Shown here: positions 1 through 64,000 of the stretch, piece after piece | Layout of the letters: each line of letters begins with the position of its first letter | Position numbering within the stretch: position 1 is the first letter of the stretch | NCBI GenBank assembly: GCA_964436545.1 | Contig: CAYTCJ010000004.1 | Location: 59,368 to 123,367, forward strand | Origin: an uncultured Candidatus Saccharibacteria bacterium | GTDB lineage: Bacteria > Patescibacteriota > Doudnabacteria > UBA920 | Reading direction: 5' to 3' | DNA: 64,000 nucleotides | Notes under the pieces: model-generated | Seen by the model: the letters and a program-made list of their open reading frames with translations, nothing else | Databases searched by the model: none | What the model was told of the DNA's origin: nothing | Translations under genes and position numbers: made by a program

Positions 1-273
1 GCAGATAATAGTAAGGCATCAAATTTTATTCTAAGAGCAATAAAAGATTTTGCTCAGCAGAAGCAAGAAAATGGGGGTTTGGAAAATGATGGGAATGATG
101 TAATTGCGATCACACAAATAAAGCAAGATTTGCAAACAGGTTATAGTATTGTTTTTACAAATGTGCCACGTGGTGCACTGTATGTAACAGTCTTACAAAA
201 AGGAGATAGTAAAAAACCATTTGTTCATGATCAAGAAATTGAATTATCTGATTTAACAAATTTAAGTGAGTAA
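1..273 (+). CDS. 3' end of a hypothetical protein that continues upstream of the window
   Basis: The reading frame is open from nt 1 with no stop until TAA at 271-273. The tracked ORF 79..273 is the same frame. No recognisable motif. Confidence 0.4.
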   Translation, partial: ADNSKASNFILRAIKDFAQQKQENGGLENDGNDVIAITQIKQDLQTGYSIVFTNVPRGALYVTVLQKGDSKKPFVHDQEIELSDLTNLSE

Positions 274-306
274 GTTTAATTAAATTTAATTTAAGGAGAA
301 TAAATT

Positions 307-2178
307 ATGCCAAAAATTATAGGAATAGATTTAGGAACCAGCAATAGCGCTGCCAGCGTTATGCAAGGCGGGTCGCCGGTAATGATTCCGGCAGCCGAAG
401 GCACCAGTTTGGGCGGGAAAGCTTTTCCGTCCTATGTGGCATTTACCAAAGAAGGTCAATTATTGGTGGGGGAACCGGCGCGAAGGCAAGCGGTTACCAA
501 CCCCGAAGGCACCATTTTTGAAGCTAAGCGCAAAATGGGCACCAAGGAAAAATTTAGTATTTTAGGCAAAGATTATACCCCGGAACAAATTTCCGCTTTC
601 ATTTTGCAAAAAATTAAAAAAGATGCGGAAAGTTTTTTGGGCGAGCCGGTCGCTAAAGCGGTAATTACCGTACCCGCGTATTTTGACGACAGCCAAAGAC
701 AAGCGACTAAAAATGCGGGTGAAATTGCGGGGTTAGAAGTGGTGCGCGTAATTAATGAGCCTACGGCCGCGGCTTTTGCGTATGGCTTGGACAAAACCGG
801 CAAAGACCAAAAGATTTTAGTGTTTGACTTGGGTGGCGGAACCTTAGATGTAACCATTATGGATTTTGGCGAGCACGATGGCCAAGCGACTTTTGAAGTT
901 TTATCTACCAGTGGCGATACCAAACTTGGCGGTAAAGATATGGATAAAGCGTTAATTGATTTTATCACCAATGATTTTAAGGCGAGTAATGGCGTGGATT
1001 TGCAAAACGATAAAATGGCTATGAACCGCGTGAGGGAAGCGGCGGAAAAAGCTAAAATTGAGTTATCTACCACTTTGGAAACCGATATCAACTTACCGTT
1101 TATTACCGCAGATGCCAGCGGACCTAAGCACTTGCAAGTAAAAATTACTCGGGCCAAATTGGAAGAGCTGATAAAACCCATTGTGGAAAGAATGCGTCAG
1201 CCGGTAAGCCAAGCTTTGAGCGATGCCAAATTGACTCCGCAAAATATTGAAAAAATTATTTTAATCGGCGGACCCACTCGGATGCCCGCTGTGCAAAAAT
1301 TTGTGGAAGAGTTTATTGGCAAACAGATTGAACGAGGCGTGGACCCTATGGAAGCCGTAGCCAAAGGCGCGGCAGTGCAAGCGGGGATTTTAGGCGGAGA
1401 TGTGCAAGGTAAAGAAATTTTACTCTTGGACGTAACTCCCTTAACTTTGGGTTTGGAAACCTTAGGGGGAGTGAGAACTCCGCTTATTGAACGCAATACC
1501 ACTATTCCGACTTCCAAAAGCCAGACTTTTTCCACGGCTGCCGATAACCAAACCAGTGTGGAGATTCATGTTTTGCAAGGGGAGAGGGAATTTGCCAAAG
1601 ATAACAAGTCCTTAGGGCACTTTGTGTTAGATGGCATTCCACCGGCCCCGAGGGGTGTGCCTCAAGTGGAAGTTACTTTTGATATTGATGCCAGCGGGAT
1701 TTTAACCGTAAAAGCCAAAGACAAGGCCACGGGCAAAGAAAATAAAATCACTATTCAGGGATCTTCTAATTTAAGCAAAGAAGAAATTGAGAGAATGAAA
1801 AAGGAAGCCGAAAGCCATGCAGCGGAAGATAGAAAGCGCAAAGAAACCGTAGATATGCGCAACCAAGCCGATACGTTAATTGCCGTTTCGGAAAAAACTT
1901 TAAAAGATGCCGGAGAAAAAGTAAAAGCCGAAGACAAGACCGCGGTGGAAGAAAAAATCAAAGCCTTAAAAGACGTTAAAGATAAAGATAATATAGACGA
2001 GATAAAAAAGGCTATGGATGCTTTAAGTGAAGCTATTCAAAAAGTGGGAGCTGGTATGTATGCGGAACAGAAGCCTGAAGCTGGAAGTATGAATCAAGAA
2101 TCAGGCAAAACTACTGATAATCCTCAGGCAGGATCAGGACCGGTAGATGCGGAGTATAAGGAAGTCCCGAAAGAATAG
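307..2178 (+). CDS. dnaK: Molecular chaperone DnaK (Hsp70)
   Basis: N-terminal [14 protein letters not shown] motif, DLGGGTLDV, Hsp70 signatures and acidic C-terminal tail. AAGGAG RBS 8 nt upstream. Confidence 0.96.
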
Positions 2179-2201
2179 TATTAATATAATTTACGTCTTT
2201 G

Positions 2202-2318
2202 CTGTCATCCCGACCGACCGAATGCTTCTGAGGGAGTGGAGGGATCCCTTAAGTCTTGAATATATAAGGGATTCCTCGGCTCGTCGTTTAGCTGGCGGAG
2301 ACTCGCTCGGAATGACAG
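2202..2318. mobile_element. MITE-like palindromic element (family A, 'GGAATGACA' type) in the dnaK-dnaJ spacer
   Basis: About 117 bp bounded by terminal inverted repeats CTGTCATCCCGACCGA ... TCGCTCGGAATGACAG. Internal palindrome GAGGGATCCCTTA...TAAGGGATTCCTC. Same termini as the elements at 16834, 32028, 49646 and 63746. Confidence 0.45.
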
Positions 2319-2523
2319 AGGGGGTGTTTTGCAAAGGCGGAAGTCTAAGTAAGGCAAATTTGCCAGCATCTGAAGTTATGGGATCAAAGCTTGCAGAAAT
2401 AAAATTTACAGCCTCAAAAAGTAGAAATTATGAGGTATGAATTATGAATTATGGAAAAAAGTATTATTTTCATTATTTCCTTTTTGCAAGGTTTTACTAG
2501 ACAGGTAATTCTTAATTCAGCTT

Positions 2524-3702
2524 ATGTCTAAAAATTATTACGAGATTTTAGGAGTTGGTAAATCTGCTTCGGCCGACGAAATCAAACGCGCCTTTCGAAA
2601 AAAAGCTCACGAATACCACCCAGACAAGGGCGGAGGTAATGCGGAAAAATTTAAAGAAGTGAATGAAGCTTACCAGGTTTTGGGTGACGAAGGTAAAAAG
2701 AAAAATTACGATACTTATGGCACGGCCGAAGGCCCCATGGGTGGTTTTGGTGGTGGAGGGGGTCCGTTTGGTGGTTTTTCCGGCGGAGCTGGACCAGGCC
2801 CTGCCTGGGATTTTAGCGGGTTTTCTAACCAAGGGGGTATGGAATTCGATTTGGGTGATATTTTTGGGGATTTATTCGGTGGGGGTGGAGGCAGGGGACA
2901 AACCGCTTCCAGAAGAAATAAAGGGATAGATTTAGAAATGCCCATGCAAGTGAGTTTTGAAGAAGCGGTTTTTGGCGTGGAAAAAATTGTGAGTTTGGAA
3001 AAACGTGATGAATGCAAAATGTGCAAAGGCACCGGAGCGGAAGCAGGTACTAAAATCAGCACGTGTAGCAAGTGCCATGGTCAAGGGCAAATTCGCACTC
3101 AAAGAAGAACCATTTTTGGCAATGTGGCTTCGGCAGTGGCGTGTGATAATTGTGAGGGCACGGGTAAAACTCCGGACAGTCCCTGCAAAACTTGCAAAGG
3201 GGTGGGAAGTTTTCGGCAGGATAAAAAATTAAATGTAAAAATTCCCGCGGGCATAGATGACGGGCAGTCAATTCGCATACCCGGAGAAGGCGAAGCCGGA
3301 TACAGAGGTTCCAAACCCGGAGATTTATATTTGCGTTTAAGTGTTAAACCGCATAAAGATTTTGTGCGCGACGGCATTAATTTGTATAAAGATTTGCCAA
3401 TTAGTTTTACGCAAGCCAGCTTAGGGGCAAAATTATTGGTAAAAACTTTAGATGGCGAGATAGAATTAAAAATTCCCAGTGGCACCCAAAACGGAGTGCA
3501 GTTTAGAATAAAAAATAAAGGTGTGCCTCAGATAGATAATCGAGACCATCGAGGTGATTTGTTGTTAACCGCCCGCGTGATTGTGCCGACAAAACTGAGT
3601 AAAAACGAAAAAGAAATATTAAAAGCTTTAGCCAAGGAACGGGGCGAAAGTGTGGAAGTGGACAGTAATTTGTGGGACGAAATTAAGCATTCTTTTAGTT
3701 AA
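2524..3702 (+). CDS. dnaJ: Co-chaperone DnaJ
   Basis: J-domain (YYEILGV ... HPDK), Gly-rich linker, four CxxCxGxG zinc-finger repeats and a C-terminal client-binding domain. Confidence 0.95.
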
Positions 3703-3818
3703 CCTTGGGGTATTAGCACGGAAAATTTTTTCCTCTAAAAGAGGAATTGTGGTATAATGGTTAAAGTAATATGTAGGATAAGCTGAGAAGCAGGGTTGTT
3801 GTGAAATAAAAAACAAAA

Positions 3819-4373
3819 ATGGATATTTCCACTTTTTCGCAAACTAAAGACTTAGTTCAAACTTTTAACTGGAACACGCCTTCTTGGGACTTGTTTATTT
3901 TTTTATTTTGGGCCTGTGCCAGTGTGTTTTACGCTTTTAGTGCCGGACGAGGACGCATTATCAACATTTTAATTTCCGTGTATATGGCAAAGCTGTTAAC
4001 TTTGGAAGCGCCGTTTTTAAGCCGAGCCATTGAGGGGAGTTTGCCGAGTAATTTGCTGGCGGTCCAACAGTTAGTGGTGTTTGTGTTATTATTTGTGATC
4101 TTATTTGTTTTACTCGGTCGGTATGCGTTTAAGACTTCGGCAGATCACAGAAAAATTACTTCCATAGTTTATGGTTTGATTTTTGCGATTTTACAAATTG
4201 GGTTATTAATCAATACTGTCTTAACTTTACTGCCTATGGGTGTACAAAATAGTTTTAGCCAACTCATTCAAAAACTTTTTATTTATAATCCGGCCAGTTT
4301 TGTGTGGTTGCTTTTGCCTTTAGGGTATTTGGTCCTGTTGGGCAGACATTTAAGCCATCATGATGAATTTTAA
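3819..4373 (+). CDS. Integral membrane protein (CvpA-like?)
   Basis: 184 aa with 4-5 predicted hydrophobic helices. No catalytic motif. Confidence 0.45.
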   Translation: MDISTFSQTKDLVQTFNWNTPSWDLFIFLFWACASVFYAFSAGRGRIINILISVYMAKLLTLEAPFLSRAIEGSLPSNLLAVQQLVVFVLLFVILFVLLGRYAFKTSADHRKITSIVYGLIFAILQIGLLINTVLTLLPMGVQNSFSQLIQKLFIYNPASFVWLLLPLGYLVLLGRHLSHHDEF

Positions 4374-4449
4374 TTTTTAGCATTTAGGGGGTAGCGTTTA
4401 GTAAGTAGCTAATTTTACTCATATTATTTACTATATAGGAATATCAAAG

Positions 4450-4854
4450 ATGCATAAACATATAGTGCTTTTAATTGATGATGACGCGTTAATCATCAAC
4501 ACGCTTAAGCAGAGGTTTGCCACAAGGGAAATTGAACTGTTTACCGCCGGTAGTCCGGAGGAAGCTAAAAGTATTTTAGAAAAAATTACTCCGCAAATTG
4601 TGGTTTTGGACTTATTGTTAACCAGAGAAGACGGCAGTAGCGGGGTGTTGGATAAATTAAAAAGCCAAGAACGATTAAAGCATATTCCGGTTTTAGTGTT
4701 AACTAATTTAGATAAACCGGAATTAAGAACAATGTTATTAGGGCAAGGGGTTAAAGAGTATTTAATTAAAGGCAGTTTAAGTCTAGATGAGTTATACGAA
4801 AAGGTGCTTAGTTATTTGGAACCTAAGGAAGAAACTCTAAATCCGAAAAACTAA
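4450..4854 (+). CDS. Stand-alone response-regulator receiver domain (CheY-like)
   Basis: LLIDDD acidic pocket, phospho-acceptor Asp in VVLDLLL, and a conserved Lys in KEYLIKGS. 134 aa with no output domain. Confidence 0.7.
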   Translation: MHKHIVLLIDDDALIINTLKQRFATREIELFTAGSPEEAKSILEKITPQIVVLDLLLTREDGSSGVLDKLKSQERLKHIPVLVLTNLDKPELRTMLLGQGVKEYLIKGSLSLDELYEKVLSYLEPKEETLNPKN

Positions 4855-4944
4855 ACCTCTAAACAAGACATAAATTTTAAATCCGAAAAAATTACTTTGG
4901 TTATTCTGTTTGGGTTTGGTATGTGTTTGTTTAGTATTTAGAAT

Positions 4945-5847
4945 TTAGATTTTCGAATTTTTACTCCAACGTGAAAAAATTCCTGTGGATATAAAGCGGG
5001 AATTTTTTTGTTGCAAACAGAGTTCGCCGAATTCAATGTTGCCACCTCGGCCCTTGGCCATATCTTCCAGTAAATTGTTTAAGGCTACAGCCGAAGAATT
5101 AGTCGCGTAGCCGTTGATAATTAAAAATTGCGCTTGGGGTGACAAAAGTTTTAAAGCATCGTTTAACAGTTCGGGTAAATTTTGGTTAAACTTCCAAGGT
5201 TTGCCGGTGGGCGAATGGCCAAAAGCGGGAGGGTCCATAATAATCCCGTCATATTTAGCCCCTCTTTTAATTTCTCGTTTAACAAATTTTACACAGTCAT
5301 CCAGTATCCACCTCACCGAATCTTTTGGTAATTGGTTAAGTTGCCAATTTTCATTAGCCCAAGTTATGGCGGGTTTGCTGGCATCTACATGAGTCACTAA
5401 ATATCCGGCTTTGGCTAAGACCATAGTCGCTCCACCCGTGTAAGCAAACAAGTTGAGAATTTTAGGTTTTTCATTTTGATTTTTGAGGTTTGATTTTTCA
5501 ATTTTTTCCACCATCCATTCCCAATTATAGGCTTGTTCCGCAAATAAGCCGGTATGTTTAAAAGGGGAGAGTTTTAATAAGAATTGGACATTTTGGAATT
5601 TTATTATCCAAGGGTTAGGCAGGGGTTTTTTGATTTCCCATTGCCCTTTGCTGTCTTCATTGCCGGATTTAAAAATCGCCCAAGCTTTATCCCATTCGGT
5701 TTGGGGTAAGTGGGGTTGCCAAATAATTTGGGGGTCGGGTCTGGCTAAAATTACTTCCGCCCATTGTTCCAAGCGGTAACCATTGCCACTGTCCAATAAT
5801 TTATAATCCCAATTTTGACTAAAAGTTTGGAGTTCCAAAGTGTGCAT
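4945..5847 (-). CDS. Class I SAM-dependent RNA methyltransferase (RlmI/YccW-like)
   Basis: Motif I LNLFAYTGGATMV and the DPPAFG (DPPxF) motif typical of rRNA m5C/m2G methyltransferases. Confidence 0.6.
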   Translation of the reverse strand: MHTLELQTFSQNWDYKLLDSGNGYRLEQWAEVILARPDPQIIWQPHLPQTEWDKAWAIFKSGNEDSKGQWEIKKPLPNPWIIKFQNVQFLLKLSPFKHTGLFAEQAYNWEWMVEKIEKSNLKNQNEKPKILNLFAYTGGATMVLAKAGYLVTHVDASKPAITWANENWQLNQLPKDSVRWILDDCVKFVKREIKRGAKYDGIIMDPPAFGHSPTGKPWKFNQNLPELLNDALKLLSPQAQFLIINGYATNSSAVALNNLLEDMAKGRGGNIEFGELCLQQKNSRFISTGIFSRWSKNSKI

Positions 5848-6189
5848 TTATTTGGCAAAAATATCAATTAAGGAAAAATTTTCTAACGTGCCGTTAATTT
5901 TAAGGACGACCGGGGTGTTTAAGAGTTTGCTGTAGTCTCTGGTGGTGAATAAATAAATAGTTTGCTCAGCAGTTTCTAACATTAAGTTACCCCTTTGGCT
6001 ATGGTTGCTAATTTTTAATACCCCAGTAAGTTCTTGGGTCGTGGGTTTGATAGTTTCCACTTGGGGATTGGTAGGGGCAGAGGTAGTTGAGGGTTGGTTC
6101 GGGCGGTCCTTTTTAATTAACCATAAACCCACTAGCACAATTACAATGCCCACAATTTGGTAAGCGTGTTTTTTTACAAAAGTATTCAT
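5848..6189 (-). CDS. Small membrane-anchored hypothetical protein
   Basis: N-terminal TM helix (IVGIVIVLVGLWLI). The stop/start abuts the upstream methyltransferase. Confidence 0.4.
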   Translation of the reverse strand: MNTFVKKHAYQIVGIVIVLVGLWLIKKDRPNQPSTTSAPTNPQVETIKPTTQELTGVLKISNHSQRGNLMLETAEQTIYLFTTRDYSKLLNTPVVLKINGTLENFSLIDIFAK

Positions 6190-6253
6190 AAATTTTTGGT
6201 GAGTTAATTAAGTACTTGAAGGTAGTTTACTTTTTAACCATTAAAAAGTCAAA

Positions 6254-6709
6254 ATGTGGTATAATTTGGGTATGAATAACGGGTTAATTACCAGTCATAT
6301 TAGAGCCTATTTAAGCCATCGGCCACGATGGTATGCCTTTATTGCCGGCAGTGGCATAATTATTTTTTGGCGGGGGATTTGGCATTCGGCCGACACTTTA
6401 CATAGTTATTTTGATTCGGTTGCCAGAGGCTCCAGTATCGATTTAACCGCCTATCAATGGTGGGATGGCCCTTTGTCCTTAATTGTGGGATTTGTGGTTT
6501 TAAATTTTACCGGCACCTTTATTTCCAGTTTTATTGGGAATGAAATTATTCTAGCCGGTTTAAGGGGCGAGAAGCAGTTAGCCAGAAAAACTGAATCTGA
6601 AGTCAAAACCGAGGTGGGAGCATTGGCGGAAATTAAAGAAGAGTTGTTTTTACTTTCCACCAAACTGGAAGAATTGGAAAATAAACTTAAAAAACAAAAT
6701 TTAAATTAA
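6254..6709 (+). CDS. Hypothetical membrane protein with C-terminal coiled coil
   Basis: Two hydrophobic segments followed by a K/E-rich heptad tail. Confidence 0.4.
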   Translation: MWYNLGMNNGLITSHIRAYLSHRPRWYAFIAGSGIIIFWRGIWHSADTLHSYFDSVARGSSIDLTAYQWWDGPLSLIVGFVVLNFTGTFISSFIGNEIILAGLRGEKQLARKTESEVKTEVGALAEIKEELFLLSTKLEELENKLKKQNLN

Positions 6710-6771
6710 AATCCACCTGAAGGTGGATTTTATGATGATTTCTAAAGTCTAATACTGTTTTTAAAATATTT

Positions 6772-6847
6772 TGGTGGGAACGGTGGGGATCGAACCCACG
6801 ACAAACGGCTTAAAAGGCCGCTGCTCTACCGACTGAGCTACGTTCCC
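6772..6847 (-). tRNA. tRNA-Lys (anticodon UUU)
   Basis: The reverse complement reads GGGAACGTAGCTCAGTCGGTAGAGCAGCGGCCTTTTAAGCCGTTTGTCGTGGGTTCGATCCCCACCGTTCCCACCA. It has a canonical D-loop, a CUUUUAA anticodon loop, a GGTTCGATCC T-arm and an encoded CCA. Confidence 0.85.
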
Positions 6848-6934
6848 TTGATAGGAATGTTGTATATTTGACTAATCAATTAAATTTGGCGTATACCGAT
6901 CCCGACGCTCCTTTGGAAGTCGGGACTCCGACTT

Positions 6935-7095
6935 TGACGTCGGAGCTGAGCTACGTTCCCCCTACTACGTTTCCACCGTCGCCAAGGCTATGGTGGACAA
7001 GAAAGCTTCGAAGGGTGAAGGGTATTTATTGGCAATGTTTATTTTTTGCTTGCCCTCCATAGCATTTTGCGAAGGAGGGAGCTACGTTCCCAATA
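6935..7095. repeat. Three spaced copies of the tRNA-Lys 5' acceptor/D-stem 13-mer (GAGCTACGTTCCC), each next to a short hairpin
   Basis: GAGCTACGTTCCC occurs at 6835-6847 (inside the tRNA), about 6948-6960 and about 7080-7092. Adjacent hairpins: GTCGGGACTCCGAC and CCCTCC...GGAGGG. Confidence 0.5.
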
Positions 7096-7221
7096 TATGG
7101 AAATCTTTGTTATTTTACACTACTTTTAGCCTTTTATCAAGGCTGGCTTATCCACTTTAATCTTTAAGTTGGTTATGTTAAAATATAGCTAAATTATCTG
7201 AGAACCTATTAAAAAATCTTT

Positions 7222-7770
7222 ATGAGAAACAAAAATCAAAAAGGCTTTACCTCCACACCAAATTTTGGTGTGAGCCTGCCAAGCAGGCGGGGGTTCACCC
7301 TCATAGAACTTCTAGTCGTAGTGGCAATTATTGCGTTGTTAACTTCCGTGGCCTTAATTGCTTTAGTATCTGCCAGACAAAAAGCGAGAAATGCCAAACG
7401 GGCAGCCGACATGGTCCAAATGCTGAATGCTTTGGAATTGTTCAAGGCACAGCATGCCGGTTACCCGAATGACACCACTCCTCAAGATGGTATACCCGAT
7501 GGTGTATCGCCAAGATTTGCTTCTACTATTCCGAAAGCTCCGACTCCCGCTGATTCGGTGATTTGTGAAGCGAATTTCAGTCCGTGTGGCGGAGCCGGCG
7601 AACCCGCTTGTGTAATTGCCAATACTTATTACTATGTTCCCAAGGGTACTTGCGAGATAGTTAACAGTGTGGAAGTCTGTTCCGATTACGAATATTATTT
7701 TTGTTTAGGAGATAAAACGGGGAGTATTCCGGCCGGGGTAAAAATCATGGGACCAAAAGGGATAAGGTAG
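7222..7770 (+). CDS. Type IV pilin / pseudopilin (prepilin-type N-terminal cleavage/methylation domain)
   Basis: GFTLIELLVVVAIIALL class-III signal-peptide motif. Cys-rich C-terminal domain. Confidence 0.8.
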   Translation: MRNKNQKGFTSTPNFGVSLPSRRGFTLIELLVVVAIIALLTSVALIALVSARQKARNAKRAADMVQMLNALELFKAQHAGYPNDTTPQDGIPDGVSPRFASTIPKAPTPADSVICEANFSPCGGAGEPACVIANTYYYVPKGTCEIVNSVEVCSDYEYYFCLGDKTGSIPAGVKIMGPKGIR

Positions 7771-7860
7771 AAAAAAGCAATCAGTTTGTTAGCCAATCAG
7801 TAGTCATTAAGTCAGTAATCTGCACATTAGGGATAGGTATAGATTAAGCAAATACTAATA

Positions 7861-7890
7861 AATTCTCCTCTGCAAAGAGGAGAATTTTTT
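7861..7890 (+). terminator. Rho-independent terminator hairpin
   Basis: AATTCTCCTCTGCAAAGAGGAGAATTTTTT. Confidence 0.5.
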
Positions 7891-7907
7891 GTTATAATAA
7901 ATGCCAA

Positions 7908-9272
7908 ATGACCACCTACTTAAGCCAGTTAGTAACTTTAGTTTTAAAACAGCCCAATACTTTAAGCCAAATCTATAAACAGTATGGGAATTTAAGTCTT
8001 TTTGATTATGTAAATTTTTGGTCAGTAAACCGAGGTAAAGTAGATTCAGCTCTTACCCACACACTCAGTAAAGTCATTAAGGAATATTATCCTCAAGATT
8101 ATCAATCAATCGTTGAAAGTTTGTTGGCCTGTCCTATGGTTTCCACCATAGATCATTATGGTATATTAAATCATCCGTTTTTTATTAATGCTAATTTAGT
8201 TTACAGCTTAAGGCGGAATGTAAAATATTTAATTTGTTTTCCTACTGCCGGAGTTTCTTTAAACAATTCTTCTTGGCCCGGAAGTCTAATGAGGTTTTGT
8301 CCGACTCAAGCAGTTCGGTGGTCATTTTTTCCTGAAAAACTTAAGCACTTACCGGTATTGTCTGCCCCCACGATTCATTCAAATAATAAAATTTATGCTA
8401 GCTTGCCTGAGCCGGTAAAAAAATTATTTAAAGAGAATCAGATATTTTCCGCCAGTACGTATTTAAAACAAGCTTCAAGTTTAAGCAGTCATTTATGGCG
8501 AACCATTTTCCCCGAAGCGCCGTTAATGGTGTATGTGCCTTTGGAAAAACTTATTAATCAAATTTTAGTGGAGATAATTCTTCCCAACCGCAGTCATCCT
8601 TTAAATTTTTTATTATTTACTCGGGCGGGTTGGGATTTGTTAAGTAAATATTTTTGGGAAGTTAAAGGCGCCTTTGGAAAAAATTTCGGGAGTTTTTTAT
8701 TTTGGGGGATAGGGGCAACGGGCGAGCGAGTGGCCTTGGTTCAACAACAAAATTGGTTAATTGGCCAACAATTAAAATTTTCACTGAATGAGAATCAGCT
8801 TACAACCGCAATTCATTCCGGACAGTTATACCCAACTTCTTTAGTGTGTTTTATTGTGTTAATGCATTATGGTTTAACCGCTCTCGGGGGCTTTAATCAA
8901 GTTAATTGGTTAACTGAAATTAAGGCAAATTTAATCCAGCTTTGGCAAGCAGTCGGTAAAGTCGATTTGGCCAATCAATTAATGCATGTAGTTACCGAAA
9001 ATTTTGCCGAAGGTAATTTATCTTTTTTATTTTATAACGAACAAGTTTACAAACCATCGGGCATTGATATTTTGCTTAAAGCGTCTCAGGATTTGTACCC
9101 ACAGTATGTGAAATTATCCAAAAAACTTACAGTCGCCGAAAGCATAGAAACCTTGTTACCGGAAATTTATAAAATCACCGTGCCTCAAGCCCAACGAGAA
9201 CCGGGCTTGGAAAAGTTAACCGATGCAGATATGATTAAGGCATTAAATCTGACAGAAAAGTTAAAATTTTAG
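7908..9272 (+). CDS. Hypothetical protein (454 aa)
   Basis: Long ORF with no recognisable motif. Confidence 0.5.
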   Translation: MTTYLSQLVTLVLKQPNTLSQIYKQYGNLSLFDYVNFWSVNRGKVDSALTHTLSKVIKEYYPQDYQSIVESLLACPMVSTIDHYGILNHPFFINANLVYSLRRNVKYLICFPTAGVSLNNSSWPGSLMRFCPTQAVRWSFFPEKLKHLPVLSAPTIHSNNKIYASLPEPVKKLFKENQIFSASTYLKQASSLSSHLWRTIFPEAPLMVYVPLEKLINQILVEIILPNRSHPLNFLLFTRAGWDLLSKYFWEVKGAFGKNFGSFLFWGIGATGERVALVQQQNWLIGQQLKFSLNENQLTTAIHSGQLYPTSLVCFIVLMHYGLTALGGFNQVNWLTEIKANLIQLWQAVGKVDLANQLMHVVTENFAEGNLSFLFYNEQVYKPSGIDILLKASQDLYPQYVKLSKKLTVAESIETLLPEIYKITVPQAQREPGLEKLTDADMIKALNLTEKLKF

Positions 9273-9339
9273 CTTGATTTTTTGGAGTAAATATGCTAAA
9301 ATATACAGGCGTTTTTAAAAATTAAAGGAATTAATTGTT

Positions 9340-10884
9340 ATGAGTTTTTTTATTCGAATGAAAGAGTGGTTTACCAAAAAGCGTTTAATTTGGACAGTCA
9401 TTATTGGGCTGGTAGTGGTGCCCATGGCGGTTAAAATTATTAAAGGAGAGAATCCGGCGGATAAAATTCAGACCACTAAAGTTGCCACTAAAGATTTAAA
9501 AGCTACAGTTTTGGCTACCGGACAAGTAGTCTCGGAAACAGATTTAAACTTAAGTTTCAAAACCAGCGGGATAGTGGAACAGGTATTGGTTAAAGAAGGT
9601 GCCGTGGTCAAGCCGGGGCAAGTTTTAGCTTTGCTTTCACAAAGGGATCAATTAGCCAGCCTCACTACTGCCCGCGGGGCTTTAGCTCAAGCGGAAGCGA
9701 ACTATAATAAAGTTTTAGCCGGTGCTTCCAATGAGGACATTACAGCCATGCAAGTGGCTTTGGAGAATGCCAAGGTAAGTTTAGCCAACACTAAAAAACA
9801 ACAAGACACAGTAGTGAGTAATGCTTACAGCACTTTGTTAAATACTCCGTTCCAAGCTTTGGCTTCCACGGCGAACGCAGGTTCGGCAAGCGTTACGCTT
9901 TCTGGCACTTATGTGGGAACCGAACAAGGGGTTTATAAACTTACAATATATAACACGGGTTCGGAACAAAGATTTCAAATCAGTGGTTTAGAAAATGGTG
10001 ATGGTTTGGTAAAAAGCATTCCGGTAGCTTTGGGCAGTAAAGGGTTGTATGTGCAATTTTCAGGGACTGCTTATAGCGGAGATGTCTGGACAGTGAGTAT
10101 CCCCAATACGTTATCCTCCAGTTATGTAACCAATTACAATGCTTACCAAGCCGCGGTTAAAGCAAAAGATTTGGCGATTTCCACTGCGGAGAGTGTGGTG
10201 GCTTCCGCGCAAGCCAGTTTGGATTTGAAAAAAGCTTCGGCCAGACCGGCAGATTTACAAGTTGCTCAGGCCAGCATTCTTTCGGCGCAAGGTCAGGTGC
10301 AGTCTGCTTTGGCCAGTTTAGAGAATCAAATTATCCGGGCGCCATCGGGCGGAACCATTACCAATGTAGACATAAAAATTGGCGAATTGGCCACTGCTTT
10401 AAAAACTGTGATTGTGCTCCAAGACGTAAATAGTTTGCACGTGGAAGCCAATGTGAGCGAATCGAGTATTGCCAATTTGAAAGTGGGACAAAAAGTTAAT
10501 TTAACTTTTGATGCTTTGGGGTTGGACCGAGTGTTTACCGGAGAAATTCAAACAATTAACCCTGGAGCCACTGTGGTTTCGGGCATCATTAATTATAAAA
10601 TTATCGCCGGATTAGATACGCAAGTCGAAGCCATAAAACCGGGGATGACGGCGAATATTATTGTGTTAATTAGCGAAAAACCTCAAGTGTTAGCGGTTCC
10701 CCTGAGAGCCATTGTTAAAACTGAAGGTAAAAATTTTGTGCGAGTCATTACTGACAGTAAAACCAAAAGTTTTGAGTTAACAGAAGTAAGTTTGGGTATT
10801 CAAGCCGACGGCGGTTGGGTGGAGGTGTTGTCCGGAGTTAAAGCTGACGAGGAAATTGTAGAGAGCATTAAAGACAAAAAATAA
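9340..10884 (+). CDS. Efflux ABC-transporter periplasmic adaptor (HlyD/MacA-type membrane-fusion protein)
   Basis: N-terminal TM anchor, lipoyl/beta-barrel MFP motifs (VKPGQVLALL ... IIRAPSGGTITNV). Unusually long insertion between the coiled-coil helices. Confidence 0.75.
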   Translation: MSFFIRMKEWFTKKRLIWTVIIGLVVVPMAVKIIKGENPADKIQTTKVATKDLKATVLATGQVVSETDLNLSFKTSGIVEQVLVKEGAVVKPGQVLALLSQRDQLASLTTARGALAQAEANYNKVLAGASNEDITAMQVALENAKVSLANTKKQQDTVVSNAYSTLLNTPFQALASTANAGSASVTLSGTYVGTEQGVYKLTIYNTGSEQRFQISGLENGDGLVKSIPVALGSKGLYVQFSGTAYSGDVWTVSIPNTLSSSYVTNYNAYQAAVKAKDLAISTAESVVASAQASLDLKKASARPADLQVAQASILSAQGQVQSALASLENQIIRAPSGGTITNVDIKIGELATALKTVIVLQDVNSLHVEANVSESSIANLKVGQKVNLTFDALGLDRVFTGEIQTINPGATVVSGIINYKIIAGLDTQVEAIKPGMTANIIVLISEKPQVLAVPLRAIVKTEGKNFVRVITDSKTKSFELTEVSLGIQADGGWVEVLSGVKADEEIVESIKDKK

Positions 10885-10893
10885 TTTTTCATC

Positions 10894-12237
10894 GTGCAAA
10901 ATTTAAAACCGCAAAATTTACCCTCAGGTTTTTTTTCACCTCACTTGCGATGGTGGCAGTTTTGGAATTGGCTTACTTCGGTGAAGGTGGGCTTCTTTTT
11001 GGCCATTCGGCAAATTAAAAGAACCAGTAAATGGACCACGGGGCTCATTGTGTTTATTATGATGCTCGCGTTTTTGAATTTGGTGGTGGTTTCCGGTTTA
11101 TTAGTAGGCTTAATTACCGGATCATTTAAACAGTTTAGAGAAAATTATTCCGGAGAAGTGATTATTACGGCTGCTGCGGGGCGTGACTATATAGAAAATT
11201 CTCCCGGATTACTCGCGTATTTGGCAAATCATCCCAAAGTCACCTCCTTTTCTCCCAGGTATGGTTTAAGCGCTCAAATTTTAGGCACTTTGAGCGAAAA
11301 CCCCAAACCCAAAGAAAGGGCCAACAAAATTGGCGCCAGGTTAGTGGGGCTGGATCCGGCCAAGGAAGAAGTTTTAACCGGTTTTTCCAGGTTTCTTATT
11401 AAAGGCGAAAATTTACGGGTAGGTGAATCGGGCTATATTTTACTCGGCTCCAATTTACTGAAAGAATACTCTTCGTTTGCCGATGCGAATATCCCAGGAC
11501 TGGATTTGCTGAAAGGTTTAGACGTGGGCTCAAAAGTTAGAGCCAGCATTACCAGCGCCAGCGGAGAAACTATTTCTCGCGATTTTATTGTCAAAGGGAT
11601 TTTAAAAAGTAAAGTCGATGAAATTTCCGCTCGGTTTTTTGTGTTAGACACCGATTTAAAAACTTTAATGCAAAACAATAAAGAACAAGTGCAGGAAATT
11701 GCCATTCGCACAGACTATACTTTTGCCCCGGACTTAGTGGCTGAGCTGAAAGCCTATATGGGCAATTTTTCGGCTCGGATTCAAACTACCGATGAAGCCA
11801 TTCCTTCTTTTTTACGTAACATCGAAACCACTTTTAAAGTTTTAGGCAACGCACTGTCTTCCATTGCTTTAATTGTGGCTTCGATAACCGTATTTATTGT
11901 AATTTTTATTAATGCGGTTACTAAACGAAAGTTTATTGGGATTATGAAGGGGATTGGTATTACTCCGACTGCCATTCAGTTTTCCTATATCTTTCAAGCA
12001 CTGTTTTATGGGATTATTGGTTCGGGGATTGGGCTGTTTTTAACTTTTGGCATTTTAAAACCGTTTTTTGATAATAATCCGATCGATTTTCCTTTTTCCG
12101 ATGGTATTTTGGTTGTCACGCCCATGGGGGCCTTAATTAGAGTTTTGATTTTATTGACCATTACTCTTTTGGCCGGTTATTTACCCGCTAAATTAATTAT
12201 CCGAAAAAATACCTTGGACGCGATTTTGGGCAGATAA
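10894..12237 (+). CDS. ABC-transporter permease (FtsX/MacB-type)
   Basis: N-terminal TM helix, large extracytoplasmic domain and a C-terminal 3-TM FtsX-like bundle. Confidence 0.75.
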   Translation: MQNLKPQNLPSGFFSPHLRWWQFWNWLTSVKVGFFLAIRQIKRTSKWTTGLIVFIMMLAFLNLVVVSGLLVGLITGSFKQFRENYSGEVIITAAAGRDYIENSPGLLAYLANHPKVTSFSPRYGLSAQILGTLSENPKPKERANKIGARLVGLDPAKEEVLTGFSRFLIKGENLRVGESGYILLGSNLLKEYSSFADANIPGLDLLKGLDVGSKVRASITSASGETISRDFIVKGILKSKVDEISARFFVLDTDLKTLMQNNKEQVQEIAIRTDYTFAPDLVAELKAYMGNFSARIQTTDEAIPSFLRNIETTFKVLGNALSSIALIVASITVFIVIFINAVTKRKFIGIMKGIGITPTAIQFSYIFQALFYGIIGSGIGLFLTFGILKPFFDNNPIDFPFSDGILVVTPMGALIRVLILLTITLLAGYLPAKLIIRKNTLDAILGR

Positions 12238-12335
12238 TTTTAATAAGCAAAAATAAAAAAAATAAAAATTGGTTGGGATTTTAAAAAGTAATTTATGTCA
12301 ATTTTGTCATTTATTTAATTTTTTTCAATATTTTT

Positions 12336-13028
12336 ATGATTAGAGCTGAAAAACTAACGAAAATTTTTGGAGAAGGGGAATTGTCTTTTACTGCGCTGAG
12401 TGAAGTGGATTTAACGATTGCGGAAAAAGAATTTGTGGCCATTATTGGACCTTCGGGAGCGGGTAAGTCCACTTTACTTTACCAGTTATCTTTATTAGAC
12501 GATCCGACTTCCGGAGAAATCTATTTGGATACTCTTGCCACTTCTAATTTAAGCCAAAGCGAAAAAACTTTAAAGCGTTTAAATGAACTGGGGTATATTT
12601 TTCAAGATTATGCCCTCCTCCCTGAACTGACGGCTTTAGAAAATGTGGCTTTACCTTTGTTAATGCAAGGCTTAACTCGCCCGGAAGCTAATTGGAAAGC
12701 TTTGGAAGGTTTGGCGCGGGTGGGTCTGAAAGAGAAGGCCAAAAATTTACCGAGTCAGCTTTCCGGCGGTCAACAACAACGGGTCTCCATTGCCCGCGCA
12801 ATTGCCCATAATCCCAAAATTATTTTTGCCGATGAACCCACGGCCAATTTAGACACCAAAACTTCCACGGAGGTGTTAAAAGTTTTTATGGATTTACATC
12901 AACAAGGTCAAACCATTATTATGGTGACTCACGAACAAGAATTTGCCGATGTCGCGGAAAGAATTATTGAAATGAAAGACGGAAAAATTTTGTCCGATAA
13001 GTCTAAATCTCGCTTGGTCAAAAGTTAA
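12336..13028 (+). CDS. ABC-transporter ATP-binding protein (MacB/LolD-like)
   Basis: Walker A GPSGAGKST, ABC signature LSGGQQQR and Walker B IIFADEPT. Confidence 0.93.
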   Translation: MIRAEKLTKIFGEGELSFTALSEVDLTIAEKEFVAIIGPSGAGKSTLLYQLSLLDDPTSGEIYLDTLATSNLSQSEKTLKRLNELGYIFQDYALLPELTALENVALPLLMQGLTRPEANWKALEGLARVGLKEKAKNLPSQLSGGQQQRVSIARAIAHNPKIIFADEPTANLDTKTSTEVLKVFMDLHQQGQTIIMVTHEQEFADVAERIIEMKDGKILSDKSKSRLVKS

Positions 13029-13043
13029 CCACAACAAAGTTTT

Positions 13044-14282
13044 ATGCGAACCAAAACCCGCATTGTCATTTTAGGAGCCGGTTTTAGTGGCTTAAGTTTA
13101 GCTTTAAAATTGGCTAAATTGGTGAAGGCCGGTTTAGCTTGGGAAATTATCTTAATCGATAAGCGACCCTATCATTTATTTGTGCCCAATTTGTATTCGG
13201 TAGCCACGGGAGCGGAAGAATTGGCCAGCCAGCAGGAACTAAAAAAAAGTGTAGCTTTGAATTTTGAGGAAATTTTAAAGACTCAGCCCATTACTTTTGA
13301 ATTAGGTGAAGTTACGGGCGTAGATGAAACTCAAAAAGTGGTGAAGTTGTCCAACAAACAAATTCAGTATGATTGGTTGGTTTTGGCTTTAGGCTCCAAG
13401 GCCAGTTATTTAAATGTGCCGGGAGCGGAAAATTATGCTTTGCCTTTAAAGACTTTGCCCGATGCTTTACGGATAAAAAATGCAGTGGAGTTTGCCATTC
13501 AAGCCAGGCAATACGAGAAGCAAAAAAATAAAATTGTCATTATGGTGGCTGGGGGAGGTTATGCCGGTACGGAAATTGCTTGTGAACTGGCATCGTTATT
13601 GGATTTTTTGGCTTGGAAATACCAAGTTGTCAGAAGCCAGGTGGAAGTGGTAATAATTGAATCGGGTAAAGCGTTAGTTACCGCCATGGGGAGCCGAAGT
13701 AGTCGGGCAGTGTCGCGACGGTTGTCTGAGCTGGGTGTGGGGGTTAAACTGAATAGTCGGATTCACACTGTTCGAGAAAAAAGTGTGGAATTGGAAAACG
13801 GTGAAATTTTAAATTTTGATGTATTAATTTGGACAGTCGGCATTGCCGGAGTGGCTTTACCTGCGGGGCTTGAAGTGCCACTCGATAAACAACAGCGCAT
13901 TTTAACCGATAGCTATTTAAGAGTGCAGGGTAAGCACGAAATATTTGTCATTGGCGATTTGGCTAAAATTATTTACTCTGCCGGCGAAGTCCCGGCAAGC
14001 GCTCAAGATGCGATTCATCAAGCCCAATATTTGAGTCGGGCGCTCATCAGTTTTTCTAAAAATCAATTACCCGCGGTTTATAAACCAAAAAACCATGGGT
14101 TTATTTTAGCCATGGGTAAAGGACAAGCGATTTTAAATATTTGGCCGATCTTTTGGCAAGGGCGGTTAGCTTACCTAGCCCACGAAGTGGCTCAAATGGG
14201 CTACTATGCTTCCATAATTGGTTGGTGGAAAGCTGGGAGATATTGTTGGTTTTCTCAGAATATTTGGAAAAGGAAAAATTAA
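13044..14282 (+). CDS. FAD/NAD(P)-dependent oxidoreductase, type-II NADH dehydrogenase-like
   Basis: Two Rossmann GxGxxG motifs (VILGAGFSG; VAGGGYAGTE) and the VIGDLA motif. Confidence 0.65.
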   Translation: MRTKTRIVILGAGFSGLSLALKLAKLVKAGLAWEIILIDKRPYHLFVPNLYSVATGAEELASQQELKKSVALNFEEILKTQPITFELGEVTGVDETQKVVKLSNKQIQYDWLVLALGSKASYLNVPGAENYALPLKTLPDALRIKNAVEFAIQARQYEKQKNKIVIMVAGGGYAGTEIACELASLLDFLAWKYQVVRSQVEVVIIESGKALVTAMGSRSSRAVSRRLSELGVGVKLNSRIHTVREKSVELENGEILNFDVLIWTVGIAGVALPAGLEVPLDKQQRILTDSYLRVQGKHEIFVIGDLAKIIYSAGEVPASAQDAIHQAQYLSRALISFSKNQLPAVYKPKNHGFILAMGKGQAILNIWPIFWQGRLAYLAHEVAQMGYYASIIGWWKAGRYCWFSQNIWKRKN

Positions 14283-14293
14283 AACCGAGTAAG

Positions 14294-16657
14294 TTACTCG
14301 GTTTTCTTTTTGTAAACTTTTTTAGGTTTGGGCGGATTGGCTAACCAGTGTTTGTAGGCTTCATCGAGCTGTGTTTGGCTTTCTGGTTTTACATTCATTA
14401 CAAAAGTGCAGTCGGGAAAACGCGTGCAAGCAAAGAAGGGTTTGCCCCGACCTCGGGATTTTTTTTCTACCACATCACCCGGTTTGTCTTTGCGAGCATC
14501 GGTCGCTAAACAATTGGGACACTTGTAGCCGGTTTTGTTCCAAATTTTGCTAATGCCTTTACATTTAGGATAGTCCACACAACCTAAGAAAAACCCAAAC
14601 CTGCCCCGCCTTACACCCATTTGTTTTCCGCAAATTGGGCACATTTCGCCTTTGGTCTTTTCTTCCAATTCCTTAATTTTTACTGCTTCTTCGGGCATAG
14701 GCTGGGTAATTTTACTTTCCGGATCCGGACAGGCGAGAAATTTGCCATTCCTCCCGTACTTAATAAGCATCATTTTTCCGCAGTGGGTACAAGGAGTTGT
14801 GGAGACCTCGATTTGTTTTTCTACGGTTTTTTCTTTCTCAATTAAGTGTTGTTTAAAGGGCCCATAAAATTCGTTCATCACTTCCACCCATTTGATTTTG
14901 CCTTCGGCGATCAAATCCAATTCCGCTTCAATGTGGGAGGTAAAATTTATATCTACAATTTCCGGAAAATTTTCCACTAACATATCGTTTACCAAAAAAC
15001 CCTCTTCAGTGGGGGAGTAGCGTTTATCGAGCTTATTGACATAGCCACGGTCTTGAATGGTGGAAAGGGTGGGGGCGTAGGTAGAAGGCCTGCCCACTCC
15101 ATGGGCTTCTAAGGCTTTAATTAAAGTGGCGTCGCTATAGCGAGCCGGAGGTTCTGTAAAATGCTGAAGGGGTAACAGTTCGTGGAGTTTTAATTTTTCA
15201 TCGACCGATAGTTCAGGCAACACCCCTTCGATTTCGTCTTCCGCTTTTTCGTCCGTATCTTCGGTATAGGCGCGAATGAAGCCGTCAAATTTAATAACTT
15301 GCCCATGAGCGCGAAAGAGAAACGCCCCCGGCTTCGCCACCCCCTCTTTGGCCAAAGAGGGGGGAGGGGGAGTTGCCTTTATATCCACGGCGGTTTGTTC
15401 CAAGGTGGCGGGTGTCATTTGGCAAGCAATAGTGCGTTTCCAAATGAGACTGTAAATTTTTTTCTGTCCCGCGTCTAAGTACTGGGCTAGGTCTTCGGGT
15501 TTTCTTAAAACGTCCGTGGGCCTTATGGCTTCGTGCGCTTCTTGGGCGCCTTTGGATTTGTTCGTAAAGTGCCGAGGTTCAGCTAAGGCATATGCTTTCC
15601 CAAAATGACTCTCAATAACTTGTTTTATGGTATCCAGTGCGGATTTAGCTAAGTTCAAACTATCCGTTCTCATGTAAGTAATCAGTCCGGTATGGCCTTC
15701 TTGGCCTAAATTTATGCCTTCGTATAATTGTTGGGCAATGACCATGGTTTGCTTTGCCGACATGCCAAATTTGCGCGCAGCTTCTTGCTGGAGGGTGGAA
15801 GTGGTAAATGGGGCTGATGGGTTGCGTTTCACTTCTTTTTGGGAAATCTCCACCACCTTGTACGTGGCTCCATCTAGGTCTTGAACAATTTTTTTTGCGT
15901 CAATCTCTTTGTTAATATCCATCTTGCCCACAGCTTTTTCGTCGATTTTGTGAAGCTTCGCAGTAAAAACTTTTTTATCATCGGCAGGGGATAATTGAGC
16001 TTCTATGCTCCAGTATTCCTCTTTAACAAATTTTTGAATTTCTCTTTCTCTTTCCACCACCAGTCTTACCGCCACCGATTGCACCCGACCTGCGCTTAAA
16101 CCATAGCGAATTTTTCGCCACAAAAACGGTGACAGTTCATAGCCCACTAACCGGTCGAGCACCCTTCGGGCTTGCTGGGCATCTACTAAATTTAAATCTA
16201 AATCTCGGGGATTTTTTAGCGCTTCGTCAATGGCAGTTTTGGTAATTTCGTGAAAAACAATGCGCTTTATGCGTTTGTCTTCCTTGCCTTTGGCAATTTC
16301 CGCTTCGTCGCCCAAACCTAAAGCTTGCACCAAATGCCAAGAAATGGCCTCGCCTTCGCGGTCTTCATCAGTCGCTAATATAATAGAGGGGGCGGTTTTG
16401 GCGTCCTTTTTTAGTTCCGTAATAATTTCTTTGGCTTTGGGCGGAATAATATAAGTGGGTTCAAAATCCTTTTTAACATCAATAGAAATTTTACTTTTGG
16501 GCAAATCCCGCACATGACCAAAACTGGCCTTGACTGTATATCCATTCCCTAAAAAACGCGAAATGGTTTTCGCTTTGGTGGGGGACTCAACAATAATTAA
16601 AGGTTTGGACATAGGTAAGTGAATAATGCTTAGTGAATAGAGATAAGGATAAAACAT
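14294..16657 (-). CDS. topA: DNA topoisomerase I
   Basis: TOPRIM (LIIVESPTKAK ... LATDEDREGE), catalytic Tyr region (LITYMRTDS) and C-terminal Zn ribbons. The conserved N-terminus starts at the ATG at 16609; the 16657 start adds 16 aa. Contains an in-frame family-B palindrome at about 15338-15378. Confidence 0.92.
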   Translation of the reverse strand: MFYPYLYSLSIIHLPMSKPLIIVESPTKAKTISRFLGNGYTVKASFGHVRDLPKSKISIDVKKDFEPTYIIPPKAKEIITELKKDAKTAPSIILATDEDREGEAISWHLVQALGLGDEAEIAKGKEDKRIKRIVFHEITKTAIDEALKNPRDLDLNLVDAQQARRVLDRLVGYELSPFLWRKIRYGLSAGRVQSVAVRLVVEREREIQKFVKEEYWSIEAQLSPADDKKVFTAKLHKIDEKAVGKMDINKEIDAKKIVQDLDGATYKVVEISQKEVKRNPSAPFTTSTLQQEAARKFGMSAKQTMVIAQQLYEGINLGQEGHTGLITYMRTDSLNLAKSALDTIKQVIESHFGKAYALAEPRHFTNKSKGAQEAHEAIRPTDVLRKPEDLAQYLDAGQKKIYSLIWKRTIACQMTPATLEQTAVDIKATPPPPSLAKEGVAKPGAFLFRAHGQVIKFDGFIRAYTEDTDEKAEDEIEGVLPELSVDEKLKLHELLPLQHFTEPPARYSDATLIKALEAHGVGRPSTYAPTLSTIQDRGYVNKLDKRYSPTEEGFLVNDMLVENFPEIVDINFTSHIEAELDLIAEGKIKWVEVMNEFYGPFKQHLIEKEKTVEKQIEVSTTPCTHCGKMMLIKYGRNGKFLACPDPESKITQPMPEEAVKIKELEEKTKGEMCPICGKQMGVRRGRFGFFLGCVDYPKCKGISKIWNKTGYKCPNCLATDARKDKPGDVVEKKSRGRGKPFFACTRFPDCTFVMNVKPESQTQLDEAYKHWLANPPKPKKVYKKKTE
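15338..15378. repeat. GC-rich palindromic element (family B) in-frame inside topA
   Basis: CCACCCCCTCTTTGGCCAAAGAGGGGGGAGGGGGAG encodes the inserted peptide PPPPSLAKEGV. Confidence 0.6.
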
Positions 16658-16833
16658 TTTGTCTTTGCCTATTCTCTTTTCACTGCTCTCTTGTCGCTAA
16701 TTACAAAAGTGAGTTTAACCATAAAAAAAATAATTGTCAAACAGTAGGGAAAGAAGTATGAATTAGGAATTATGAATTATGAATAGGAAAAAAATAATAT
16801 TGAGGCATTTTACTTTATCATTCGTGTTTTTTC

Positions 16834-16925
16834 TTGTCATTCCCGCGTAGGCGGGAATCCAGTGCTTGTTTGGAAATAGATCCCGGATATTGTTCGGATG
16901 CACTCACAATTCCGGGATGACAACA
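16834..16925. repeat. Family-A palindromic element (two hairpins)
   Basis: GTCATTCCCGCGTAGGCGGGAATCCAG plus ATCCCGGATATTGTTCGGATGCACTCACAATTCCGGGATGACAAC. Termini TGTCATTCCCG / CCGGGATGACA. Confidence 0.5.
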
Positions 16926-16977
16926 GGTTGTGCTTGATTTTTAAAGAGAGAGAGTAGTGTATGGGGGAAAGGAGGTG

Positions 16978-17082
16978 CTGTGAGAAAAGCCTTGAGCCTT
17001 CTCGGTGTTGTCGCTTTTGTTTTGGGCCTTATGGCCCTAGCGTACTACATCGAGATGCCAGCGGGACACCTGCACACTGGGT
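16978..17082 (+). CDS. Candidate small hydrophobic peptide (34 aa), GC-rich
   Basis: Strong SD AAAGGAGGTG 7 nt before a GTG start. Sequence VRKALSLLGVVAFVLGLMALAYYIEMPAGHLHTG, followed by a CCGACG...CGTCGG hairpin and T-run. Lies directly downstream of a family-A palindrome. Not in the ORF track because it is under 60 aa. Confidence 0.3.
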
Positions 17083-17130
17083 GATCCCGTAGACCGACGT
17101 CAGGGGGCCTTAACCCCTTTGGCGTCGGTT

Positions 17131-18426
17131 TTATTTTAAAATTTTTGTATTTATATTAATTTTCTCTAAAATCTTTTGGGTTTCGGTTTCATTGGCTAAA
17201 CGGGGCGTGGAAAAGTTTTCTATTATGACTGGCAAAAGTTCAATGGAGTCGAGTGTGACAGGGGTTTTAGTGCCTTGCAGTTCATTTTGATTTTTGATTT
17301 TTGATATTTGAATTTTCAGTGTCAGTCCCTCTGTGGTTTCTTGGCTCCAGTCTTGGTCAAAAATAAAGTTGCCCAGAGAATAGAAAATGTATTTACAGTC
17401 TTTGCCCCCCTCCCTACCCCTCCCCACGAGGGGGAGGGAACTGGAAGCATTAGCCTCCATCTTGGGGAGTAAATTTTTATTTTCCTCTCCCTTGATGGGA
17501 GGGGTTAGGGGAGGGTGATTGTTGCTATTGGGACAATATTTTTCAATTGTCTGTATCCAATGCGGGTGAGCGCCAATTACCATATCCGCTCCCAAATCAA
17601 TGGCCTTATGGGCAAAATCTATTTGCGCCTTGTTAGGTGTGTATGTATATTCGGTTCCGGCATGCATTGTAGCCACCGTATAATCACACAGGGTTTTTGA
17701 TGTAGTAATGGATAATTTTAAATTTTCCATATCTTCTATTCTCGCTACGTAATCATTATTGCTTTTCCCATTGTCATTGATCGAAGCGTAAGACGCGCCC
17801 ACAAAACAGATTTTTATGCCGTTAGTTTCCACCACTGCCGGTTGCCAAGCTTGACTGAGGTCCAAGCCGGCTCCCACTGTTAAAACATTATTTTGCGTGA
17901 GAAGTTGTTTGGTGAACAGCAGTCCGTCTCGGCCTTTATCTAACGCATGGTTATTGGCTAAGTTGAGAACTTTAAATTTATTTTCCATTAAACCGCTTAA
18001 ACTGGAAGTGGGGGAGGCGAAAATTAGAGCACTGCCCCCAATAATGGGTTTTTCTGAAAAAGGGGTTTCTAAATTCCCAAAATTAAAATCTGTGGAGTTT
18101 AAGAGTGGGGAGAGTCTGGAAAAAGGCAAAAGCGGATTGTTGGCTTGTTTAATTTTTAAAGCAACTTTGCGTGAGAGCATAATGTCGCCCACAGCCAGAA
18201 AGGTCGTTTGAGTTTTTTCTACGGGTTTGTCTTTAGCAAGCGTTTGGGCTTTATTATAAAAAGCCCAAAGTTCGTTTTCGGCTGTTTTGGATAGTGCTAC
18301 GGTTTTAACATTGGGATGATTGATGCTGTAAGTTTTTTCTTTACGTTGCATTAAGCCTAAAGCTATGGCCAAAGCAAACAGGAGAGGAAGAATAAATTTT
18401 AAATATTTAGAGGGTATAAATTTCAT
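17131..18426 (-). CDS. CapA-family metallophosphoesterase (poly-gamma-glutamate synthesis-type)
   Basis: LAVGDIMLSR, ADMVIGAHPHW and YSLGNFIFD motifs. Carries two in-frame family-B palindromes (17405-17440 and 17484-17515) giving an about 45-aa insertion. Confidence 0.72.
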   Translation of the reverse strand: MKFIPSKYLKFILPLLFALAIALGLMQRKEKTYSINHPNVKTVALSKTAENELWAFYNKAQTLAKDKPVEKTQTTFLAVGDIMLSRKVALKIKQANNPLLPFSRLSPLLNSTDFNFGNLETPFSEKPIIGGSALIFASPTSSLSGLMENKFKVLNLANNHALDKGRDGLLFTKQLLTQNNVLTVGAGLDLSQAWQPAVVETNGIKICFVGASYASINDNGKSNNDYVARIEDMENLKLSITTSKTLCDYTVATMHAGTEYTYTPNKAQIDFAHKAIDLGADMVIGAHPHWIQTIEKYCPNSNNHPPLTPPIKGEENKNLLPKMEANASSSLPLVGRGREGGKDCKYIFYSLGNFIFDQDWSQETTEGLTLKIQISKIKNQNELQGTKTPVTLDSIELLPVIIENFSTPRLANETETQKILEKININTKILK

Positions 18427-18480
18427 TTTGTAATTTAAATTGAAAATTATTTAAAAATTATAAAATTCAAAAATTAGAAA

Positions 18481-19587
18481 TTATCTGCTCAGCACATACT
18501 GTTGCCCGCCCAGATTCCGAATCTGGCCTTTCATTTCTAAAAAAGTCAAGGTAGAAGCTACTTCGCCGGGGCTCAGTTTGGATAATTTGATTATATCATT
18601 AATAAAGGTCGGGGTTTTGCTTAAGCAAGTTAAAATGGTTTGTTCGGTTGGGTTTGGGGAGAAGAGAGCTTGAGTTTGGAGTTCATCGGGTAAGGATTTT
18701 AAGTTAAGATCTTCTAAAATATCTTCGGCTGTAGTGACCAGTTTGGCGCCCATTTTAATTAAATTGTTAGGGCCTTGACTTTGCGAGGAGTAGATGGGTC
18801 CGGGTACGGCATAAATTTGCCGATTTTGTTCCAAGGCGTGGTTTGCGGTAATTAAGGAGCCGGAATTTAAATCGCATTCAATCACTAAAGTGCCGACTGA
18901 CAAACCGGCAATTATGCGGTTTCTGGCAATAAAGTGTTGTTTAAAATTGGGGGTGAGGGGCGGATACTCGGAAATTAAACAGCCACCCTTGTCCAAAATT
19001 TCTTGGGCTAATAACTGGTGCTGTTTGGGATAAATGGATTCGGTGTCTAAGCCACCGCCTAAGACCGCAATGGTTTTTTGATTTTGTTTTAAAGCCAGTT
19101 TGTGGGCTTCACCATCTACGCCAAAAGCCATACCCGAAACAATAATGGCTCCGGAGGCGATTATGGGGTCCAGTAAATCGGGCATTACGGTTAAGCCATA
19201 GGTGGTAATTTTCCGACTGCCCACTACGGAAAAACACACTGCGTCGCTGGGAGGTAGGTGTCCTTTAATGTAAAGTAAAGGTGGAAATTTAGAAATTTCT
19301 AATAATAATTTGGGGTAGGCGGGACTTAAAAAACTCAGAAGTTGAATGTGGTGATGTTCTAAAGTAGTCTGCTGTTGAGCTAGATTTAAATGAGTTTTCT
19401 TCTCTAACCAGAGTTGAATGATGTCCGCTTCCAAGCCTGCCAATTTTAAATCAGAGGCAGGTGCAGAAAAGGCTAGTTTAAAATCATTATGAAAATATTG
19501 GGCTAACCGCATGATTCGGGCGGGGCCAATTTGAGGTAATAAATTAAAAGCGTGTATATATAGAGCGTTAGAGTCTAACATTGACAA
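18481..19587 (-). CDS. dprA: DNA-processing protein DprA (Smf)
   Basis: DprA Rossmann core (VVGSRK ... SGMAFGVDGEAH ... VLGGGLD ... ARNRIIAG ... VPGPI). TTG at 19587 or ATG at 19581 as start. Confidence 0.8.
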   Translation of the reverse strand: MSMLDSNALYIHAFNLLPQIGPARIMRLAQYFHNDFKLAFSAPASDLKLAGLEADIIQLWLEKKTHLNLAQQQTTLEHHHIQLLSFLSPAYPKLLLEISKFPPLLYIKGHLPPSDAVCFSVVGSRKITTYGLTVMPDLLDPIIASGAIIVSGMAFGVDGEAHKLALKQNQKTIAVLGGGLDTESIYPKQHQLLAQEILDKGGCLISEYPPLTPNFKQHFIARNRIIAGLSVGTLVIECDLNSGSLITANHALEQNRQIYAVPGPIYSSQSQGPNNLIKMGAKLVTTAEDILEDLNLKSLPDELQTQALFSPNPTEQTILTCLSKTPTFINDIIKLSKLSPGEVASTLTFLEMKGQIRNLGGQQYVLSR

Positions 19588-19610
19588 ATAGTTTAAAATA
19601 AGCTATAATA
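19582..19610 (+). promoter_or_regulatory. Consensus sigma-70 promoter (TTGACA-17-TATAAT) pointing away from dprA
   Basis: TTGACAaatagtttaaaataagcTATAAT. About 200 nt downstream is a bidirectional terminator hairpin (19806-19838) with no ORF in between. Confidence 0.4.
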
Positions 19611-19805
19611 ATATCCCAATAATTCCCTATAAATTATTAGGCAAATTCTTAAATTTAGTGTATTCTATTGGCAACTTTGTATTTATTACCCTGTCTGTAG
19701 GTCGCGAAATCTGAAAGACATCCCTCCTAACTTTTAGATATTAGCATTAAGAAAGGGTTTGCAAACATCTGTTTACAACTCTTCACCTGCAGGTGGGGTA
19801 ATGAA

Positions 19806-19838
19806 TGCAAAAATCCGCCCCGATAAATCGGGACGGAT
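19806..19838. terminator. Bidirectional intrinsic terminator (for pth and the candidate sRNA)
   Basis: AAAAATCCGCCCCGATAAATCGGGACGGATTTTAATTTT. A-run 5' and T-run 3'. Confidence 0.55.
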
Positions 19839-19839
19839 T

Positions 19840-20451
19840 TTAATTTTGTAATTTTGTAATTTTGTAATTTTTAAAATCAAAAAATTGATTTATTTCAGTT
19901 TTTATTTGAGGAAAAATATCCGCTTGTAGTTTTTGCATTTCATCAGCTGTGAAATTTTGGAGCACAAAAGCTTCGGTGGGTAAATCAGTTTTGGCTTGTC
20001 TGGTTTCCACGCCAACTCGGATGCGGTGGAAATTTTGGGTACCTAAGTGGTCTATAATGTCAGCTACGCCATTATGCCCGGCGGAAGAAGCCGAGGCAGT
20101 GGTTTTCAGTTTGCCCAAAGGCAGGTCAATATCATCGTGAATGACCAATAAATCTGTTTGTGTATTAAGTTTATAAAAATCCGTAAGGGTTTTAACGGCT
20201 TGGCCGGAAAGATTCATAAAAGTTTGGGGTTTGGCAAAAAGGAAATAACTCCCCCCGTCCCCCTCTTTGGAAAAGAGGGGGAGTGAGGCGGAGTGAGGAA
20301 CCTCTAAAATTTCCGAAGCGAATTTTTTTTGCCACTTCCCATTTGTAAATCCTAAATCTGCCATTAACCAATCTAAAACCATCCAGCCTACATTGTGGCG
20401 GGTACTTTTATATTTTTCTCCCGGATTGCCCAGTCCAACAATTATTTTCAT
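19840..20451 (-). CDS. pth: Peptidyl-tRNA hydrolase
   Basis: MKIIVGLGNPG ... TRHNVGW ... FMNLSG ... GHNG motifs. Carries an in-frame family-B palindrome (20251-20298) encoding LPLFSKEGDGGSY. Confidence 0.9.
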   Translation of the reverse strand: MKIIVGLGNPGEKYKSTRHNVGWMVLDWLMADLGFTNGKWQKKFASEILEVPHSASLPLFSKEGDGGSYFLFAKPQTFMNLSGQAVKTLTDFYKLNTQTDLLVIHDDIDLPLGKLKTTASASSAGHNGVADIIDHLGTQNFHRIRVGVETRQAKTDLPTEAFVLQNFTADEMQKLQADIFPQIKTEINQFFDFKNYKITKLQN

Positions 20452-20466
20452 AGAGTTCGTTAAAAC

Positions 20467-20538
20467 ATTCTAACATTTTAACATACTAACATTTTAACAT
20501 TCTAACATGCTAACATCTTAACATTCTAACAATATTCA
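20467..20538. repeat. Tandem 8-bp repeat (NNTAACAT) x about 9 upstream of pth
   Basis: TAAAACAT TCTAACAT TTTAACAT ACTAACAT TTTAACAT TCTAACAT GCTAACAT CTTAACAT TCTAACAA. Confidence 0.8.
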
Positions 20539-20562
20539 TAATTCAACTTCATACCTCTATTC

Positions 20563-21969
20563 TTACGTGCCGGCTTTTCTCTTTAAGTGAATTTTAACAG
20601 GCGTACCGTAAAAATCCAAGTCGCGGATAATTGAGTTTTCCAAATAGTGTTTAAATTGGGAGGAAATGGCTGGTGGAAAATTGACCAAAAGTTCAAAAGT
20701 CGGGGGGTTAATTTCAATTTGACTTAAATTATAAACTTTAGGGGCTTTTTGGTCCCACATTCTTTTGGGCGGTTGGGCTTTTAATTTTTTGGTTAAGAAA
20801 GCGGTTAGCTCGGTCGGGGAAATTTGTTTGTGTCGGCGAGTATAAATCGGCTGAATCGCTGTAAGGGCTTCCGACAAACCTTCGCCGGTTTTAGCAGAGA
20901 CAAAAAATACCGGGCACATCCACAAAAACGGAAAATGGTGGCTAATGTAATCTTGCAAAGATTGGTAAGTATTGTCGCTCTGACCTTTTTTTAAAGTTTT
21001 GCGAGTGATTTTGGGTTTGGCTTCAGCTAAGTATTGGTCCACTTTATTGACTAAAATTATGCAACCTTTTTGCATACTTAAAATTTCTTGCGCAATTTTT
21101 TGGTCTTGGACGGTAATGGGTTCAAGAGCGTCTAAGACTAATAAGCACACATCACTTTTGCGAATGGATTTAAAAGTTTGGTAACCGCTAAAAATATCCG
21201 GCTGGCTCTGTTTGTGGTCTTTTTTCTTCAGCCCGGCTGTGTCTATGAACGTGTAGGCTTGTTGGTTAAGAGTGAGGTGTTCATCTATGGAAGTTCGGGT
21301 AGTGCCCGGAATATTGGAAACCACGACTCGGGGAGCGTTGAGGATTTTATTGAACAAAGAAGATTTGCCCACATTGGGTTTGCCCACTATGGCGACTTTA
21401 ATGCCTTCGGGGAGGGTGGTGGGTTCCGAGGAGGGTGGGGGTAAAAGATTAACCGCGGTTTCCAATAAATCGCCCACGCCCACGCCGGTGAGGGCGGAAA
21501 TGGGGCATACGGGTTTTATGCCAAGGCGGGAAAATTCACTGGCTTGTACAATGCGTTTTTGGTTAGAGTCCAGTTTATTGACCGCCAAAATTTTGGGCAA
21601 AGGATTTTTTCGAAATTTAATTAAGACTTGTCTGTCTATGGCGCTTAAGGGGGCTTTGCCATCTACTACAAAAATTAGCACATCTGCTGTGCGTAAAGCG
21701 GTTTCAATTTGGGTTTGGATATTTTTTTCCAGTTCCGCTGAGTCAGCGTTGCGAGCCGAGGTGGGATGGTTAAACATTAAACCGGCGGTATCGGCCAAAA
21801 TAAATTCTCTTCCGGCAAAAGCGGTTTTGACATATTGTCGATCTCGGGTAGTACCGGCAATGTCGCTGGTAACGGCTAAAGCTCCGCCAATGATTTTATT
21901 CATCAAAGTGGATTTACCGGCGTTGGGTGGTCCAACGAGGGCAATAATGGGTAAGTGAGAGGTTGTCAT
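20563..21969 (-). CDS. der: Ribosome-associated GTPase Der (EngA)
   Basis: Two tandem GTPase domains (GPPNAGKST ... DTAG; GKPNVGKSS ... DTAG) plus a KH-like C-terminus. Confidence 0.9.
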   Translation of the reverse strand: MTTSHLPIIALVGPPNAGKSTLMNKIIGGALAVTSDIAGTTRDRQYVKTAFAGREFILADTAGLMFNHPTSARNADSAELEKNIQTQIETALRTADVLIFVVDGKAPLSAIDRQVLIKFRKNPLPKILAVNKLDSNQKRIVQASEFSRLGIKPVCPISALTGVGVGDLLETAVNLLPPPSSEPTTLPEGIKVAIVGKPNVGKSSLFNKILNAPRVVVSNIPGTTRTSIDEHLTLNQQAYTFIDTAGLKKKDHKQSQPDIFSGYQTFKSIRKSDVCLLVLDALEPITVQDQKIAQEILSMQKGCIILVNKVDQYLAEAKPKITRKTLKKGQSDNTYQSLQDYISHHFPFLWMCPVFFVSAKTGEGLSEALTAIQPIYTRRHKQISPTELTAFLTKKLKAQPPKRMWDQKAPKVYNLSQIEINPPTFELLVNFPPAISSQFKHYLENSIIRDLDFYGTPVKIHLKRKAGT

Positions 21970-21995
21970 ATAAGTAAGATTCGGAAATAATTAGT

Positions 21996-23501
21996 TTAAT
22001 TACCTAGCACAATAATCAGATCAACTTTGTCCGCATCGAGCTTAACTCCCGGAGGAGGCAAGCTTACCTCTTTGGCCTGAAAAGTGTTTTTAATAAATTC
22101 CAAAGAGGCGGGCTTGGGGTTGACGGTAAATACAATGGTTTGCGAGAGAAAGTCCGGAGTATAATTTAGTTTCCAGACTGTAAAATTATTGGCTAATAAT
22201 TTTTGTTCCGCCTGTTGATATTTTTTTGCATCAGTGGTGGAATTGGCGAGCCAAACTCGACTACGTTCGGCATTAAGTTTACCGTATAAAAAAGTATTTT
22301 TGAAATAGTCTCTTAAATCATCTAAGGTTTTACCCGGACAGGGGATTAAAATGTAAGCTCCGGTTTCGGCTTGAATTTCGGGGCAGACTAAGCCGGTTTC
22401 CAAACCTAAGTTTAAAGATAAAAATTGTTGAATGTTTTGGTTTTTAACCAATTCGTATAAACGGTAAATCTCGCCGGGGTTTAAGTTAGTATGAAAGTGG
22501 TCGGATAAGATGCCTAATAAATTATTGAGTTTATTGGGACTGGCTAACAGGTTTTTGCTGAACACTTTACTCTTAAACGCCATAATAACTTTTTGTTGTC
22601 GGAGACTGCGAGCAAAATCACTGCCTTCGTTATTATTACCATGGCGGGAGCGGGCAAAAATCAGGGCCCTTTGGCCGTCCATATGCTCGGGACCTTGAGT
22701 AAAAGTTTGGGTGGGCAAAAAGCCTAATTTTTCATCGGGAAATTGGGCGTCGGAAAAACTGTTTTCTATGTTCACCGTAATGCCACCCACTTCATTAATG
22801 GCTTTTTCAAAGCCGGCAAAATCGATTACCGCAAAATAAGGAATAGTTAAACCCGAAAGTCTTTCTACGGCTTGTCTGGCCCATTTACCGGCGGTATCGT
22901 AACTTTTGGTTCTTGCCATACCTTCGGCAAATACGCTGTTAATTTTTCTATCGCCTAAGTTATTTGGGAGGGTGGTAAGCCAATCCCTAGGAATGGAGAC
23001 AAAAGCAACTTCGGAAGTTTGGGGTTTAATTTGTGCGAGGAGCATACTGTCGGTTAAGTAAGGACCTTCGTGGCCACTCCCGCCAATCCCTAAGAGTAAA
23101 ACATTAATTTGCCCTTTATTTTCACCTTGGAGTTTTAAATTGCCGGTTGCTCCTCTTAAGGCTTCCCAGACTTTGCCAAACACTGTGGTGGTTTGACCGG
23201 TAAAAATTTTAGCCGAGAGGGTATTGGCGCGATGGAATACCCAAACAGCCATTAAACCGCAAAGCACAAAAATTAAGAGCCACCAAAATTTTTTACCGGT
23301 GGGCACTTTGGGATTTAAGGCTAATAAATCTATAGTTTGGGGAGATGGTGAGGGCGTTGGAGTTTTAGCGGTTAACGGGACTCCCGGAGTAATTGAGGGA
23401 GGGGAAGGTAGCGAAGTTTTTGGGGGTTTAACTATAGGTGGCACAGCTGAAGTTTTGGACAAAATGGGTTTTTGTGATGCGGAGTCTAAAGATTTTTTCA
23501 T
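21996..23501 (-). CDS. LCP-family (LytR-CpsA-Psr) cell-envelope protein
   Basis: Pro/Thr-rich N-terminus, TM helix, and the LCP core (LLLGIGGSGHEGPYLTDSMLL ... VSIPRD). Confidence 0.75.
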   Translation of the reverse strand: MKKSLDSASQKPILSKTSAVPPIVKPPKTSLPSPPSITPGVPLTAKTPTPSPSPQTIDLLALNPKVPTGKKFWWLLIFVLCGLMAVWVFHRANTLSAKIFTGQTTTVFGKVWEALRGATGNLKLQGENKGQINVLLLGIGGSGHEGPYLTDSMLLAQIKPQTSEVAFVSIPRDWLTTLPNNLGDRKINSVFAEGMARTKSYDTAGKWARQAVERLSGLTIPYFAVIDFAGFEKAINEVGGITVNIENSFSDAQFPDEKLGFLPTQTFTQGPEHMDGQRALIFARSRHGNNNEGSDFARSLRQQKVIMAFKSKVFSKNLLASPNKLNNLLGILSDHFHTNLNPGEIYRLYELVKNQNIQQFLSLNLGLETGLVCPEIQAETGAYILIPCPGKTLDDLRDYFKNTFLYGKLNAERSRVWLANSTTDAKKYQQAEQKLLANNFTVWKLNYTPDFLSQTIVFTVNPKPASLEFIKNTFQAKEVSLPPPGVKLDADKVDLIIVLGN

Positions 23502-23744
23502 AACTTTACTATTATATCTAATATCATTAAAATAAGCTATACGGTATGACTTGCTTTATGAGGTTTAGAATGGTATTATTTTGACACACTGCAAAGATTT
23601 TAAAGTATAAAAATTGGATAAATTAGGGTGAGGCGAGACGTAAAATTAATATCAACTGGTTATCTGCCTCTACCAGTCGGTAGACAGGTGCCGGCAGGCA
23701 GGGAGCGTTGCATTTTCACCCCGTTAAATTATTTGGTCGTATAG

Positions 23745-23943
23745 CTCAGTCTTGCCCTGTTAGATTTTTTGGACAATTAGCTCAGCTGGTTAGAGCGTTG
23801 CATTCACATTGCAAAGGTCACTGGTTCGAATCCAGTATTGTCCACCAAATCTAACAGGGTGAAGTTACCTGCCTGCCGGCAGGCAGGGAGCGCGCCGTTC
23901 ACATCGGCGAGGCCTCTAGTTCGAGTCCAGATACGACCACCAT
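23745..23943 (+). pseudogene. Split tRNA-Val-like gene (outer copy) interrupted in the D-loop by an about 125-bp insert that contains tRNA-Val(CAC)
   Basis: The 5' part GGTCGTATAGCTCAGTC (23745-23761) and the 3' part GGGAGCGCGCCGTTCACATCGGCGAGGCCTCTAGTTCGAGTCCAGATACGACCACCA together give a complete cloverleaf with anticodon CAC. The insert is bounded by the inverted repeats CCCTGTTAGATT / AATCTAACAGGG. The whole unit is flanked by CCCCGTTAAATT / AATTTAACGGGG. Confidence 0.4.
23771..23847 (+). tRNA. tRNA-Val (anticodon CAC)
   Basis: GGACAATTAGCTCAGCTGGTTAGAGCGTTGCATTCACATTGCAAAGGTCACTGGTTCGAATCCAGTATTGTCCACCA. Canonical cloverleaf with CCA encoded. Confidence 0.8.
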
Positions 23944-24156
23944 AATCACGACTAAATTTAACGGGGCAAGCATTGCAAAGGTACTGGCTTGCCCTGTTAA
24001 ATTCGCAAAGCGAATATTTAACAGGGTAAAAATCCAGTATTTTCTATCATTCTAAAAGTTTATCTACCTACCGTTTTTTTTGCTCTTGACCGAATTGGAA
24101 AAATCATTACAATTACACTACTGCTCACTCAATTAGAAAACTATTAAAAAAGTTTT

Positions 24157-24747
24157 ATGGAAACCCAAAATCTGCAAAATCAAAATGACAATTCGAGTTC
24201 AGTTAAAAGTTTTGTTTGGGATTTGGTAAAAATTATTACCATTTCTTTGGCGATTATTATTCCGTTTCGATTAATTATTGCCGAGCCGTTTGTGGTGAGC
24301 GGTTCTTCCATGTTGCCCAATTTCCACGACCGGGATTATTTAATTGTGAATCGGTTAACCTATCGCGAACACTTACCCAAGCGGGGAGATGTAATTGTAA
24401 TGAAGTATCCTAAAGATAACCGACAGTATTTTATTAAACGCATTATTGGGCTACCGGGCGAATCGGTAAGTTTGGTTAACGGTAAAGTTAAAATCAGTAA
24501 TGCCAACAATCCGGCGGGCTTTGTGCTGGAAGAAAGTTATTTACCCGCTGAGACACCGACTTTGGGTAAGCCCGGGCCCACCACTTTGGGCAGTGAAGAA
24601 TATTTTGTGTTGGGTGACAACCGCACCGCTTCCTCAGATTCGCGCGTGTGGGGAATTTTGCCTAAAAGTGATATTGTCGGTAAGGCTTGGCTCAGAGTGT
24701 TTCCTTTTAAAACTTTTGGGTTTATTCCTTCTGCCAGTTATTGGTAA
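24157..24747 (+). CDS. lepB: Signal peptidase I
   Basis: SGSSMLP (catalytic Ser), IKRIIGLPGE, and GDNRTASSDSR (catalytic Lys region). Confidence 0.9.
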   Translation: METQNLQNQNDNSSSVKSFVWDLVKIITISLAIIIPFRLIIAEPFVVSGSSMLPNFHDRDYLIVNRLTYREHLPKRGDVIVMKYPKDNRQYFIKRIIGLPGESVSLVNGKVKISNANNPAGFVLEESYLPAETPTLGKPGPTTLGSEEYFVLGDNRTASSDSRVWGILPKSDIVGKAWLRVFPFKTFGFIPSASYW

Positions 24748-24819
24748 GAGTTATATTTGCTCAGTAGCTGATGATACTTTTTACTTTATCAACTTTCAAA
24801 CTTTATAACTGTTTACAAT

Positions 24820-26118
24820 ATGGGTCGACCGAAAAAAAATCCTACAATTTCTGCTGTGCCTCAAGCAAAAAAATTGAATGCTTTGCCCGGGTGTTTTGAT
24901 GTCCACACAGGTTTAGATATGGCTTGGAATGTTTTACTTAAAAACTTTTTAAAAACTTGTCGGATGTATGGGTTTGCCAAGGCCGAGGCCCCACTGTTAG
25001 AAGATGCTAGGCTGTATAGTTTATTTTATGAACAAGAAACTCCGCCGGCTCGGTTATTAACCTGGCCCATGGGCAATTTAACCACGGCTTTTCGGCCCAC
25101 CCAACTGCCGGGATTAATTCGGAGCTTTGTGGAAAAAAAATTATACGATCAACCGGGTTTGCAAAAGTGGTACTATACCGGACCGGTGGTGGAACAAACC
25201 GCCCAGCATCAATTAGTGAGCGATTACGAATTCGGTGCCGAAATTTTAGGCCAATTTAATCATTTAAACGAAGCGCAGGTAATTGCACTCGCTTGGACCT
25301 TTTTTAATTCTCTAGGGTTAGAGGAAGTGAGTTTGGAAGTGAATAATTTAGGCAGTGTGGAAAGTAAAAAATTATATACCGAAACGCTTACCGAGGCGAT
25401 CTTGCCCAAAAAATACGATTTATGCGATGACTGTGAAGGCTGGTTGGAGCTTAACCCCCTCCAGATGTTTCGCTGTTCCAATTTAGATTGCCAAACTATT
25501 TTAGCCGATAGCGGACCCAGCGTTTTAGATTTCTTAGATGAAACCGCTAACCAAAATTTTACTTTGGTTCTGGAATCTTTAGAAGAGATGAATATTCCTT
25601 ACCAACTTAACCCTTTTTATACCGGTAAGCCCGGGGCGACTAAAAGTATTTTTGTGTTTAAGTTTAAAAGTAAAGAACAAACTTTAATTTTAGCCGAAGG
25701 TGGACATAGGCAAAGTTTTGCGGAAAAATTATCGGGTAAGCCCATTGGCGCGTTTGGTTTTAACGGGAGTTTTGTGGAGCTTAAAAATAAGTTGGCTGAA
25801 CTGACGCCTTTGGAAGCCGGTCGCATAAATAGTGAAGTGTGTTTGGTGCCTCTGGGAGACTTGGCCGCTAAACGCAGTTTGCGTTTGTTTAAAGATTTAA
25901 CCGAACAGAAAATTACGGTTTATGACCATTTTGGTCAAAGCGGGGTGAAAAACCAATTAAAAGTGGCCCAGACTCACGAAGTGCCGATTGCTTTAATTAT
26001 GGGACAGAAAGAAGCCATTGATGAAATGGTAATTTTAAGGGATGTAAAGTCCGGTATGCAAGAAATTATTTCTTATGATAAGATTATTGATGAAGTCAAG
26101 AAACGATTGGGGCGTTAA
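24820..26118 (+). CDS. Histidyl-tRNA synthetase-like class-II aaRS paralogue (motif 2 degenerate)
   Basis: HisRS-like core (WYYTGPV ... in place of YYxGPxFRYERPQ, with catalytic Arg/Glu absent) and a class-II anticodon-binding domain (LVPLGD ... IALIMGQKE). Could be a divergent HisS or a HisZ-like regulator. Confidence 0.5.
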   Translation: MGRPKKNPTISAVPQAKKLNALPGCFDVHTGLDMAWNVLLKNFLKTCRMYGFAKAEAPLLEDARLYSLFYEQETPPARLLTWPMGNLTTAFRPTQLPGLIRSFVEKKLYDQPGLQKWYYTGPVVEQTAQHQLVSDYEFGAEILGQFNHLNEAQVIALAWTFFNSLGLEEVSLEVNNLGSVESKKLYTETLTEAILPKKYDLCDDCEGWLELNPLQMFRCSNLDCQTILADSGPSVLDFLDETANQNFTLVLESLEEMNIPYQLNPFYTGKPGATKSIFVFKFKSKEQTLILAEGGHRQSFAEKLSGKPIGAFGFNGSFVELKNKLAELTPLEAGRINSEVCLVPLGDLAAKRSLRLFKDLTEQKITVYDHFGQSGVKNQLKVAQTHEVPIALIMGQKEAIDEMVILRDVKSGMQEIISYDKIIDEVKKRLGR

Positions 26119-26265
26119 AAGTTGTAAGTAGTAAGTTGTAGGTTGTAGGTAACTTACTACTTATTTACTTACAACTTACAACTAATTTTATGGACCCCGT
26201 TAGAAGTTTAAACAATTATTAAAGCAACTTGATTAACTTAAAATAAATTATTACAATTTTTACTT

Positions 26266-26619
26266 ATGATTACTTCTAACGGGGTGGACGATTGTGTATT
26301 TTGTAACATTATTAATAAAACCATTGAGGCTACCGTAGAAATGGAAGACGCTGAGGTGCTGGTAATTCGGGATATTTTGCCCAAAGCGCCGGTGCACTTG
26401 TTAATTTTGCCCAAAATTCATTTGGTCTCGGTTAATGAATTAACTCAGGAACACAGCGCTTTGGTGGCCAAGTTGGTTTTGACAGCTAAAGCCATGGCGG
26501 AAAAGTTTGGCATAAACCAGACGGGTTATAAGTTAATTTTTAACGTGGGGAGAGACGGCGGTATGGTAATTCCCCATTTGCATTTACATTTGTTGGGTGG
26601 TAAAAATTTGGGGGAATAG
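26266..26619 (+). CDS. HIT-family (histidine triad) hydrolase
   Basis: HLHLHLL histidine-triad motif. Confidence 0.88.
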   Translation: MITSNGVDDCVFCNIINKTIEATVEMEDAEVLVIRDILPKAPVHLLILPKIHLVSVNELTQEHSALVAKLVLTAKAMAEKFGINQTGYKLIFNVGRDGGMVIPHLHLHLLGGKNLGE

Positions 26620-26766
26620 TCCCGTTAGAAGTAAGATACCAGAAGTATCTGCAGTTGTGCCTAAGGCACAACTGACTTCTAACGGGATTTTGTTTGACTA
26701 AAAATGTTAAATTCAGTATACTTAGCTAAGTATTAAATCTAAAATTGAAAGGATAGGTGAATTTAA

Positions 26767-27006
26767 GTGGTTGAAGTAAAAAAGAAAGACGGAGAAAGTT
26801 TTGACTCTTTGTTCCGCAGATTTTCCAGAAAAATCCAACAAAGTGGCGTGCTTATTCGTGCCCGCCGAACCCGTTTTTATACTCGGGAAAAAAGTCGCAA
26901 TTTGCAAAAAGTGGCTGCCAGAAGAAGAGCTAAAAATCGAGAAGAGCGAGAAGAGCTGAAAAAATTAGGCAAGCCAATGCCAGTAAGAAAATATGGACGA
27001 AGATAA
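26767..27006 (+). CDS. rpsU: 30S ribosomal protein S21
   Basis: GTG start. FRRFSRK ... GVLIRARRTRFYTREKSR and a basic tail. Confidence 0.82.
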   Translation: MVEVKKKDGESFDSLFRRFSRKIQQSGVLIRARRTRFYTREKSRNLQKVAARRRAKNREEREELKKLGKPMPVRKYGRR

Positions 27007-27108
27007 ACTAAATGGCAAAAATTAAAAAATGACAAAATTGACAAAAATAACCGCAGTTTAATTTTTTGTTCACTTCCGTCGTTTTTGTCATTTTTATTTA
27101 CTTACAAA

Positions 27109-27546
27109 ATGAATTTACAAGAAATAGAAACTCAATTAAAAGATGCCATGAAAGCCAAAGACACGGTAGCCGTGGGAGTTTTACGTGGGTTAAAAACTCG
27201 GGTGCAAAACGAGCAAATCGCCAAACAAAAAACTTTGGAAGCCGAAGAAATTTTTGCCCTGATTCGCAGTGAAATTAAAAAGCGCAAAGAAGCTTCCGAG
27301 AGTTACACCACCGGGGGCAGGTTGGATTTGGCGGAAAAAGAAAGTCAAGAAGCGGAAATGCTAACCAAGTTTTTACCCGCTCAAATGCCCGAAGCCGAAG
27401 TTTTAACTCACATTGAGCAAGTGTTGGCTGGGCAGAGTTTTACTGCCAGCGATTTTGGGAAAGCGATGGGTGCGGTAAAAGCCAAGCTCGGCAATAATGT
27501 AGATAACGCTTTGGTTGCCAAATTATTGAAACAGAAACTAAAATAA
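27109..27546 (+). CDS. GatB/YqeY-domain protein
   Basis: YqeY-like helical protein (LKDAMKAKD ... LRGLKT ... ). Start taken at MNLQ; the tracked ORF starts 24 nt earlier at 27085, inside an upstream TGTCA motif. Confidence 0.75.
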   Translation: MNLQEIETQLKDAMKAKDTVAVGVLRGLKTRVQNEQIAKQKTLEAEEIFALIRSEIKKRKEASESYTTGGRLDLAEKESQEAEMLTKFLPAQMPEAEVLTHIEQVLAGQSFTASDFGKAMGAVKAKLGNNVDNALVAKLLKQKLK

Positions 27547-27643
27547 TCTCGATCCGAATGCTCCAAATTAAATCCGAATGAACCTAATGTTCTTGAAGCA
27601 TAATTCGGATAATTCGGATGTATTCGTTGATTAGGATCGCCTT

Positions 27644-28900
27644 ATGAGTAAAGAACAATACATCACCGGCTTAGATATAGGCACGTCGGCCATTCGGGCG
27701 GTGCAAGGGCGCATTAATCCGGAAGACGGAGTTTTAAATGTGATTGGCGTTTCGGAAAGTGAAAGTTTTGGAATTCGTAAAGGTGTCCTAGTGGACATTG
27801 AAGAAGCTGTTTCCGGGATTTCCAGTGTGCTGGAGAAAGTGGAGCGCATGACCGGTGTGCCCATTGCGAGCGCTTATGTTTCCGTTTCCGGCAGTCATAT
27901 TTCTACTTTGCAAAGTCACGGAGTAATTGCCGTGTCTCGGGCCGATGGGGAAATTAGCGAAGCCGATGTAGTGAGGTGTGTAGATGCCAGCCAAGCGATT
28001 TCGGTTCCGCAAAACCGAGAAATTTTACACGTGTTTCCGAAAAGCTTCACCCTAGACGGCCAAACAGGCATTCGGGATCCGCTCGGAATGAGCGGGGTGC
28101 GTTTGGAAGTGGATACTTTAATTGTGCAGGCAGGCTTGCCGTTTATTCGGAATTTAAGTCGCACTGTGGTGCAGGCCGGTTTGGAAATTAACGATTTAGT
28201 CTTAGCGCCTTTGGCTACTGCCGAATGCGTATTAACCAAACGACAAAAAGATTTAGGCGTAGCAGTGGTGGATTTGGGTGGTGGCACTACCAGTGTGGCG
28301 GTGTTTGAAGAAGGGGATTTGCTCCACGCTTCGGTGTTGCCCATTGGACAACAACATTTAACTAACGATTTAGCCATTGGCCTAAGAAGCAGTATTGAAA
28401 CAGCGGAAAAAGTTAAACTGCTCTATGGTCATACCGACCCTAAGGTGGTAAATAAATTAGAGGAAATTGATTTGTCCAAAATTGACGAGCAGGAAAAGGA
28501 AAGTGTGGAAAGGGGCTATGTGGCGGAAATTATGGAAGCTAGACTGGAAGAAATTTTGGCCATGGTGGCTAAGGAACTTAAAAATATTGGCCGAGATGGC
28601 AAACTGCCTTCCGGCATAGTGCTTACCGGCGGAGGCGCCAAACTGCCGGGCATTGTGGAATTGGCTAAAAAACATTTGCGTTTGCCGTGTATTTTAGGCA
28701 AACCGCAAAATATTACTACGGTGATAGATAAAATTGACGATCCCAGTTTTGCGACTGTGGTGGGGTTATTGCTGTGGGGACAAAAATTTGGACAAGCGAG
28801 CAGTTTTAGCTCAGGCACCATGTTGGCTTCGGTCAAAAGCGCTTTTTCCCGCCCGGGCGCGGAAAAGGTAAAAAAGTGGTTGAGATCATTTCTTCCTTAA
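27644..28900 (+). CDS. ftsA: Cell-division protein FtsA
   Basis: Actin-fold ATPase motifs (GLDIGTSAIRAV; VVDLGGGTTSVAVF; GIVLTGGGAKL). Confidence 0.9.
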   Translation: MSKEQYITGLDIGTSAIRAVQGRINPEDGVLNVIGVSESESFGIRKGVLVDIEEAVSGISSVLEKVERMTGVPIASAYVSVSGSHISTLQSHGVIAVSRADGEISEADVVRCVDASQAISVPQNREILHVFPKSFTLDGQTGIRDPLGMSGVRLEVDTLIVQAGLPFIRNLSRTVVQAGLEINDLVLAPLATAECVLTKRQKDLGVAVVDLGGGTTSVAVFEEGDLLHASVLPIGQQHLTNDLAIGLRSSIETAEKVKLLYGHTDPKVVNKLEEIDLSKIDEQEKESVERGYVAEIMEARLEEILAMVAKELKNIGRDGKLPSGIVLTGGGAKLPGIVELAKKHLRLPCILGKPQNITTVIDKIDDPSFATVVGLLLWGQKFGQASSFSSGTMLASVKSAFSRPGAEKVKKWLRSFLP

Positions 28901-29142
28901 TATAGACGAAACCCTAGATCTGTCCTTTGAAGTCCACGAGAGATGGACGAAGGAGGAAGCCTTGGCGAAGTAGGGCTCAAGTCCTTTCTGCCCTAGATGA
29001 AATCTTGCGTATGATTCGGTTTTTTAGTAATTTTTTTTGTAAGGTAAAGGATTATATGGATAGTTTTTAATATAATATCCGGCTTTAATAAGCCGGATAT
29101 TATATTTTTAAACTTATTTAAGATGAAAAATAAGCCAAAACC

Positions 29143-29171
29143 TTGACATAAAGTAAAAAATGTTATATAAT
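29143..29171 (+). promoter_or_regulatory. Consensus sigma-70 promoter (TTGACA-17-TATAAT) with no downstream ORF
   Basis: cTTGACAtaaagtaaaaaatgttaTATAATg. The next about 290 nt are non-coding with several hairpins before the repeat/GC-island region. Confidence 0.4.
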
Positions 29172-29466
29172 GCGAAGTTATATTATTATTCCTAACTTTC
29201 CAGTTTGGGAAGATCATATAACACAGCTCTTTAAATTATCCCTTAAGGAGGGATTAGACCCTAGTTAAATAGTGCCAATTTGGTTTGGAAATTTAACAGG
29301 GTAGAGTGTTACTTTTTAACCGCGGATTTGTGGCTGAGTTTAAAGTCAGTTGCAAATTAATTGCGGATGGTTTGGGTCTGCCAAGTGGCAGAAGTTGATG
29401 GCGAACGAATGCATAAAGGGCATTTGTCCCATGCGATAGAGATTTCATTTTATTTCACAGATGTTA

Positions 29467-29505
29467 GCGATGCGAATATACGAATGCATGCTAATGATAC
29501 GAATG
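29467..29505. repeat. 39-bp direct repeat, copy 1 of 4, bounding the GC-rich cassettes
   Basis: GCGATGCGAATATACGAATGCATGCTAATGATACGAATG. Other copies at 31079-31117, 31200-31238 and 34444-34480. Confidence 0.75.
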
Positions 29506-29635
29506 AATACGGATAGGGGAATCATAACTCCCCCTACCCCCTCTTTGGAAAAGAGGGGGGAAGAGAGGAATAAAAATGGAATAGCTATTGCATGGGGCAA
29601 ACAGACAAGCCCCCAATGCAGAAAGGAGCACAAAA

Positions 29636-30769
29636 ATGTGCTCATCAATCACGCGTCTTATCCTCGCCGTGGGTCTCGCGACCCTCGGCACAACCGTGTC
29701 CGCACAGTACGCCCCGACGCCCGACCCGGGCGAGCGAGCGCTCCGGCAGCAGCAGGCGCCACCCCCGCCGGCTCCGAAGCCCGAGGCTCCGAAGCCCGAG
29801 GCTCCGAAGCCCGAGGCTCCGAAGCCCGACCCGTTTTTTGATGGTAGCTGGGGAGGATGGAGGGCTTGGCTCGGAGGGATCGCCCTCCTGATCGCCGCCG
29901 GCATCGGGGTGGTGGTTTGGCGTCGCCGGCGGAACAACCGCCCCGCACACGACGATCATGGCAACGACCCCCAGCCCCCCGCGAACCCGAACCCGAACCC
30001 GAACGCGCCGCCGCCCCCCACGCCTGTCAACCACATGATAGCGTTGATGCTCGTCGGTGGTGCGCTCGCACTCGCAACCCTCGGTGCCCCGTCCGTGTCC
30101 GCCGCCCCTATGGAGGGGTGTGTGGTGACGGCTGTCAACGGGATGGTCGGCGACGCTGAAATGCCAGTGTTGGTGTCCGGCGCGGACAATTTCGTTTCGT
30201 GCCACGCCCCCGGCGTGTCGGAAGTGAAGCTCACGGATGGGAAGGGGCAGGTTGTTCCCGTCAAGAAGCTGGTAAAGACCAGCGATGGGTTCAATTTCTC
30301 GTACACGCCCCCGGCCGGAACCGCTGCGGAGTTGCATGTGCAAGCTGGTAGTCGCAAGGTTGCCTCGCTTTACACTAACAGCGCCTTCGGCGCCTGGACT
30401 GCCTACACGGCGGTTCAGAGCGTCCGGCCGGAGATCCGCGCCGCGGCCACGGACGCCAGCGCCGCGCTCACCGCCGCCAAGTCCGCGGCCGAGGCGGTGA
30501 CGAAGCTCACCGGCGTGGTGGCCGACCACGGCACCCGCATCACCGCGCTGGAGTCTCGGCCCGCCCCGACGGTCGACCTCTCGGCCTACGACCGCCGGCT
30601 TCGCGAGCTCGACGGCGAGCTCGCGAAGGTTAAGGCCGCACAGGTCGCCACCGACGCCCAGGTAGCCAAAAACGCCGAGGGGCTGGAAGCCCTCGGCAAT
30701 CGCCGAGTCGGCAAGGGCGGAATTTTCGGCAGGTCGGGCAGGCTCGCCGACCTGCCCGAGGCCAAGTAG
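29636..30769 (+). CDS. GC-rich (about 68%) secreted/anchored Pro-rich repeat protein with a coiled-coil C-terminus (possibly two fused cistrons)
   Basis: RBS AAAGGAG then ATG; signal peptide MCSSITRLILAVGLATLGTTVSA; (PKPEA)x4 encoded by a 15-bp tandem DNA repeat at 29762-29821; TM helix plus RRRR; second signal-like segment at 30037. Codon usage is foreign to the host. Confidence 0.55.
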   Translation: MCSSITRLILAVGLATLGTTVSAQYAPTPDPGERALRQQQAPPPPAPKPEAPKPEAPKPEAPKPDPFFDGSWGGWRAWLGGIALLIAAGIGVVVWRRRRNNRPAHDDHGNDPQPPANPNPNPNAPPPPTPVNHMIALMLVGGALALATLGAPSVSAAPMEGCVVTAVNGMVGDAEMPVLVSGADNFVSCHAPGVSEVKLTDGKGQVVPVKKLVKTSDGFNFSYTPPAGTAAELHVQAGSRKVASLYTNSAFGAWTAYTAVQSVRPEIRAAATDASAALTAAKSAAEAVTKLTGVVADHGTRITALESRPAPTVDLSAYDRRLRELDGELAKVKAAQVATDAQVAKNAEGLEALGNRRVGKGGIFGRSGRLADLPEAK

Positions 30770-31078
30770 CCGGCGGCCAAGAAGGCGCCGGCGAAAAAAG
30801 AAAAAGAAGAAGAAAAGGAGGAAGAAGGAGAGGTCTAACCTTTCCCCCTACGCATAGCCAGTGCAGGCTATGAGTAGGGTAACAACCAAGCATGGGGGAT
30901 TTGTGCACTCAAATCCCTCCAGTTCTTTCTTTCTGTTTTGGGTAGTTTTTACCCCCTCCCTTAACCCTCCCCACAAGGGGGAGGGAAAAAGCAGGGTGAA
31001 TACCACCCCCTCCGATTAACATTGGAGAACATCTCCTATTTTAGGAGGAGAAGAGAAAGAGGGAAATGGAGAAAAATC

Positions 31079-31117
31079 GCGATGCAAATATACGAATACA
31101 TGCTAATGATGCGAATT
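31079..31117. repeat. 39-bp direct repeat copy 2
   Basis: GCGATGCAAATATACGAATACATGCTAATGATGCGAATT. Confidence 0.7.
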
Positions 31118-31199
31118 TACGGATTCTACAGATATCTACAGATGAAGACAAAAGACACAAATATTGGTCCACAGATCACACGGATACACAGATATTAGT

Positions 31200-31238
31200 G
31201 CGATGCGAATATACGAATGCACGCGAATGATGCGAATG
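31200..31238. repeat. 39-bp direct repeat copy 3
   Basis: GCGATGCGAATATACGAATGCACGCGAATGATGCGAATG. Confidence 0.7.
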
Positions 31239-31353
31239 TATATAAATAGTTAATAATAGTTGTAAGTTGTAAGTTGGTAAGTAAAACAGAAATCAGCAAA
31301 GCAGTAAGCACATTAAAAAATCCCGCCAGTAGGGCGGGTGAGAATAAGAAAAA

Positions 31354-31611
31354 TTAAAAAGGAATAGGTATACCGGTTTTAGCTGATACTTGTTTTGCCC
31401 AATCTTCTAGTCTTTCTATTCGGTGGCGATTGACTATCATTTCCTGTTCAAAGCCTTTTACGGTTTTACAAAGATAATCCAGAGTGGAGGTTATGGAGTC
31501 AACTTTTTGTTCTAATTTGTTAAAGCGAGTGTCAATATCCGCCTTCATTTCATCTAAATATTCAAATAAGGGCTGAAAGTTTGTGGTTGTCGTGGGAGTT
31601 TTTTTAGGCAT
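31354..31611 (-). CDS. Small hypothetical coiled-coil protein (85 aa)
   Basis: AT-rich ORF inside the island. No motif. Confidence 0.35.
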   Translation of the reverse strand: MPKKTPTTTTNFQPLFEYLDEMKADIDTRFNKLEQKVDSITSTLDYLCKTVKGFEQEMIVNRHRIERLEDWAKQVSAKTGIPIPF

Positions 31612-31864
31612 AAGGATAGAAAAAATTATGTTTATTATATTATATCAAGTTATTGAATTTTTGGAAATATACAGCTAAAATATAATGCGGTTTTTTGGTG
31701 GGTAGCTTTTTTTACCCCCTCCTTCCGATGTGTATCGGAAGACTCCCCCTATGTTAGGGGGAGAGGGGAGAAGAGAGGTACCCGGCAAGAAAACGCGGTA
31801 CAAGTGTCCCTTGCCGGGATGCGAAAAATTTTGAGGAGGAAAAATATCAATTGCAAGATGATAG

Positions 31865-31913
31865 TTTACGGATGTTACAGATACCTACAGATGGGGACAA
31901 AAAGGCACGGATG
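31865..31913. repeat. 45-49-bp ACRGAT-phased repeat unit (copy U1)
   Basis: TTTACGGATGTTACAGATACCTACAGATGGGGACAAAAAGGCACGGATGG. Related units at 33048-33096, 34303-34351 and 34361-34407. Confidence 0.65.
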
Positions 31914-32027
31914 GAAAATCATAACCCCCTCCTAACCTCCCCTTCCGCCAGAGGCGGACAGGTATCTTAAGGGGAGGAAGAAGAGAGAAAAACCGGATGA
32001 GCAAGAAAGGACATTTTTTGTCATTCC

Positions 32028-32111
32028 GAATCCTGATATTCATCAGGACAAGTTTAATTTGGAATCCAGAAAATGGATTCCCGTTTTCACGGGAATGACA
32101 GCAAATAAGCA
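32028..32111. repeat. Family-A palindromic element immediately upstream of the 32234 cassette gene
   Basis: TGTCATTCCGAATCCTGATATTCATCAGGACAAG ... GGATTCCCGTTTTCACGGGAATGACAG. Confidence 0.55.
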
Positions 32112-32233
32112 ATTTTATTATTGCTATAAGCTGATCACTGGGCACTTACCACTGATCACTAATTTGTGTTTTTTCTTGCTCGTCCGGTGCCTTTGGGCAA
32201 ACCAATCCGGACAGGCGAGAAAGGAGAATTCGC

Positions 32234-32968
32234 ATGAGTTTACTCATTGTGATTGGTCTCCTGATTTTCGCCCCATGGTGCGCCCAGGGGCAAACTCGGC
32301 TGCTGGTCCCGCGGGCGGACTCGGCTACCGCCATGGTGCGGTGCGGGGCCAATCTGGAAAGCGTAAAGGCGGAGAATCAATTGACCCGTCAGTACGTTTT
32401 TACAGGGGAGGAGACTCTGACGGGGATGCAATACTGTGTTGAGAGTCGCCACGCTCTCGTGGATGACCGCAACCGGTACCGTGTTCCGGCAGGGACCATT
32501 GGCTGGTTGTCTTCGGACGGCCAGTCGGTGGTTCTGGAGCAGTGCGTCAATATGGCGCACTGCGAGGGTTGTCCTCCCGCCCCACCTCCTCCGCCCCCGC
32601 CCCCGCCGGCGCCGAAGCCGGAACCCAAGCCGGAACCGCCCCCACCGGCACCCGAGCCCCCGGCGCCAAAGCCGGAACCCACCCCCGAGCCGGTGGTTGT
32701 CCGGCCCGAGCCACCCCCGCGGGTGGTTTTGCCCAAGCCCGAGCCACTGGCGCCGGCGCCGAGGCCCGCTCCCGTGGTCAAGAGGGGCGGGCACGGGAAG
32801 CTTATCGGGGGGTTGGTTGGGGCGGGGGTCGCGGGGGCAGTGGCGTATTTCGCCACTCGCGACCGCCACGACGCGTCCGCCCCGCCGGCCCCGGGCGTAA
32901 AGCCGGGGGTGCCGGTAGTTTCCCCGGCCTCACGGCCGGGGGGAGCCGGATTCGCCATCCGGTTCTGA
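32234..32968 (+). CDS. GC-rich (about 70%) secreted Pro-rich surface protein with a C-terminal TM anchor
   Basis: RBS AAAGGAGAATTCGC then ATG; signal peptide MSLLIVIGLLIFAPWCAQG; Cys-containing domain; PPAPPPPPPPPPAPKPEPKPEP linker; LIGGLVGAGVAGAVAYFA TM. Confidence 0.55.
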   Translation: MSLLIVIGLLIFAPWCAQGQTRLLVPRADSATAMVRCGANLESVKAENQLTRQYVFTGEETLTGMQYCVESRHALVDDRNRYRVPAGTIGWLSSDGQSVVLEQCVNMAHCEGCPPAPPPPPPPPPAPKPEPKPEPPPPAPEPPAPKPEPTPEPVVVRPEPPPRVVLPKPEPLAPAPRPAPVVKRGGHGKLIGGLVGAGVAGAVAYFATRDRHDASAPPAPGVKPGVPVVSPASRPGGAGFAIRF

Positions 32969-33047
32969 CATCTTGCCCCAAGCGGTAATGGGCGAATTTT
33001 ACCGCAAAGACAGGAACTTCGTGTGTCCTGTCTTTTTTCGTTTACAG

Positions 33048-33096
33048 TTTACGGATGCTACAGATAACTACAGATGGGGACAAAATATACGGATGC
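33048..33096. repeat. ACRGAT-phased repeat unit (copy U2)
   Basis: TTTACGGATGCTACAGATAACTACAGATGGGGACAAAATATACGGATGC. Confidence 0.65.
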
Positions 33097-33270
33097 AGAG
33101 TTTTATACGACGTATAGGACTCCGCCAGCTGGCGGATAAGTAGTATAAGACCTATACAAATATAGTAAGGAATTTTAACTTATTCTAAAGATTGACAAAA
33201 ATAGCAAAATGTGTTAAAATTGAATGTCCCAAAATTTTGGGGATTTTTGTGAGGTGGTATTTTTAGAACT

Positions 33271-33300
33271 GGATTCCGGCTCAAGGCCGGAATGACAAAA
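33271..33300. repeat. Family-A palindrome upstream of the protease cassette
   Basis: GGATTCCGGCTCAAGGCCGGAATGACAAAA. Confidence 0.55.
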
Positions 33301-33367
33301 ATCGGGATCACAGTCAAGGATAAGCCTTAGAAATATCACTTTCCAAAAATTCCATAGGAGGTGGGCG

Positions 33368-34144
33368 ATGGCCCAAGAAAATCCTCGTCGCTGGAGCGAC
33401 GAGGATCTGCTGCTTTTAATAGTGGCTCTCTTGTGCCTGTCAGCAGGTTTGTTGCTGATAGGAGATGAGAGTGGGGAAACGGTTCCCCACGGGCCAGTTG
33501 CCCCGCCCCAGCAACAATACCAAACCCCCCGCCCGAGGGAAGAGTATCGGGCGCCCCGCCGGTGGGAAGAACCGGCACCTCGACAGGAGGCACCTGCCCC
33601 GGCCCCTCAGCGAACCACACCCGCCCCTGGGGTGTGGGAGGACATTCGGTCGAGGAATGTCCTTGTCCGGCAAGGGGCTGGACAGGGAAGCGGGGTCCTC
33701 ATTGGCCACGGGCTGGTCCTGACGGACTTTCACGTGGTTGATGGGGGATGGGGGGCGGTGATTGACGGTCACGGGACCGCAATCGTGCAAGCTTGGGACG
33801 AGGGTAATGACCTCGCAATCCTTAAGCTTGTGGGATATGACCCCACACCCCGTCTGGACTTCGCGTTTGACCCGGACTTGCTCCGTCCGGGCACACGTCT
33901 GGTTACCGTGGGTAACCCTAGAGGGGTCACGGTGTCTCAGACTGGGTGGGTGGAAGCCGGGTCAGGTCAAGGCTTCTGGGCCAGGATGGACACCTGGTCC
34001 GGGCCCGGGGCGAGTGGGAGCTTAGTATACTCGCTGGATGGTGCCCCGGTGGGCATTGTCCAGCAGTGGGACGGAACCGGCATTCGGGTGAAGTGCCGAG
34101 ATCTCCGTCCCATTGTCCGACTCCTCAACTATATTGGGCGCTAA
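33368..34144 (+). CDS. GC-rich trypsin-like (S1 family) serine protease with N-terminal membrane anchor and Pro-rich linker
   Basis: RBS TAGGAGGTG. Catalytic triad contexts: VLTDFHVV (His), NDLAILKL (Asp) and GPGASGSLVY (Ser). Confidence 0.68.
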   Translation: MAQENPRRWSDEDLLLLIVALLCLSAGLLLIGDESGETVPHGPVAPPQQQYQTPRPREEYRAPRRWEEPAPRQEAPAPAPQRTTPAPGVWEDIRSRNVLVRQGAGQGSGVLIGHGLVLTDFHVVDGGWGAVIDGHGTAIVQAWDEGNDLAILKLVGYDPTPRLDFAFDPDLLRPGTRLVTVGNPRGVTVSQTGWVEAGSGQGFWARMDTWSGPGASGSLVYSLDGAPVGIVQQWDGTGIRVKCRDLRPIVRLLNYIGR

Positions 34145-34302
34145 TTGCGCCTACCTTTCCAGAGGCAGGGTTCAAGTCCTCTGGCGCGTGCTTAGACAAC
34201 ACGCGAAAGGTTTTTTACGAACAAGGCGGGTTAAACCGACCTTAAGTAGAAAAATCACTTAATTGTCTCCGCTCAGAGCTTTGTGCTTCTGGGCGGTTTT
34301 TT

Positions 34303-34407
34303 TGTTTACAGATGCTACGGATGTCTACAGATGGGGACAAAAAGACACGGATAAATACAGCTTACAGATGCTACGGATGTCTACAGATGGGGACAAAAGA
34401 CACGGAT
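34303..34407. repeat. Two tandem ACRGAT-phased units (U3, U4; 58-bp period)
   Basis: TTACAGATGCTACGGATGTCTACAGATGGGGACAAAA(A)GACACGGAT twice. Confidence 0.7.
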
Positions 34408-34443
34408 ATTGGTTCACAGATCATGGATTTACACAGATGTTAT

Positions 34444-34480
34444 GCGATGCGAATATACGAATGCATACGAATGATACTAA
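34444..34480. repeat. 39-bp direct repeat copy 4
   Basis: GCGATGCGAATATACGAATGCATACGAATGATACTAAT. Confidence 0.65.
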
Positions 34481-34602
34481 TAAAAACAGATTGCAGATAA
34501 TTTATATGACATATTAGACCTATAAGTCGCATTATCTTTATCATTTGACACAGAAAAAAAACAGTGTCATAGTAATTAAAAATAAGCGAATGAAATAAAA
34601 AT

Positions 34603-34932
34603 ATGCCAACTCATAACATAAATATCGCAGAACAAAAATTAAGAGACTTTGCCTTAAAGCTGTTAGAAGAAAAACAGTTAGACATTGGTGATGAAGAATT
34701 AAAAGCCCAATTAGCCGAAGATTTATACGAGCGTTTGGAGGAACGGGTGAATGCGGAAATTTTAGCCGGGTTGCCCCCGGAAAAACTGGAAGAGTTTGAT
34801 AAACTGTTAACCAGTGGAAGCAATGAGCAATTAAGCGAGTTTTGTTTAAAAAATATTCCCCATTTACAAGAACTCTTAAATACCACTTTAACCCAATTTA
34901 GAGTAAGGTATTTAGGTTTGGAACAAAAATAA
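34603..34932 (+). CDS. Small acidic hypothetical protein (109 aa)
   Basis: ORF directly upstream of the giant gene. Helical and E/L-rich. Confidence 0.45.
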   Translation: MPTHNINIAEQKLRDFALKLLEEKQLDIGDEELKAQLAEDLYERLEERVNAEILAGLPPEKLEEFDKLLTSGSNEQLSEFCLKNIPHLQELLNTTLTQFRVRYLGLEQK

Positions 34933-34952
34933 GTATAGTCAAATAAATTATA

Positions 34953-34980
34953 GATTCCGCATCAAGTGCGGAATGACAAA
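34953..34980. repeat. Family-A palindrome overlapping the start of the giant ORF
   Basis: GATTCCGCATCAAGTGCGGAATGACAAA. Confidence 0.55.
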
Positions 34981-34983
34981 CCC

Positions 34984-37900
34984 ATGAGTGAATACGGTCG
35001 CTTTTTGTCACCAGAAGCTCGGCACGAAGCGGAAAAACCAAAATTTGTTTTTACAGATATTAGCGACATTCAAGAAGGAATGGCGCAAGATGCTTCGTTG
35101 GCGCAATTTAACGAAAAACCTGAAGCGCTGGAAGAGAATAATGTTTCTTGGTGGAAGAAACCTTTTAAAAAGGCTTTTTGGAAAAATGTAGGGAAGCGAG
35201 GAACCAGTTTAGGCCGAAGTATTTGGAAACAAAATTTAGCTCGGGATTATTACGAAGTTTCGGGAAAAAAACAAGCCGAGGCCAAAATGCAGGCAAGTGG
35301 CAGTTTGTTTGCAGTGGAAAAAAAGTTTGACCCCAATGAGCCGGGCATAAGCGAAGCCGAAAAACAAAACCGACTTAAAGCGCAAAAAACCGCGCATGAT
35401 GAATATGTAAGTGCCATTACCCGAAGGTTTGCGGGAGCTACGGGTGAACTGGCAGGTGATTTTGTCCATAAAGAACACGGCGGTGAAGCGGTGGAAACTT
35501 TAGGCAGGACTGAGGCGGAAGTCCAGATTAAGCGAAAATTAGAAGAAACGGTTAGGGCTTTTGCCGGCGGGGAGATTAGCGAAGAACAGGTTCTGGAAAA
35601 AGAAAAGGCCATTTGGGCAGAAATTAAAGGGGTTAAACCGGAAGTGGTTAAAAAGGGGAAAATGTATGCGAGTAATTTGTTAGAAATGGCCAAATGGGCA
35701 AAGGAAGAAGTAGAAAAACAAGTGAGACAGAATATTGACCACAACTTGGCTGTGAGAAATTTACAGTTAGATTTTGATGTGGTAGTAGGTAGGGCAAAAA
35801 GTGGCGCAAAAACCGAGGCGCAATTTAATGCTGTGGAAAACGCGGTAGATAAAATTATGGCTAAAACCCGAGGTTTGCCTAGCATTATTTTTAACGAAGC
35901 CACAATTACTGCTGCGGTTACCGCTGCCTATTTTGTAGAAAAGAGTTTATTTACCAAGGGGCTTTATAGTGTTGCTGGTTTAGTAGGATTTGGAGTGGGG
36001 GCAGGTGCGACAGCGGCTTTTAAAGAAGGTAAGACTTTAGAAAAAGAAAGAATGCAACATGCCCGGGAAATGGCGCAAGGTAGAAAGTTTGAGGAAAGTA
36101 GTGCAACTCGGCGGAAGGAGTTGGAAAAATTCCGTTTAAAGTTTCAGACAGCCGAAGAATTGGAACAGAATTTAGACGCCAAGTTGTTTAATTTTTTGGA
36201 AAGTGGAACAGATTTACGAACACTAAGTCCGGAAGGGTATAAACAAGCTTTAGAAGCCGTGGCCGAAATTGACGCGCGCATTTTGGAAGGCGAGAGGGGA
36301 GTAGTGGTAAAGAAAAGAAAATGGTTAAAGTTTTGGAAAAAAGAGTATAAAGAAGAAAGACATAGTGCCGACTTAATTGGTTATTCCGATCCTACGCAAA
36401 TTGCCAAAGAAGAAGGTCAGTTAGATATGGCTCGGGCTGCCGCCAAAATCGCCTTAAAAAAGTGGTGTTTGGCCAATGGTAAAACCGAAGCTCAGTTTAA
36501 AGCAGATTTGCAAGCGAGTGTAGAAGCCAAGATTCATGGGTTTTATGCAGGTGAGGAAGGGATAGACAAACAGAACGAAAGATTTAAGGAATTTAAAAAG
36601 AAAAAAATGTGGCAGGCGGGGAAAAAGGCTGCGGTATGGGGGACAATTTTTGGCACGGCTATTCAAGAAGCCAGTGCCTTTAAGCAGGACCACACTTACG
36701 GACTTGCAGAACATGCTTGGGATGCCTTTAGGGGGAACGAGCATCATTTGGCTCCAGAGGAAACCGCTACAGCCCTAGAGAATGCTTTTGCCTATGGGCA
36801 AAAAAATATCAACGAAGGTTTGGATTATTTATTTCCTACAGCGCACGCAGCCGGTCCGAATATAGAAGTACAGATTGGTGGGAGTAAATACAGTCTGCCC
36901 GATGGTTTTAGATTAGAAGACAATCCGGCTACGGCTAATCCGAACGATAAAGTTTTAATTGATAGCAAAGGTGTTTCGCATACGTTAGAGTTTAAAGCCG
37001 ACGGCACGCCCACGGCTGATAGCAAAAAGTGGTTGTTAGATAATGGTTATAAACTTGATGAAATAATTTCGCCCGCCGGTCCCAAAGGGATTCATAGTTT
37101 GGATGTAGACGCTACCAAAAAACAATTTCCTGACCTCGCGCATCATACGCGTATAGACTGGCACGATGAACCGGGTAAGTTTAAAAGCGCAATTCATAAT
37201 ATGTGGCTGGAGTTTGAAGGTAAACAGCAAATGGGTTATTTGGTAACTCGAGGAGACAAAGTATATTTAGACTGCAGTAAAGTGATTCAAAATTTTGTGA
37301 AAGAGGTATCTGAAAGAATTAACGATCCGAGTTTTGGCCAAGTGGAAGGGTATACTAATGCAGACGGCAGTCCGTTTGTGGACAGTAAAATGATGCACTT
37401 AAAGGACCAAATTCAGCAGGCCATTAATAATGGCGACATTAATAGATATTTTCAAGCTGTGGTGATTCCCACCGAAGGGGCGAATAGCGCAGGTTTGAGC
37501 GATTTAGTGCAAGGTGCAGACAGTAGTGGTTTAATTGAGCTGAACGGCAAGTATGATTGGTCTAAAATGTTTATTGATCCGGCTACGGGCCATGTAGACC
37601 CTAAAATGCTACACGATGGGCATTTGCCGTTTCGGTTTTTGGAAATGCGGTTTGATGGCCACGTAATGAACACGGCCCAAGGAGCCGGAGAAGCCGGACC
37701 TATGCCTTTCTTTAAACTAACGCCACCGCTAGATGAATTGCCACCGACTACTTTCCCGCCCCTAACTTATGTGGGGAGAAGAAAAGGTTTGGAGGAAACT
37801 AACTGGACACCACCCCCTCAGCGTCCAAAACGAGAACCTTTGCCAGAAATACCATATTATGGATATTATAATAGTCCAGAACGAAGTGAATATTATCGTC

Positions 37901-40311
37901 AGAGAATATCTCCAACGTTAAGAGAAAATCCAGATGCTATTTTAGATTTTAATAGAGAGATGGATTGGTACATTTCTAATCTTGAAAATCAAAACCCAGA
38001 ATACGCAGATGAATTAAGAGAGTTAATGCAACAGCCTGATATGTTAATTCCAATGTCTAATGAATGTAAGGCTGTTGCTTGCATTCCAGTTTATGCTTTA
38101 GGTGAGGGAAAAGGTATAGAACACACTCTTGAACAGTATAGGAAACAAATTATAAATGGTTCGGTAAAATCTGATGAATTTGAGTTATTGTTATTCTTGA
38201 ACCATCCACAAGATAGACTTAAAGGTATGACTATTTTATCTGGGGCAGAAGAAAGAGTTAGAAATGGGAATCCGGAAGCGTATGACACAGCTGAGGTGAT
38301 TAGGCAGTATAAACTCAAGCATCCTGAATTAAAAATTAGAGTACTAGAAAAAGAATACGAAACCAGACCAAAGTGGGGAGTAATAATTAAATCAGTTTAT
38401 GATGTTGCTTGTTTAAGGGCTAAGTCGCGTTCCAATCCAGTAAGTAAGGATATAGTTTTACTTACAAATGATGCGGATGTGAGAGATATGTCCGATACGT
38501 ATTTAAGATTAGTCATTGATGAGTTTGATAAAAGTGATGGTAGTAAACAGATTGATGGGTTAGCTACTAGAATGGATGATGACCCCAATGTTTATAGAAA
38601 ATGGCCAAATTTCTTTTTGGCAAATCGTTTTCGTCAATTTCTTGAAGCTCAAACCAGAGCAGGCATAAGTGGTTCTGGGGAAATAAATTCATTACCTTAT
38701 AATTTCTCATCCCGTGGTTCAAAAGAAAAGTATATTAATACTTGGGGCGCCAGTACGGCTTTGAGAGGTAGTACGTATTGTGGGATAGGCGGGGCAGATT
38801 TGAGTGTAGATGCAGGGGCCGATTCTGAGTTAGGGAGAGTAATTACCAATTCCAGAAGAGGTGGTAAGAGAAAATTAGATAATGCAAATTTTCCCATAAA
38901 GTTTTTGAATTCCGCATGGCTTGAGACAGACCCTAGAAGGCCGTTGGGGATTTATAAGAAAGGTAAGCCATTAGTAGCTACTTGGAGCGAATGGGATGAA
39001 ATGAATGTTTATGGAGAGACTCTTGCAGATCAGAATGAAGGCGATTCAGAAGCTTTAGATCCGGTAAGACTTTCCAAAGAAATAAACGTCATGATGAAGT
39101 CATGGTGGGGTTTGGATGCTGATTCAATGGTTGTTAAAAAAGCATTAGGCTGGTTAGGATTAAAAGAAGGTGATTATGATATCGTGGATATTGGATATAC
39201 AGATAGGGTAGGTGTTCAAAAAACTTACAGAGGAATCAAAATTAATAATATTTCGAATTTAAAGACTGGAGTAGATGCTTGGAAAACCAAGCGGGAAAGA
39301 CTTGATGAGGCGAAAGCAAATCGTTTGAAAAAAGCTCAAGCGGTGAAAAGTATTGGACAAGCATCAACCCCTTCAAACCCAGATAATGGCAAAATATGGG
39401 ATGAAGAAACTTTTAGATTTATTGAACCTCAGCCGGAAGCGCCAATTAATCAAACCACAGAAGATGATGATTTGTGGGATGATGAAGGTAATAGGCCTGT
39501 GCCCAAAAATTTAAAATCGGGTAAGCTTCCTTCTGTGGCTAGTGAGCCTAGCAGACTGCCAGAAAGCGGTGGAAATACTAAACCGGTTGAGTCAGGGCCT
39601 GGCAGGGGAGCAAACGAGCCAGTACAATCAGCTCAAAGAGAAGCTCCGGCACCCAAAGCTGAACAAGGTAATGTGAGAGAAAGAGAATCTAGGGAAACCA
39701 AAATGATTGAGCTATTAAATGCTTTTGATGCCAATCCTTATGAATTTATTTATGACAAAGGATTAGCAAGAGTTAGCGAAGCCGGGTTTAGCACCAATAG
39801 GTTTTTAAAAGAATTAAGACTTCAACATGGTATCAGTAATGCCGATTTGGCAACCATAAAACAAAGAACTAGAGTTATGAGTCCCAAAGGTCCAATAATG
39901 GGGAAAGGCAGAGAAGTGGCGCAATATGCAAGGATGATTTTAGCCACTAAACCCGAGATGCGTGCACAATGGATAGGATTGGATGACGGAAGGTATAATA
40001 AATTTTCTAAGGAGTTGATTGTTGCGGAAGTAAAAAAAGATATTAGCCAAAAAACTTTTAATCCAGATAAGATTGTAGAGTTAGAAAGGGAATTCGCACA
40101 AGGGCCGATTTTTGTGCTGGACAGTGTTTTGTCGGCTAATCCGGCTGTGTTAAGAAAAGCTAATGAGGCTTTTAAACAGGCAATAAACAATGGCGAAGCG
40201 CAAGATAATTCAGATGATAAAGCTAGAGTTTTTAAAACTACCTTAGACGCATACCAACAAGGTTCATTAAAGCTTACCAAGCAACGAGGCAGAAAAAGCC
40301 AGAAAAAATAG
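34984..40311 (+). CDS. Giant (1776-aa) membrane-anchored protein of unknown function; possible GT-A-like central domain
   Basis: Continuous ORF. K/E-rich coiled-coil N-terminal third; two TM helices around aa 300-350 (TAAVTAAYFV ... GLVGFGVGAGATAAF). Central segment with IPVYALGEG ... LLTNDADV, reminiscent of nucleotide-sugar transferase IPVYN/DxD motifs (weak). Alternative GTG start at 34966. Confidence 0.7.
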   Translation: MSEYGRFLSPEARHEAEKPKFVFTDISDIQEGMAQDASLAQFNEKPEALEENNVSWWKKPFKKAFWKNVGKRGTSLGRSIWKQNLARDYYEVSGKKQAEAKMQASGSLFAVEKKFDPNEPGISEAEKQNRLKAQKTAHDEYVSAITRRFAGATGELAGDFVHKEHGGEAVETLGRTEAEVQIKRKLEETVRAFAGGEISEEQVLEKEKAIWAEIKGVKPEVVKKGKMYASNLLEMAKWAKEEVEKQVRQNIDHNLAVRNLQLDFDVVVGRAKSGAKTEAQFNAVENAVDKIMAKTRGLPSIIFNEATITAAVTAAYFVEKSLFTKGLYSVAGLVGFGVGAGATAAFKEGKTLEKERMQHAREMAQGRKFEESSATRRKELEKFRLKFQTAEELEQNLDAKLFNFLESGTDLRTLSPEGYKQALEAVAEIDARILEGERGVVVKKRKWLKFWKKEYKEERHSADLIGYSDPTQIAKEEGQLDMARAAAKIALKKWCLANGKTEAQFKADLQASVEAKIHGFYAGEEGIDKQNERFKEFKKKKMWQAGKKAAVWGTIFGTAIQEASAFKQDHTYGLAEHAWDAFRGNEHHLAPEETATALENAFAYGQKNINEGLDYLFPTAHAAGPNIEVQIGGSKYSLPDGFRLEDNPATANPNDKVLIDSKGVSHTLEFKADGTPTADSKKWLLDNGYKLDEIISPAGPKGIHSLDVDATKKQFPDLAHHTRIDWHDEPGKFKSAIHNMWLEFEGKQQMGYLVTRGDKVYLDCSKVIQNFVKEVSERINDPSFGQVEGYTNADGSPFVDSKMMHLKDQIQQAINNGDINRYFQAVVIPTEGANSAGLSDLVQGADSSGLIELNGKYDWSKMFIDPATGHVDPKMLHDGHLPFRFLEMRFDGHVMNTAQGAGEAGPMPFFKLTPPLDELPPTTFPPLTYVGRRKGLEETNWTPPPQRPKREPLPEIPYYGYYNSPERSEYYRQRISPTLRENPDAILDFNREMDWYISNLENQNPEYADELRELMQQPDMLIPMSNECKAVACIPVYALGEGKGIEHTLEQYRKQIINGSVKSDEFELLLFLNHPQDRLKGMTILSGAEERVRNGNPEAYDTAEVIRQYKLKHPELKIRVLEKEYETRPKWGVIIKSVYDVACLRAKSRSNPVSKDIVLLTNDADVRDMSDTYLRLVIDEFDKSDGSKQIDGLATRMDDDPNVYRKWPNFFLANRFRQFLEAQTRAGISGSGEINSLPYNFSSRGSKEKYINTWGASTALRGSTYCGIGGADLSVDAGADSELGRVITNSRRGGKRKLDNANFPIKFLNSAWLETDPRRPLGIYKKGKPLVATWSEWDEMNVYGETLADQNEGDSEALDPVRLSKEINVMMKSWWGLDADSMVVKKALGWLGLKEGDYDIVDIGYTDRVGVQKTYRGIKINNISNLKTGVDAWKTKRERLDEAKANRLKKAQAVKSIGQASTPSNPDNGKIWDEETFRFIEPQPEAPINQTTEDDDLWDDEGNRPVPKNLKSGKLPSVASEPSRLPESGGNTKPVESGPGRGANEPVQSAQREAPAPKAEQGNVRERESRETKMIELLNAFDANPYEFIYDKGLARVSEAGFSTNRFLKELRLQHGISNADLATIKQRTRVMSPKGPIMGKGREVAQYARMILATKPEMRAQWIGLDDGRYNKFSKELIVAEVKKDISQKTFNPDKIVELEREFAQGPIFVLDSVLSANPAVLRKANEAFKQAINNGEAQDNSDDKARVFKTTLDAYQQGSLKLTKQRGRKSQKK

Positions 40312-40340
40312 GAAATAAGGGAATTAATATGTTCGGTTCC

Positions 40341-40367
40341 AAACCCCCCGATATTCTCGGGGGGTTT
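40341..40367 (+). terminator. Intrinsic terminator after the giant ORF
   Basis: AAACCCCCCGATATTCTCGGGGGGTTT plus a T-run. Confidence 0.55.
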
Positions 40368-40418
40368 GGGTTTAAATTTGGCATTTTTTACTTTTGTGCT
40401 ATACTGATTTTATATAAA

Positions 40419-40586
40419 GGGTCTGTTTCCAAATGTCATTTTGTCTGCAACTGTAAAATTTTGGCTACTTGTCACAAAAAATTTTTCCGCTTATCCTACG
40501 GATAAGCATCAAAATTTATTTGTGCCAATTTGCTCTAATTTAATAGTTTCGTCTTAAAAGCACATTCGGAAACAGACCCAAAACAA
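40419..40586. repeat. About 168-bp element bounded by 18-bp inverted repeats upstream of ftsZ
   Basis: GGGTCTGTTTCCAAATGT ... ACATTCGGAAACAGACCC. Internal CTTATCC-TAC-GGATAAG hairpin. Confidence 0.4.
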
Positions 40587-40685
40587 ATATCAAAATAAAA
40601 AATCAATCGTTTGTATTTTAAGGTTAACCTTTCAACACGTTTGATTTTTTGTTTGATTTAATTTATTCTGAAATTATCAACTAAA

Positions 40686-41912
40686 ATGAAATCACAAAAT
40701 CGTATGGGAGAAGTTAAACCAAAAGTTCAAAGTTTTGCCAGAATTAAAGTTTTAGGCGTGGGCGGGAGTGGCACCAGCGCTGTTAACCGTATGAGCGAAC
40801 TCGGCATTAAAGGCGTAGAATTTATTGCCATTAATACCGATGCGCAGGCTCTGCATAATAATAATGCAGATGTAAAAGTGCATATTGGGAAAAATATTAC
40901 CAAAGGTCTAGGCAGTGGCATGAATCCGGATTTAGGTCGGCAAGCGGCGGAAGAAAGCATTGAGGAGCTGGAGGAAGTGGTAGACAATGCCGATATGGTG
41001 TTTATCACTTGCGGGCTAGGGGGCGGAACCGGCACCGGAGCTTCGCCCATTGTCGCGGAGCTCGCTAAGAATAAAGGCGTCTTAACCGTTGCAGTCGTGA
41101 CCCGTCCGTTTACTTTTGAAGGCAGTAAAAGAAAAGAAGTGGCCGATGCTGGCTATGATAATTTAAAAGATAAAGTCGATGCCATTATTGCCATCCATAA
41201 CGATAGGATCCTGCAAATTATAGACAAGAAAACTTCACTCATAGATTCGTTTAAAACCGTAGACGAAGTTTTAAGGCAAGGCATTTCCGGTATTTCGGAT
41301 TTAATTACCACACATGGTTTGGTGAATGCTGACTTTGCCGACGTGCGTGCCATTATGCAAGACGCGGGCACAGCCATGATGGGGATTGGGCGAGCGAGTG
41401 GCGAGAACCGTGCGAGCGAAGCTGCGAAGCTCGCGGTAAATTCTCCGCTGTTAGATATGTCCTTAGACGGCGCAAAAGGAGTACTCTTTAATATTACCGG
41501 CGGAAAAGATTTGGGTATGTTTGAAATTGACGAAGCCGCGAAAGTGATTACCAAAAATATTGACTCCGATGCCAAAGTTAAGTTTGGCGCGGTGATAGAT
41601 GAAAACTTAACCGATGAAATTAAGATCACGGTCATTGCCACGGGCTTTGATGGCAACAATCGTTTAAGTGGTATGTCGCCCATAAGTTTTGATGAACCCA
41701 AAAAAGGTTTTTTGGGCACAGGCAATTTTAGCGCTCAACCCCAGAGCCCTCCGCAAACTGCGGTGGAATTAAGACGACCACTTTTTAACCCTAAACCAAT
41801 TGAACCTAAACAACCCCCAGTCATTCAAACTACTCAACCGACAGAAAATTTAAATGCAGATAACGAAGACGAATTGGAAATCCCGGCGTTCATTAGAAAG
41901 AAAATGAAGTGA
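40686..41912 (+). CDS. ftsZ: Cell-division GTPase FtsZ
   Basis: Tubulin signature GGGTGTG (GLGGGTGTGASPIVAE), T7 loop, and a variable C-terminal linker with conserved tail. Confidence 0.95.
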   Translation: MKSQNRMGEVKPKVQSFARIKVLGVGGSGTSAVNRMSELGIKGVEFIAINTDAQALHNNNADVKVHIGKNITKGLGSGMNPDLGRQAAEESIEELEEVVDNADMVFITCGLGGGTGTGASPIVAELAKNKGVLTVAVVTRPFTFEGSKRKEVADAGYDNLKDKVDAIIAIHNDRILQIIDKKTSLIDSFKTVDEVLRQGISGISDLITTHGLVNADFADVRAIMQDAGTAMMGIGRASGENRASEAAKLAVNSPLLDMSLDGAKGVLFNITGGKDLGMFEIDEAAKVITKNIDSDAKVKFGAVIDENLTDEIKITVIATGFDGNNRLSGMSPISFDEPKKGFLGTGNFSAQPQSPPQTAVELRRPLFNPKPIEPKQPPVIQTTQPTENLNADNEDELEIPAFIRKKMK

Positions 41913-41980
41913 GGCGGAGAAAGTTGTAAGTTGGTAAGTGAGTAAGTTGTAAGTAGTAGAGTTCTAAGTAAACAAAGAAT

Positions 41981-42337
41981 ATGATAATTAAGTCATTTAC
42001 AGAAATTATTGCTTGGCAAAAATCTCACCAATTAGTTTTAGATGTTTATATTTTAACATCAGAGTATCCAAAACACGAGATGTTTGGTTTAGTCAGTCAG
42101 AGTCGTAGGTGTGCGGTATCTATTCCTTCTAATATTGCGGAAGGTTTTAAGAGAAAATCGCTTAACGATTCATTGCATTTTTATAATATCGCGGAAGCGT
42201 CATTAGAAGAGCTAAAGTATCAACTTTTACTCGCTAAAGATTTAAAATACGTTTCAGAATTTAAATATCAAAAAGTTTTTGAACTATGTGAGGAGGTTGG
42301 AAAGTTAATTTATGGTTGGATAAAAATTCAAAAATAA
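41981..42337 (+). CDS. Four-helix-bundle protein (TIGR02436 / '23S rRNA IVS protein' family)
   Basis: IPSNIAEGFKRKS hallmark motif. The gene is bracketed by inverted GTAAGTTG-word arrays (41915-41960 and 42340-42375). Confidence 0.7.
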   Translation: MIIKSFTEIIAWQKSHQLVLDVYILTSEYPKHEMFGLVSQSRRCAVSIPSNIAEGFKRKSLNDSLHFYNIAEASLEELKYQLLLAKDLKYVSEFKYQKVFELCEEVGKLIYGWIKIQK

Positions 42338-42728
42338 CTTACAACTTATTTACTTACAACTTACTACATTACAAATCCGCTCTTGCGGATTTTTAAAATA
42401 TGTGCTATAATATATAAAAGTGATATAAAAAGGTCGAGCGTTGATTTCGCAAACATAACGAAACAGCGAATATCCTTAGGCTAAATAACCCTTTAAATAA
42501 CAATTTGTTTAAGGGGTGAAGGAAACACAAATAAAATTAAAATTTAGATTTTAACAACAAAATTTTGTTAAAATCATAGGTGAGTAAATTGGCTTTTTTG
42601 AATTCAAAAGCGAATTTTACCCCATACCCCAAAAACTTTATTTTTTTTTGGAAGTTTGGGACCTATGTCAATCAAATACTCAGCATTAAAACTTAAGAGT
42701 TTTGGTGAGTGGGTAAACTTATAAATTT

Positions 42729-43166
42729 ATGCAAGAGTTTTTAACCGAAGAAACGCCGGGCAAGGTAATGGCTTTATTAGGAGGTACATTATTTTCTCTC
42801 GCGTTGTTATTTGCTGTGAATGTAAGCGGAGCCAGTTTAGGTGGCAGTACGGAATATGCTTTGCCCGATCCGTTTGCGCCAGCTAAAGTTGTTAAGGCCA
42901 TAGATAATTTTTCCGCTTGGTATAGTAGCGGACTGGTGGCTTTTGCCGAGCCAGCCACAGAAGCAGTGAAGGCTCATACCGAAGCCATGGCTTGGGCTAT
43001 GGACGAAGCCAGTGTGCCTTTAGTGAGAGTTTTGGGTCTGGAGAGTTTGACTGAATATGAGAGTCAACCTCAAGTAGCCGGAGTTAGCACTAAAGCAAAT
43101 TTTGGTTTTTTAGGTTTTGGGAGTTTAAGTGTGGATCATTTATATAGTTTAATGTTAGGGGAGTAG
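42729..43166 (+). CDS. Hypothetical exported protein
   Basis: N-terminal hydrophobic segment. Followed by the hairpin AAACGCCC...GGGCGTTTTT at about 43258-43300. Confidence 0.45.
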   Translation: MQEFLTEETPGKVMALLGGTLFSLALLFAVNVSGASLGGSTEYALPDPFAPAKVVKAIDNFSAWYSSGLVAFAEPATEAVKAHTEAMAWAMDEASVPLVRVLGLESLTEYESQPQVAGVSTKANFGFLGFGSLSVDHLYSLMLGE

Positions 43167-43332
43167 TTATATATTCCACAGATCACTGATCCGCCAGCTG
43201 GCGGACACGGATACACAGATATTAGTGCGATGTGAATTGGTTATTAGAAAAAAATAAATAGCAATGAAAAACGCCCTTAGAGTTCTGGTTGAACCTTTGG
43301 GCGTTTTTGCTTTTGCGGGGAATGAACTCTGG

Positions 43333-44220
43333 TTAGAGTTCGCTACCCGTGATGAGGCGGTACGCCTCACGATACTTCTCGCTGGTGCGCGCGACCACGT
43401 CGTCCGGCAGCCCCGGCGCCGGCGGTTGCTTGTTCCACCGAATCTCTTCCAAATAATCGCGAACGAACTGCTTGTCGTAGGAGGGTTGTGGACCGCCTGG
43501 CCGGTACGAATCGGCGGGCCAGAAGCGCGACGAATCGGGCGTGAGCACCTCGTCGGCGAGCACGAGTTCATCGCCCACGAATCCGAACTCGAATTTGGTG
43601 TCGGCTAGCAGAATGCCGCGCGAAGCGGCGTACTCGGAGGCTTTGCCGTAGATCCGGAGCGTGAGATCCCGCAGACGGGCTGCAGTTTCGGCGCCCGTGA
43701 TCCGCTCCACCTGCTCGAAGGGAATGTTCTCGTCGTGACCGCTTTGCGCCTTGGTGGCGGGTGTGAAGAGCGGTTGCGGGAGACGGTCGCTTTCGACCAG
43801 ACCGGCGGGGAGCGGAATCCCGCAGACCGAACCTTGGGCCTTGTACTCCTTCCAGCCGGAGCCCGCCAGATTGCCGCGCGCCACGCATTCCACGTCGATC
43901 ATCTTGGCGCGGCGGACCAGCATGGAGCGGCCCTCGAGCTGATCGCGGAACGGCTGGAGTTCCACCGGATATTCATCGACGTTCGCGGTGAGGAAGTGGT
44001 TCGGGACGACGTCGCGGAGGAAGTTGAACCAGAACATCGAGATCCGCGTCAGCACGCTGCCCTTGTCCGGGATGCCGGTCGGCAGGATGTAGTCGAACGC
44101 GGAGATGCGGTCGGTCGCGACGATGAGCAGGTCTGCGCCGACGGCGTAGTTGTCGCGGACCTTACCACGCCCGATCAAATCAATTCCGGGCAGACTTGTT
44201 TCTAAAAGGACATTACTCAT
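43333..44220 (-). CDS. purC: Phosphoribosylaminoimidazole-succinocarboxamide synthase (SAICAR synthetase), GC-rich, apparently acquired
   Basis: GKVRDNY, LLIVATDRISAFD and LADTKFEFG motifs. True start is MSNVLL with RBS AAGGAGG. About 62% GC versus about 40% host. The tracked ORF's N-terminal extension into AT-rich DNA is rejected. Confidence 0.85.
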   Translation of the reverse strand: MSNVLLETSLPGIDLIGRGKVRDNYAVGADLLIVATDRISAFDYILPTGIPDKGSVLTRISMFWFNFLRDVVPNHFLTANVDEYPVELQPFRDQLEGRSMLVRRAKMIDVECVARGNLAGSGWKEYKAQGSVCGIPLPAGLVESDRLPQPLFTPATKAQSGHDENIPFEQVERITGAETAARLRDLTLRIYGKASEYAASRGILLADTKFEFGFVGDELVLADEVLTPDSSRFWPADSYRPGGPQPSYDKQFVRDYLEEIRWNKQPPAPGLPDDVVARTSEKYREAYRLITGSEL

Positions 44221-44428
44221 TTGTAATGTCCTCCTTTCTTTTTGATTTCTCCTCCGTAGGAGATGACTTAGGATAACAAAGTAAGGGGGGATTGTAAAGG
44301 CAGAAAAGTTAATAAGTTTATAAGTAGTAAGTTGTAAGTAAAAAGCAATCAGTAAATAATTCAATTTTGTTTGGGGATAAGTGGGCGGGGGTTTTTAAAA
44401 AATTTAGGTTTTCGCGGGTTTGCACGTA

Positions 44429-44446
44429 AATACTATATGTAGTATT
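44429..44446. promoter_or_regulatory. Putative NrdR box upstream of nrdR-nrdJ
   Basis: The near-palindrome AATACTATATGTAGTATT resembles the NrdR operator consensus (acaCwAtATaTwGtgt-like). Confidence 0.4.
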
Positions 44447-44569
44447 ATCATAAAGCTTAAATCTACTATAGGTTGAATTAGGAGTTATGAGTCAAGAGTT
44501 AAGAAAATACAGATTTTTGCTAAGATTTTATTCTTAATTCATAACTCATACTTCTTAACTCTATCAAAA

Positions 44570-45016
44570 ATGCGTTGTCCTAAATGCCAATTTGCAGATA
44601 CTAAAGTTTTAGACTCCCGACCAGTGGAAGAGGGCGAGGCAATTCGGCGTCGGCGGGAATGCGAAAAATGCGGATTTAGGTTTTCTACCTATGAAGAAAT
44701 AGAAATCTTAGATTTAAACATTTTAAAAAAGGACGGTCGGAAGGAATTGTTTAGTAAGGAAAAATTAGAGCGGGCCATACGGTTGCCTTTAGCTAAACGT
44801 CCGCATACTGACGAAACCTTTAGGAAATTGCTGTCATCAATTGAGATTGAAATTCAGCAAAAGGCTAATAACGGGGAAATAAAAAGTTCGGAAATTGGGG
44901 AAATTGTAATGAAGAAATTAAAAAAGGCCGATAAGGTCGCGTATGTGCGGTTTGCAGCCGTGTATAGACAATTTGAAGATGTAGAGGAGTTTAAGGAAGA
45001 ACTCAAAAAGTTGTAA
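44570..45016 (+). CDS. nrdR: Transcriptional repressor NrdR
   Basis: MRCPKCQ ... CEKCGFRF zinc ribbon plus ATP-cone. Confidence 0.93.
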   Translation: MRCPKCQFADTKVLDSRPVEEGEAIRRRRECEKCGFRFSTYEEIEILDLNILKKDGRKELFSKEKLERAIRLPLAKRPHTDETFRKLLSSIEIEIQQKANNGEIKSSEIGEIVMKKLKKADKVAYVRFAAVYRQFEDVEEFKEELKKL

Positions 45017-45292
45017 GTTGGTAAGTTGCCTGCCTGACGGCAAGGCAGGTAAGTAGTAAGTTGGTAAGTTGTAAGTCAATCAGTAGACAGCTCATCAGCA
45101 AAGAATAAAGCAAACAGCGATTAGGTATTAGTTGTAGAAACCGGTCGGGTGTTAAGTAAGTGGTGGTAAGTCATTTAAAATCAATAAACTTATGACTATT
45201 TTCTATACCGGATTCTATAATTTTAAACTTATAACAAAACTGAATTTAAATTTATTTAAAAATTAAAAATTTGTAATTAAAAATTTTATTCT

Positions 45293-47968
45293 ATGCAAAT
45301 TAAAGAAAATCTTCAAACTAGAACTCAGAACGCACTTTCCGAATTAGGCGAAAAAATATTTTTAGATCGCTATGCGGTGAAAGATGTAAAAAGGGAAAGT
45401 TTAGCCGTGGGGGACACTGTGGTGGTATTGGTAAATCCCAAAACCGGCCAGAGAGAAATTGGGATTGTGCAAAGTTTAAATTTGGCAGAAAAGTCCGCGG
45501 AAATTATGTTGAGAAACGGGGAAGTGGAAATGCGCGCTATTGAACATTTAGACAAACCGCTGGAAACCGTGCCGGAACAAATGTTTGAACGCATTGCCAA
45601 GCATATTGCCAGTGTGGAAACTACAACCGAAAAACAAGCCGAATGGCAAACCAAGTTTCGAGAGTTAATGGATGATTGGAAATACGTGCCAGCGGGGAGA
45701 ATTTTTACCGGCGCGGGTACCGGCCAAAATTTAACTTTTTATAATTGTTATGTTATTCCGCACCCGAAAGACAGTCGGCAAGGGATTTTTGAAACTCTAT
45801 CGCAAATGGCGGAAATTATGAGCCGAGGCGGCGGAGTGGGAATTAACGTGTCTTCTTTGCGTCCGCGTTATGCTTATGTGAAAGGTGTGAACGGCCGAAG
45901 CAGTGGGGCGGTATCGTGGGCTTCTTTATATTCTTTTGTGACAGGTTTAATTGAACAAGGTGGGAGTAGGCGGGGAGCGTTGATGCTCATTTTAAATTGC
46001 TGGCATCCCGATGTGATTGATTTTATTAATGCCAAAAAAGAAGCGGGCAAAATTACCAATGCTAACATTAGCGTGGGCATAACGGATGATTTTATGGAAG
46101 CCGTGAAGCAAGATAAGCCATGGGATTTGGTGTTTCCGGATACGAATGATCCGCTATATTCCACCAAGTGGGATGGTAATTTAGCGAGATGGAAGTCGAT
46201 TGGCGGAAAAGTGGTAAAACACAAAACCGTTAGAGCTCTGGATATTTGGGATAATATTATTACTTCGGCTTGGAGTAGCGCGGAGCCGGGTATGTATTTT
46301 ATTGACCGCGCCAATTATTTTTCCAATTCTTACTATTTTGCCGATTTACCATGCACGAATCCTTGCGGGGAACAACCTTTGCCGGCTTGGGGAGTATGTA
46401 ATTTGGGGCATGTGAATTTAGCCAAACACATTAACAAAGATACGGGTGAGGTCTTGTGGGATAAATTAAAACAAACCGTGCAATATGCCGTCCGGTTTCA
46501 GGATAATGTAATAGATGCCACCCCTTACTTTTTTGAAGAAAATAAACATCAGCAATTAGGGGAGAGACGCGTGGGGATGGGCACCATTGGTTTGGCGGAA
46601 ATGTTAATTTATAAAGGTTTAAGGTATGGCAGTGCCGAGGGAGTAAAGTTTATAGATAAGCTGTATCAGTTTATTGCTTTAACCGCTTACGAAGAGAGCG
46701 TGGAGCTGGCCCGCGAAAAAGGCGCGTTTAAAAATTTTGTAGCGGAAAAATATTTGCAAAGCGGGTTTATGAAAAATATGCCCGAGTACATTCGAGATTT
46801 GGTGAAAGAGTATGGAATAAGAAATGTGACTATTTTAACCCAAGCACCCACGGGCACAGTGGGTACTATGGTGGGGACTTCCACGGGGATTGAGCCATTT
46901 TTCTCTTGGACTTATTTTCGTAAATCTCGTCTGGGCGTGCACGAAGAAAAAATTAAATTGGCGCAAGATTGGTTAGATAAGCACCCAGGACAAGAATTGC
47001 CTGAATATTTTGCTACGGCTATGGATTTAGCTCCCGAAGAACACGTCAAAGTCCAAGCAGCGGTGCAAAAGTGGACTGATTCCGCCATTAGTAAAACCGT
47101 TAACGCACCTCAAAATTACACTATTGAACAAACGAAGCAATTATACACTTTAATGTATGACTTAGGCTGTAAGGGTGGCACGATTTACCGTGATGGAAGC
47201 CGAGATGAGCAAATTTTAGCCACGGATCATAAAAAATTAGGGAAAGACGCGTCGGAACAAGTCGAGGCCAAACTGGTAGAGGCGGGCGGATCCGCTTCTG
47301 ACGTTGGGGTCGGGATTTCGCCGGTAAGACCGACTCAAGAAGTTATGTCTATTTCGGGGGATAATGTACAAATTAAAATTGCACCAAGAGAAAGACCGAA
47401 TGCCATGAATGGCGTGACGTATAAAATGAACACGGCCTATGGGAATTTATATGTTACGGTTAACGAAGACGAGCATGGTCCGTTTGAGGTTTTTGCGCAA
47501 ATGGGTAAAGCGGGTGGGTTCTTTTCCGCTCAGACCGAAGCCATTACTCGGCTCATTTCTTTATCTTTACGTTCCAATATTGCGATTGAAGAAATTATTG
47601 CTCAGCTTAAAGGTATTCGGGGACCTGACGTGTCTTTCTCCGAAGAAGGGATGGTGTTTTCTTTGCCCGATGCAGTAGCTAAAGTTTTGGAAAAACATAT
47701 TAAACGGGGAGTAAAACAGTTAGCTATGGATTTACCCCAGAAGAATGCTTTAATTGCCAAAGCTTCGGAGCCTATGCAATTAACGCAAATGGAAACTGTG
47801 GTCGAAGAAAAAATTGCGGTGAATGGCACCATGGCTTATAAAACTTCGCAAAAAATTTCCATTGCCAATTTGGGTAATGCGCCAGTGTGTCCGTCTTGCA
47901 GTAATATGATGATTTTTGCCGAAGGTTGTATGAAGTGTGAGGCTTGTGGGTATAGTAAGTGTGGCTAG
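45293..47968 (+). CDS. nrdJ: Class II (adenosylcobalamin-dependent) ribonucleotide reductase
   Basis: Active-site region PCTNPCGEQPL with the CNLG thiyl-radical loop; about 890 aa; C-terminal CxxC...CxxC redox tail. Confidence 0.88.
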   Translation: MQIKENLQTRTQNALSELGEKIFLDRYAVKDVKRESLAVGDTVVVLVNPKTGQREIGIVQSLNLAEKSAEIMLRNGEVEMRAIEHLDKPLETVPEQMFERIAKHIASVETTTEKQAEWQTKFRELMDDWKYVPAGRIFTGAGTGQNLTFYNCYVIPHPKDSRQGIFETLSQMAEIMSRGGGVGINVSSLRPRYAYVKGVNGRSSGAVSWASLYSFVTGLIEQGGSRRGALMLILNCWHPDVIDFINAKKEAGKITNANISVGITDDFMEAVKQDKPWDLVFPDTNDPLYSTKWDGNLARWKSIGGKVVKHKTVRALDIWDNIITSAWSSAEPGMYFIDRANYFSNSYYFADLPCTNPCGEQPLPAWGVCNLGHVNLAKHINKDTGEVLWDKLKQTVQYAVRFQDNVIDATPYFFEENKHQQLGERRVGMGTIGLAEMLIYKGLRYGSAEGVKFIDKLYQFIALTAYEESVELAREKGAFKNFVAEKYLQSGFMKNMPEYIRDLVKEYGIRNVTILTQAPTGTVGTMVGTSTGIEPFFSWTYFRKSRLGVHEEKIKLAQDWLDKHPGQELPEYFATAMDLAPEEHVKVQAAVQKWTDSAISKTVNAPQNYTIEQTKQLYTLMYDLGCKGGTIYRDGSRDEQILATDHKKLGKDASEQVEAKLVEAGGSASDVGVGISPVRPTQEVMSISGDNVQIKIAPRERPNAMNGVTYKMNTAYGNLYVTVNEDEHGPFEVFAQMGKAGGFFSAQTEAITRLISLSLRSNIAIEEIIAQLKGIRGPDVSFSEEGMVFSLPDAVAKVLEKHIKRGVKQLAMDLPQKNALIAKASEPMQLTQMETVVEEKIAVNGTMAYKTSQKISIANLGNAPVCPSCSNMMIFAEGCMKCEACGYSKCG

Positions 47969-48053
47969 AGCGTAGCACTATATTATTCTCCCCTGGCGAG
48001 GGGAGATGTCCTGAAGGGACAGAGAGGTGGTTGGTCATCAAGTTATAAAATAA

Positions 48054-48086
48054 GGCGTCCCGACGGCCGTCGGGACGCCTTTAAAA
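48054..48086 (+). terminator. Intrinsic terminator after nrdJ
   Basis: GGCGTCCCGACGGCCGTCGGGACGCCTTT. Preceded by a family-B-like hairpin TCTCCCCTGGCGAGGGGAGA at about 47987-48006. Confidence 0.5.
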
Positions 48087-48090
48087 AAAT

Positions 48091-48750
48091 ATGAGAAGAA
48101 AAAAGATAACCATACCGCAGGAGTTTAGTAGTGAACCTAGGGGTTTAGTGATTGCCTATTTAGGCGCCGGCAAAGGGAAGACCACAGCTGCTATGGGTAT
48201 GGCCATAAGAGCTTCGGGAGCTGGGATGAATGTCTATATTTTGCAGTTTGTAAAAGCCAAAGGCGCATCAGTAGATAAAATAAAAGACGGGGAATGGCCG
48301 GTAAGTAGTGAAATAGATTTTTTTAATGCAATGGGCTCATATCACCCCCCAGCCCCCTCTTACTTTAAGAGGGGGGAGGGCCAAATTGGCAAAATTGAAA
48401 ATGAACAATTGGGTTTGGGTTTTGTTGGGATTTTGGGGGATAAAAAACAAAAGGCTATTCATATTAAAGCCGCAATCGATGGTTTATCCCGCGCCAGAGA
48501 AATTATCACTTCCGGTGAATATCAAGTAATTATTTTAGATGAAATCATTTCAGCTTTGGAAAGTCAGCTAATAGAAGAGCGGGATATTATTGATTTAATT
48601 CAACTCAAGTCGCCACTTCAGCATTTAGTCTTGACTGGGCATAATAAATATCCTAAGCTGTTAAAATATTGCGATTTAGTGACGGAAATGAAAATGGTTA
48701 AGCATCCTTACTATAAGGGAATTTTGGCACAGAGGGGGATAGACTATTAA
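48091..48750 (+). CDS. Cob(I)alamin adenosyltransferase (CobO/BtuR-type)
   Basis: P-loop GAGKGKTTAA ... QFVK and C-terminal LDEI ... VLTGHN ... DLVTEM ... KHPY. Carries an in-frame family-B palindrome at 48345-48380. Confidence 0.8.
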   Translation: MRRKKITIPQEFSSEPRGLVIAYLGAGKGKTTAAMGMAIRASGAGMNVYILQFVKAKGASVDKIKDGEWPVSSEIDFFNAMGSYHPPAPSYFKRGEGQIGKIENEQLGLGFVGILGDKKQKAIHIKAAIDGLSRAREIITSGEYQVIILDEIISALESQLIEERDIIDLIQLKSPLQHLVLTGHNKYPKLLKYCDLVTEMKMVKHPYYKGILAQRGIDY

Positions 48751-49221
48751 TTGACAAAAATGACAAAATTTAAAAAATTGACAAAAATTATTTTGCCGAT
48801 TTTGATTGTAGTGTTTTTGGCTGTGGGGTGTCAGAAGACAAGCAGTCAGCAGTCAGCCAGACAGCCAATCAGCCAGACGGTGAATCAGCAAACAGCTAAT
48901 CAGATAATTAGCAATCAGCAATCAGTAAAGCAAGAAATAAAATTTACTCATTTAGTTGTTGGAGTAGATAATGAGGCAAAGGAGTTCACAACAGTAGATA
49001 AAACCACGGCTTTACAGTTTTTAAAAAGTAAGCTTAAGGTAGAGACTAAAACTTTTTCCGGCGTGGGGGAATATGTGGTAGCCATAAATGGTCTAACGGA
49101 AACCACTGGAAAAAACTTTTGGGCGTTTTATGTAAATGGCAAACAGGCGAAAGTGGGAGCAGGAGATTATGTTTTACAAGCGGGCGATAAAGTAGAGTGG
49201 AAATTGGAGGAGATTCGTTAG
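48751..49221 (+). CDS. Lipoprotein with DUF4430-like (transcobalamin-like, putative B12-binding) domain
   Basis: Lipobox LAVGC, Q-rich linker, and C-terminal GEYVVAINGL ... WAFYVNGK ... GDYVLQAGDKVEW. Confidence 0.5.
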   Translation: MTKMTKFKKLTKIILPILIVVFLAVGCQKTSSQQSARQPISQTVNQQTANQIISNQQSVKQEIKFTHLVVGVDNEAKEFTTVDKTTALQFLKSKLKVETKTFSGVGEYVVAINGLTETTGKNFWAFYVNGKQAKVGAGDYVLQAGDKVEWKLEEIR

Positions 49222-49388
49222 TAGTAAGCAGTAAGTTGATAAGTTGTAAGTAGAAATCAAATTTTCTGATGAGTTAAGAATTAAGAGTTATGAATTATGA
49301 GTATATACAAAAGAAAGCGAACCATTTGCAATCAGCTGGTCGGTAATCGGATAACTCAATAAGTTGTAAATAACTAAGTAATAAAACT

Positions 49389-49991
49389 ATGATTTTATAT
49401 TTAATAATAATTACAGCAGTGGTAAGTAGGTTTGTGCCTCATCCGGTCAATTTTGCTCCCATTACAGCCATTGCCATATTTGGCGCTTATCACTTGGGCT
49501 GGAAACAAGCTGTGGGTTTAACTTTAGTTATTCGGTTAGTGAGCGACTTATTTTTAGGATTGGTCGCCTGGCCCATGATGGTGGCAATTTACGCCTCGCA
49601 TTTGGTGGGGGTGTTGTTGGGGGTCTGGATTCGAAACTCAAAGAATGTCATTCCGGAAACCCGCCTTGGCGGGGTATCCGGAATCCAGAAACAAACAATG
49701 GATCCTGGCTCACAGGCCGGGATGACACTAGGAAAATGGGTAAGAATAATTATTGCTTCTTTAGGTGCCTCTGTAATTTTCTTTTTAGTTACTAATTTTG
49801 CTTTTTTGTATTCTAATTATTCTCACAACTTATCAGGCATTATAGAAAGTTATATTAACGGACTGCCTTTTTTGCGAGGCACTCTAATGGGCGATCTGGT
49901 TTATTCCGTGGTTTTATTTGGCGGGTTGGCGTTAGTGGAAAAATATGAAATATTAAAATTTAAATCTCCAAATTTTAAACATCAAATATAA
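49389..49991 (+). CDS. Multi-pass membrane protein (possible ECF-type substrate-binding S component); contains an in-frame family-A palindromic element
   Basis: 5-6 TM helices. The element at 49646-49727 encodes the loop NVIPETRLGGVSGIQKQTMDPGSQAGM. Confidence 0.45.
   Translation: MILYLIIITAVVSRFVPHPVNFAPITAIAIFGAYHLGWKQAVGLTLVIRLVSDLFLGLVAWPMMVAIYASHLVGVLLGVWIRNSKNVIPETRLGGVSGIQKQTMDPGSQAGMTLGKWVRIIIASLGASVIFFLVTNFAFLYSNYSHNLSGIIESYINGLPFLRGTLMGDLVYSVVLFGGLALVEKYEILKFKSPNFKHQI
49646..49727. repeat. Family-A palindromic element inserted in-frame in a membrane-protein gene
   Basis: TGTCATTCCGGAAACCCGCCTTGGCGGGGTATCCGGAATCCAG ... GGATCCTGGCTCACAGGCCGGGATGACA. Confidence 0.55.
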
Positions 49992-49998
49992 AACAGGT

Positions 49999-50871
49999 AT
50001 GCAAAAAGGTGTAGATTTTACAGGAGAAAGGCCAATAGCTAGTGAGGCTTCATTGTCCGCGGAAATTATTGAACATCAAGAAATTGCCGAATTAGCAGAG
50101 CCTGTCAGTAGAATTTTAGAAGCCTTAAGATTGGAATTGGAACGCGGAACTTATTCTTTAATTATTGGCATAGATGACTCCGGTCGGATTCCGGCTTTAT
50201 TAATGGCAGAGACCATAACTCATATTTATAAAAAACGGGGAATACCTAAACCCCAAATTTTATTTTTTCCCAGTTATGGCACTTTGCCAAAGGCGGAGCA
50301 GGTAAGCATTGGGCAATTACAAGCAGAAAAATTACAACAGTTTTTAGCACGAAGAAACGTAGTTTTAACAGATAAAAAGGCACTAATAGTAGACGATGCT
50401 ATAAAGACGGGAAAAAGCATCACCCAAATTGTTTTGGAGTTAGATAAAATGGGTGTGAATATGGATATTACGGTGATAGGGTTAATTCGGCAAGAGAATC
50501 AGGTTTTAATGGACACAGTTATGGATTCAGCCTCCCAAGCTTCGGAAATAAGAGTGGTGTTTGGTCAAAGTGGTAATTCAGGATTATATAGACAAAAACA
50601 ACTTGGTGGTACTAGAAAAACTAAAGAAATTTGGTCTAGAGGGTTAGTGGCTACTTTAAAGCAAGGGGTAAAAAAATTAGAAGATGATGCACAGAGAGGT
50701 TGGAAGCATAAGAGAAGATTTAAAACCTGGCAAAGGAAGTTTGGAGATGTTAATGTGTTAGGGGAAAAATTAAATACTGAAGGTATAGGACGAGCTAGAC
50801 AAGATATAAAAATTTTAGCTGGTCGGTTAGCCGAAACTTTTGAAAATAAACATTCTTTACCAAAAAATTAA
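49999..50871 (+). CDS. Phosphoribosyltransferase-domain protein (type I PRTase fold)
   Basis: PRPP-binding motif ALIVDDAIKTGKSI. Shares a 41-bp 5' end (including the first 9 codons) with the next gene. Confidence 0.55.
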   Translation: MQKGVDFTGERPIASEASLSAEIIEHQEIAELAEPVSRILEALRLELERGTYSLIIGIDDSGRIPALLMAETITHIYKKRGIPKPQILFFPSYGTLPKAEQVSIGQLQAEKLQQFLARRNVVLTDKKALIVDDAIKTGKSITQIVLELDKMGVNMDITVIGLIRQENQVLMDTVMDSASQASEIRVVFGQSGNSGLYRQKQLGGTRKTKEIWSRGLVATLKQGVKKLEDDAQRGWKHKRRFKTWQRKFGDVNVLGEKLNTEGIGRARQDIKILAGRLAETFENKHSLPKN

Positions 50872-50891
50872 TAAGCAAATATAAAACAGGT

Positions 50892-51329
50892 ATGCAAAAA
50901 GGTGTAGATTTTACAGGGATATGTGTGGTGTTTGTGTGTCATGACGGCGCGGGTAATATTTTAATGCAAAAACGAGGAAAAAATACTCGGGATGAACAGG
51001 GAAAATGGGATGTGGGTGCGGGAGGTATGGAATTTGGCGATAGTGCAGAAGATACTTTAAAAAAAGAACTTTTAGAAGAATATTGTTGCCAAATTATTGA
51101 GCATGAATTTTTAGGTTTTCGGGAAATTCATAGAGAACATAACGGCCAAAAGACGCATTGGATAAGTTTGGATTTTAAAGTTTTGGTTGATCCTAAGCAA
51201 GTAAAAAATGGCGAACCTCATAAATTTGAAGAGATTGGTTGGTTTCGTTTGCCCGATTTTCCCAATCATGAGAAATTACATTCTCAATTACCATTTTTTT
51301 TAAAGAAATATGCCAGTAAATTAAAATAA
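50892..51329 (+). CDS. NUDIX hydrolase
   Basis: Nudix box GGMEFGDSAEDTLKKELLEE. Confidence 0.8.
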   Translation: MQKGVDFTGICVVFVCHDGAGNILMQKRGKNTRDEQGKWDVGAGGMEFGDSAEDTLKKELLEEYCCQIIEHEFLGFREIHREHNGQKTHWISLDFKVLVDPKQVKNGEPHKFEEIGWFRLPDFPNHEKLHSQLPFFLKKYASKLK

Positions 51330-51369
51330 TCCCCCTCTTGTGAGAGGGGGATTATTTTAAAATTTTAGT

Positions 51370-52125
51370 TTAATTGAGTCGCCAATCAGACATCTCCATA
51401 ACCGAAATTCTGGGTAGCTGGGTATCGGCTTGGTTCATGGACACTACCAGTTGGGTCTTACCCCCGTTATTCGTAAAGATTTCCATGGTGGTAATGGGCA
51501 TAAGACCTAATTCGGTTACCAAATAAATTTGTTTGCCTTGTTTTACCCAGCTTCCCCAAGGATGCCAGTCGGTGGCTTTTTCTATCATATAACCGGAATT
51601 AGGAATATGTGCCAAACTGCCAATATAACTAATTTGATTAAGTTTATAACCTAAGCCGGTAAAGGCCGGGTAATTGGTAAAGGGAGTTTTGGTGTGTTTA
51701 TAAATTATGTAAACCGTACTGCCATCTAAAGCTAATTGACCATTTTTTAGCATTGGTGCGTCGGCAGTGTAGCTTTCTGGATCGGTTACTGTAATTAACA
51801 AAGTAATGCACTCAGTAGTATAATCATTACAGACCCGAGAAGCGGACAGACCTTTACTTAAAGCGGTAAAGGCCACTAGATCTTTTTCTACAAAATCCAT
51901 TTCTACCACATTTGGGTTGGTGTTGTCAGCCGGATACCAGCCGGGAATTTCCGAAAGTTGTAATACAGCTTCGGTTTGGGGTTTTAAAATTTTAGTAAAA
52001 GTTCCTAGTTTGGTTTCGCTATTAACTTTGCTGTTGGAAATTTCGTAATAACCCAAGCTAAATTTGGGCCAAACCACAGTAGTGGTTAAAAAAATAGCTG
52101 TCCAGAGTAGAAGTTTTTTGTTCAT
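51370..52125 (-). CDS. Secreted hypothetical protein
   Basis: Signal peptide MNKKLLLWTAIFLTTTVVW. No motif. Confidence 0.5.
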   Translation of the reverse strand: MNKKLLLWTAIFLTTTVVWPKFSLGYYEISNSKVNSETKLGTFTKILKPQTEAVLQLSEIPGWYPADNTNPNVVEMDFVEKDLVAFTALSKGLSASRVCNDYTTECITLLITVTDPESYTADAPMLKNGQLALDGSTVYIIYKHTKTPFTNYPAFTGLGYKLNQISYIGSLAHIPNSGYMIEKATDWHPWGSWVKQGKQIYLVTELGLMPITTMEIFTNNGGKTQLVVSMNQADTQLPRISVMEMSDWRLN

Positions 52126-52188
52126 TTAAATTAATTTAATACTTAAATTGACTATTTATTATATAGAAAGTAAGACTTTTGTCAAGAT

Positions 52189-53661
52189 ATGTCCGGTTTA
52201 GCTATTACTAAATCTCAGGTTTTTATTGGGTTTTGCATAGTTTTTGCCATGGGTATATTTTTAGCTTCCAAAGTTTCTATTTCCAATGTGTGGGTGTATA
52301 GTATGTGGTTCTGTTTAAGCTTAATTTGGTTAATTCGCTTGGTTAATCAACACCCTTACGGTATTATCAGTTTTGTGATTTTAGGTTTTTGGGTGATGAC
52401 TTTAGGCATGTGGCGTTTGAATATTGCAGACCAAGTAAATATTTTTGAACCTGTATTTAATACCTCGCAAAGTCTGGAAGGGGTTATTACGGAAGATATA
52501 GATATAAGAGAGAATAAACAATTAATTCGGTTTCAGCCTAATTACGTTCCGCAACAAATTTTAATTACCACCAATAAAACCCAAGAATTTTTTTACGGGG
52601 ATTATTTATTGGTTATGGGCCAAATTAAGTCAGCCAAAAATTTTGACGATTTTGATTATCAGGCTTATTTGGAACGGTATAATATTTATGGGGTAATGGC
52701 GTACCCAAAAATTTTAATTTTAAAAACTAATCGGGCGAGTAAAGTAAAATTTTGGTTATTAAAAATTAAACAAAGTTTTACGAATCGTTTGGGGAAATTT
52801 TTACCCGAACCGCAAAATAGTCTCGCGTTAGGTGTGTTAATTGGTGCTAAGCGGGGATTACCTTCCGGAATTTTGGAAAATTTTAATCGTTCCGGTACTT
52901 CACACATTGTGGCCGTGTCGGGTTATAATATTGCAATAATTGTAAGTGCTTTAAGTATCTTAGCTTGGGTTTTGGGCCGAAAACTTAGTTTTTGGGTTTC
53001 TTTATTGTTTATCTGTAGTTTTGTGATTATTGCCGGAGCCTCGCCGTCGGTAGTCCGAGCTGGGGTGATGGGGATGTTGTTATTGCTAGGTTTTAAAATT
53101 GGTCGGTTATATTCAGTGATCCCCGCTTTAATGTTAGCTGGTGTTTTGATGTTATGGATGAACCCAAAAATTTTACTTGCCGATATTGGCTTCCAATTAT
53201 CTTTTTGCGCTACGCTGGGTATTATTTTATTTATGCCCTTGTGGGAAGAACTGGCGAAAAATTGGCCTAAGTTGGCTGGTTTAAAAAGTATTTTTTTTGT
53301 TTCCGTTTCCGCTATTTTGGCGACTTTGCCTATTACTTTACCCACTTTTTCCCAACTGAGTTTAGTCGCGTTGCCGGCAAATTTATTGGTTTTGCCGGCT
53401 GTGCCCTTGGCTATGTTATTTGGATTTTTAACGGTTTTGCCTGTGGTGGCGCCGGGTTTTGCTTTTTTGGCCAATGGATTTTTAACTTATATTTTGTTAG
53501 TGGTGGAAAAATTAGGTCAATTACCTATGGCAGTTTTAAATTTTCAAGTTGGGAAGTCCGGACAATTTATGCTTTGGTTAGTTTTAGCTTTAATGTATTG
53601 GGGGTTAAAGTATTGGGTTTTGAAAAAAAATCAAAAGAGTGTTAAGATTAGCTGTAAGTAA
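52189..53661 (+). CDS. comEC: ComEC/Rec2-family competence membrane protein (N-terminal plus competence domains, no beta-lactamase domain)
   Basis: DUF4131-like N-terminus, then GTSHIVAVSGYNIAII competence motif, with more than 10 TM helices. Confidence 0.72.
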   Translation: MSGLAITKSQVFIGFCIVFAMGIFLASKVSISNVWVYSMWFCLSLIWLIRLVNQHPYGIISFVILGFWVMTLGMWRLNIADQVNIFEPVFNTSQSLEGVITEDIDIRENKQLIRFQPNYVPQQILITTNKTQEFFYGDYLLVMGQIKSAKNFDDFDYQAYLERYNIYGVMAYPKILILKTNRASKVKFWLLKIKQSFTNRLGKFLPEPQNSLALGVLIGAKRGLPSGILENFNRSGTSHIVAVSGYNIAIIVSALSILAWVLGRKLSFWVSLLFICSFVIIAGASPSVVRAGVMGMLLLLGFKIGRLYSVIPALMLAGVLMLWMNPKILLADIGFQLSFCATLGIILFMPLWEELAKNWPKLAGLKSIFFVSVSAILATLPITLPTFSQLSLVALPANLLVLPAVPLAMLFGFLTVLPVVAPGFAFLANGFLTYILLVVEKLGQLPMAVLNFQVGKSGQFMLWLVLALMYWGLKYWVLKKNQKSVKISCK

Positions 53662-53672
53662 AAAAATTAATC

Positions 53673-54425
53673 TTGAGAGAAAATATGAATAATAAGACAT
53701 TAGCCTATTTAATTTTGGCTGTGGTAGTTATTTGTTCCGGTATATTCGCGCTGGTGAGATTACGAGGGGATAGTTCACAGCAGTTGGGAAATATGACTAA
53801 GGAACAAGCTAATCCGCCCAGCGCTGAAATCAAACCAATAGAAACCCCACCGATGGCCAAAACTGAACCGAAAAAAGAAATTATTAATGGATGTGAAAAA
53901 ATGTTTGATCAAACTAAAATGCAAGAACAAATTAATTTAGCTAATAATAAAGTGGAAGTAAATGTTAAGGGCTACGGTAAATTTACTGTCGTGCTAGATA
54001 CCAAAGAGGCTCCAAAAACTTCTGAAAACTTTTTAAAATTAGTTAATGCCGGGTTTTATGACTGTTTAACTTTTCATCGGTTAGCTAAGGGTTTTGTGGT
54101 CCAAGGTGGAGATCCGGCTGGAAACGGTACGGGGGGTCCGGGTTATACGGTGCCGGCGGAAATTGGGCTTAAGCATAAGAAGGGGAGTATTGCCATGGCT
54201 CGTTTAGGTGATCAGGTTAACCCTAATAAAGAATCATCGGGCAGTCAGTTCTATATTGCTTTGCAAGATTTGCCTCAGTTAGATGGTGAATATACGGTGT
54301 TTGGAAATGTGGTTTCGGGCTTAGAGGTAATAGAAAAAATCGCTTCGGCTAAAGTAGTCGGCAATGCCCCAGATGGCCCGCCGGTAACACCAATTGTTAT
54401 GGAAAAATTAATTATTATTAAATAA
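53673..54425 (+). CDS. Cyclophilin-type peptidyl-prolyl cis-trans isomerase, membrane-anchored
   Basis: FHRLAKGFVVQGGDP ... GSQFYI cyclophilin signature. N-terminal TM. Confidence 0.88.
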   Translation: MRENMNNKTLAYLILAVVVICSGIFALVRLRGDSSQQLGNMTKEQANPPSAEIKPIETPPMAKTEPKKEIINGCEKMFDQTKMQEQINLANNKVEVNVKGYGKFTVVLDTKEAPKTSENFLKLVNAGFYDCLTFHRLAKGFVVQGGDPAGNGTGGPGYTVPAEIGLKHKKGSIAMARLGDQVNPNKESSGSQFYIALQDLPQLDGEYTVFGNVVSGLEVIEKIASAKVVGNAPDGPPVTPIVMEKLIIIK

Positions 54426-54511
54426 ATGATATAAATTAAATAAATGGTAAAAGTTTAGCTAGTAATTTTTGTCATTTTTGTTCAATTTTGTCATTCTTGT
54501 CAATTTAATTT

Positions 54512-55102
54512 ATGCAACATTTAAAACAACAGAAAACTTTGGCTTTGGTAAAACCCGATGGAGTTAAGCGCGGGTTAATTGGGGAAGTGATTAAGCGGAT
54601 AGAGAGACGAGGTTTAAAAGTTATTGCTTTAAAAATGGTTTGGGCGGGTAAGGAGCATATCCATTCGCATTTGCCTAAAAGCGAAGAGTGGGTGGAAAGA
54701 CTGGGTAATAAAACTTTAAAAACTTTTGCCGAATACGGGATTGATCCGGCCACGGCTCAAGGCACGAGTGACCCCAAAGAGATTGGGAAAATGGTTAAAG
54801 CTTCTTTAATTGAGTATTTAACCAGTGGTCCGGTGGTGGCCATGGTGATTCAAGGTATTCATGCTATTGATATGGTGAGAAAATTAGCCGGGCATACTTT
54901 ACCGGTGTTTGCGGAAATGGGCACGGTGAGAGGAGATTTTAGTGTCGATAGTCCCAGTGTCGCCAATATTGAAAAACGGGCAATTCATAATATTATGCAT
55001 GCGAGTGAAACGCCGGAAGAAGCCGAGAATGAAATTGGTTTGTGGTTTTCTCCAGCGGAGATTCATGAGTATAAGCGAGTGGAAGAAGATATTATGTTTT
55101 AA
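54512..55102 (+). CDS. ndk: Nucleoside-diphosphate kinase
   Basis: TLALVKPDGV ... NIMHASE (NxxH active-site His) ... with a lineage-specific insertion. Confidence 0.88.
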   Translation: MQHLKQQKTLALVKPDGVKRGLIGEVIKRIERRGLKVIALKMVWAGKEHIHSHLPKSEEWVERLGNKTLKTFAEYGIDPATAQGTSDPKEIGKMVKASLIEYLTSGPVVAMVIQGIHAIDMVRKLAGHTLPVFAEMGTVRGDFSVDSPSVANIEKRAIHNIMHASETPEEAENEIGLWFSPAEIHEYKRVEEDIMF

Positions 55103-55249
55103 TCCCACAGATACACAGACTGCACGGATAACACAAATCCTAATAAAACCTGCTCTTAATTTTTTAAGAGCAGGTTTTAAAATTCAGTGGGACTGGTGCA
55201 TAAACTCGTTGGCGGATAATACATTTAAGTTTTAAATAAAGGATTTTAT

Positions 55250-55816
55250 CTAAATTTTGGTTTTATCTTCAGGCTTAACAGCTATATGCAGGGCTTGAAT
55301 GGTAGTTTCTTCAATTAAATTAATTTCCCCTTGCTGGTCTTGTTGAGTTAAAATTGTCATTAAGTTTTGATAGGCTGTAGGTGCATGAGTTTTTAGCCAT
55401 TGAATGCCAATATCAAAGGCTCCCAGTTTTGTGTGGGTGCTATTTTTTACTGCTGGGTAGCCTTGCCGGATTAATTCTGCTTGGTATTGGGTGGTTCGGG
55501 CTAAAGAAGTTATAACTAAAAATAAATCTTTTTGGTCAGCTGGCAGTCCAGCATGCCACTTAGAACTAATTTCTTGTAATTTGGCCAAAGCCTGTGGGCT
55601 TAAAAATTTAAATTCTGTTTTTACAGTGGTAGCTAATTTATAGCCCTCGCCGGTTTCGGGAACTGCCAAAGCTTGTCCTGTTTCCTGAGCCTGTTGAATA
55701 TCTGCCAGTAATTCCATAGCCGGATAAGTCTGATACCAGTCAGCTTCTCTTTGCTGAGTTTTAATAATAGTTTCCATTTCTTCAGGTGGAGTGGTGGAGA
55801 TTTCGGCTTGAGACAT
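55250..55816 (-). CDS. Hypothetical protein, possibly M15-family (VanY-like) zinc D,D-carboxypeptidase
   Basis: STHTKLGAFDIG resembles the SxHxxGxAxD zinc-ligand motif, with a second His in ALHIAV. Weak. Confidence 0.4.
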   Translation of the reverse strand: MSQAEISTTPPEEMETIIKTQQREADWYQTYPAMELLADIQQAQETGQALAVPETGEGYKLATTVKTEFKFLSPQALAKLQEISSKWHAGLPADQKDLFLVITSLARTTQYQAELIRQGYPAVKNSTHTKLGAFDIGIQWLKTHAPTAYQNLMTILTQQDQQGEINLIEETTIQALHIAVKPEDKTKI

Positions 55817-55817
55817 A

Positions 55818-57335
55818 TTATTTTCTCCTTAAAAATCTTTTAATAGAGAGATCTTCCAATTTTAATTCTTTAATTCTGGCAATTAAACCCGGGTCATGTT
55901 CGGTTAAGTAATGCCGGATTTTATTTCTAGCATTGTGAGTTTTGGCGGACTTGAGCCAGTCGCGAGAGATTTTAGCCGGTTGTTTGGTTTTGAGAATTTC
56001 AATTACGTCACCTTTACTAAGTTCGTCGTAAATGCTGGCCATTTTATTATTGATTTTGGCTCCCATCATGTGTAGGCCTAAGTCGGTATGCACAGCAAAA
56101 GCAAAATCAATGACCGTGGCGCCTTTGGGTAAATCTTTAATGTCGCCTTTGGGGGTGTAAACAAAAATTCGATCCGAGAAAAAATCAATTTTTAAGTTTT
56201 CTAAGAATTCTTCGGGGTTGTCGGTTTCTTCTTGCCAAGCCCTTAGTTCTTTGAGCCAATCGTTTTGTAAACCCAAAAGTTGATTTTTAGCATCTTTATG
56301 CTCGGAATAAAACCAGTGGGCTGCTACCCCTCTTTCCGCTGCTTCATCCATTAAATCTGTCCTGATTTGAATTTCAAAAATCATGTCATTTTTACAAAAC
56401 ACCGTGGTATGCAAACTTTGGTAACCATTGGGTTTAGGAGAGGAAATATAATCTTTAATTCTGCCGGGCACCGGTTTATAGTGTTCGTGAATGGCTCCTA
56501 AAGCTGAATAGCAATCGGCGGTGGAACGGGTAATTATTCTCAAAGCAACAATGTCGTAAATTTTGGCAATTTCACCCTGGTACTTTTGGATTTTTTTAAA
56601 GAGGGAGTAAGGGCGTTTGACCCGACCCTTAACTTCTAAAAATTTTATACTTTGTTGTTTTAAAGTTTGGGCCAAACTTTTTTCCATAATTTTTAAGTTT
56701 TCTTGACGTTTTTCCAGCTCAGCTTTAAGTAAATTCTGCATTAGCTTATAATTGTCTGAGTCAACAATTTTAAAAGCCAAGTCTTCCAGTTCGTCTTTCC
56801 ATGTCCCTATGCCCAGACGACCGGCAATGGGCGCATAAATTTCCAAAGTTTCTTTGGCAATTTTTATTTGTTTCTCTGGCGGAATAAATTCCAAAGTGCG
56901 CATATTATGCAAACGATCGGCTAGTTTGATTAAAATCACCCGAACGTCTTTGCTGGTGGCTAAAAAGAGTTTTCTTAAATTTTCCACGTAAAATTTATCT
57001 TGACTGTTTTTCATTCTCACATGCCCAAGTTGAGTTACACCATCTACTAAGTGGCTGATTTCTTCTCCAAATTCGGCTTTAATAGTTTCTAAAGACACCG
57101 AGGTATCTTCGGGCACATCGTGCATGAGGGTGGCAGATAGAGTGGGGGGGTCGGGAAAAATTTGGCCTAAGATGATGGAAGCTTGTTTGCAATGTTCAAA
57201 ATAATCTTCCCCGCTTTTACGTTTTTGACCTTTATGGGCGTTATGTGCCAAATCAAAAGCACGCATAATCAAATCTTCTTGGGCTGGGGTAAACTTATGC
57301 GGTATGGCTTTGATATAGGTTTTAAATTGGTTCAT
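55818..57335 (-). CDS. rel: RelA/SpoT-family (p)ppGpp synthetase/hydrolase (short, lacking TGS/ACT)
   Basis: HD-domain His/Asp motifs plus the synthetase motif YQSLHTTV. Confidence 0.88.
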   Translation of the reverse strand: MNQFKTYIKAIPHKFTPAQEDLIMRAFDLAHNAHKGQKRKSGEDYFEHCKQASIILGQIFPDPPTLSATLMHDVPEDTSVSLETIKAEFGEEISHLVDGVTQLGHVRMKNSQDKFYVENLRKLFLATSKDVRVILIKLADRLHNMRTLEFIPPEKQIKIAKETLEIYAPIAGRLGIGTWKDELEDLAFKIVDSDNYKLMQNLLKAELEKRQENLKIMEKSLAQTLKQQSIKFLEVKGRVKRPYSLFKKIQKYQGEIAKIYDIVALRIITRSTADCYSALGAIHEHYKPVPGRIKDYISSPKPNGYQSLHTTVFCKNDMIFEIQIRTDLMDEAAERGVAAHWFYSEHKDAKNQLLGLQNDWLKELRAWQEETDNPEEFLENLKIDFFSDRIFVYTPKGDIKDLPKGATVIDFAFAVHTDLGLHMMGAKINNKMASIYDELSKGDVIEILKTKQPAKISRDWLKSAKTHNARNKIRHYLTEHDPGLIARIKELKLEDLSIKRFLRRK

Positions 57336-57466
57336 ATGGGTATTATATCAGGCAATAATGTAGGCGAAAAGATGTTATAATGTGAATATTAAAAATAAAA
57401 ATGACAAAAGCGACGAAAATAATTTTTTTCATTTATGTCAATTTTGTCATTTTTGATCATTGAGTT

Positions 57467-58393
57467 ATGCCCGAATTACCCGAAGTAGAAACCGTGGCCA
57501 GAGAATTGCACAAAAAATTAAAAAACCGAGTGATTCAGTCGGTCTGGGTTAGGGCGCCTAAAATGGTGAGTGTGGGTCCGGCTACTTTACCACCTAAGCG
57601 GATAAGTAGCGGTTTCCAGGTAACAAAATTTGTTCAAGCTCTTCAAGGTAAAAATATTTTACAAGTTAAACGGAGAGCTAAGGTATTAATTTTTAAATTA
57701 TCTGACGGTTTATTTTTGCTTGTACATTTAAAAATGACCGGTCAATTTATTTTTGAAGATAAACAGCTTCGGGCACAAACGCAAGGCAAGTATCGGTTGT
57801 TGAATAAAGCCAATGCTCCGTTGGTAAGTTTGCCGAGTAAACATACACACGTGATTTTTAATTTTCCAGATGCCTCCACATTATTTTTTAACGATGTTAG
57901 AAAATTTGGGTATTTAAAGTTAGTTAACCGGTACGAATTTGCTCAAGTTAAAGAATTAAACATATTTGGGCCAGAGCCTTTAGAACCAAATTTTACAGCC
58001 TTGAAGTTTTTGCAAATTCTCAAGCGGTATCCACGGAGAAAAATCAAAGAGGTTTTGGTAGATCCCACTGTCGTGGCGGGGATTGGGAATATTTATAGTG
58101 ACGAGATCTTGTTTTTAGCCGGAATTAGACCGGCTAGGCGGGTATTAAGTATAAAGGTTAATGAATTAAAGCAAATCTATAAGTATATAAAAGTAGTTTT
58201 AAAACAAGGGATTAGAGCAAAAGGTTCCAGTGTGGGGGAATACGTTAGAACCGATGGTTCTTGGGGTCAAATGGGTAAATTTCACTTCGTTTATGGCCGA
58301 AAGGGGCAGAAATGCAAAAAATGTGGTAGCATAATAGCAAGCCTCAAGTTAGGTGGCCGAACCGGCAGTTTTTGTCCTAAATGCCAGAGATAG
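57467..58393 (+). CDS. mutM: Formamidopyrimidine-DNA glycosylase
   Basis: MPELPEVE N-terminus (catalytic Pro2, Glu3), H2TH, and C-terminal CxxC-N16-CxxC zinc finger. Confidence 0.93.
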   Translation: MPELPEVETVARELHKKLKNRVIQSVWVRAPKMVSVGPATLPPKRISSGFQVTKFVQALQGKNILQVKRRAKVLIFKLSDGLFLLVHLKMTGQFIFEDKQLRAQTQGKYRLLNKANAPLVSLPSKHTHVIFNFPDASTLFFNDVRKFGYLKLVNRYEFAQVKELNIFGPEPLEPNFTALKFLQILKRYPRRKIKEVLVDPTVVAGIGNIYSDEILFLAGIRPARRVLSIKVNELKQIYKYIKVVLKQGIRAKGSSVGEYVRTDGSWGQMGKFHFVYGRKGQKCKKCGSIIASLKLGGRTGSFCPKCQR

Positions 58394-58452
58394 TGAGAAA
58401 AGTATGAATTTGGAATTAAGAATTATGAATAAAAATTAAAAAAATAAATTCT

Positions 58453-58647
58453 ATGGAAAATCAAAATATATCTGCCGATGAAGTGTTAAGACAAATTTTA
58501 GAGAATACGCAAAAGACCAAAAAATATATGCAATGGCAATTTTATGTAACTATTGTATTGGTGGTGTTGCCCATTCTGGCCATGGTATTTATTTTGCCGT
58601 CGATTTTAAGTAATTTAGGGAGTGTGTATGGCGGAGCGTTGCAGTAA
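58453..58647 (+). CDS. Small single-TM protein
   Basis: 64 aa, one hydrophobic helix. Confidence 0.4.
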   Translation: MENQNISADEVLRQILENTQKTKKYMQWQFYVTIVLVVLPILAMVFILPSILSNLGSVYGGALQ

Positions 58648-58717
58648 ACATTCTAACCTGTTAACAGATAACAATTGTTAGAATGATAGGATGTTAAAAT
58701 GATAAAATGTTAAATCT

Positions 58718-59065
58718 ATGACCAATGAAAAATGGGAACAATTAGTGGAAATGATTAAACAAAATTTTACTCAGGTAAGAGAGTGGCAAGAGGATATTAT
58801 TTTAGAAACCGAAGATGGTCGGGAAAAGCTGGGTGTGAAGGAAATTGTGGAATTTCTTCATCCAACCAGAATTAATTATCGGTTAGTAAGAGAGAGTCGT
58901 CCGTTGGTGCTGGAAAAAAAAGAACATTTTTCTCATCGAATGGGGGATACTGCCCGAGTGGAGTATAAACATTCCCAAACGGAATTTACCCATAAGCTAA
59001 AAGTGTATAAAGAAAGTAATTTTGACGAGTGGGAGGAGATAACTTTAGATCGGTTAGGTTTATAG
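58718..59065 (+). CDS. Hypothetical protein (115 aa)
   Basis: Stop TAG overlaps/abuts the ATG of the downstream NTase gene (translational coupling). Confidence 0.45.
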   Translation: MTNEKWEQLVEMIKQNFTQVREWQEDIILETEDGREKLGVKEIVEFLHPTRINYRLVRESRPLVLEKKEHFSHRMGDTARVEYKHSQTEFTHKLKVYKESNFDEWEEITLDRLGL

Positions 59066-60001
59066 ATGAATCAATTTATGCTTAAAGCTAGAATTCTATC
59101 TACCCTGCGTTTTTTTGATTTGCAAGAGATTCCTTTAACCTGGTTGGAACTTCACCGGTTTTTATTGGCGGATTGGGCTTCAATGCATGCCCATCAAAAT
59201 GAAGAGTATGAATTTGTGGCTGGGGAGAATATGGTTAATTCAGGCGCGCTAGTTGAGCCGGCTGAGATTTTAGCATGTATTGAGACCGAGTGCCAAACAG
59301 AATTGGCTTACGTTTTAGGTTATTATTGTTTGGCAGGCAGGGAAGATTTGTGTATTCGGCGTTGGAAAAATTATCCTTACGGTGTGTTTAGAGAAAGAAG
59401 AATTAGTAAGTTTGTTCCGTGGTTAAAACATTTTCCATTTATTCGGGCTGTGGCTTTGGGGGGGAGCCAAGCTTTAGGTCAACCGAAAAGATCTTCGGAT
59501 ATTGATTTGTTAATTGTGGTTAAACCCGGGTTTTTGTGGTTGGTGAGGACAATGGTAAGTTTGTATTTCCAAATTTTAGGTTTACGTCGGCATGGTAAAA
59601 AAATTGCCAATCGCTTTTGTTTAAATCATTATATTGCCGAACAGAAAGTAGTGGACCGAGAAAGAAATTTATACAAGGCCATGGAATATATTAGGCTTAG
59701 ACCTTTGGTTTATCCGCAAGGGTTAAGGGAGTTTTTAAAGCCGAATGAATTTTGGCTCAGGGCTTTTTTGCCCAATTGGCGCATGGATACGGGGTGTGAG
59801 TTGCCGAGTAAGTGGCAAAAATTTTTAGAGTGGGCGTTAGATAATGTTGTGGGCAGAAGTTTGAATTATGGCTTGGGTGTTGGACAAAAATTAAAAATCA
59901 GACAAGATGAATTTACTTTTGTCTTGTCCGATGAATTATCGTTTCATCCTCAGAGCCAGCATAAAACTTTATTGCACAATTTTTTTAAATCGGTTAACTA
60001 A
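59066..60001 (+). CDS. Nucleotidyltransferase-domain protein (Pol-beta superfamily)
   Basis: GGSQALGQPKRSSDIDLLIV matches the GS-x(9-13)-DxD NTase motif. Confidence 0.55.
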   Translation: MNQFMLKARILSTLRFFDLQEIPLTWLELHRFLLADWASMHAHQNEEYEFVAGENMVNSGALVEPAEILACIETECQTELAYVLGYYCLAGREDLCIRRWKNYPYGVFRERRISKFVPWLKHFPFIRAVALGGSQALGQPKRSSDIDLLIVVKPGFLWLVRTMVSLYFQILGLRRHGKKIANRFCLNHYIAEQKVVDRERNLYKAMEYIRLRPLVYPQGLREFLKPNEFWLRAFLPNWRMDTGCELPSKWQKFLEWALDNVVGRSLNYGLGVGQKLKIRQDEFTFVLSDELSFHPQSQHKTLLHNFFKSVN

Positions 60002-60732
60002 CGAGTAAACTCCATTAAAATAAAGATTGGGAATTGATTTAATCGAAAAGCTAAATTGTAAGTAGCGGTTTTTTCTTTTACATAAATATCTTGTATGTGA
60101 GAGAGTTTAAATCCGGCTGAGGTAAATGTATTAATCTGCTCAGGGAGAGTGTAAAAATAAGAGGTTAGGTGGTTATTTGCCCATCTAAATTCTCGGTTGG
60201 ACTTAGTGGCCCAAGGTACATAGGGTGTAAGGGTTAATTGTGGTGGGCGCTTAAAAAGTTTACTCCAAAAGGTGTGTTTCCATTCGCCGACGGGAAAACC
60301 ATAGTAAGGGTTTACAGCCATGAGGAGTAGTCGTTTATCTAAAATGCGATACATTTCTTGAGCTAACTGATGGAGATTTTTTATATCTAACACTGAGACA
60401 TTAAAAATGCCGGTTTCAAATTGGTGTGGGGTAAAAGGTAGGGGAGAATTTAAATCCACTGTTTGAAACTGAATATGCGGATAGTTTTGGTTAGCAAGTT
60501 TTATTAGTTCTTTAGAAATATCACAGCCCATTACTGAATAGCCGTGCGAGGTAAGTAAATTACTTAGCCAGCCATTGCCACAACCCGCGTCTAAAATAGT
60601 GGAAGTGGGCTGAGTGTTTAAGCGAGCTAAAATTTGGTTAGAGAGGGTTGACTGAAAAATTTGCCCGTCCGGAGACTTAATAAAGTCTAAGTAACTTTGA
60701 ATACCTTGTGGAGTTTGGTAAGTAGAATTCAT
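59998..60732 (-). CDS. Class I SAM-dependent methyltransferase
   Basis: Motif I ILDAGCGNGWLS. Confidence 0.8.
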   Translation of the reverse strand: MNSTYQTPQGIQSYLDFIKSPDGQIFQSTLSNQILARLNTQPTSTILDAGCGNGWLSNLLTSHGYSVMGCDISKELIKLANQNYPHIQFQTVDLNSPLPFTPHQFETGIFNVSVLDIKNLHQLAQEMYRILDKRLLLMAVNPYYGFPVGEWKHTFWSKLFKRPPQLTLTPYVPWATKSNREFRWANNHLTSYFYTLPEQINTFTSAGFKLSHIQDIYVKEKTATYNLAFRLNQFPIFILMEFTR

Positions 60733-60888
60733 AAGACAATTATAGCACCAATTTTCTTAAGCAAATAGCATTATCACTCCTCTTGACAGAGTGATAAGAT
60801 TGTATATAATGCATAAGCAATCATTAATTAACGGACCTAAATTTACGAATACACCTGTTCGAATTATTTGGGTCATAGGGACTAGAAT

Positions 60889-61194
60889 ATGAAAATCAAA
60901 CCAATGGGTAACCGAGTCTTGGTAAAACAAGAGAGTCAAGAAGAAGTTACCAAATCGGGTATAGTTTTACCCGATACCGCAGACAAAGAAAAAAAAGCCA
61001 TTGGCGTAATTGTCGCTTTGGGGACTGGGGCGGAAATTAGCCAGTTGGGTTTAAAAATTGGCGATAAAGTGGTGTTTGGTAAATATGCCGGCGATGAAGT
61101 AGAAGTAGATGAAGAGGGTAAAAAACAAGAATATAAAGTTTTAAATGTGGGTAAAGAAAAAGACGATAGCGATGTCTTGGCAATAATAGAATAA
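60889..61194 (+). CDS. groES: Co-chaperonin GroES
   Basis: IKPMGNRVLVK ... GIVLPD mobile loop. Confidence 0.95.
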   Translation: MKIKPMGNRVLVKQESQEEVTKSGIVLPDTADKEKKAIGVIVALGTGAEISQLGLKIGDKVVFGKYAGDEVEVDEEGKKQEYKVLNVGKEKDDSDVLAIIE

Positions 61195-61306
61195 TCATTA
61201 ACACGGATCTACGGATTTAACACGGATCTACGGATTCCTACGGATTGAATTTATATCAGTAGGCATCGGTAAATCAGTAAGTTATCGGTAGATCAGAATT
61301 ATATTT

Positions 61307-62977
61307 ATGTCAAAAATTATCAAATACGGCTTTGAAGCCAAACAGGCCATTGCAAATGGCGTAAATAAAGCAGCGAATGCCATTAAGGTGACTTTGGGTC
61401 CCACGGGTAAAGCTGTCATTTTACATAAAACTTTTGGGAGCCCCACCATTACTGACGATGGCGTCACCGTGGCCAAAGATATTGAATTGGAAGACAAGTT
61501 TGAGAATATCGGCGCTTCTTTAATTCAAGAAGTGGCGAATAAAACCAACGAAGAAGCCGGTGATGGCACTACCACCGCTACCGTGTTAGCTCAAAAAATG
61601 ATTGAAACGGCTTTTGAAGCTGCGGCTTTGGCCAGCACTCAGGCTAATGAAATTAAAAAAGGCATGGACAGCGCAGTAAAATTTGTGGTGGAAAATTTAC
61701 GCAAAGTTAAAAAAGAAGTTAAAACCAAGGAAGAAGTTCAGCAAGTGGCCACCATTGCTTCGTTAGATAGCGAAGTCGGAAAATTAATTGCCGAAGCTAT
61801 GGAAGAAGTGGGTCACGATGGCGTAATTACCGTGGAAGAAGGTCAGACCACGGGACTGGAAAAAGAAGTGGTTAAAGGGATGCGCTTTGATAAGGGTTAT
61901 GTGAATCCGTATATGGTGACGAATGCGGAAAGGATGGAAGCGGTGTGGGAAAATCCTTACATTTTAATTACCGATAAAAAAGTGGCAAGTGTGCAAGAGG
62001 TCTTGCCGGTTTTAGAAAAGGTGGCGCAAAGCGGAAAAAAAGAATTGGTGATTATTGCGGACGAAGTGGAAGGCGAAGCTTTGGCAACTTTTGTGGTCAA
62101 CAAACTGCGTGGCACTTTTAGCGTTTTGGCGGTTAAGGCTCCGGGCTTTGGCGATAGACGCAAAGAAATGCTTCAGGATATTGCCGTATTAACCGGCGGA
62201 CAAGTAATTACGGAGGAAATGGGACTTAAGTTAGACGCAACTTCGTTAAACCAATTGGGTAAAGCGAGGAAAGTGATTGCCACCAAAGAGCATACCACCA
62301 TTGTCGATGGTCAGGGCGATAAAAAGAACATTGAAGATAGAGTCAATCAAATTAAGAATGAATTTAAAAATTCTACTTCCGATTACGACAAGGAAAAATT
62401 GCAAGAACGTTTGGCGCGCTTAGCCGGTGGGGTAGGGGTAATTAAAGTGGGTGCTTTTACGGAAACCGAAATGAAAGCCAAAAAATTTAAAATTGAAGAT
62501 GCGCTGAATGCCACTAAGGCTGCGGTAGAAGAAGGAATTGTGGCCGGAGGTGGTTCGGCGTTAGTGAAAATTGCCCCAACTTTAGATGCGGAAATGGCTA
62601 AAATTTCCGGAGCCCAAAGAACGGGTTATAAAATTGTAAAGAAAGCTTTGGAAGCGCCTTTAAGACAAATTGCGGAAAATTCCGGTGTGGAACCTACCGG
62701 CATTATTAGCTATATCCAAAAAGCTTCCGGACAGGCTGGGTATGATTTTACCAAATACGAAGAGTCTAATTGGGAACAGGGGAAAGTGGAAGATATGATG
62801 AAAGCCGGCATTGTGGATCCGCTGAAAGTTACTCGCTTGGCTTTAGAGCATGCGGTGTCCATTGCTTCCACTTTAGTCACTACCGAAGCCATTGTGGCAG
62901 ATAAACCTGAATCTAAGACTCCGGCTCCAGCTATGGGTGGCGGTATGCCTGGTGGAATGGGTGGAATGGATTACTAG
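61307..62977 (+). CDS. groEL: Chaperonin GroEL
   Basis: ATP-binding motifs ([10 protein letters not shown]; GGGSALV) and a GGM-repeat C-terminus. Confidence 0.96.
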
Positions 62978-63034
62978 AAACGCGGAATTGACGCTGAATA
63001 AAGAAACGCTGAATATACGCGGAAAATTATATAG

Positions 63035-63068
63035 AAACCCCTCGGACTTTTAAAAGTCCGAGGGGTTT
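63035..63068 (+). terminator. Intrinsic terminator after groEL
   Basis: AAACCCCTCGGACTTTTAAAAGTCCGAGGGGTTT. Confidence 0.6.
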
Positions 63069-63082
63069 GGTATTATGGGCAT

Positions 63083-63403
63083 ATGTCATATAAGCCAAGA
63101 AGATTACAAGGTCAACCTGAACCAAAAGACTTACCTAATGTAGAAGCGTCTTTAGATTTGTCTAATCCAGATTCTGAATTAAGGAGAAAACTTGTTAGTA
63201 AAACACTAGAATTAGCAAATAATTTAGTTACAGCCACAGCAGAAAGTGAAAGTCGTTTAATTACTAATTTTCAAGCTTATTTTGATAGCTTGAATTCAAA
63301 TACCGCAGTTTTAATGCACATAATTGATGAAGAAATTAGTAAAAATCCAAATTTAGCTCAACAATTAAAGCAAATCAAACTAAGTTACAATAAACCTGAT
63401 TAA
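63083..63403 (+). CDS. Hypothetical protein (106 aa)
   Basis: ORF only. Confidence 0.4.
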   Translation: MSYKPRRLQGQPEPKDLPNVEASLDLSNPDSELRRKLVSKTLELANNLVTATAESESRLITNFQAYFDSLNSNTAVLMHIIDEEISKNPNLAQQLKQIKLSYNKPD

Positions 63404-63745
63404 ATAATTTTCTTTTAAATAAGCCAGATTCTAACCGCCTTTAATGCTTGACAAATGGGCGGTTTTAGTTTACAATGTTTGGTCGTGTTAAAAAGCGCAC
63501 ATTTTTATGGTTCTGGTTATTTGTTGTAAATTATCAGTTATTAGTTATTAGTAAAAACCTATGCTCCTAATTTCGCCTAAATCGGATTGGGGGCGCTAAA
63601 TAGCCGTGAACAAGAACAATATTACTTTGGTTCTCCTGTCCACGGTTTTTTTGCGCCTTTTTTGGTTTTTATGCTAGTATGGGTTTTAAATATAGTCGCT
63701 TGCCAAATTTATTTGTTTAGAATTAGTATCTTATAAATAAGATAT

Positions 63746-63772
63746 GGATTCCCGCTTTCGCGGGAATGACAG
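63746..63772. repeat. Family-A palindrome directly upstream of a GC-rich small ORF
   Basis: GGATTCCCGCTTTCGCGGGAATGACAG. Confidence 0.55.
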
Positions 63773-63796
63773 AAGAGCAAATTTGGGAGGTGACTA

Positions 63797-63943
63797 TGGT
63801 CACAGCTTTGTACATTTTTGGTTTTCTCGCGGGACTATGTGTCGCGAGCGTGTTGTGCGTCTTGGTCGTCGCCGGCGTTTACGCATGGCGGCGACGCAAG
63901 GTCCCTTGGCGGATTGACATCCGTCTTGGGTCGGGCAACTAGC
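63797..63943 (+). CDS. Candidate GC-rich small membrane peptide (48 aa), followed by a second GC-rich gene start at 63975
   Basis: RBS TGGGAGGTGACT then ATG. MVTALYIFGFLAGLCVASVLCVLVVAGVYAWRRRK ... then AAAGGAGGTGAAAA-ATG at 63975 running off the window. About 60% GC. Confidence 0.35.
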
Positions 63944-64000
63944 CCCATCTTGGGGCAGAAAGGAGGTGAAAAATGGACATCGGTTTTTTTGCCGGCGTGG

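Follow-up and report, generated by a model that had tools for sequence, protein, structure and literature searches.

Palindromic hairpin repeats of a 64-kb Patescibacteria contig segment are probably members of the NTS/SRM repeat family known from Neisseria

The stretch of DNA analyzed here (64 kb, called the window throughout), from an ultra-small, Doudnabacteria-like bacterium of the candidate phyla, carries seven loci of palindromic repeats, as well as a natural-transformation machinery comprising DprA, ComEC, and a pilin-like protein, which provides the context for a proposed role in single-stranded DNA (ssDNA). The features are as follows, with dprA, comEC, the pilin-like gene, and the DUF6580 gene assigned by Pfam:

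2202..2318, no strand assigned, inverted doublet of the B subfamily in the dnaK-dnaJ spacer
7222-7770, pilin-like gene
16834..16925, no strand assigned, A-type doublet in the divergent spacer between topA and a small GC-rich ORF (fold z = -5.1)
18481..19587, minus strand, dprA
32019..32101, no strand assigned, A-type doublet 133 nt upstream of the GC-rich ORF 32234 (z = -4.4)
33271..33297, minus strand (NTS sense), single unit scoring 49.7 bits in the covariance model
34952..34978, minus strand, single unit that follows the DUF5663 gene (stop 34932) and precedes the ATG at 34984
47969..48090, no strand assigned, RNR-cobA spacer, the syntenic site of a repeat-flanked ssn-like gene in several relatives and empty here
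49389..49991, plus strand, DUF6580 membrane-protein gene hosting a doublet (PF20221, E = 1e-37)
49646..49727, no strand assigned, A-type doublet lying in-frame in the DUF6580 gene, in an interhelix loop
52189-53661, comEC
63746..63771, minus strand, single unit GGATTCCCGCTTTCGCGGGAATGACA that precedes the small GC-rich ORF 63797 by 25 nt

All seven loci named in the initial annotation are real, and their frequency is far above chance. A covariance-model census over the whole window, run with the filters off, recovered these seven and no extra ones. It placed A-type units on the plus strand at 16832-16865, 32016-32072, and 49643-49691 and on the minus strand at 16873-16925, 32070-32103, 33266-33300, 34947-34981, 49695-49730, and 63741-63774; the hit ranked eighth is partial, and the unit at 16873, with E = 0.13 in this census, reaches 8e-5 in another covariance-model run. 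GTCAT/ATC flanks around a stem of 7 bp or more occur 47 times in 1.7 Mb (window and relatives) against 0-2 times in Markov simulations. The census of the bare 9-mer GGAATGACA that had been proposed is not significant alone (19 observed vs 12.7 expected with one mismatch allowed), so the full unit had to be modeled.

The seven loci are composed of nine A-type hairpin units of ~26-28 nt each and one related element of 117 bp. The unit follows the pattern TGTCATYCC-stem/loop-GGRATCC, also written as the ATTCCCGCG type, and has a 5' GTCAT flank, an 8-bp stem of the ATTCCCGC type, and a 3' ATCC flank. The flanks are conserved, while the stem is free to vary provided that pairing is kept: across 39 units, the GTCAT and ATC flanks are invariant, and five of the eight stem pairs change on both sides. 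The units entering these pair counts had been selected for pairing, and the figure of 100% paired therefore holds by construction. Three loci are singlets and four are tail-to-tail doublets (TGTCAT...ATGACA); the long copies, originally described as single elements with terminal inverted repeats, are these four inverted doublets of the unit. The GTCAT-out order is found in 16 of 17 adjacent opposite-strand pairs (P = 3e-4), and the gaps range from -9 to +20 nt. Folding gave a stable ssDNA structure for every copy (z = -3.5 to -6.2), and the description as a dispersed, hairpin-forming repeat family is supported. The concern that the motif might belong to a widely distributed regulatory RNA found nothing behind it in Rfam 15, which gave no match at the element loci by either the gathering score or E <= 1.

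The element in the dnaK-dnaJ spacer, counted at first as an ordinary copy, forms a distinct subfamily (TGTCATCCCGA...GGGATCCCTTA). Its arms read TGTCATCCCGACCGA...GGGATCCCTTAAG and CTTATA..AAGGGATTCC...TCGGAATGACA, its DNA fold reaches -23.1 kcal/mol (z = -3.5), and its end sequences recur on both sides of the ssn-like gene in one relative (L031). Near topA, the canonical unit 16835-16862 (+) is partnered by a long-stem unit at 16873-16922 (-). The possibility that the ATGACA end serves as a promoter has a single 9-of-12 match behind it, directed toward topA. The third doublet, which begins at 32019 and not at 32028 as first given, consists of an extended left unit (+) and a canonical right unit at 32073-32100 (-). 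The unit at 33271-33297 lies 71 nt upstream of a GC-rich Trypsin_2 ORF (33368), with a near-consensus promoter ahead of it (33192-33220); unit and Trypsin_2 gene recur together on an independent Logan contig (L083). The ORF at 34984, which encodes 1,776 aa, has a native composition (GC 0.41, GC3 0.34), and no Shine-Dalgarno (SD) sequence intervenes between its ATG and the unit at 34952-34978. Since this ORF is neither GC-rich nor provided with an SD, the loci preceding an SD and a GC-rich ORF number four instead of the five originally claimed.

The copy reported within the membrane-protein gene at 49389 is indeed in-frame. Alignment of the orthologues gives an insert of 81 nt and 27 aa at 49647-49727 (VIPETRLGGVSGIQKQTMDPGSQAGMT), positioned in the loop between helices, and in the AlphaFold model, the insert (residues 87-113) is a low-confidence, unstructured loop. 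Palindromic inserts occupy the same loop in about half of the orthologues, and two near-identical alleles bear different palindromic inserts; the DUF6580 loop is an in-frame insertion hot spot. Rickettsia palindromic elements (RPEs) are known to insert in-frame in protein-coding genes, where they are tolerated as additional surface peptide segments. The likeness to RPEs was drawn on behavior alone (in-frame palindromic insertion), not on sequence, and the Patescibacteria units differ in being shorter (81-nt doublet) and in belonging to another lineage. CPR (candidate phyla radiation) genomes display an RPE-like phenomenon, with palindromic repeats in-frame in housekeeping and membrane proteins, of which the DUF6580 hot spot is a striking case.

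The Ssn/NTS system was first described in 2025, mostly from Pseudomonadati (PMC11893778). The NTS/dRS3 repeat is the ssDNA target of SsnA in Neisseria, a single-domain GIY-YIG nuclease of the cd10448 type that binds the unit as single-stranded DNA and cuts a few bases upstream (PMC11893778). NTS or Ssn-related motifs (SRM) together with SsnA are known from Neisseria, Wolbachia, Rhizorhabdus, and others (Nat Commun 2025, PMC11893778). The NTS/dRS3 repeats of Neisseria are clustered about genes for variable surface proteins, and the integration of NTS-bearing transforming DNA is altered by SsnA (PMC11893778). Mobilization by Ssn is a hypothesis only and has never been demonstrated, Neisseria included (PMC11893778).

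With the published NTS consensus CGTCATTCCCGCGMAVGCGGGAATCYRG as the reference, the units at 16835-16862 and 63744-63771 have two mismatches each, and the unit at 63746-63771 shares 25 of 26 positions with an NTS copy adjoining gonococcal ssnA. The published SRM pattern is matched by three window units vs 0.33 expected; the remaining units fall just outside it, with covariance-model E-values of 1e-8 to 2.5e-3. A covariance model from CPR units alone finds 13 NTS copies in the 1.5 kb around gonococcal ssnA. The two sets of repeats also share the oriented GTCAT flank, the 8-bp stem, and the ATCC flank. They differ in the host phylum, Patescibacteria/CPR being absent from the main text of PMC11893778, and in arrangement: Patescibacteria units are mostly tight GTCAT-out doublets and ssn is bracketed GTCAT-out, whereas the repeats of N. 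gonorrhoeae flank ssnA in the opposite, GTCAT-in order. The occurrence of copies in-frame within a protein-coding gene and a window without an ssn gene are further differences.

An ssn-like gene, encoding a GIY-YIG protein of 94-96 aa, is present in 12 of 80 related Patescibacteria loci. Its products match Pfam GIY-YIG at E = 1e-14 to 1e-19, share 58% identity with gonococcal SsnA (E = 1e-42), and keep the spacing of residues Y6/Y17/E64 of that protein, which is 94 aa long and has NTS on the flanks of its gene. NCBIfam has no specific family for them, and a PDB search returned only a distant UPF0213 GIY-YIG structure. Palindromic repeats stand on one or both sides of the gene in 11 of the 11 cases examined, of the TGTCAT type in ~6 loci and of variant types elsewhere. 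The type shifts along with the gene lineage, and in both respects, a single-domain nuclease gene beside repeats of equal or variant type and a repeat that varies with its nuclease, the relatives resemble the NTS/SRM-Ssn systems. In three relatives (L005, L031, and L058), the gene is bracketed by the GTCAT-out doublet configuration. Searches of the 64-kb window by motif, Pfam, and tblastn (E <= 10) found no trace of an ssn gene, intact or decayed, and the RNR-cobA site is empty as well; a cognate nuclease in the source genome is therefore putative, and the copies could be relics. Near-identical repeats and a nuclease of this degree of identity are now placed in candidate-phyla-radiation bacteria: it is a known kind of repeat, here in a new phylum.

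The elements probably represent the NTS/SRM family of hairpin repeats in Patescibacteria (Doudnabacteria-like). Since the doublet order is the one that brackets the ssn-like gene in relatives, the doublets look like gene-less, MITE/REPIN-like derivatives, and they may have arisen from an SRM-ssn-SRM cassette. The copies might be spread or maintained via ssDNA intermediates by an Ssn whose gene lies in another part of the genome or was present in the past, and would persist where the harm is small, as in 5' leaders, in intergenic spacers of some length, and in a membrane-protein loop that is disordered; in this loop, only stop-free, frame-preserving insertions would survive. Together with DprA, ComEC, and the pilin-like protein, the units could act as Ssn cut sites on incoming or exposed ssDNA and influence recombination. 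The conserved unpaired flanks, the occurrence in both orientations, and the nuclease gene bracketed in relatives point to recognition at the DNA level. We infer that a nuclease of the source organism may recognize the copies, that they may spread in this manner, and that they may affect transformation. CPR organisms are believed to rely on taking up DNA, and the role of Ssn in ssDNA processing thus becomes testable in a lineage where transformation may be central. A bolder version, to which we give little credence, would make the Patescibacteria doublet unit an active IS-like, GIY-YIG-driven element that hits the same loops in-frame and marks the integration sites of foreign GC-rich surface genes in a naturally competent, host-dependent lineage.

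The initial annotation suggested that the repeat, as a mobile or recombinogenic unit, imports the GC-rich genes. Such import could use a TGTCAT...cargo...ATGACA cassette, or the repeat could be an anchor or a site cut by Ssn at which transforming DNA integrates. The proposed coupling holds inside the window, where four of the six intergenic loci have an ORF with GC3 > 0.55 starting no more than 150 bp downstream, and positions of this kind make up 8.7% of the intergenic DNA (binomial P = 7e-4, in a post hoc test on six loci, two of them from one region). The GC3 of the ORFs behind the units is 0.58-0.75 vs 0.34-0.46 for native genes, and their products are secreted or membrane proteins. One of them, gc2 (32234-32968), stands between the (+) unit 32016 and the (-) unit 33266, the same order that brackets ssn in relatives; the competence genes of the window also favor carriage, as do the surface-gene surroundings of Neisseria NTS/dRS3 and the effect of SsnA on NTS-bearing DNA (PMC11893778). 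The coupling is absent, however, for 42 units in relatives (~1.6 Mb), where the mean excess near GC-rich stretches is 0.085 vs 0.080 at random positions. Unit-to-ORF sequences have only an SD in common, with no conserved junction and no unit-plus-cargo module common to the loci. No unit accompanies the largest GC-rich ORF, gc1 (29636-30769), or the GC-rich purC; three loci (the dnaK-dnaJ spacer, the 1,776-aa ORF, and DUF6580) have no GC-rich neighbor; and in the relative L087, a GC-rich ORF behind ftsA lacks units. On the flanks of the GC-rich ORFs, a different repeat (TTACGGATGCTACAGAT...) is found with greater regularity than the A-type units. Searches for a donor yielded 10 hits for gc1 among 1.84 billion cluster representatives and no real homologue of the Trypsin_2 ORF among 5.8 billion proteins; with almost no hits, horizontal transfer from a high-GC host is not substantiated. 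Carriage of cargo is therefore unlikely and is not supported as a general property of the units, and their nearness to GC-rich ORFs is explained most simply if both favor permissive spacer DNA that is prone to recombination. For the enrichment within the window, an Ssn-based account offers nothing beyond permissive DNA and does not explain it.

Somewhat less likely again is an action of the hairpins in RNA, as 5'-leader or intercistronic stabilizers or as translation modulators of the downstream gene, in line with the portable translation/stability element that the initial annotation offered as an alternative. The hairpins are stable, and the three singlets show one strand (GGAUUCC-stem-GGAAUGACA) in the sense of plus-strand genes, 5-70 nt from the start, and transcription would place them in 5' leaders or between cistrons; near-consensus promoters lie upstream at 33192-33220, 63448-63476, and 63700-63729, and a DUF5663 promoter at 34545 renders the unit at 34952 intercistronic. 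With only three singlets, this regularity has to be set against the presence of the unit on both strands in all doublets, its occurrence within a coding sequence, and its position to either side of ssn in relatives. Conservation is highest in the unpaired flanks, which fits recognition by a protein, SsnA does not bind the RNA form, and the Rfam result gives the RNA explanation no match. On the gene-sense strand, the units lack a T-run behind them, and the two terminator-like matches at 34954-34974 and 32077-32096, being on the minus strand, would not terminate plus-strand genes. An ordinary MITE/REP family moved by a DDE or RAYT (Y1) transposase, with a convergent resemblance to NTS, is very improbable. 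It would account for the terminal inverted repeats and REPIN-like doublets, but the target-site duplications for which the initial annotation had advised a comparison were found at none of the four doublets by inspection, no transposase domain was detected in the ~56 window ORFs scanned against Pfam, the gene bracketed in relatives is a GIY-YIG nuclease and not a RAYT, and the gonococcal identity and covariance-model cross-detection are hard to call convergence.

Several known systems share part of this architecture with the NTS/SRM-like units. REP/REPIN sequences of Pseudomonas and E. coli are likewise short extragenic palindromes whose inverted doublets form a long composite hairpin, which bracket a domesticated nuclease gene, present in single copy, that presumably serves them, and which lack target-site duplications; they differ in sequence and in relying on a Y1 (IS200/IS605-type) transposase instead of a GIY-YIG nuclease, and no RAYT Y1 (IS200/IS605-like) domain occurs among the scanned window ORFs. 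DDE-type MITEs have the terminal inverted repeats in common, while direct repeats at the doublet flanks are absent. Integron attC sites (RYYYAAC ... GTTRRRY) were rejected, as the unit ends are TGTCAT/ATGACA, with no integrase domain among the scanned window ORFs. The Neisseria dRS3/NIME repeats have the exact ATTCCCN8GGGAAT in common with three window units (16839-16858, 32077-32096, and 63748-63767), and a further likeness is that the repeats adjoin secreted or membrane-protein genes of foreign composition. The remaining window units have ATTCCG or ATCCCG stems, and no 50-150 bp RS blocks lie between the window repeats, the doublet spacers measuring -9 to +20 nt.

The repeats also yield spurious small ORFs (MDSRFRGND..., ...VIPAKAGI...). 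They may add to the fragmentation of metagenome-assembled genomes; the closest relative is present only as 2-kb contigs.

The repeat is built on a hairpin unit of approximately 26 nt, which reads TGTCATYCC - stem/loop - GGRATCC(A) in one orientation and GGATTCC...GGAATGACA in the other. All seven loci claimed in the initial annotation were found in the sequence, except that the third copy starts at 32019 and that 2202-2318 constitutes a distinct subfamily. The units occur singly or as doublets, in which two units lie tail to tail on opposite strands:

2202-2318, tail-to-tail doublet of the related subfamily, ends TGTCATCCCGA...GGGATCCCTTA
16834-16925, tail-to-tail doublet (TGTCAT...ATGACA)
32019-32101, tail-to-tail doublet (TGTCAT...ATGACA)
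33271-33297, single unit
34952-34978, single unit
49646-49727, tail-to-tail doublet (TGTCAT...ATGACA)
63746-63771, single unit

An unfiltered search of all 64 kb with a covariance model of 39 units, taken from the window and relatives, returned the same loci and no others. GTCAT/ATC flanks with a stem of 7 bp or more occurred 47 times in 1.7 Mb (window and related loci) vs. 0-2 times in Markov simulations, and single-strand folding was stable for all copies (z = -3.5 to -6.2). Alignment of the 39 units shows no variation in the unpaired flanks GTCAT and ATC, and five of the eight stem pairs are changed on both sides; these units were chosen for pairing, which fixes their percentage paired in advance and leaves the pattern of variation as the only informative part.

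A full-text search on the stem sequence led to a 2025 paper on the Ssn nuclease. The Neisseria NTS repeat, CGTCATTCCCGCGMAVGCGGGAATCYRG, which contains the older dRS3 palindrome, is bound and cut solely as ssDNA, on one strand only, by SsnA, a 94-aa single-domain GIY-YIG protein that reduces the integration of NTS-bearing transforming DNA; "Ssn-related motifs" (SRM) of the NTS kind flank ssnA genes across phyla (PMC11893778). The window repeats are a genuine family of this NTS/SRM-Ssn kind. Units 16835-16862 and 63744-63771 each have two mismatches to the NTS consensus, and the published SRM pattern fits three units vs. 0.33 expected. The gonococcal ssnA orthologue, recovered from two gonococcal chromosomes present in PLSDB, has 94 aa with Y6, Y17, and E64 as published (PMC11893778) and NTS copies on its flanks, one of which, GGATTCCCGCTTTCGCGGGAATGACG, is one base apart from window unit 63746-63771. 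A covariance model made solely from CPR units found 13 NTS copies in the 1.5-kb gonococcal ssnA stretch. The units also give rise to spurious ORFs (63744-63917, 16834-16920, and similar) with the peptides MDSRFRGND..., SFPRRRES..., and ...VIPAKAGI.... Such strings are frequent in "hypothetical protein" annotations across many bacteria, providing a handy flag for NTS-type repeats. Here, the kind occurs in a phylum absent from the main text of the 2025 paper (PMC11893778), with a fixed doublet architecture and in-frame insertions; a cognate Ssn of the source genome, recognition of the window copies, and the mode of spread are putative only.

No GIY-YIG gene or remnant was found within the 64-kb window. 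A GIY-YIG gene of 94-96 aa is present in 12 of the 80 related loci collected around DUF6580; four of the 12 genes score E = 1e-14 to 1e-19 against Pfam GIY-YIG, and the proteins are 58% identical to gonococcal SsnA with identical spacing of catalytic residues. In several relatives, the gene lies between ribonucleotide reductase and cobA, a recurring position upstream of cobA, and this spacer is empty of it in the window (47969-48090). In locus L044, it comes after the reductase terminator hairpin, which is present in the window too. Palindromic repeats lie on one or both sides of all 11 ssn-like genes examined:

L005 4419-5025, TGTCATTCCCGCGAAGGCGGGAATCC on both sides, the main type in the window
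L031 8245-8635, TGTCATCCCGACCGAAGCGGAGGGATCCCTTA on both sides, as in 2202-2318
L058 10924-11279, TGTCAT-type units
L036, TGTCAT-type units
L033 and L044, TGTCAT-type units on one side only
L025, L016, L019, L011, and L024, variant that lacks the TGTCAT end

The repeat type shifts with the lineage of the ssn gene, and this difference in flanking sequence suggests that nuclease and site co-diversified. In L005, L031, and L058, the repeats around the gene stand with GTCAT outward, which is also the order within doublets. Of the 17 neighboring unit pairs on opposite strands in all the sequence analyzed, 16 show it (P = 3e-4), with gaps of -9 to +20 nt. Because this order is common to both, the doublets look like gene-less SRM-ssn-SRM cassettes. 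However, the repeat order around ssnA in N. gonorrhoeae is reversed relative to these three loci.

The doublet at 49646-49727 lies in frame within a DUF6580 gene. Orthologues without an insert have approximately 170 aa, while the window protein has 27 additional residues (VIPETR...AGMT; encoded at 49647-49727) between two predicted helices, forming an unstructured, low-confidence loop in the AlphaFold model. Inserts of 9 aa or more occupy the same loop in 60 of the best 120 homologues, at positions that differ by a few codons at most. Several palindromic families have supplied these inserts, of which at least 26 start with VIP (GTC ATT CC.) and many have GMT or DD as their last residues. Two contigs of one MAG (L003 733-973 and L004 784-1030) have nearly identical DUF6580 flanks and different elements at the loop, an NTS-type doublet in one and a CCCCCTCTTTGG...AAGAGGGGG element in the other, which indicates recent replacement or strain-level polymorphism. 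Therefore, insertion or replacement has recurred at this loop and was active there recently. The CCCCCTCTTTGG..AAGAGGGGG family also sits in-frame in at least four conserved genes, yielding peptides such as PPPPSLAKEGV, LPLFSKEGDGG, and PSYFKRGEG, and is found between genes, where it is terminator-like:

15333-15374, copy in topA
17406-17440, copy in the PGA_cap gene
20252-20293, copy in pth
48346-48375, copy in cobA
29530-29560 and 51331-51350, further copies

Judging by near-consensus promoters, units 33271 and 63746 lie in 5' leaders and unit 34952 is intercistronic; the hairpins are probably transcribed, with a secondary mRNA effect possible. Against an RNA role as the primary nature of the family, the doublets use both strands, conservation falls on the unpaired flanks, Rfam has no match at the loci, and the RNA form of NTS is reportedly not bound by SsnA (PMC11893778). 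A second alternative concerns six ORFs of foreign composition (GC 0.54-0.69; GC3 0.58-0.81 vs. 0.24-0.46 for other window ORFs), most with a strong SD and secreted or membrane products having proline-rich (APKPE) repeats:

16980-17084, GC-rich ORF
29636-30769, GC-rich ORF gc1
32234-32968, GC-rich ORF gc2
33368-34144, GC-rich ORF with Trypsin_2
43333-44223, minus strand, GC-rich ORF
63797-63942, GC-rich ORF

The initial annotation placed five copies before an SD and a GC-rich ORF, which holds except at ORF 34984 (GC3 0.34, no SD before it), and regarded such ORFs as cargo of the element. A recombinational link, with precedent in the Neisseria literature, would be a minority possibility: gc2 is flanked by a (+) and a (-) unit in cassette order, and the 150 bp upstream of GC-rich ORFs, 8.7% of the intergenic DNA, hold four of the six intergenic loci (post hoc binomial P = 7e-4). 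However, the unit-to-ORF intervening sequences are unrelated to one another, there is no unit at the largest GC-rich ORF or at purC, three loci lack a GC-rich neighbor, and no donor can be named. Outside the window, the cargo idea found no support, as 42 units in related genomes showed no enrichment near GC-rich stretches and no unit accompanies the run of ftsA, a GC-rich secreted coiled-coil ORF, DUF5663, and a giant ORF in the related locus L087. The association is read as local co-occurrence inside long, permissive, repeat-rich spacers. Unit 33271 and the GC-rich gene are also physically linked in the independent assembly L083, so a chimeric assembly does not account for their proximity. 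A search of 5.8 billion proteins brought up no real homologue of the orphan Trypsin_2 ORF, and one of 1.84 billion cluster representatives gave ten relatives of gc1.

In more than 20 related genomes (loci L084-L108), ftsA and ftsZ are direct neighbors, separated by 30-300 bp. The window gap spans 11.8 kb (28901-40685) with three GC-rich ORFs, several repeat families, a DUF5663 gene, and a 1,776-aa ORF in which no Pfam domains were found. The closer relatives L085 and L087 also have a GC-rich ORF directly after ftsA, and in L087 it is followed, as in the window, by DUF5663 and then a giant ORF. Two further repeats, GCGATGCGAATATACGAATGC... and TTACGGATGCTACAGATA.CTACAGATGGGGACAAAA, form modules beside each GC-rich ORF of the gap (29466-29524, 31078-31257, 31860-31911, 33043-33094, and 34300-34501), more regularly than NTS-type units do. 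Upstream of the first GC-rich gene, a perfect sigma-70 consensus (TTGACA-17-TATAAT; 29143-29171) is followed by approximately 460 nt (29172-29635) without an evident ORF or an Rfam match, a stretch that may represent a long leader or an RNA not yet annotated.

The window has a GC content of approximately 40% and positive GC skew throughout. The Pfam scan of its ORFs gave dnaK, dnaJ, topA, dprA, pth, der, hisS, ftsA, ftsZ, nrdR, ribonucleotide reductase, comEC, relA/spoT, fpg, and groES/EL. Homologues of the DUF6580 protein are from Patescibacteria, labelled mainly Candidatus Doudnabacteria, with L003 as the nearest public relative (96% identical in this protein). Immediately past ftsZ (41981-42337) is a 118-aa protein of the 23S rRNA intervening-sequence/bAvd-like four-helix family, with no reverse transcriptase seen nearby. 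The spacers between genes are crowded with short tandem repeats of 7-8 nt (AACATTCT, GAATTAT, GTAAGTT) that recur across many of them (intergenic at 2426-2454, 16754-16782, 20456-20541, 31262-31283, 45049-45112, and 58647-58714).

What the first reader, a model, noticed from the sequence alone, without database searches (positions are those of the whole stretch)
15338..48380. GC-rich palindromic elements (CCCCCTC-TTTGGAAAA-GAGGGGG family) inserted in-frame inside conserved housekeeping genes
Near-identical hairpin-forming elements occur within topA (15338-15378, giving PPPPSLAKEGV), pth (20251-20298, LPLFSKEGDGGSY), capA (17405-17440 plus 17484-17515, about 45-aa insert) and the cobalamin adenosyltransferase (48345-48380, PPAPSYFKRGEGQ). 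They also occur in intergenic DNA (29527-29568, 30952-30990, 31715-31790, 31920-31990, 47987-48006, 51328-51358). The reading frame is preserved in each host gene. This parallels Rickettsia palindromic elements, which create new peptide loops in proteins, and is rare outside that group.
Basis: seen in the sequence. Interest (0 to 1): 0.78.

Follow-up and report, generated by a model that had tools for sequence, protein, structure and literature searches.

The report
Tiny hairpin repeats inserted inside essential genes
A family of 35-65-base GC-rich hairpin repeats has been copied, in frame, into surface loops of essential genes of an ultra-small (CPR, Doudnabacteria) bacterium, much like the palindromic elements of Rickettsia, and the same repeat turns up in many other uncultivated bacteria and some viral contigs.

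Summary
CCCCTC-loop-GAGGGG hairpins occur 8 times in the window against 0.02 expected by chance. Nine sites belong to one repeat family with two sub-families. Five lie inside four intact genes (topA, pth, capA twice, cobO). Four lie in an island between ftsA and ftsZ. Three other listed or similar hairpins (47988, 51322, 63038) look like ordinary terminators.

Orthologue comparisons show lineage-specific insertions in variable loops. A related genome carries the same element at a different TopA site that is empty in the window and 44 other orthologues. Pth carries elements of different orientation or sub-family at one loop in three lineages.

The full unit is AACTCCCCC-(2-3 nt)-CCCCCTCTTT-loop-AAAGAGGGGG, sometimes with a small third hairpin and GGGGG(A/C)GTT. 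Its 5' half hits at least 120 metagenome contigs (GC 26-66%) and 7 viral contigs. About a fifth of those copies lie in frame inside long ORFs.

The best reading is a REP/MITE-like, currently or formerly mobile hairpin element. Its pyrimidine-only and purine-only arms cannot encode stop codons, so in-frame copies survive in loops. The mobilising enzyme is unknown, and neither target duplications nor a transposase were found. It is an RPE-like phenomenon but not an RPE: a new variant of a known kind.

The parts
15321..15374 (-). Full sub-family A element (54 nt) inside topA. It has an outer stem AACTCCCCC/GGGGGCGTT, an inner palindrome CCCCCTCTTTGG/CCAAAGAGGGGG, and a small third hairpin GGC-GAA-GCC. 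It encodes TPPPPSLAKEGVAKPGAF.
14294..16657 (-). Host gene topA (787 aa, intact). The insert sits in a variable loop after QTAVDIKA.
17395..17535 (-). 141-nt insert in capA (CPNSNN...GGKDC, net +45 aa against the Y-NG-KY form). It holds two sub-family B units head to head, a REPIN-like doublet.
17484..17517 (-). capA unit 1 (CACCCTCCCC-TAA-CCCCTCCC-ATCAA-GGGAGAGG), head first in the coding direction. A public assembly breaks and turns chimeric exactly here.
17405..17438 (+). capA unit 2 (CCCCCCTCCC-TA-CCCCTCCCC-ACGA-GGGGGAGGG), head first on the + strand, which is reversed relative to the gene.
17131..18426 (-). Host gene capA (PGA_cap family, 431 aa, intact).
20247..20298 (+). Sub-family A element inside pth, reversed relative to the gene. 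It encodes HSASLPLFSKEGDGGS. The inner hairpin is perfect and the outer 3' arm is decayed.
19840..20451 (-). Host gene pth (203 aa, intact). The insert covers residues 53-68, a low-confidence loop between strands 46-52 and 69-75.
48343..48380 (+). Diverged sub-family A element inside cobO. The inner stem CCCCCTCTTA/TAAGAGGGGG carries a compensatory T-A to A-T change. It encodes HPPAPSYFKRGEGQ.
48091..48750 (+). Host gene cobO (cob(I)yrinic acid a,c-diamide adenosyltransferase family, 219 aa, intact).
29526..29568 (+). Intergenic sub-family A copy. Its inner hairpin is identical to that of the pth copy.
30951..30991 (+). Intergenic sub-family B copy (ACCCCCTCCC-TTAA-CCCTCCCC-ACAA-GGGGGAGGG).
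31714..31778 (+). Intergenic composite copy. An extra hairpin (TTCCGAT-GTGT-ATCGGAA) is nested between the head and the inner hairpin.
31923..31987 (+). Intergenic composite copy. An extra hairpin (CCGCC-AGA-GGCGG) is nested in the loop of the inner stem CCTCCCCTT/AAGGGGAGG.
51322..51360 (.). Not a family member. This perfect 17-bp hairpin is flanked by A and T runs between convergent genes and is probably a bidirectional terminator. The same applies to 47988-48005 and 63038-63065.

Best explanation
The sites are copies of a REP/REPIN- or MITE-like family of very small (35-65 nt) palindromic DNA elements.

Anatomy. The basic unit is a head (G)AACTCCCCC plus 2-3 nt, followed by a hairpin whose 5' arm is pure pyrimidine (CCCCCTCTTT) and whose 3' arm is pure purine (AAAGAGGGGG). 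Fuller copies add an optional small third hairpin and a closing arm GGGGG(A/C)GTT that pairs with the head.

Spread. Copies are, or were, spread to new sites by an enzyme supplied in trans. This is inferred. The likely route is a single-stranded hairpin intermediate handled by an HUH-type nuclease or transposase, because no target duplication is seen. That step is speculative.

Survival in genes. Pure-pyrimidine and pure-purine arms cannot contain a stop codon in any of the six frames. Such an element can therefore land in a gene without truncating it. Selection then keeps only copies whose net length change preserves the frame and that fall in permissive surface loops. There they add Pro/Leu/Ser...Lys/Glu/Arg/Gly peptides that are probably neutral passengers.

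Shown: family membership, hairpin anatomy, presence/absence among orthologues, independent insertions at the same loops, wide distribution, and stop-free arms.

Inferred: mobility as the process, translation of the inserts, neutrality of the peptides, and the enzyme.
For: 1. Non-chance, multi-copy family in the window.

2. The same element occurs at non-homologous sites and in both orientations.

3. Filled versus empty sites. The TopA of locus L003 carries AACTCCCCC...GGGGGGAGTT (SPASGTPSLTKEGDGGS) at a site that is empty in the window and 44 other orthologues. The window's TopA element is an exact 54-nt, in-frame addition.

4. Pth carries elements at one loop in the window (reversed, sub-family A), in L003 (forward, variant stem CCTCCTCTTA/TAAGAGGAGG) and in L002 (sub-family B). 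These are independent events.

5. The CapA insert holds different numbers and types of hairpins in each genome.

6. PurH of Doudnabacteria ranges from 525 to 613 aa, with at least 6 variable insertion hot spots.

7. Of 135 metagenome hits to the 5' half, 124 have the complementary 3' arm, although that arm was not part of the search. Of these, 31 also have the outer arm and 93 are singlets. Inverted doublets also occur.

8. The optional third hairpin keeps its stem through compensatory changes: GCC/GGC, GGC/GCC, GCGGC/GCCGC, GCGAC/GTCGC, GTCCTTCC/GGAAGGAC.

9. 28 of 139 metagenome copies lie in frame in ORFs of at least 280 aa, and four of those genes are recognisable by eye as CarB, PurH, PurA and PrmC. 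The peptides recur, for example NSPFPLFSKEGVPKAGAF, which matches the window TopA type. Every frame is used except the one where the spacer reads TAA or TAG.

10. Host GC ranges from 26 to 66%. One host is Doudnabacteria and another is clearly not CPR. Viral contigs also carry full copies.

11. The inserts map to loops.

12. An independent assembly reproduces the pth and capA copies at 99.98% identity and turns chimeric at the capA repeat, as expected for dispersed repeats.
Against: - No target-site duplication is visible at any clear boundary.
- No transposase, RAYT or IS200-like gene was found in the window or in about 2 Mb of fetched loci. This test was weak, because the query was recalled from memory.
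- No autonomous parent bounded by the same terminal repeats was found.
- No within-population presence/absence polymorphism was seen; two assemblies agree.
- The CapA inserts share flanking Cys codons, which suggests one origin. Yet they are scattered on both the TopA and the CapA trees, which requires several losses or exchange between lineages. This is unresolved.
- CobO has no clean empty site in its closest relative.
- The 19 nt of the head and 5' arm used as the search pattern occur unchanged in hosts of 26-66% GC. In addition, about 20% of copies abut a start codon with the G-run placed like a Shine-Dalgarno sequence, against 11.75% for a loose control. Both facts could point to a selected cis-function rather than purely selfish spread.
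Confidence: 0.7

Rival explanations
1. The hairpins are primarily functional cis-elements in RNA or DNA, such as 5'-UTR hairpins that present or mask a Shine-Dalgarno-like G-run, mRNA stabilisers or terminators. They are kept by selection, and the intragenic copies are by-products.
For: 28 of 139 metagenome copies have an ORF start 0-12 nt outside the AACTCCCCC end, giving GGGGGAGTT-N-ATG, against 11.75% for a loose random control. REP sequences are known to act as mRNA stabilisers or attenuators (PMC2229807, PMC3733652). The 19 searched nucleotides recur unchanged across hosts of very different GC content. Hairpin stems are kept through compensatory changes.
Against: A regulatory function does not explain copies in the middle of topA, pth, capA, cobO, PurH or CarB in either orientation. 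Most copies are not next to starts. Family copies have no T-run, so they are not intrinsic terminators. None of the four intergenic copies in the window abuts a gene start. A function of this kind is compatible with mobility rather than an alternative to it.
Confidence: 0.15
2. The copies arise without a dedicated transposase. Replication or repair template switching copies an existing hairpin repeat from elsewhere in the genome into breaks or stalled forks at microhomology.
For: No target duplications, transposase or autonomous element were found. Insertions are often accompanied by small losses of host sequence: the L003 TopA element is 55 nt but the net gain is 45 nt. New hairpins are nested inside the loops of older ones.
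Against: The element ends are sharp and conserved in many unrelated contexts and hosts, and position -1 prefers G. That pattern fits recognition by a protein better than random template switching. Spread across phyla needs a vehicle.
Confidence: 0.1
3. The peptide segments are ancient, native features of these proteins, and the DNA similarity is convergence from Pro/Gly-rich coding.
For: Several related orthologues have similar peptides at the same loops (Pth P0009, P0008; TopA L022, L024; CobO P0260, P0251).
Against: Most orthologues lack the segments, as do all solved structures that aligned (Pth, TopA). At the shared Pth loop the DNA elements differ in orientation and sub-family. The same sequence occurs in intergenic DNA and in unrelated genes.
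Confidence: 0.03
4. The in-gene copies are assembly artefacts: repeat-induced misjoins in a metagenome-assembled genome.
For: One public contig (L001) is chimeric exactly at the capA repeat.
Against: The pth copy and the first capA unit are identical in two independent assemblies. All host ORFs stay in frame and align with orthologues on both sides of the insert. Related genomes from other studies show the same phenomenon.
Confidence: 0.02

Closest known systems
Rickettsia palindromic elements (RPE)
   Same: Both are dispersed palindromic repeats with terminal inverted repeats. Both occur in intergenic DNA and fused in frame inside conserved, functional protein genes, adding loops on the protein surface. 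Target duplication is unclear for both (PMC2229807, PMC10969869).
   Different: RPEs are 105-150 bp, belong to about ten families and are specific to Rickettsia. The elements here are 35-65 nt, GC-rich in a 40% GC genome, and built of pyrimidine-only and purine-only arms. They occur in CPR bacteria and many other uncultivated lineages. Sequence relationship to RPEs was not tested.
REP sequences and REPIN doublets mobilised by RAYT (Y1 HUH) transposases
   Same: Both have a 20-40 nt GC-rich imperfect palindrome preceded by a short conserved head. Both occur as singlets and as inverted doublets that fold into a larger hairpin. Neither shows target duplication, and both reach high copy number (PMC3116915, PMC3337134, PMC3733652).
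   Different: REPs carry GTAG or CGTC tags and are by definition extragenic. Here the head is (G)AACTCCCCC and a fifth or more of the copies are intragenic. No RAYT gene was found in the DNA available.
Other bacterial MITEs with in-frame intragenic copies (ERIC, the 107-bp Correia/NEMIS form, YPAL, Coxiella QMITE)
   Same: [quoted passage not shown]
   Different: Those elements are 100-170 bp, usually with TA duplications and identifiable IS relatives. Their fusions mostly affect hypothetical or accessory genes rather than several essential housekeeping genes in one 64-kb stretch.
Very small dispersed repeats (SDR) of Nostoc and other cyanobacteria (recalled from Elhai et al. 2008, not read here)
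   Same: Both are 21-27 nt hairpin-forming mobile repeats with nested insertions, living in genomes whose intergenic DNA is rich in heptamer tandem repeats. This window also shows such tandem repeats.
   Different: The sequences and hosts differ. The comparison rests on memory only.
Mitochondrial GC clusters and byp elements of yeasts (recalled from memory)
   Same: Both are short GC-rich palindromes that invade AT-rich genomes, including coding regions.
   Different: byp elements are skipped by the ribosome and need not be in frame. Here every intragenic copy is in frame and stop-free, which argues for normal translation.

Membership tests
Rickettsia palindromic elements (RPE) | Palindromic repeat with terminal inverted repeats that folds into a stem-loop | tested here: met
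   Two-tier hairpins, mostly -10 to -21 kcal/mol. The outer arms AACTCCCCC/GGGGG(A/C)GTT are present in 31 of 135 copies.
Rickettsia palindromic elements (RPE) | In-frame fusion inside conserved protein genes that stay intact | tested here: met
   topA, pth, capA and cobO in the window; PurH, CarB, PurA and PrmC elsewhere.
Rickettsia palindromic elements (RPE) | Length 105-150 bp and membership of one of the Rickettsia-specific sequence families | tested here: not met
   The elements are 35-65 nt. The host is Candidatus Doudnabacteria. Sequence comparison with RPE consensus sequences was not run.
REP / REPIN | Short GC-rich imperfect palindrome with a conserved head on one side; singlets and inverted doublets | tested here: met
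   93 of 135 copies are head-plus-hairpin singlets. Doublets occur in L106 and L177 and in the capA of the window and L025.
REP / REPIN | GTAG or CGTC tetranucleotide tag at the head | tested here: not met
   The head is (G)AACTCCCCC.
REP / REPIN | Extragenic location | tested here: not met
   5 of 9 window copies and at least 28 of 139 metagenome copies are intragenic.
REP / REPIN | A cognate RAYT (Y1 HUH transposase) gene in the same genome | tested here: inconclusive
   tblastn with an IS200 TnpA sequence recalled from memory found nothing in about 2 Mb of loci. Whole genomes were not available.
MITE | Terminal inverted repeats | tested here: met
   9-10 bp terminal repeats in full copies.
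MITE | Target-site duplication flanking the element | tested here: not met
   No direct repeats are seen at the boundaries of the window TopA, L003 TopA or symmetric metagenome copies.
MITE | A parent insertion sequence with the same ends | tested here: inconclusive
   Pairs of ends 120-8000 nt apart occurred in only five loci; of these only part of L109 was read and none was checked for an enclosed transposase. Only a few kb per locus were searched.
Intrinsic terminator | GC-rich hairpin followed by a T-run at a gene 3' end | tested here: not met
   Family copies lack T-runs and lie inside genes or upstream of them. The feature holds only for 51322-51360, 47988-48005 and 63038-63065, which are excluded from the family.
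Integron attC site | R''(RYYYAAC)...R'(GTTRRRY) core sites at cassette ends next to an integron integrase | tested here: not met
   AAC and GTT are the outermost bases here, not the inner ends of 7-nt core sites. No integrase domain was found among the ten proteins scanned between 27.6 and 48 kb; the short island ORFs 41981-42337, 42729-43166 and 44570-45016 were not scanned.

The most novel reading that the evidence does not exclude
This is a horizontally spreading family that crosses phylum boundaries, and the smallest mobile DNA known to colonise proteins. It is an ORF-neutral hairpin of about 45 nt with one pyrimidine arm and one purine arm. An HUH-type (Rep/RAYT-like) enzyme would move it, possibly carried by phages. 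It would be a major source of loop insertions and protein length variation in the tiny, gene-dense genomes of CPR bacteria. It would also supply ready-made 5'-UTR hairpin plus Shine-Dalgarno modules in front of genes.
Probability: 0.3. Interest if true: 0.8.

Novelty: new variant of a known kind. Interest (0 to 1): 0.65.

Why it matters
In-frame colonisation of essential genes by palindromic repeats has been treated as a peculiarity of Rickettsia. This window shows the same process, with far smaller elements, in a CPR bacterium whose genome is small and about 84% of the window is ORF.

The same element is present in contigs from many environments, with GC from 26 to 66%, and in some viral contigs. 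If this holds up, it has several consequences.

- It gives a simple rule for how selfish DNA can live inside genes: arms made only of pyrimidines or only of purines cannot create stop codons.
- It explains much of the unexplained length variation and the odd Pro/Gly-rich loops in CPR proteins.
- It warns annotators and structure predictors that such loops are repeat-derived.
- It warns assemblers that contigs break or turn chimeric inside genes.
- It offers natural insertion-tolerance maps for TopA, Pth, PurH and other enzymes.

Tried and rejected
- rRNA operon. The GC-rich stretch at 29.5-34.5 kb was suspected to be an rRNA operon. Rfam at gathering threshold found only two tRNAs.
- Rfam with relaxed thresholds. 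The search over 29.0-34.6 kb gave only sub-threshold chance matches and no known RNA family.
- Literature. Searches by topic, by element sequence and by encoded peptides found nothing on such elements in CPR or Patescibacteria.
- Transposase search. tblastn with an IS200 TnpA sequence recalled from memory, and with the HUH Rep found next to the L108 copy, found no further homologues in about 2 Mb of loci.
- Autonomous parent. A search for a parent element bounded by the same ends found no evident candidate among the few end pairs returned, which were not followed up for enclosed ORFs. The two L174 copies (not among those pairs) are read as an inverted duplication of a gene plus its upstream region, from the DNA sequence alone.
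- attC-like reading. Rejected on the geometry of the ends.
- Extending the source contig. Exact-protein look-ups failed four times.
- Formal covariation test on the inner stem. Not run, because every way of collecting copies selected for paired arms. Only the third hairpin, which no search selected for, was used as evidence of compensatory change.
- Trees. NJ trees could not decide whether the CapA insert was gained once and lost several times or gained repeatedly.

Full report
**Source and context**

The window has about 40% GC. Pth and PurH homologues carry the name Candidatus Doudnabacteria. The best TopA loci come from Doudnabacteria or Patescibacteria MAGs. The organism is therefore a CPR bacterium. 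An identical Pth is on record on a 128.9-kb NCBI contig. The region around the finding is syntenic with a related MAG (L003): lytR, der, pth, dprA, capA, topA.

**The observation**

Every stated site exists. CCCCTC-N3-20-GAGGGG occurs 8 times against 0.02 expected from shuffles. The repeat finder groups the copies at 15333, 20252, 29530 and 48346; the 29530 copy is 93% identical to the pth copy. A profile built only from metagenome copies finds the same four window sites, with E-values from 4e-12 to 5e-4. I call these sub-family A.

A sister sub-family B has the form ACCCCCTCCC-T(T)AA-CCCTCCCC-loop-GGGGAGGG. It accounts for the two capA units and for 30951-30991. The copies at 31714-31778 and 31923-31987 are composites with an extra small hairpin nested inside.

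All sites fold as DNA hairpins. Three hairpins lie just after gene 3' ends: 47988-48005, 51322-51360 and 63038-63065. They lack the head and outer arm of the family. The one at 51322 is a 17-bp stem flanked by A and T runs between convergent genes. I read these three as ordinary terminators. A scan for paired pyrimidine and purine tracts found no further intragenic copies.

**Anatomy**

The 5' half, AACTCCCCC-N2-3-CCCCCTCTTT, was used to scan metagenome contigs. Of 135 usable hits:

- 124 carry the complementary arm AAAGAGGGGG 1-6 nt further on, although that arm was not part of the pattern;
- 93 stop there, as head-plus-hairpin singlets;
- 31 continue to a closing arm GGGGG(A/C)GTT that pairs with the head.

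Between the inner hairpin and the closing arm there is either a 2-4 nt spacer or a small third hairpin. The stem of that third hairpin changes by compensatory substitutions. The forms seen are TGCCGAAGGC, AAGCGGCGAAGCCGCA, AAGCGACGAAGTCGCA and AAGTCCTTCCGCGGAAGGACA; the window topA copy has TGGCGAAGCC.

Inverted doublets with two inner hairpins inside one outer stem also occur. Examples are L106, L177 and the capA inserts of the window and L025. Position -1 is G in 47% of copies, and the preceding four bases are A/T-rich. No direct repeats flank the element.

**Are the in-gene copies insertions?**

*TopA.* L003 TopA, which is 76% identical to the window protein, has 15 extra residues (SPASGTPSLTKEGDGGS) after YWSIEAKLSKN. 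They are encoded by a complete element. The window and 44 other orthologues have none there.

The window's own element is an exact 54-nt unit after QTAVDIKA. Most orthologues are short at this loop, and it is a gap against solved TopA structures 6ozw and 3px7. L022 and L024 carry LPS(I/L)xSAKE(G/E) at the same loop.

*Pth.* Only four of 33 orthologous loci have an insert: L002, L003, L004 (a second contig carrying the same Pth as L003) and L025. The window makes a fifth. The closest orthologue lacks it (69% identity by BLASTP; 74% in alignment A1). At the DNA level the window copy is reversed sub-family A. The L003 copy is forward with a compensated stem, CCTCCTCTTA/TAAGAGGAGG. The L002 copy is sub-family B. 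These are independent events at one permissive loop.

Solved Pth structures show a 12-14 residue gap there. An AlphaFold model (mean pLDDT 83.7) places residues 53-68 in a low-confidence loop between strands 46-52 and 69-75.

*CapA.* Twelve of 20 sequences read IExY-xG-KYIFYSLGNF. Eight have 26-48 extra residues bounded by Cys codons. Each insert holds a different set of small hairpins. The insert-bearing forms are scattered on NJ trees of both TopA and CapA. One origin with several losses or exchange, or repeated gain, cannot be told apart.

*CobO.* The element lies in a segment between WPxSGE and GxGFVGI that many orthologues lack. The closest homologue (P0241, 61% identity by phmmer) has a diverged segment of equal length. 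P0260 and P0251 carry other element-like peptides there. This is the least clean of the four cases.

**Beyond the window**

Of 139 metagenome copies, 48 are spanned by an open frame of at least 100 codons, and 28 lie inside ORFs of at least 280 aa. Judged by eye from their sequences (no family search was run on them), the hosts include CarB, PurH (two copies), PurA, PrmC, a restriction-modification methylase, a PKS-like protein and an RND adaptor.

The encoded peptides recur according to orientation and frame:

- LPLTPSLxK(E/R)G
- TPPxPLFxKEG
- NSPFPLFSKEGVPKAGAF, the same type as the window TopA
- PSLxKRGxGGV
- PPLFYKEGDRGSS

In-silico translation of three consensus forms shows that stops arise only in the spacer or the loop, never in the arms. 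This follows from composition, because every stop codon needs both T and a purine.

PurH of Doudnabacteria ranges from 525 to 613 aa, with at least six variable insertion hot spots. Some carry peptides of other repeat families, such as SPFMG...DKSGNY.

Host loci with bona fide copies have 26-66% GC. The L173 host is Doudnabacteria. The L167 host has 66% GC, and its best named hits are Zixiibacteriota and Phycisphaerales, so it is not CPR. Seven IMG/VR contigs match the pattern. Three of them hold full elements, and one copy appears from a by-eye translation to lie in frame in a viral ORF.

Among 80 TopA loci from species representatives, C/T-arm hairpins of this type were found in about a dozen loci. 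They were densest in the window (13 per 64 kb) and L025 (6 per 18 kb). The sub-family A profile scored below E 0.01 only in the window, L003 and L018.

**How it most likely works**

The data fit a REP/REPIN- or MITE-like element that is copied to new places. It persists in genes only where it is in frame, stop-free and in a loop.

Mobility as a process is inferred from three things: filled/empty sites, independent insertions at one site, and nested copies. The enzyme is unknown. The absence of target duplications and the head-plus-hairpin design are what single-strand HUH transposases (RAYT, IS200/IS605) use. However, nothing of that kind was found in the available DNA.

One copy in a 26% GC contig (L108) lies 155 nt upstream of a CRESS-like HUH Rep gene, next to a tyrosine integrase. 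No second such case was seen. This is a lead, not evidence.

About a fifth of copies abut a start codon so that GGGGGAG sits where a Shine-Dalgarno sequence would be. That is 28 of 139, against 11.75% for a loose control. A cis-regulatory side role for intergenic copies is possible.

**Comparison with known systems**

Functionally this is the RPE phenomenon: palindromic repeats fused in frame into conserved genes (PMC2229807, PMC10969869). It is not an RPE by size, sequence family or host.

Architecturally it is closest to REP and REPIN elements (PMC3116915, PMC3337134, PMC3733652). It fails two defining features of those: the GTAG/CGTC tag and the extragenic location.

I found no description of such elements in CPR bacteria in the searchable literature.

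**Verdict**

The finding is a new variant of a known kind. Interest is moderate to high because of the extreme smallness of the element, its stop-proof design, its recurrence in several essential genes of a minimal genome, and its apparent spread across very different hosts.

Noticed in passing
window 28900-40700: ftsA (27644-28900) and ftsZ (40686-41912) are separated by an island of about 11.8 kb. It holds three ORFs lying in the GC-rich 30-34 kb stretch (52-58% GC in 2-kb windows) of a 40% GC genome: 29636-30769 and 32234-32968 have no Pfam match, and 33368-34144 is a trypsin-like peptidase. It also holds a DUF5663 ORF and a 1781-aa ORF with no Pfam match. Four of the nine element copies sit here. 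This is probably acquired DNA.
   Followed up: partly
window 29466-29524, 31078-31257, 31860-31911, 33043-33094, 34300-34501: AT-rich repeats built from heptamers (TACAGAT/TACGGAT and ACGAATG units; families D3, D6 and D11) bracket each GC-rich ORF of the island, giving it a cassette-like layout.
   Followed up: no
window 20456-20541, 16745-16797, 27025-27051, 41919-41967, 45007-45112, 48747-48791, 58391-58443: Many intergenic spacers consist of degenerate 7-9 nt tandem repeats: AACATTNT about ten times upstream of pth, plus GTAAGTT, ATGAATT and TGACAAAA. Their function is unknown.
   Followed up: no
window 32075-32100 and 33270-33300; L001 6245-6275: A second palindromic repeat type, GGATTCCCG-N-CGGGAATGAC, is present. 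Related ..CCGGAATGACGG.. sequences directly precede the AACTCCCCC head in a dozen metagenome contigs, which suggests larger composite repeats.
   Followed up: partly
window 43333-44364 (- strand): The SAICAR synthetase gene shows many 30-nt windows of at least 70% GC, unlike its neighbours. This is probable horizontal acquisition.
   Followed up: no
window 23673-23712 and 23863-23919: The sequence GCCGGCAGGCAGGGAGCG occurs on both sides of tRNA-Val (23771-23847).
   Followed up: no
L001 5973-6365: A public Logan contig matches the window at 99.98% identity up to the capA repeat. It then continues into unrelated DNA through another copy of the element. This is a repeat-induced chimera inside a gene.
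   Followed up: yes
L108 2709-3500: In a 26% GC contig the element and several other GC-rich hairpins lie just upstream of a short CRESS-like HUH Rep gene (PF02407; motifs VTFNL, HCHMFFH, YCIK), next to a tyrosine integrase. This may be a rolling-circle or integrative element that uses such hairpins.
   Followed up: partly
alignment A4 (PurH of Doudnabacteria), columns 600-650: Another recurrent repeat-derived peptide family (VVAPFMGxxxxPDKSGNY, RPFMGN...DKPAS) is inserted in PurH of several genomes. More than one repeat family therefore colonises proteins in this lineage.
   Followed up: no
window, all nine family copies: Seven of nine copies have the head on the + strand, which also has positive GC skew throughout the window. 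The numbers are too small to test a replication-strand bias.
   Followed up: no

Follow-up and report, generated by a model that had tools for sequence, protein, structure and literature searches.

Nested tRNA-Val genes in a candidate-phyla-radiation bacterium, probably successive generations of one gene replaced by tRNA-carrying palindromic cassettes

Within the 64-kb stretch of DNA analysed here (the window), we observed three tRNA-Val genes lying one inside another: an intact, palindrome-wrapped tRNA-Val (L1) sits in the D-loop of an older tRNA-Val (L2), which itself lies within a still older copy (O). The host is a candidate-phyla-radiation (CPR) bacterium, and our best reading is that this Russian-doll nest holds three generations of one gene. 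According to this explanation, to which we assign a probability of about 0.65 as a whole, promoter-less palindromic cassettes carrying tRNA-Val repeatedly inserted into the loops of the resident tRNA-Val, disrupting and replacing it. L1 would then be the only working copy of the three; there are no expression data. The features concerned are as follows.

23571-23579, plus strand: candidate TG-extended -10 promoter element TGGTATTAT, read from the sequence upstream of the whole nest; function inferred
23641-23662, plus strand: O, decayed acceptor 5' strand, D-arm 5' strand and D-loop (ending in TCAACTGGTTA); matches the first 22 nt of L1 at 15 of 22 positions
23663-23702, plus strand: CCTGCC-type (second-family) palindromic insertion between the D-loop and D-stem 3' strand of O; TGCCGGCAGGCAGGGAGCG is repeated exactly at 23689 and 23874
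23703-23718, plus strand: O, D-stem 3' strand, anticodon-stem 5' strand and start of the anticodon loop (GAGCGTTGCATT, itself 23703-23714, plus TTCA); exact 12-nt repeat of L1 23793-23804
23719-23730, plus strand: left arm CCCCGTTAAATT of the outer palindromic cassette, 12/12 complementary to AATTTAACGGGG at 23955-23966
23735-23751, plus strand: L2 5' exon GGTCGTATAGCTCAGTC, with acceptor 5' strand, D-stem 5' strand and D-loop start; cloverleaf with 23886-23942
23752-23766, plus strand: conserved junction TTG and left arm CCCTGTTAGATT of the inner cassette (arm 23755-23766); inverted repeat with 23848-23859
23771-23847, plus strand: L1, intact tRNA-Val(CAC) with encoded CCA, presumed functional gene (ARAGORN; Rfam RF00005, 73.2 bits)
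23848-23863, plus strand: right arm AATCTAACAGGG of the inner cassette (23848-23859; inverted repeat) and junction TGAA, conserved across loci
23868-23887, no strand: 20-nt perfect palindrome CCTGCCTGCCGGCAGGCAGG of a second element family, between the L2 D-loop remainder GTTA (23864-23867) and the D-stem 3' strand
23888-23942, plus strand: L2 3' exon, with D-stem 3' strand, anticodon arm CGCCG-TTCACAT-CGGCG, T arm, acceptor 3' strand and ACCA (from the joined-halves call and the fold)
23943-23970, plus strand: L2 cassette trailer TAATCACGACTA, right arm AATTTAACGGGG and junction CAAG (inverted repeat; homology to locus L014)
23971-23987, plus strand: O, anticodon-loop end, anticodon-stem 3' strand, variable loop and T-stem 5' strand CATTGCAAAGGTACTGG (direct repeat)
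23988-24030, no strand: cargo-less palindromic element in the T-loop of O, CTTG + CCCTGTTAAATTCGCAAAGCGAATATTTAACAGGG + TAAA (inverted repeat)
24031-24041, plus strand: O, T-loop end and T-stem 3' strand AATCCAGTATT (direct repeat); acceptor 3' strand deleted in the window
26191-26288, no strand: separate family copy CCCCGTTAGAAG…CTTCTAACGGGG in the 5' end of the HIT gene, with a TGGA/TGGA duplication; the element supplies a new start codon at 26266
29260-29302, no strand: related short palindrome CCCTAGTTAAAT…AATTTAACAGGG; family membership unestablished

An earlier, sequence-only reading of this DNA had proposed that L1, with its inverted repeats, lies in the D-loop of L2 with fragments of a third copy around it, and this structure is upheld by the sequence, the repeats, the predicted fold and an ARAGORN call on the joined halves. 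Both ARAGORN and Rfam call L1 alone at the locus, without any outer copy. That reading had also suggested running ARAGORN with intron models: neither the intron (-i) nor the pseudogene (-ps) option called L2 in place, the intron model covering anticodon-loop introns only, and a tRNA-Val(CAC) cloverleaf was called once 23735-23751 and 23886-23942 had been joined in silico. All stems of this cloverleaf are perfect save for one A·C pair in the T stem, and L2 thus keeps perfect acceptor, D and anticodon stems together with the CAC anticodon, A73 and CCA. The outer 5' half exists as described, but it had been placed 10 nt too high (at 23745-23761, correctly 23735-23751), and the insert between the outer halves, rightly recognised, measures 134 nt and not about 125. 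Inside the insert, the perfect palindrome reported earlier is the 20-mer CCTGCCTGCCGGCAGGCAGG; an identical 20-mer occupies the equivalent place in L034, and another is found in L018 where the anticodon stem meets its loop. The inner inverted repeat, CCCTGTTAGATT and AATCTAACAGGG, is complementary at 12 of 12 positions, and the whole unit is, as had been noted, bracketed again by a 12/12 complementary repeat (23719-23730 and 23955-23966). The junction TCAGTC-TTG-CCC also occurs in 11 other CPR genomes, and GGG-TGAA-GTTA is conserved across loci. Excision at this conserved junction would leave AGT|GTTA, a D-loop with a single G for the usual G18-G19; the two G's in the D-loop of L2 are supplied only by the second, unrelated palindrome.

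Leaving aside the anticodon stem, L2 with leader, trailer and arms shares about 85% identity with the innermost cassette of L014, a different species in which that cassette is still intact. The L2 5' exon is homologous to the 5' end of the intact inner tRNA of that locus, and its trailer and arm to TAATTGCGACCATATTTAACGGGG there; the L2-type cassette sits in a D-loop in L014 and in the anticodon loop of O in the window. The decayed third copy on both sides is real too and resembles L1, with four pieces mapped (23641-23662, 23703-23714, 23971-23987 and 24031-24041). The TCAACTGGTTA of O forms a direct repeat with TCAGCTGGTTA, L034 shares the layout of this part of O, and the insertion point GGTTA|…|GAGC of the second-family palindrome is common to L034, L009 and L040. 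Two further junctions, GCATT|TTCA-CCCCG and CAAG|CATTGCAAAGG, are identical in the window, L032 and L034. We considered that O might retain an acceptor stem GTAAAAT/ATTTTCT, which was wrong: L003, which retains ATCCAGTATTGCCCACCA where O has lost its acceptor 3' strand, shows that the true 3' strand ATTGCCC-ACCA is deleted in the window. The 35-nt hairpin in the T-loop is identical at 35 of 35 positions in L003-L006, though their HisRS is only 76% identical. Against the proposed explanation, relic pieces such as this hairpin are better conserved than expected of neutral DNA, hinting at some function or recent exchange.

The minimum-energy structure predicted for the RNA of 23715-23970 is exactly the nested cloverleaf-in-cloverleaf (-106.3 kcal/mol, z = -8.1), and none of 200 shuffles folded as well. 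The four repeat ends of the window pair crosswise, the 4-nt flanks as 1-3 and 2-4 and the 12-nt cores as 1-4 and 2-3. Motifs of the form TGNTATAWT, comparable to TGGTATTAT, lie upstream of the outermost fragment in L032, L034, L037, L040, L049 and L056, and a consensus promoter scan near TGGTATTAT listed weaker sites only. No terminator was found in a scan of 23300-24300. An Rfam scan of 23500-24200, at the gathering threshold and at E up to 10, yielded no intron family, only tRNA and chance microRNA-like matches to the hairpins.

We observed the same nesting, up to three to four levels deep, in the syntenic LytR|tRNA-Val|signal-peptidase slot of related Patescibacteria. In L003-L006, L009, L012 and L014 an intact tRNA-Val(CAC) lies inside disrupted tRNA-Val copies in this slot, a recurrence that rests on synteny and is independent of any DNA motif. 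By inspection, at least 12 of the 31 metagenome loci with a tRNA-Val in the slot are nested (L030, L032, L034, L037, L039, L040, L043, L049, L051, L055, L056 and L060), and clean single genes are present in L047, L057 and L059, as well as, judged by motif count only, in L038, L052 and L095. A pattern scan added 11 further CPR genomes from GTDB (Moraniibacteriota, Parcubacteria and others) with the identical D-loop junction TAGCTCAGT-CTTG-CCCCG…CGGGG-TGAA-GTTAGAGC. Their cargo is either a tRNA-Val whose anticodon matches that of the gene it interrupts (GAC within GAC in L024) or non-tRNA DNA, and adjacent Ala, Arg, Met and other tRNA genes are undisturbed. On the comparison with relatives that had been called for, the nest is neither a one-off nor an assembly artefact. 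Judged by eye, the outer copies form a decay series. All stems are intact in L019, L024 and L055; one mismatch is present in the window L2 and in the middle copy of L014; those of L017 and L037 are chimeric, with 5' and 3' acceptor halves that cannot pair; those of L021 and L022 are decayed; and those of L015, L016 and L020 are cut short by a further insertion. The outer copy of L039 is a degraded version of that of L037. Every disrupted copy examined has an intact tRNA-Val of the same anticodon inside or adjacent to it. That several outer genes are perfectly intact speaks against our explanation, since a functional split gene would look alike.

The palindromic elements are non-coding and 35-120 nt long, with complementary arms of 11-16 nt that start with CCCCG or CCCTG, and so meet the size and terminal-repeat criterion for MITEs; with four clear family copies and one related short palindrome in the 64-kb window they also meet that for copy number and polymorphism. 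In 12 elements from a search that fixed no arm sequence other than CCC/GGG, an arm pairs with its own partner at 11.4 of 13 positions versus 6.3 of 13 between different elements, and at least eight different arm sequences occur. Signs of mobility were observed at sites outside tRNA genes, where the elements are flanked by perfect 4-bp duplications (TGGA, TAAA, CTTG twice and TTTA). One site is empty: the element at the HIT start is missing from L003, which has ttttATGAACGATTGT, and the same insertion is found in L008 and L052. Elements have also inserted in frame at gene starts, at the N-termini of HIT and the signal peptidase, and locus contents vary between relatives. In contrast to the simple sites, the tRNA-loop insertions lack 4-bp duplications and have constant asymmetric flanks (CTTG/CCTG/CCCG…TGAA/TAAA, in reverse complement in anticodon loops), with a few target bases missing. 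Either the chemistry differs from that at the simple sites or the junction was copied by recombination, which remains unresolved. Attempts to read the flanks (CTTG…TGAA, TTCA…CAAG) as 2- or 4-bp duplications, or as T-loop halves, serine- or tyrosine-recombinase cores or the central helix of a bulge-helix-bulge (BHB), failed to fit all junctions. A Pfam scan of 30 ORFs of the window revealed no transposase, integrase, HNH protein or homing endonuclease, and the mobilising activity is therefore hypothetical. Searching the fetched loci for an autonomous element with the same arms, at spacings up to 5 kb, gave matches at chance level or from L098, whose contig is one large palindrome. Viral contigs scanned for the D-loop junction with half spacings of 85-115 and 20-50 nt gave no match and hence no sign of a phage vector.

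On the explanation that we favour, L2 and O would be former resident tRNA-Val(CAC) genes, each wrecked by a MITE-like palindromic cassette of about 100 nt with a complete, promoter-less tRNA-Val. The L1 cassette would have entered the D-loop of L2 and the L2 cassette the anticodon loop of O. O also bears palindromes without cargo, in the T-loop and where the D-loop meets the D-stem. We infer that tRNA-Val(CAC) is a single-copy essential gene, and that an insertion survives only if it brings a working replacement oriented for the resident promoter. This would explain why tRNA-Val alone is hit and why the cargo in turn is always a tRNA-Val running in the direction of the copy that it disrupts. 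A promoter upstream of the outermost relic may drive the entire nest as a single precursor transcript, from which normal RNase P and 3'-end processing would release L1; the flanking stem of 12-16 bp would perhaps serve as a processing or insulating helix. Later gene conversion among the nested copies could have exchanged segments and produced mosaic stems. As to how the cassettes insert, we suggest only weakly a structure-recognising single-strand-DNA transposition or site-specific recombination by an unidentified enzyme, to which the hairpin-conserving covariation of the arms, the constant asymmetric CYYG…TRAA flanks and the cloverleaf-loop targets are weak pointers.

The sequence-only reading had offered three alternatives, of which a tRNA gene disrupted by a tRNA-carrying palindromic element is favoured by the recurrence, by outer copies at every stage of decay and by MITE-like palindromes elsewhere. 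Its recombination hotspot is partly borne out, as a secondary process, the nested copies being mosaics with exchanged stems. We regard it as rather unlikely that local recombination without any dedicated cassette built the nest, through the accumulation of ordinary palindromic repeats and through duplication, inversion, template switching and gene conversion, with arrangements also spreading between lineages by natural transformation and homologous recombination. Much of the mosaicism would suit it: the inner gene of L009 combines the acceptor stem of L1 with the anticodon stem of L2, L2 and the inner gene of L014 differ essentially in the anticodon stem only, the outer and inner copies of L024 have one anticodon arm in common, the outer halves of L017 and L037 are chimeric, and the whole nest of L012 is inverted. 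The crossed pairing of the four repeat ends, junction types that track exon types (CAAG|CATTGCAAAGG in the window, L032 and L034) and the competence genes ComEC and DprA in the window point the same way. However, recombination alone would not readily set a whole gene precisely into another's loop, and do so at one and the same nucleotide in over 15 genomes with differing outer genes, and it has to contend with the transposition-type target duplications and empty site of the palindrome family elsewhere and with one cassette found in two different target loops. That the nest merely reflects mis-joined reads of several tRNA-Val genes or strains is scarcely credible. The repeats are short, and Logan contigs of the same run (SRR11567520) end inside the nest and do not bridge 23752-23818; yet this independent assembly reproduces both sides of the locus, O(5')-L2(5') up to 23752 (L002) and L1(3')-L2(3')-O(3') from 23818 (L001), and the architecture is also seen in NCBI MAGs and in ENA and JGI contigs, which come from separate projects and assemblers.

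That an outer tRNA functions in split form or with an intron is unlikely, though RNA data would be needed to exclude it. Should the outer genes be functional, which we consider improbable, the hairpin and its cargo would be an intervening sequence in a multi-tRNA gene: RNase P/Z (or RNase III) would remove the inner tRNA and stem, and the outer halves would act as a two-piece tRNA, paired through the acceptor and D stems, or be religated. Bacterial 23S rRNA offers a parallel: RNase III removes its intervening sequences, the pieces are not religated, and the fragmented rRNA remains functional. The acceptor, D and anticodon stems, CAC, A73 and CCA of L2 are preserved, L019, L024 and L055 each have a wholly intact outer copy, conservation affects the junction and the hairpin as a structure and not its sequence, some second-family insertions lie at 37/38, the canonical intron position (L040, L049 and L003), and the predicted fold supports a nested cloverleaf. 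Nevertheless, an intact tRNA-Val of the same anticodon makes the outer copies redundant wherever a disrupted copy was examined, and many of them are chimeric, decayed or cut short. Junction excision would leave the single G described above, the A·C mismatch in the T stem of L2 is uncompensated, inspection and fold give no BHB at the junctions, and there is no group I/II intron signal. The non-canonical intron of the earlier reading is unsupported on these last grounds and on that of the single G, and only RNA data could exclude it. We see only a slim chance that the hairpin insertions are genuine bacterial tRNA intervening sequences, with outer halves that work as a two-piece or religated tRNA-Val in a compact multi-tRNA gene.

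If cassette insertion is indeed the cause, a tRNA gene would travel as the cargo of a very small mobile element, which inserts into the resident gene of the same identity and takes its place, a form of gene turnover in which insertion is tolerated only because a substitute comes along. Such turnover may explain the strong divergence of tRNA-Val sequences at one syntenic slot among related Patescibacteria. It would also show in living bacteria how tRNA genes come to be interrupted, once or several times, or fragmented, a question so far argued almost entirely from Archaea. The palindromes rewrite gene starts and promoters (HIT and signal peptidase) in very small genomes as well, making them tractable agents of genome change. 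For annotation, standard tRNA finders detect the innermost copy only, tRNA-like debris could be mis-called, and the nests break short-read assemblies. Should the outer halves prove to work as a two-piece or religated tRNA-Val, this would be the first split tRNA in Bacteria.

Several known systems invite comparison. Like the elements described here, islands and prophages that target tRNA genes through tyrosine integrases prefer tRNA genes and restore the tRNA with element-borne sequence. However, the tRNA sequence that they carry is confined to the 3' part, they leave behind a 3' fragment as a direct repeat, and they encode an integrase. None of this is true of the window elements, where the relic of the 5' part precedes a complete gene and that of the 3' part follows it, and no integrase is present among the 30 ORFs scanned. 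The HUH systems (IS200/IS605 with PATEs, REPIN/RAYT and IS91) and integron attC sites depend on recognition of DNA hairpins, of structure over sequence, and the window family is similar. It resembles them in its constant boundary tetranucleotides, with CTTG, the commonest left flank, recalling the IS91 target CTTG/GTTC, and in the GTTRRRY/RYYYAAC-like motifs of many arms. To our knowledge IS200/IS605 and IS91 make no 4-bp duplications, unlike the family at its simple sites, and we found no HUH or IntI gene. We discarded an integron reading on account of motif order: each hairpin has GTTRRRY first and RYYYAAC second (in attC, R''(RYYYAAC)…R'(GTTRRRY)), and only 23955-24003 has the attC order. 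No integrase was found.

A paper on tRNA introns in Patescibacteria covers group I and II introns only (PMC13011429). The insert is merely 134 nt long and matches no Rfam intron family. Archaeal non-canonical introns and split tRNAs share with the nest the interruption of D-, anticodon- and T-loops, the flanking complementarity and the presence of several interruptions per gene. By inspection and fold, however, the window junction passes from a D stem through an asymmetric internal loop into an unbroken 12-bp helix, without paired 3-nt bulges 4 bp apart. With no BHB, a bacterial host and decaying outer genes, the splicing interpretation is therefore unsupported, and no splicing endonuclease or ligase was seen among the 30 ORFs scanned (64 kb only). 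Another comparison is with the tRNA-Thr locus of the archaeon Caldiarchaeum, from which element integration was proposed as a route to disrupted tRNA genes (PMC3293823). There, as in pNOB8/SSV-type integration and as proposed for the nest, a mobile element inserts into a tRNA gene, a functional copy is retained and part of the former gene stays behind. That element is about 1.8 kb long, encodes a recombinase and leaves a single 5' fragment, whereas those of the window are about 100 nt and non-coding, 5' and 3' relics both bracket the new gene, and the host is bacterial.

Our full-text literature search turned up neither nested tRNA genes nor MITEs that carry a tRNA, and a 2024 review of prokaryotic MITEs does not mention tRNA. 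The window elements resemble bacterial MITEs, especially the Rickettsia palindromic elements (RPEs), which are likewise about 100 nt, non-coding, palindromic, multicopy and inserted into genes of a reduced genome, and whose target duplications, at sites outside tRNA genes, and presence/absence polymorphism are matched in the window family. In-frame RPE insertions (PMC10969869) are comparable to those at the N-termini of HIT and the signal peptidase. What sets the window elements apart is that their arms covary, with no single fixed terminal-repeat sequence, that their cargo is a complete tRNA gene, and that they target loops of the same tRNA species and nest recursively.

The window belongs to the core chromosome of a Patescibacteria (candidate phyla radiation, CPR) bacterium, with genes for DprA, peptidyl-tRNA hydrolase, Der, HisRS, HIT, S21, YqeY, FtsA and FtsZ. 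The nest lies between the divergently oriented LytR and signal-peptidase genes, in a spacer of 655 nt, and comprises an innermost intact tRNA-Val(CAC) (L1), a tRNA-Val(CAC) disrupted by the L1 cassette (L2) and an outermost decayed tRNA-Val relic (O), a cassette being a palindromic MITE-like element with or without tRNA cargo:

21996-23501, minus strand: LytR-family protein
23641-23662, 23703-23714, 23971-23987 and 24031-24041: fragments of O surrounding L2, found by repeat search and resembling L1
23719-23730 and 23955-23966: perfect 12-nt outer inverted repeat around the whole unit
23735-23751: 5' half of L2
23755-23766 and 23848-23859: perfect 12-nt inner inverted repeat around L1
23771-23847: L1, the only gene called by ARAGORN and Rfam at the nest
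23868-23887: perfect 20-nt palindrome of Family 2
23886-23942: 3' half of L2
24157-24747: signal peptidase I, divergent from the LytR gene

Every element that a sequence-only reading had listed was found at the locus by re-reading, repeat search, ARAGORN and Rfam; the 5' half of L2 is present, but had been placed 10 positions too high. Three insertions interrupt O: one at the D-loop/D-stem boundary, the L2 cassette within the anticodon loop, and a 35-nt hairpin within the T-loop. The RNA fold of 23715-23970 is an exact nested cloverleaf-in-cloverleaf (z = -8.1 vs shuffles).

Elsewhere in the window, an island of high GC (29455-34475; 0.48-0.58 vs about 0.40 elsewhere) contains Pro/Ala-rich ORFs without Pfam match, as well as a Trypsin_2 protein (33368-34144). 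Direct repeats some 45 nt long, CACAGATGTTA(G/T)GCGATGCGAATATACGAATGCAT…AATGATAC, mark its two edges at about 29455-29500 and 34427-34475, and just within the right edge (34310-34410) are tandem repeats in direct orientation, each about 55 nt (…acagatgctacggatgtctacagatggggacaaaagacacggata…). The island has the look of a foreign element that has integrated, or of a chimeric join.

The nest is not an assembly artefact, a possibility raised by the sequence-only reading. Logan contigs from the same sequencing run (SRR11567520) reproduce both nest flanks, ending at 23752 (L002) and 23818 (L001), and, as the weightier ground, the comparison with related genomes that the same reading had proposed reveals the nested architecture in independent assemblies. 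One Logan break falls exactly at the junction of the L2 5' exon and insert and the other within L1, with no repeat of at least 31 nt there; a co-occurring allele (e.g. an uninterrupted L2) or low coverage could account for them.

Relatives were reached by two routes. A scan for the D-loop junction, TCAGTCTTGCCC-N(85-115)-GGGTGAAGTTA, across 185,579 species genomes matched 11 loci, all on contigs of CPR-type appearance (two carry non-CPR bin labels, one of these being identical in sequence to a Patescibacteria contig); separate scans of viral contigs gave no match to the junction. All 11 hold a tRNA-Val gene whose D-loop is interrupted at a common junction. In seven loci with CAC, and in L024 with GAC in GAC, the cargo is an intact tRNA-Val whose anticodon matches that of the gene it disrupts; in the other loci it is about 66 nt of AT-rich non-tRNA DNA. 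Adjoining Ala, Arg, Met, Phe and Gly tRNA genes are intact. At a syntenic locus of two related Moraniibacteriota genomes (L021 2873-2998, L024 2620-2750) the nested cassettes are 90% identical, with anticodon CAC in the former and GAC in the latter, and the outer and inner copies of L024 have one common anticodon arm; the comparison points to an anticodon switch plus gene conversion between nested copies.

The second route, independent of any DNA motif, led from HisRS homologues to contigs with the same gene order, and tRNA-Val(CAC) occupies the same slot in all of them. In L003-L006 (HisRS 76% identical) a decayed outer gene holds, within its anticodon loop, an intact gene of quite different sequence (GGACCCG…), and the T-loop of this outer gene contains the 35-nt hairpin seen in the window. 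This cargo-less hairpin (window 23992-24026, L003 4052-4086) is identical at 35 of 35 positions, and the remaining spacer is mostly poorly conserved, the signal-peptidase promoter excepted; such identity despite HisRS being only 76% identical suggests function or recent exchange. L014 (GCA_038065175.1) has at least three nesting levels, its middle gene (GGACTCG…) being interrupted at exactly the D-loop position of L2 (GCTCAGT-CTTG-CCCCG…CGGGG-TGAA-GTTAGAGC); L012 has the same arrangement with the entire nest on the opposite strand, and in L009 an outer 5' part is followed by an inner gene with an L1-type acceptor stem and an L2-type anticodon stem. A metagenome scan with the HisRS alignment returned 80 loci, 31 with tRNA-Val(CAC) in the slot, at least 12 of which proved nested on inspection (L030, L032, L034, L037, L039, L040, L043, L049, L051, L055, L056, L060). 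Clean single genes fill the slot in L047, L057 and L059 (inspected) and in L038, L052 and L095 (motif count only). L098 (Ga0182028_1316913) was left out of the counts: it forms a single large perfect palindrome over its whole length, containing numerous nested exact inverted pairs centred near 2515, and is probably a fold-back artefact of assembly. In L007 (1-100), whose HisRS is 85% identical to that of the window, the tRNA beside the signal-peptidase promoter ends …ACAGGTTCAAATCCTGTACCGCCCACCA, unlike all window copies, with neither relics nor hairpin downstream, so turnover at the slot appears to be fast.

Two palindrome families occur at these loci. Family 1 (CCCCG/CCCTG-arm…arm'-CGGGG/CAGGG; most copies 90-120 nt, with or without tRNA cargo) is flanked at non-tRNA sites by perfect 4-bp duplications: TGGA at the start codon of HIT (window 26195-26284, L008, L052) and of signal peptidase (L032), TAAA in L012, CTTG at the signal-peptidase -35 box (L012, L030) and TTTA in L039. 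Copies lie directly after the original ATG of HIT (window 26191-26288, L008 1352-1449, L052 5405-5499), the HIT-type element recurs with the same flanks at the signal-peptidase gene start in L032 (1821-1913), and the HIT site is empty in L003. The window copy gives HIT a new start codon at 26266 and seven N-terminal residues (N-terminus MITSNGVD-), and the element also brings promoter-like sequence. Among 12 Family 1 D-loop elements recovered without constraint on the arms, a left arm and its own right arm are complementary at 11.4 of 13 positions, as against 6.3 of 13 for a left arm and the right arms of other elements, and the arms are highly diverse; it is thus the hairpin, not the sequence, that is conserved. 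Family 2 (CCYGCCYGCC…GGCRGGCRGG), which includes the 20-mer and also 23663-23702, behaves like Family 1: it occurs in the window, L034, L018, L040, L009 and L021, sits in tRNA-Val relics at the D-loop/D-stem border (GGTTA/…/GAGC), anticodon-loop position 37/38 and T-loops, and carries the inner tRNA in L040, L043, L003 and L049.

Flanks in tRNA loops show no duplications; instead, constant asymmetric tetranucleotides border the insertions in D-loops, T-loops and position 37/38 (left CTTG/CCTG/CCCG, right TGAA/TAAA). At anticodon-loop insertions (window, L032, L034, L014, L056) these are reverse-complemented (TTCA…CAAG/CAGG), which gives the window's four repeat ends a crossed pairing (I4 + I7 vs I1 + I14). 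Either the tRNA-loop element includes the four flank bases and inserts in both orientations, with a chemistry unlike that at simple sites, or recombination propagates the junctions. Among the 30 ORFs of the window that were scanned, none encodes a transposase, integrase or homing endonuclease.

Besides disruption by a tRNA-carrying palindromic element, the sequence-only reading had considered a non-canonical intron or a recombination hotspot. A functional split outer tRNA would be remarkable but is unlikely. ARAGORN does not call L2 in place, but calls tRNA-Val(cac) once the halves are joined in silico, the sole defect being one A·C mismatch in its T stem. Scored by eye, outer copies range from all stems intact (L019, L024, L055) through one mismatch each (L2, the L014 middle copy) to acceptor halves that do not match (L017, L037), decay (L021, L022) and shortening by further insertion (L015, L016, L020), and that of L039 is a degraded form of one still clear in its relative L037. 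Every disrupted copy examined has an intact tRNA-Val with the same anticodon inside or directly adjoining, and what is left once the insert is taken out at the conserved junction is AGT/GTTA, a D-loop with one G instead of the G18-G19 pair. Judged from these sequences, this is the profile of pseudogenes of varying age rather than of a maintained split gene. Furthermore, L2 with its leader, trailer TAATCACGACTA and arms matches the intact innermost cassette in L014 at about 85% identity, the differences being nearly all in the anticodon stem, so the same cassette is whole in that species and D-loop-disrupted in the window. Its targets differ (D-loop in L014, anticodon loop in the window), and a GGTCGCA-type gene is likewise the inner copy in L014 and L060 and the disrupted outer copy in L032 and L056.

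Disruption by a tRNA-carrying palindromic element is therefore the supported alternative, given that the architecture recurs, that outer copies decay and that the palindromes bear signatures of mobility, all observed directly, as are the nested anatomy and the homology between cassettes. The locus is best described as a nest in which small palindromic cassettes recursively 'disrupt and replace' the resident gene, by a mobilising activity and a junction chemistry that are unidentified. Cassettes with a promoter-less tRNA-Val would insert into loops of the resident tRNA-Val; as this gene is inferred to be essential and single-copy, only insertions bringing a working replacement, in the orientation read from the resident promoter, would survive. 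This would account for the confinement of such insertions to tRNA-Val and for their agreement in anticodon and orientation. Upstream of the outermost relic, in the window (23571-23579) as in relatives, there is a TG-extended -10-like motif, so a single transcript probably spans the whole nest, with L1 processed out of it. Gene conversion among the nested copies after insertion would explain the mosaics. Hairpin conservation, constant boundary tetranucleotides and loop targets together suggest a structure-recognising, possibly single-strand DNA mechanism, a lead drawn by analogy with HUH and attC systems.

As far as we could find, this type of nest, widespread in CPR, is undescribed: a literature search of incomplete coverage gave no account of a tRNA gene nested in the loop of another, nor of a tRNA-carrying MITE. 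A recent survey of tRNA introns in Patescibacteria is confined to those of groups I and II in ARAGORN-detectable genes (PMC13011429). The palindromes of the window meet most criteria for MITEs, and resemble Rickettsia palindromic elements in their in-frame rewriting of gene starts; the review of prokaryotic MITEs that describes the latter never mentions tRNA (PMC10969869). Conceptually, the nearest precedent is the tRNA-Thr locus of Caldiarchaeum: there, a tRNA gene appears to have been disrupted by a recombinase-encoding element of 1.8 kb, with a 5' fragment remaining (PMC3293823).
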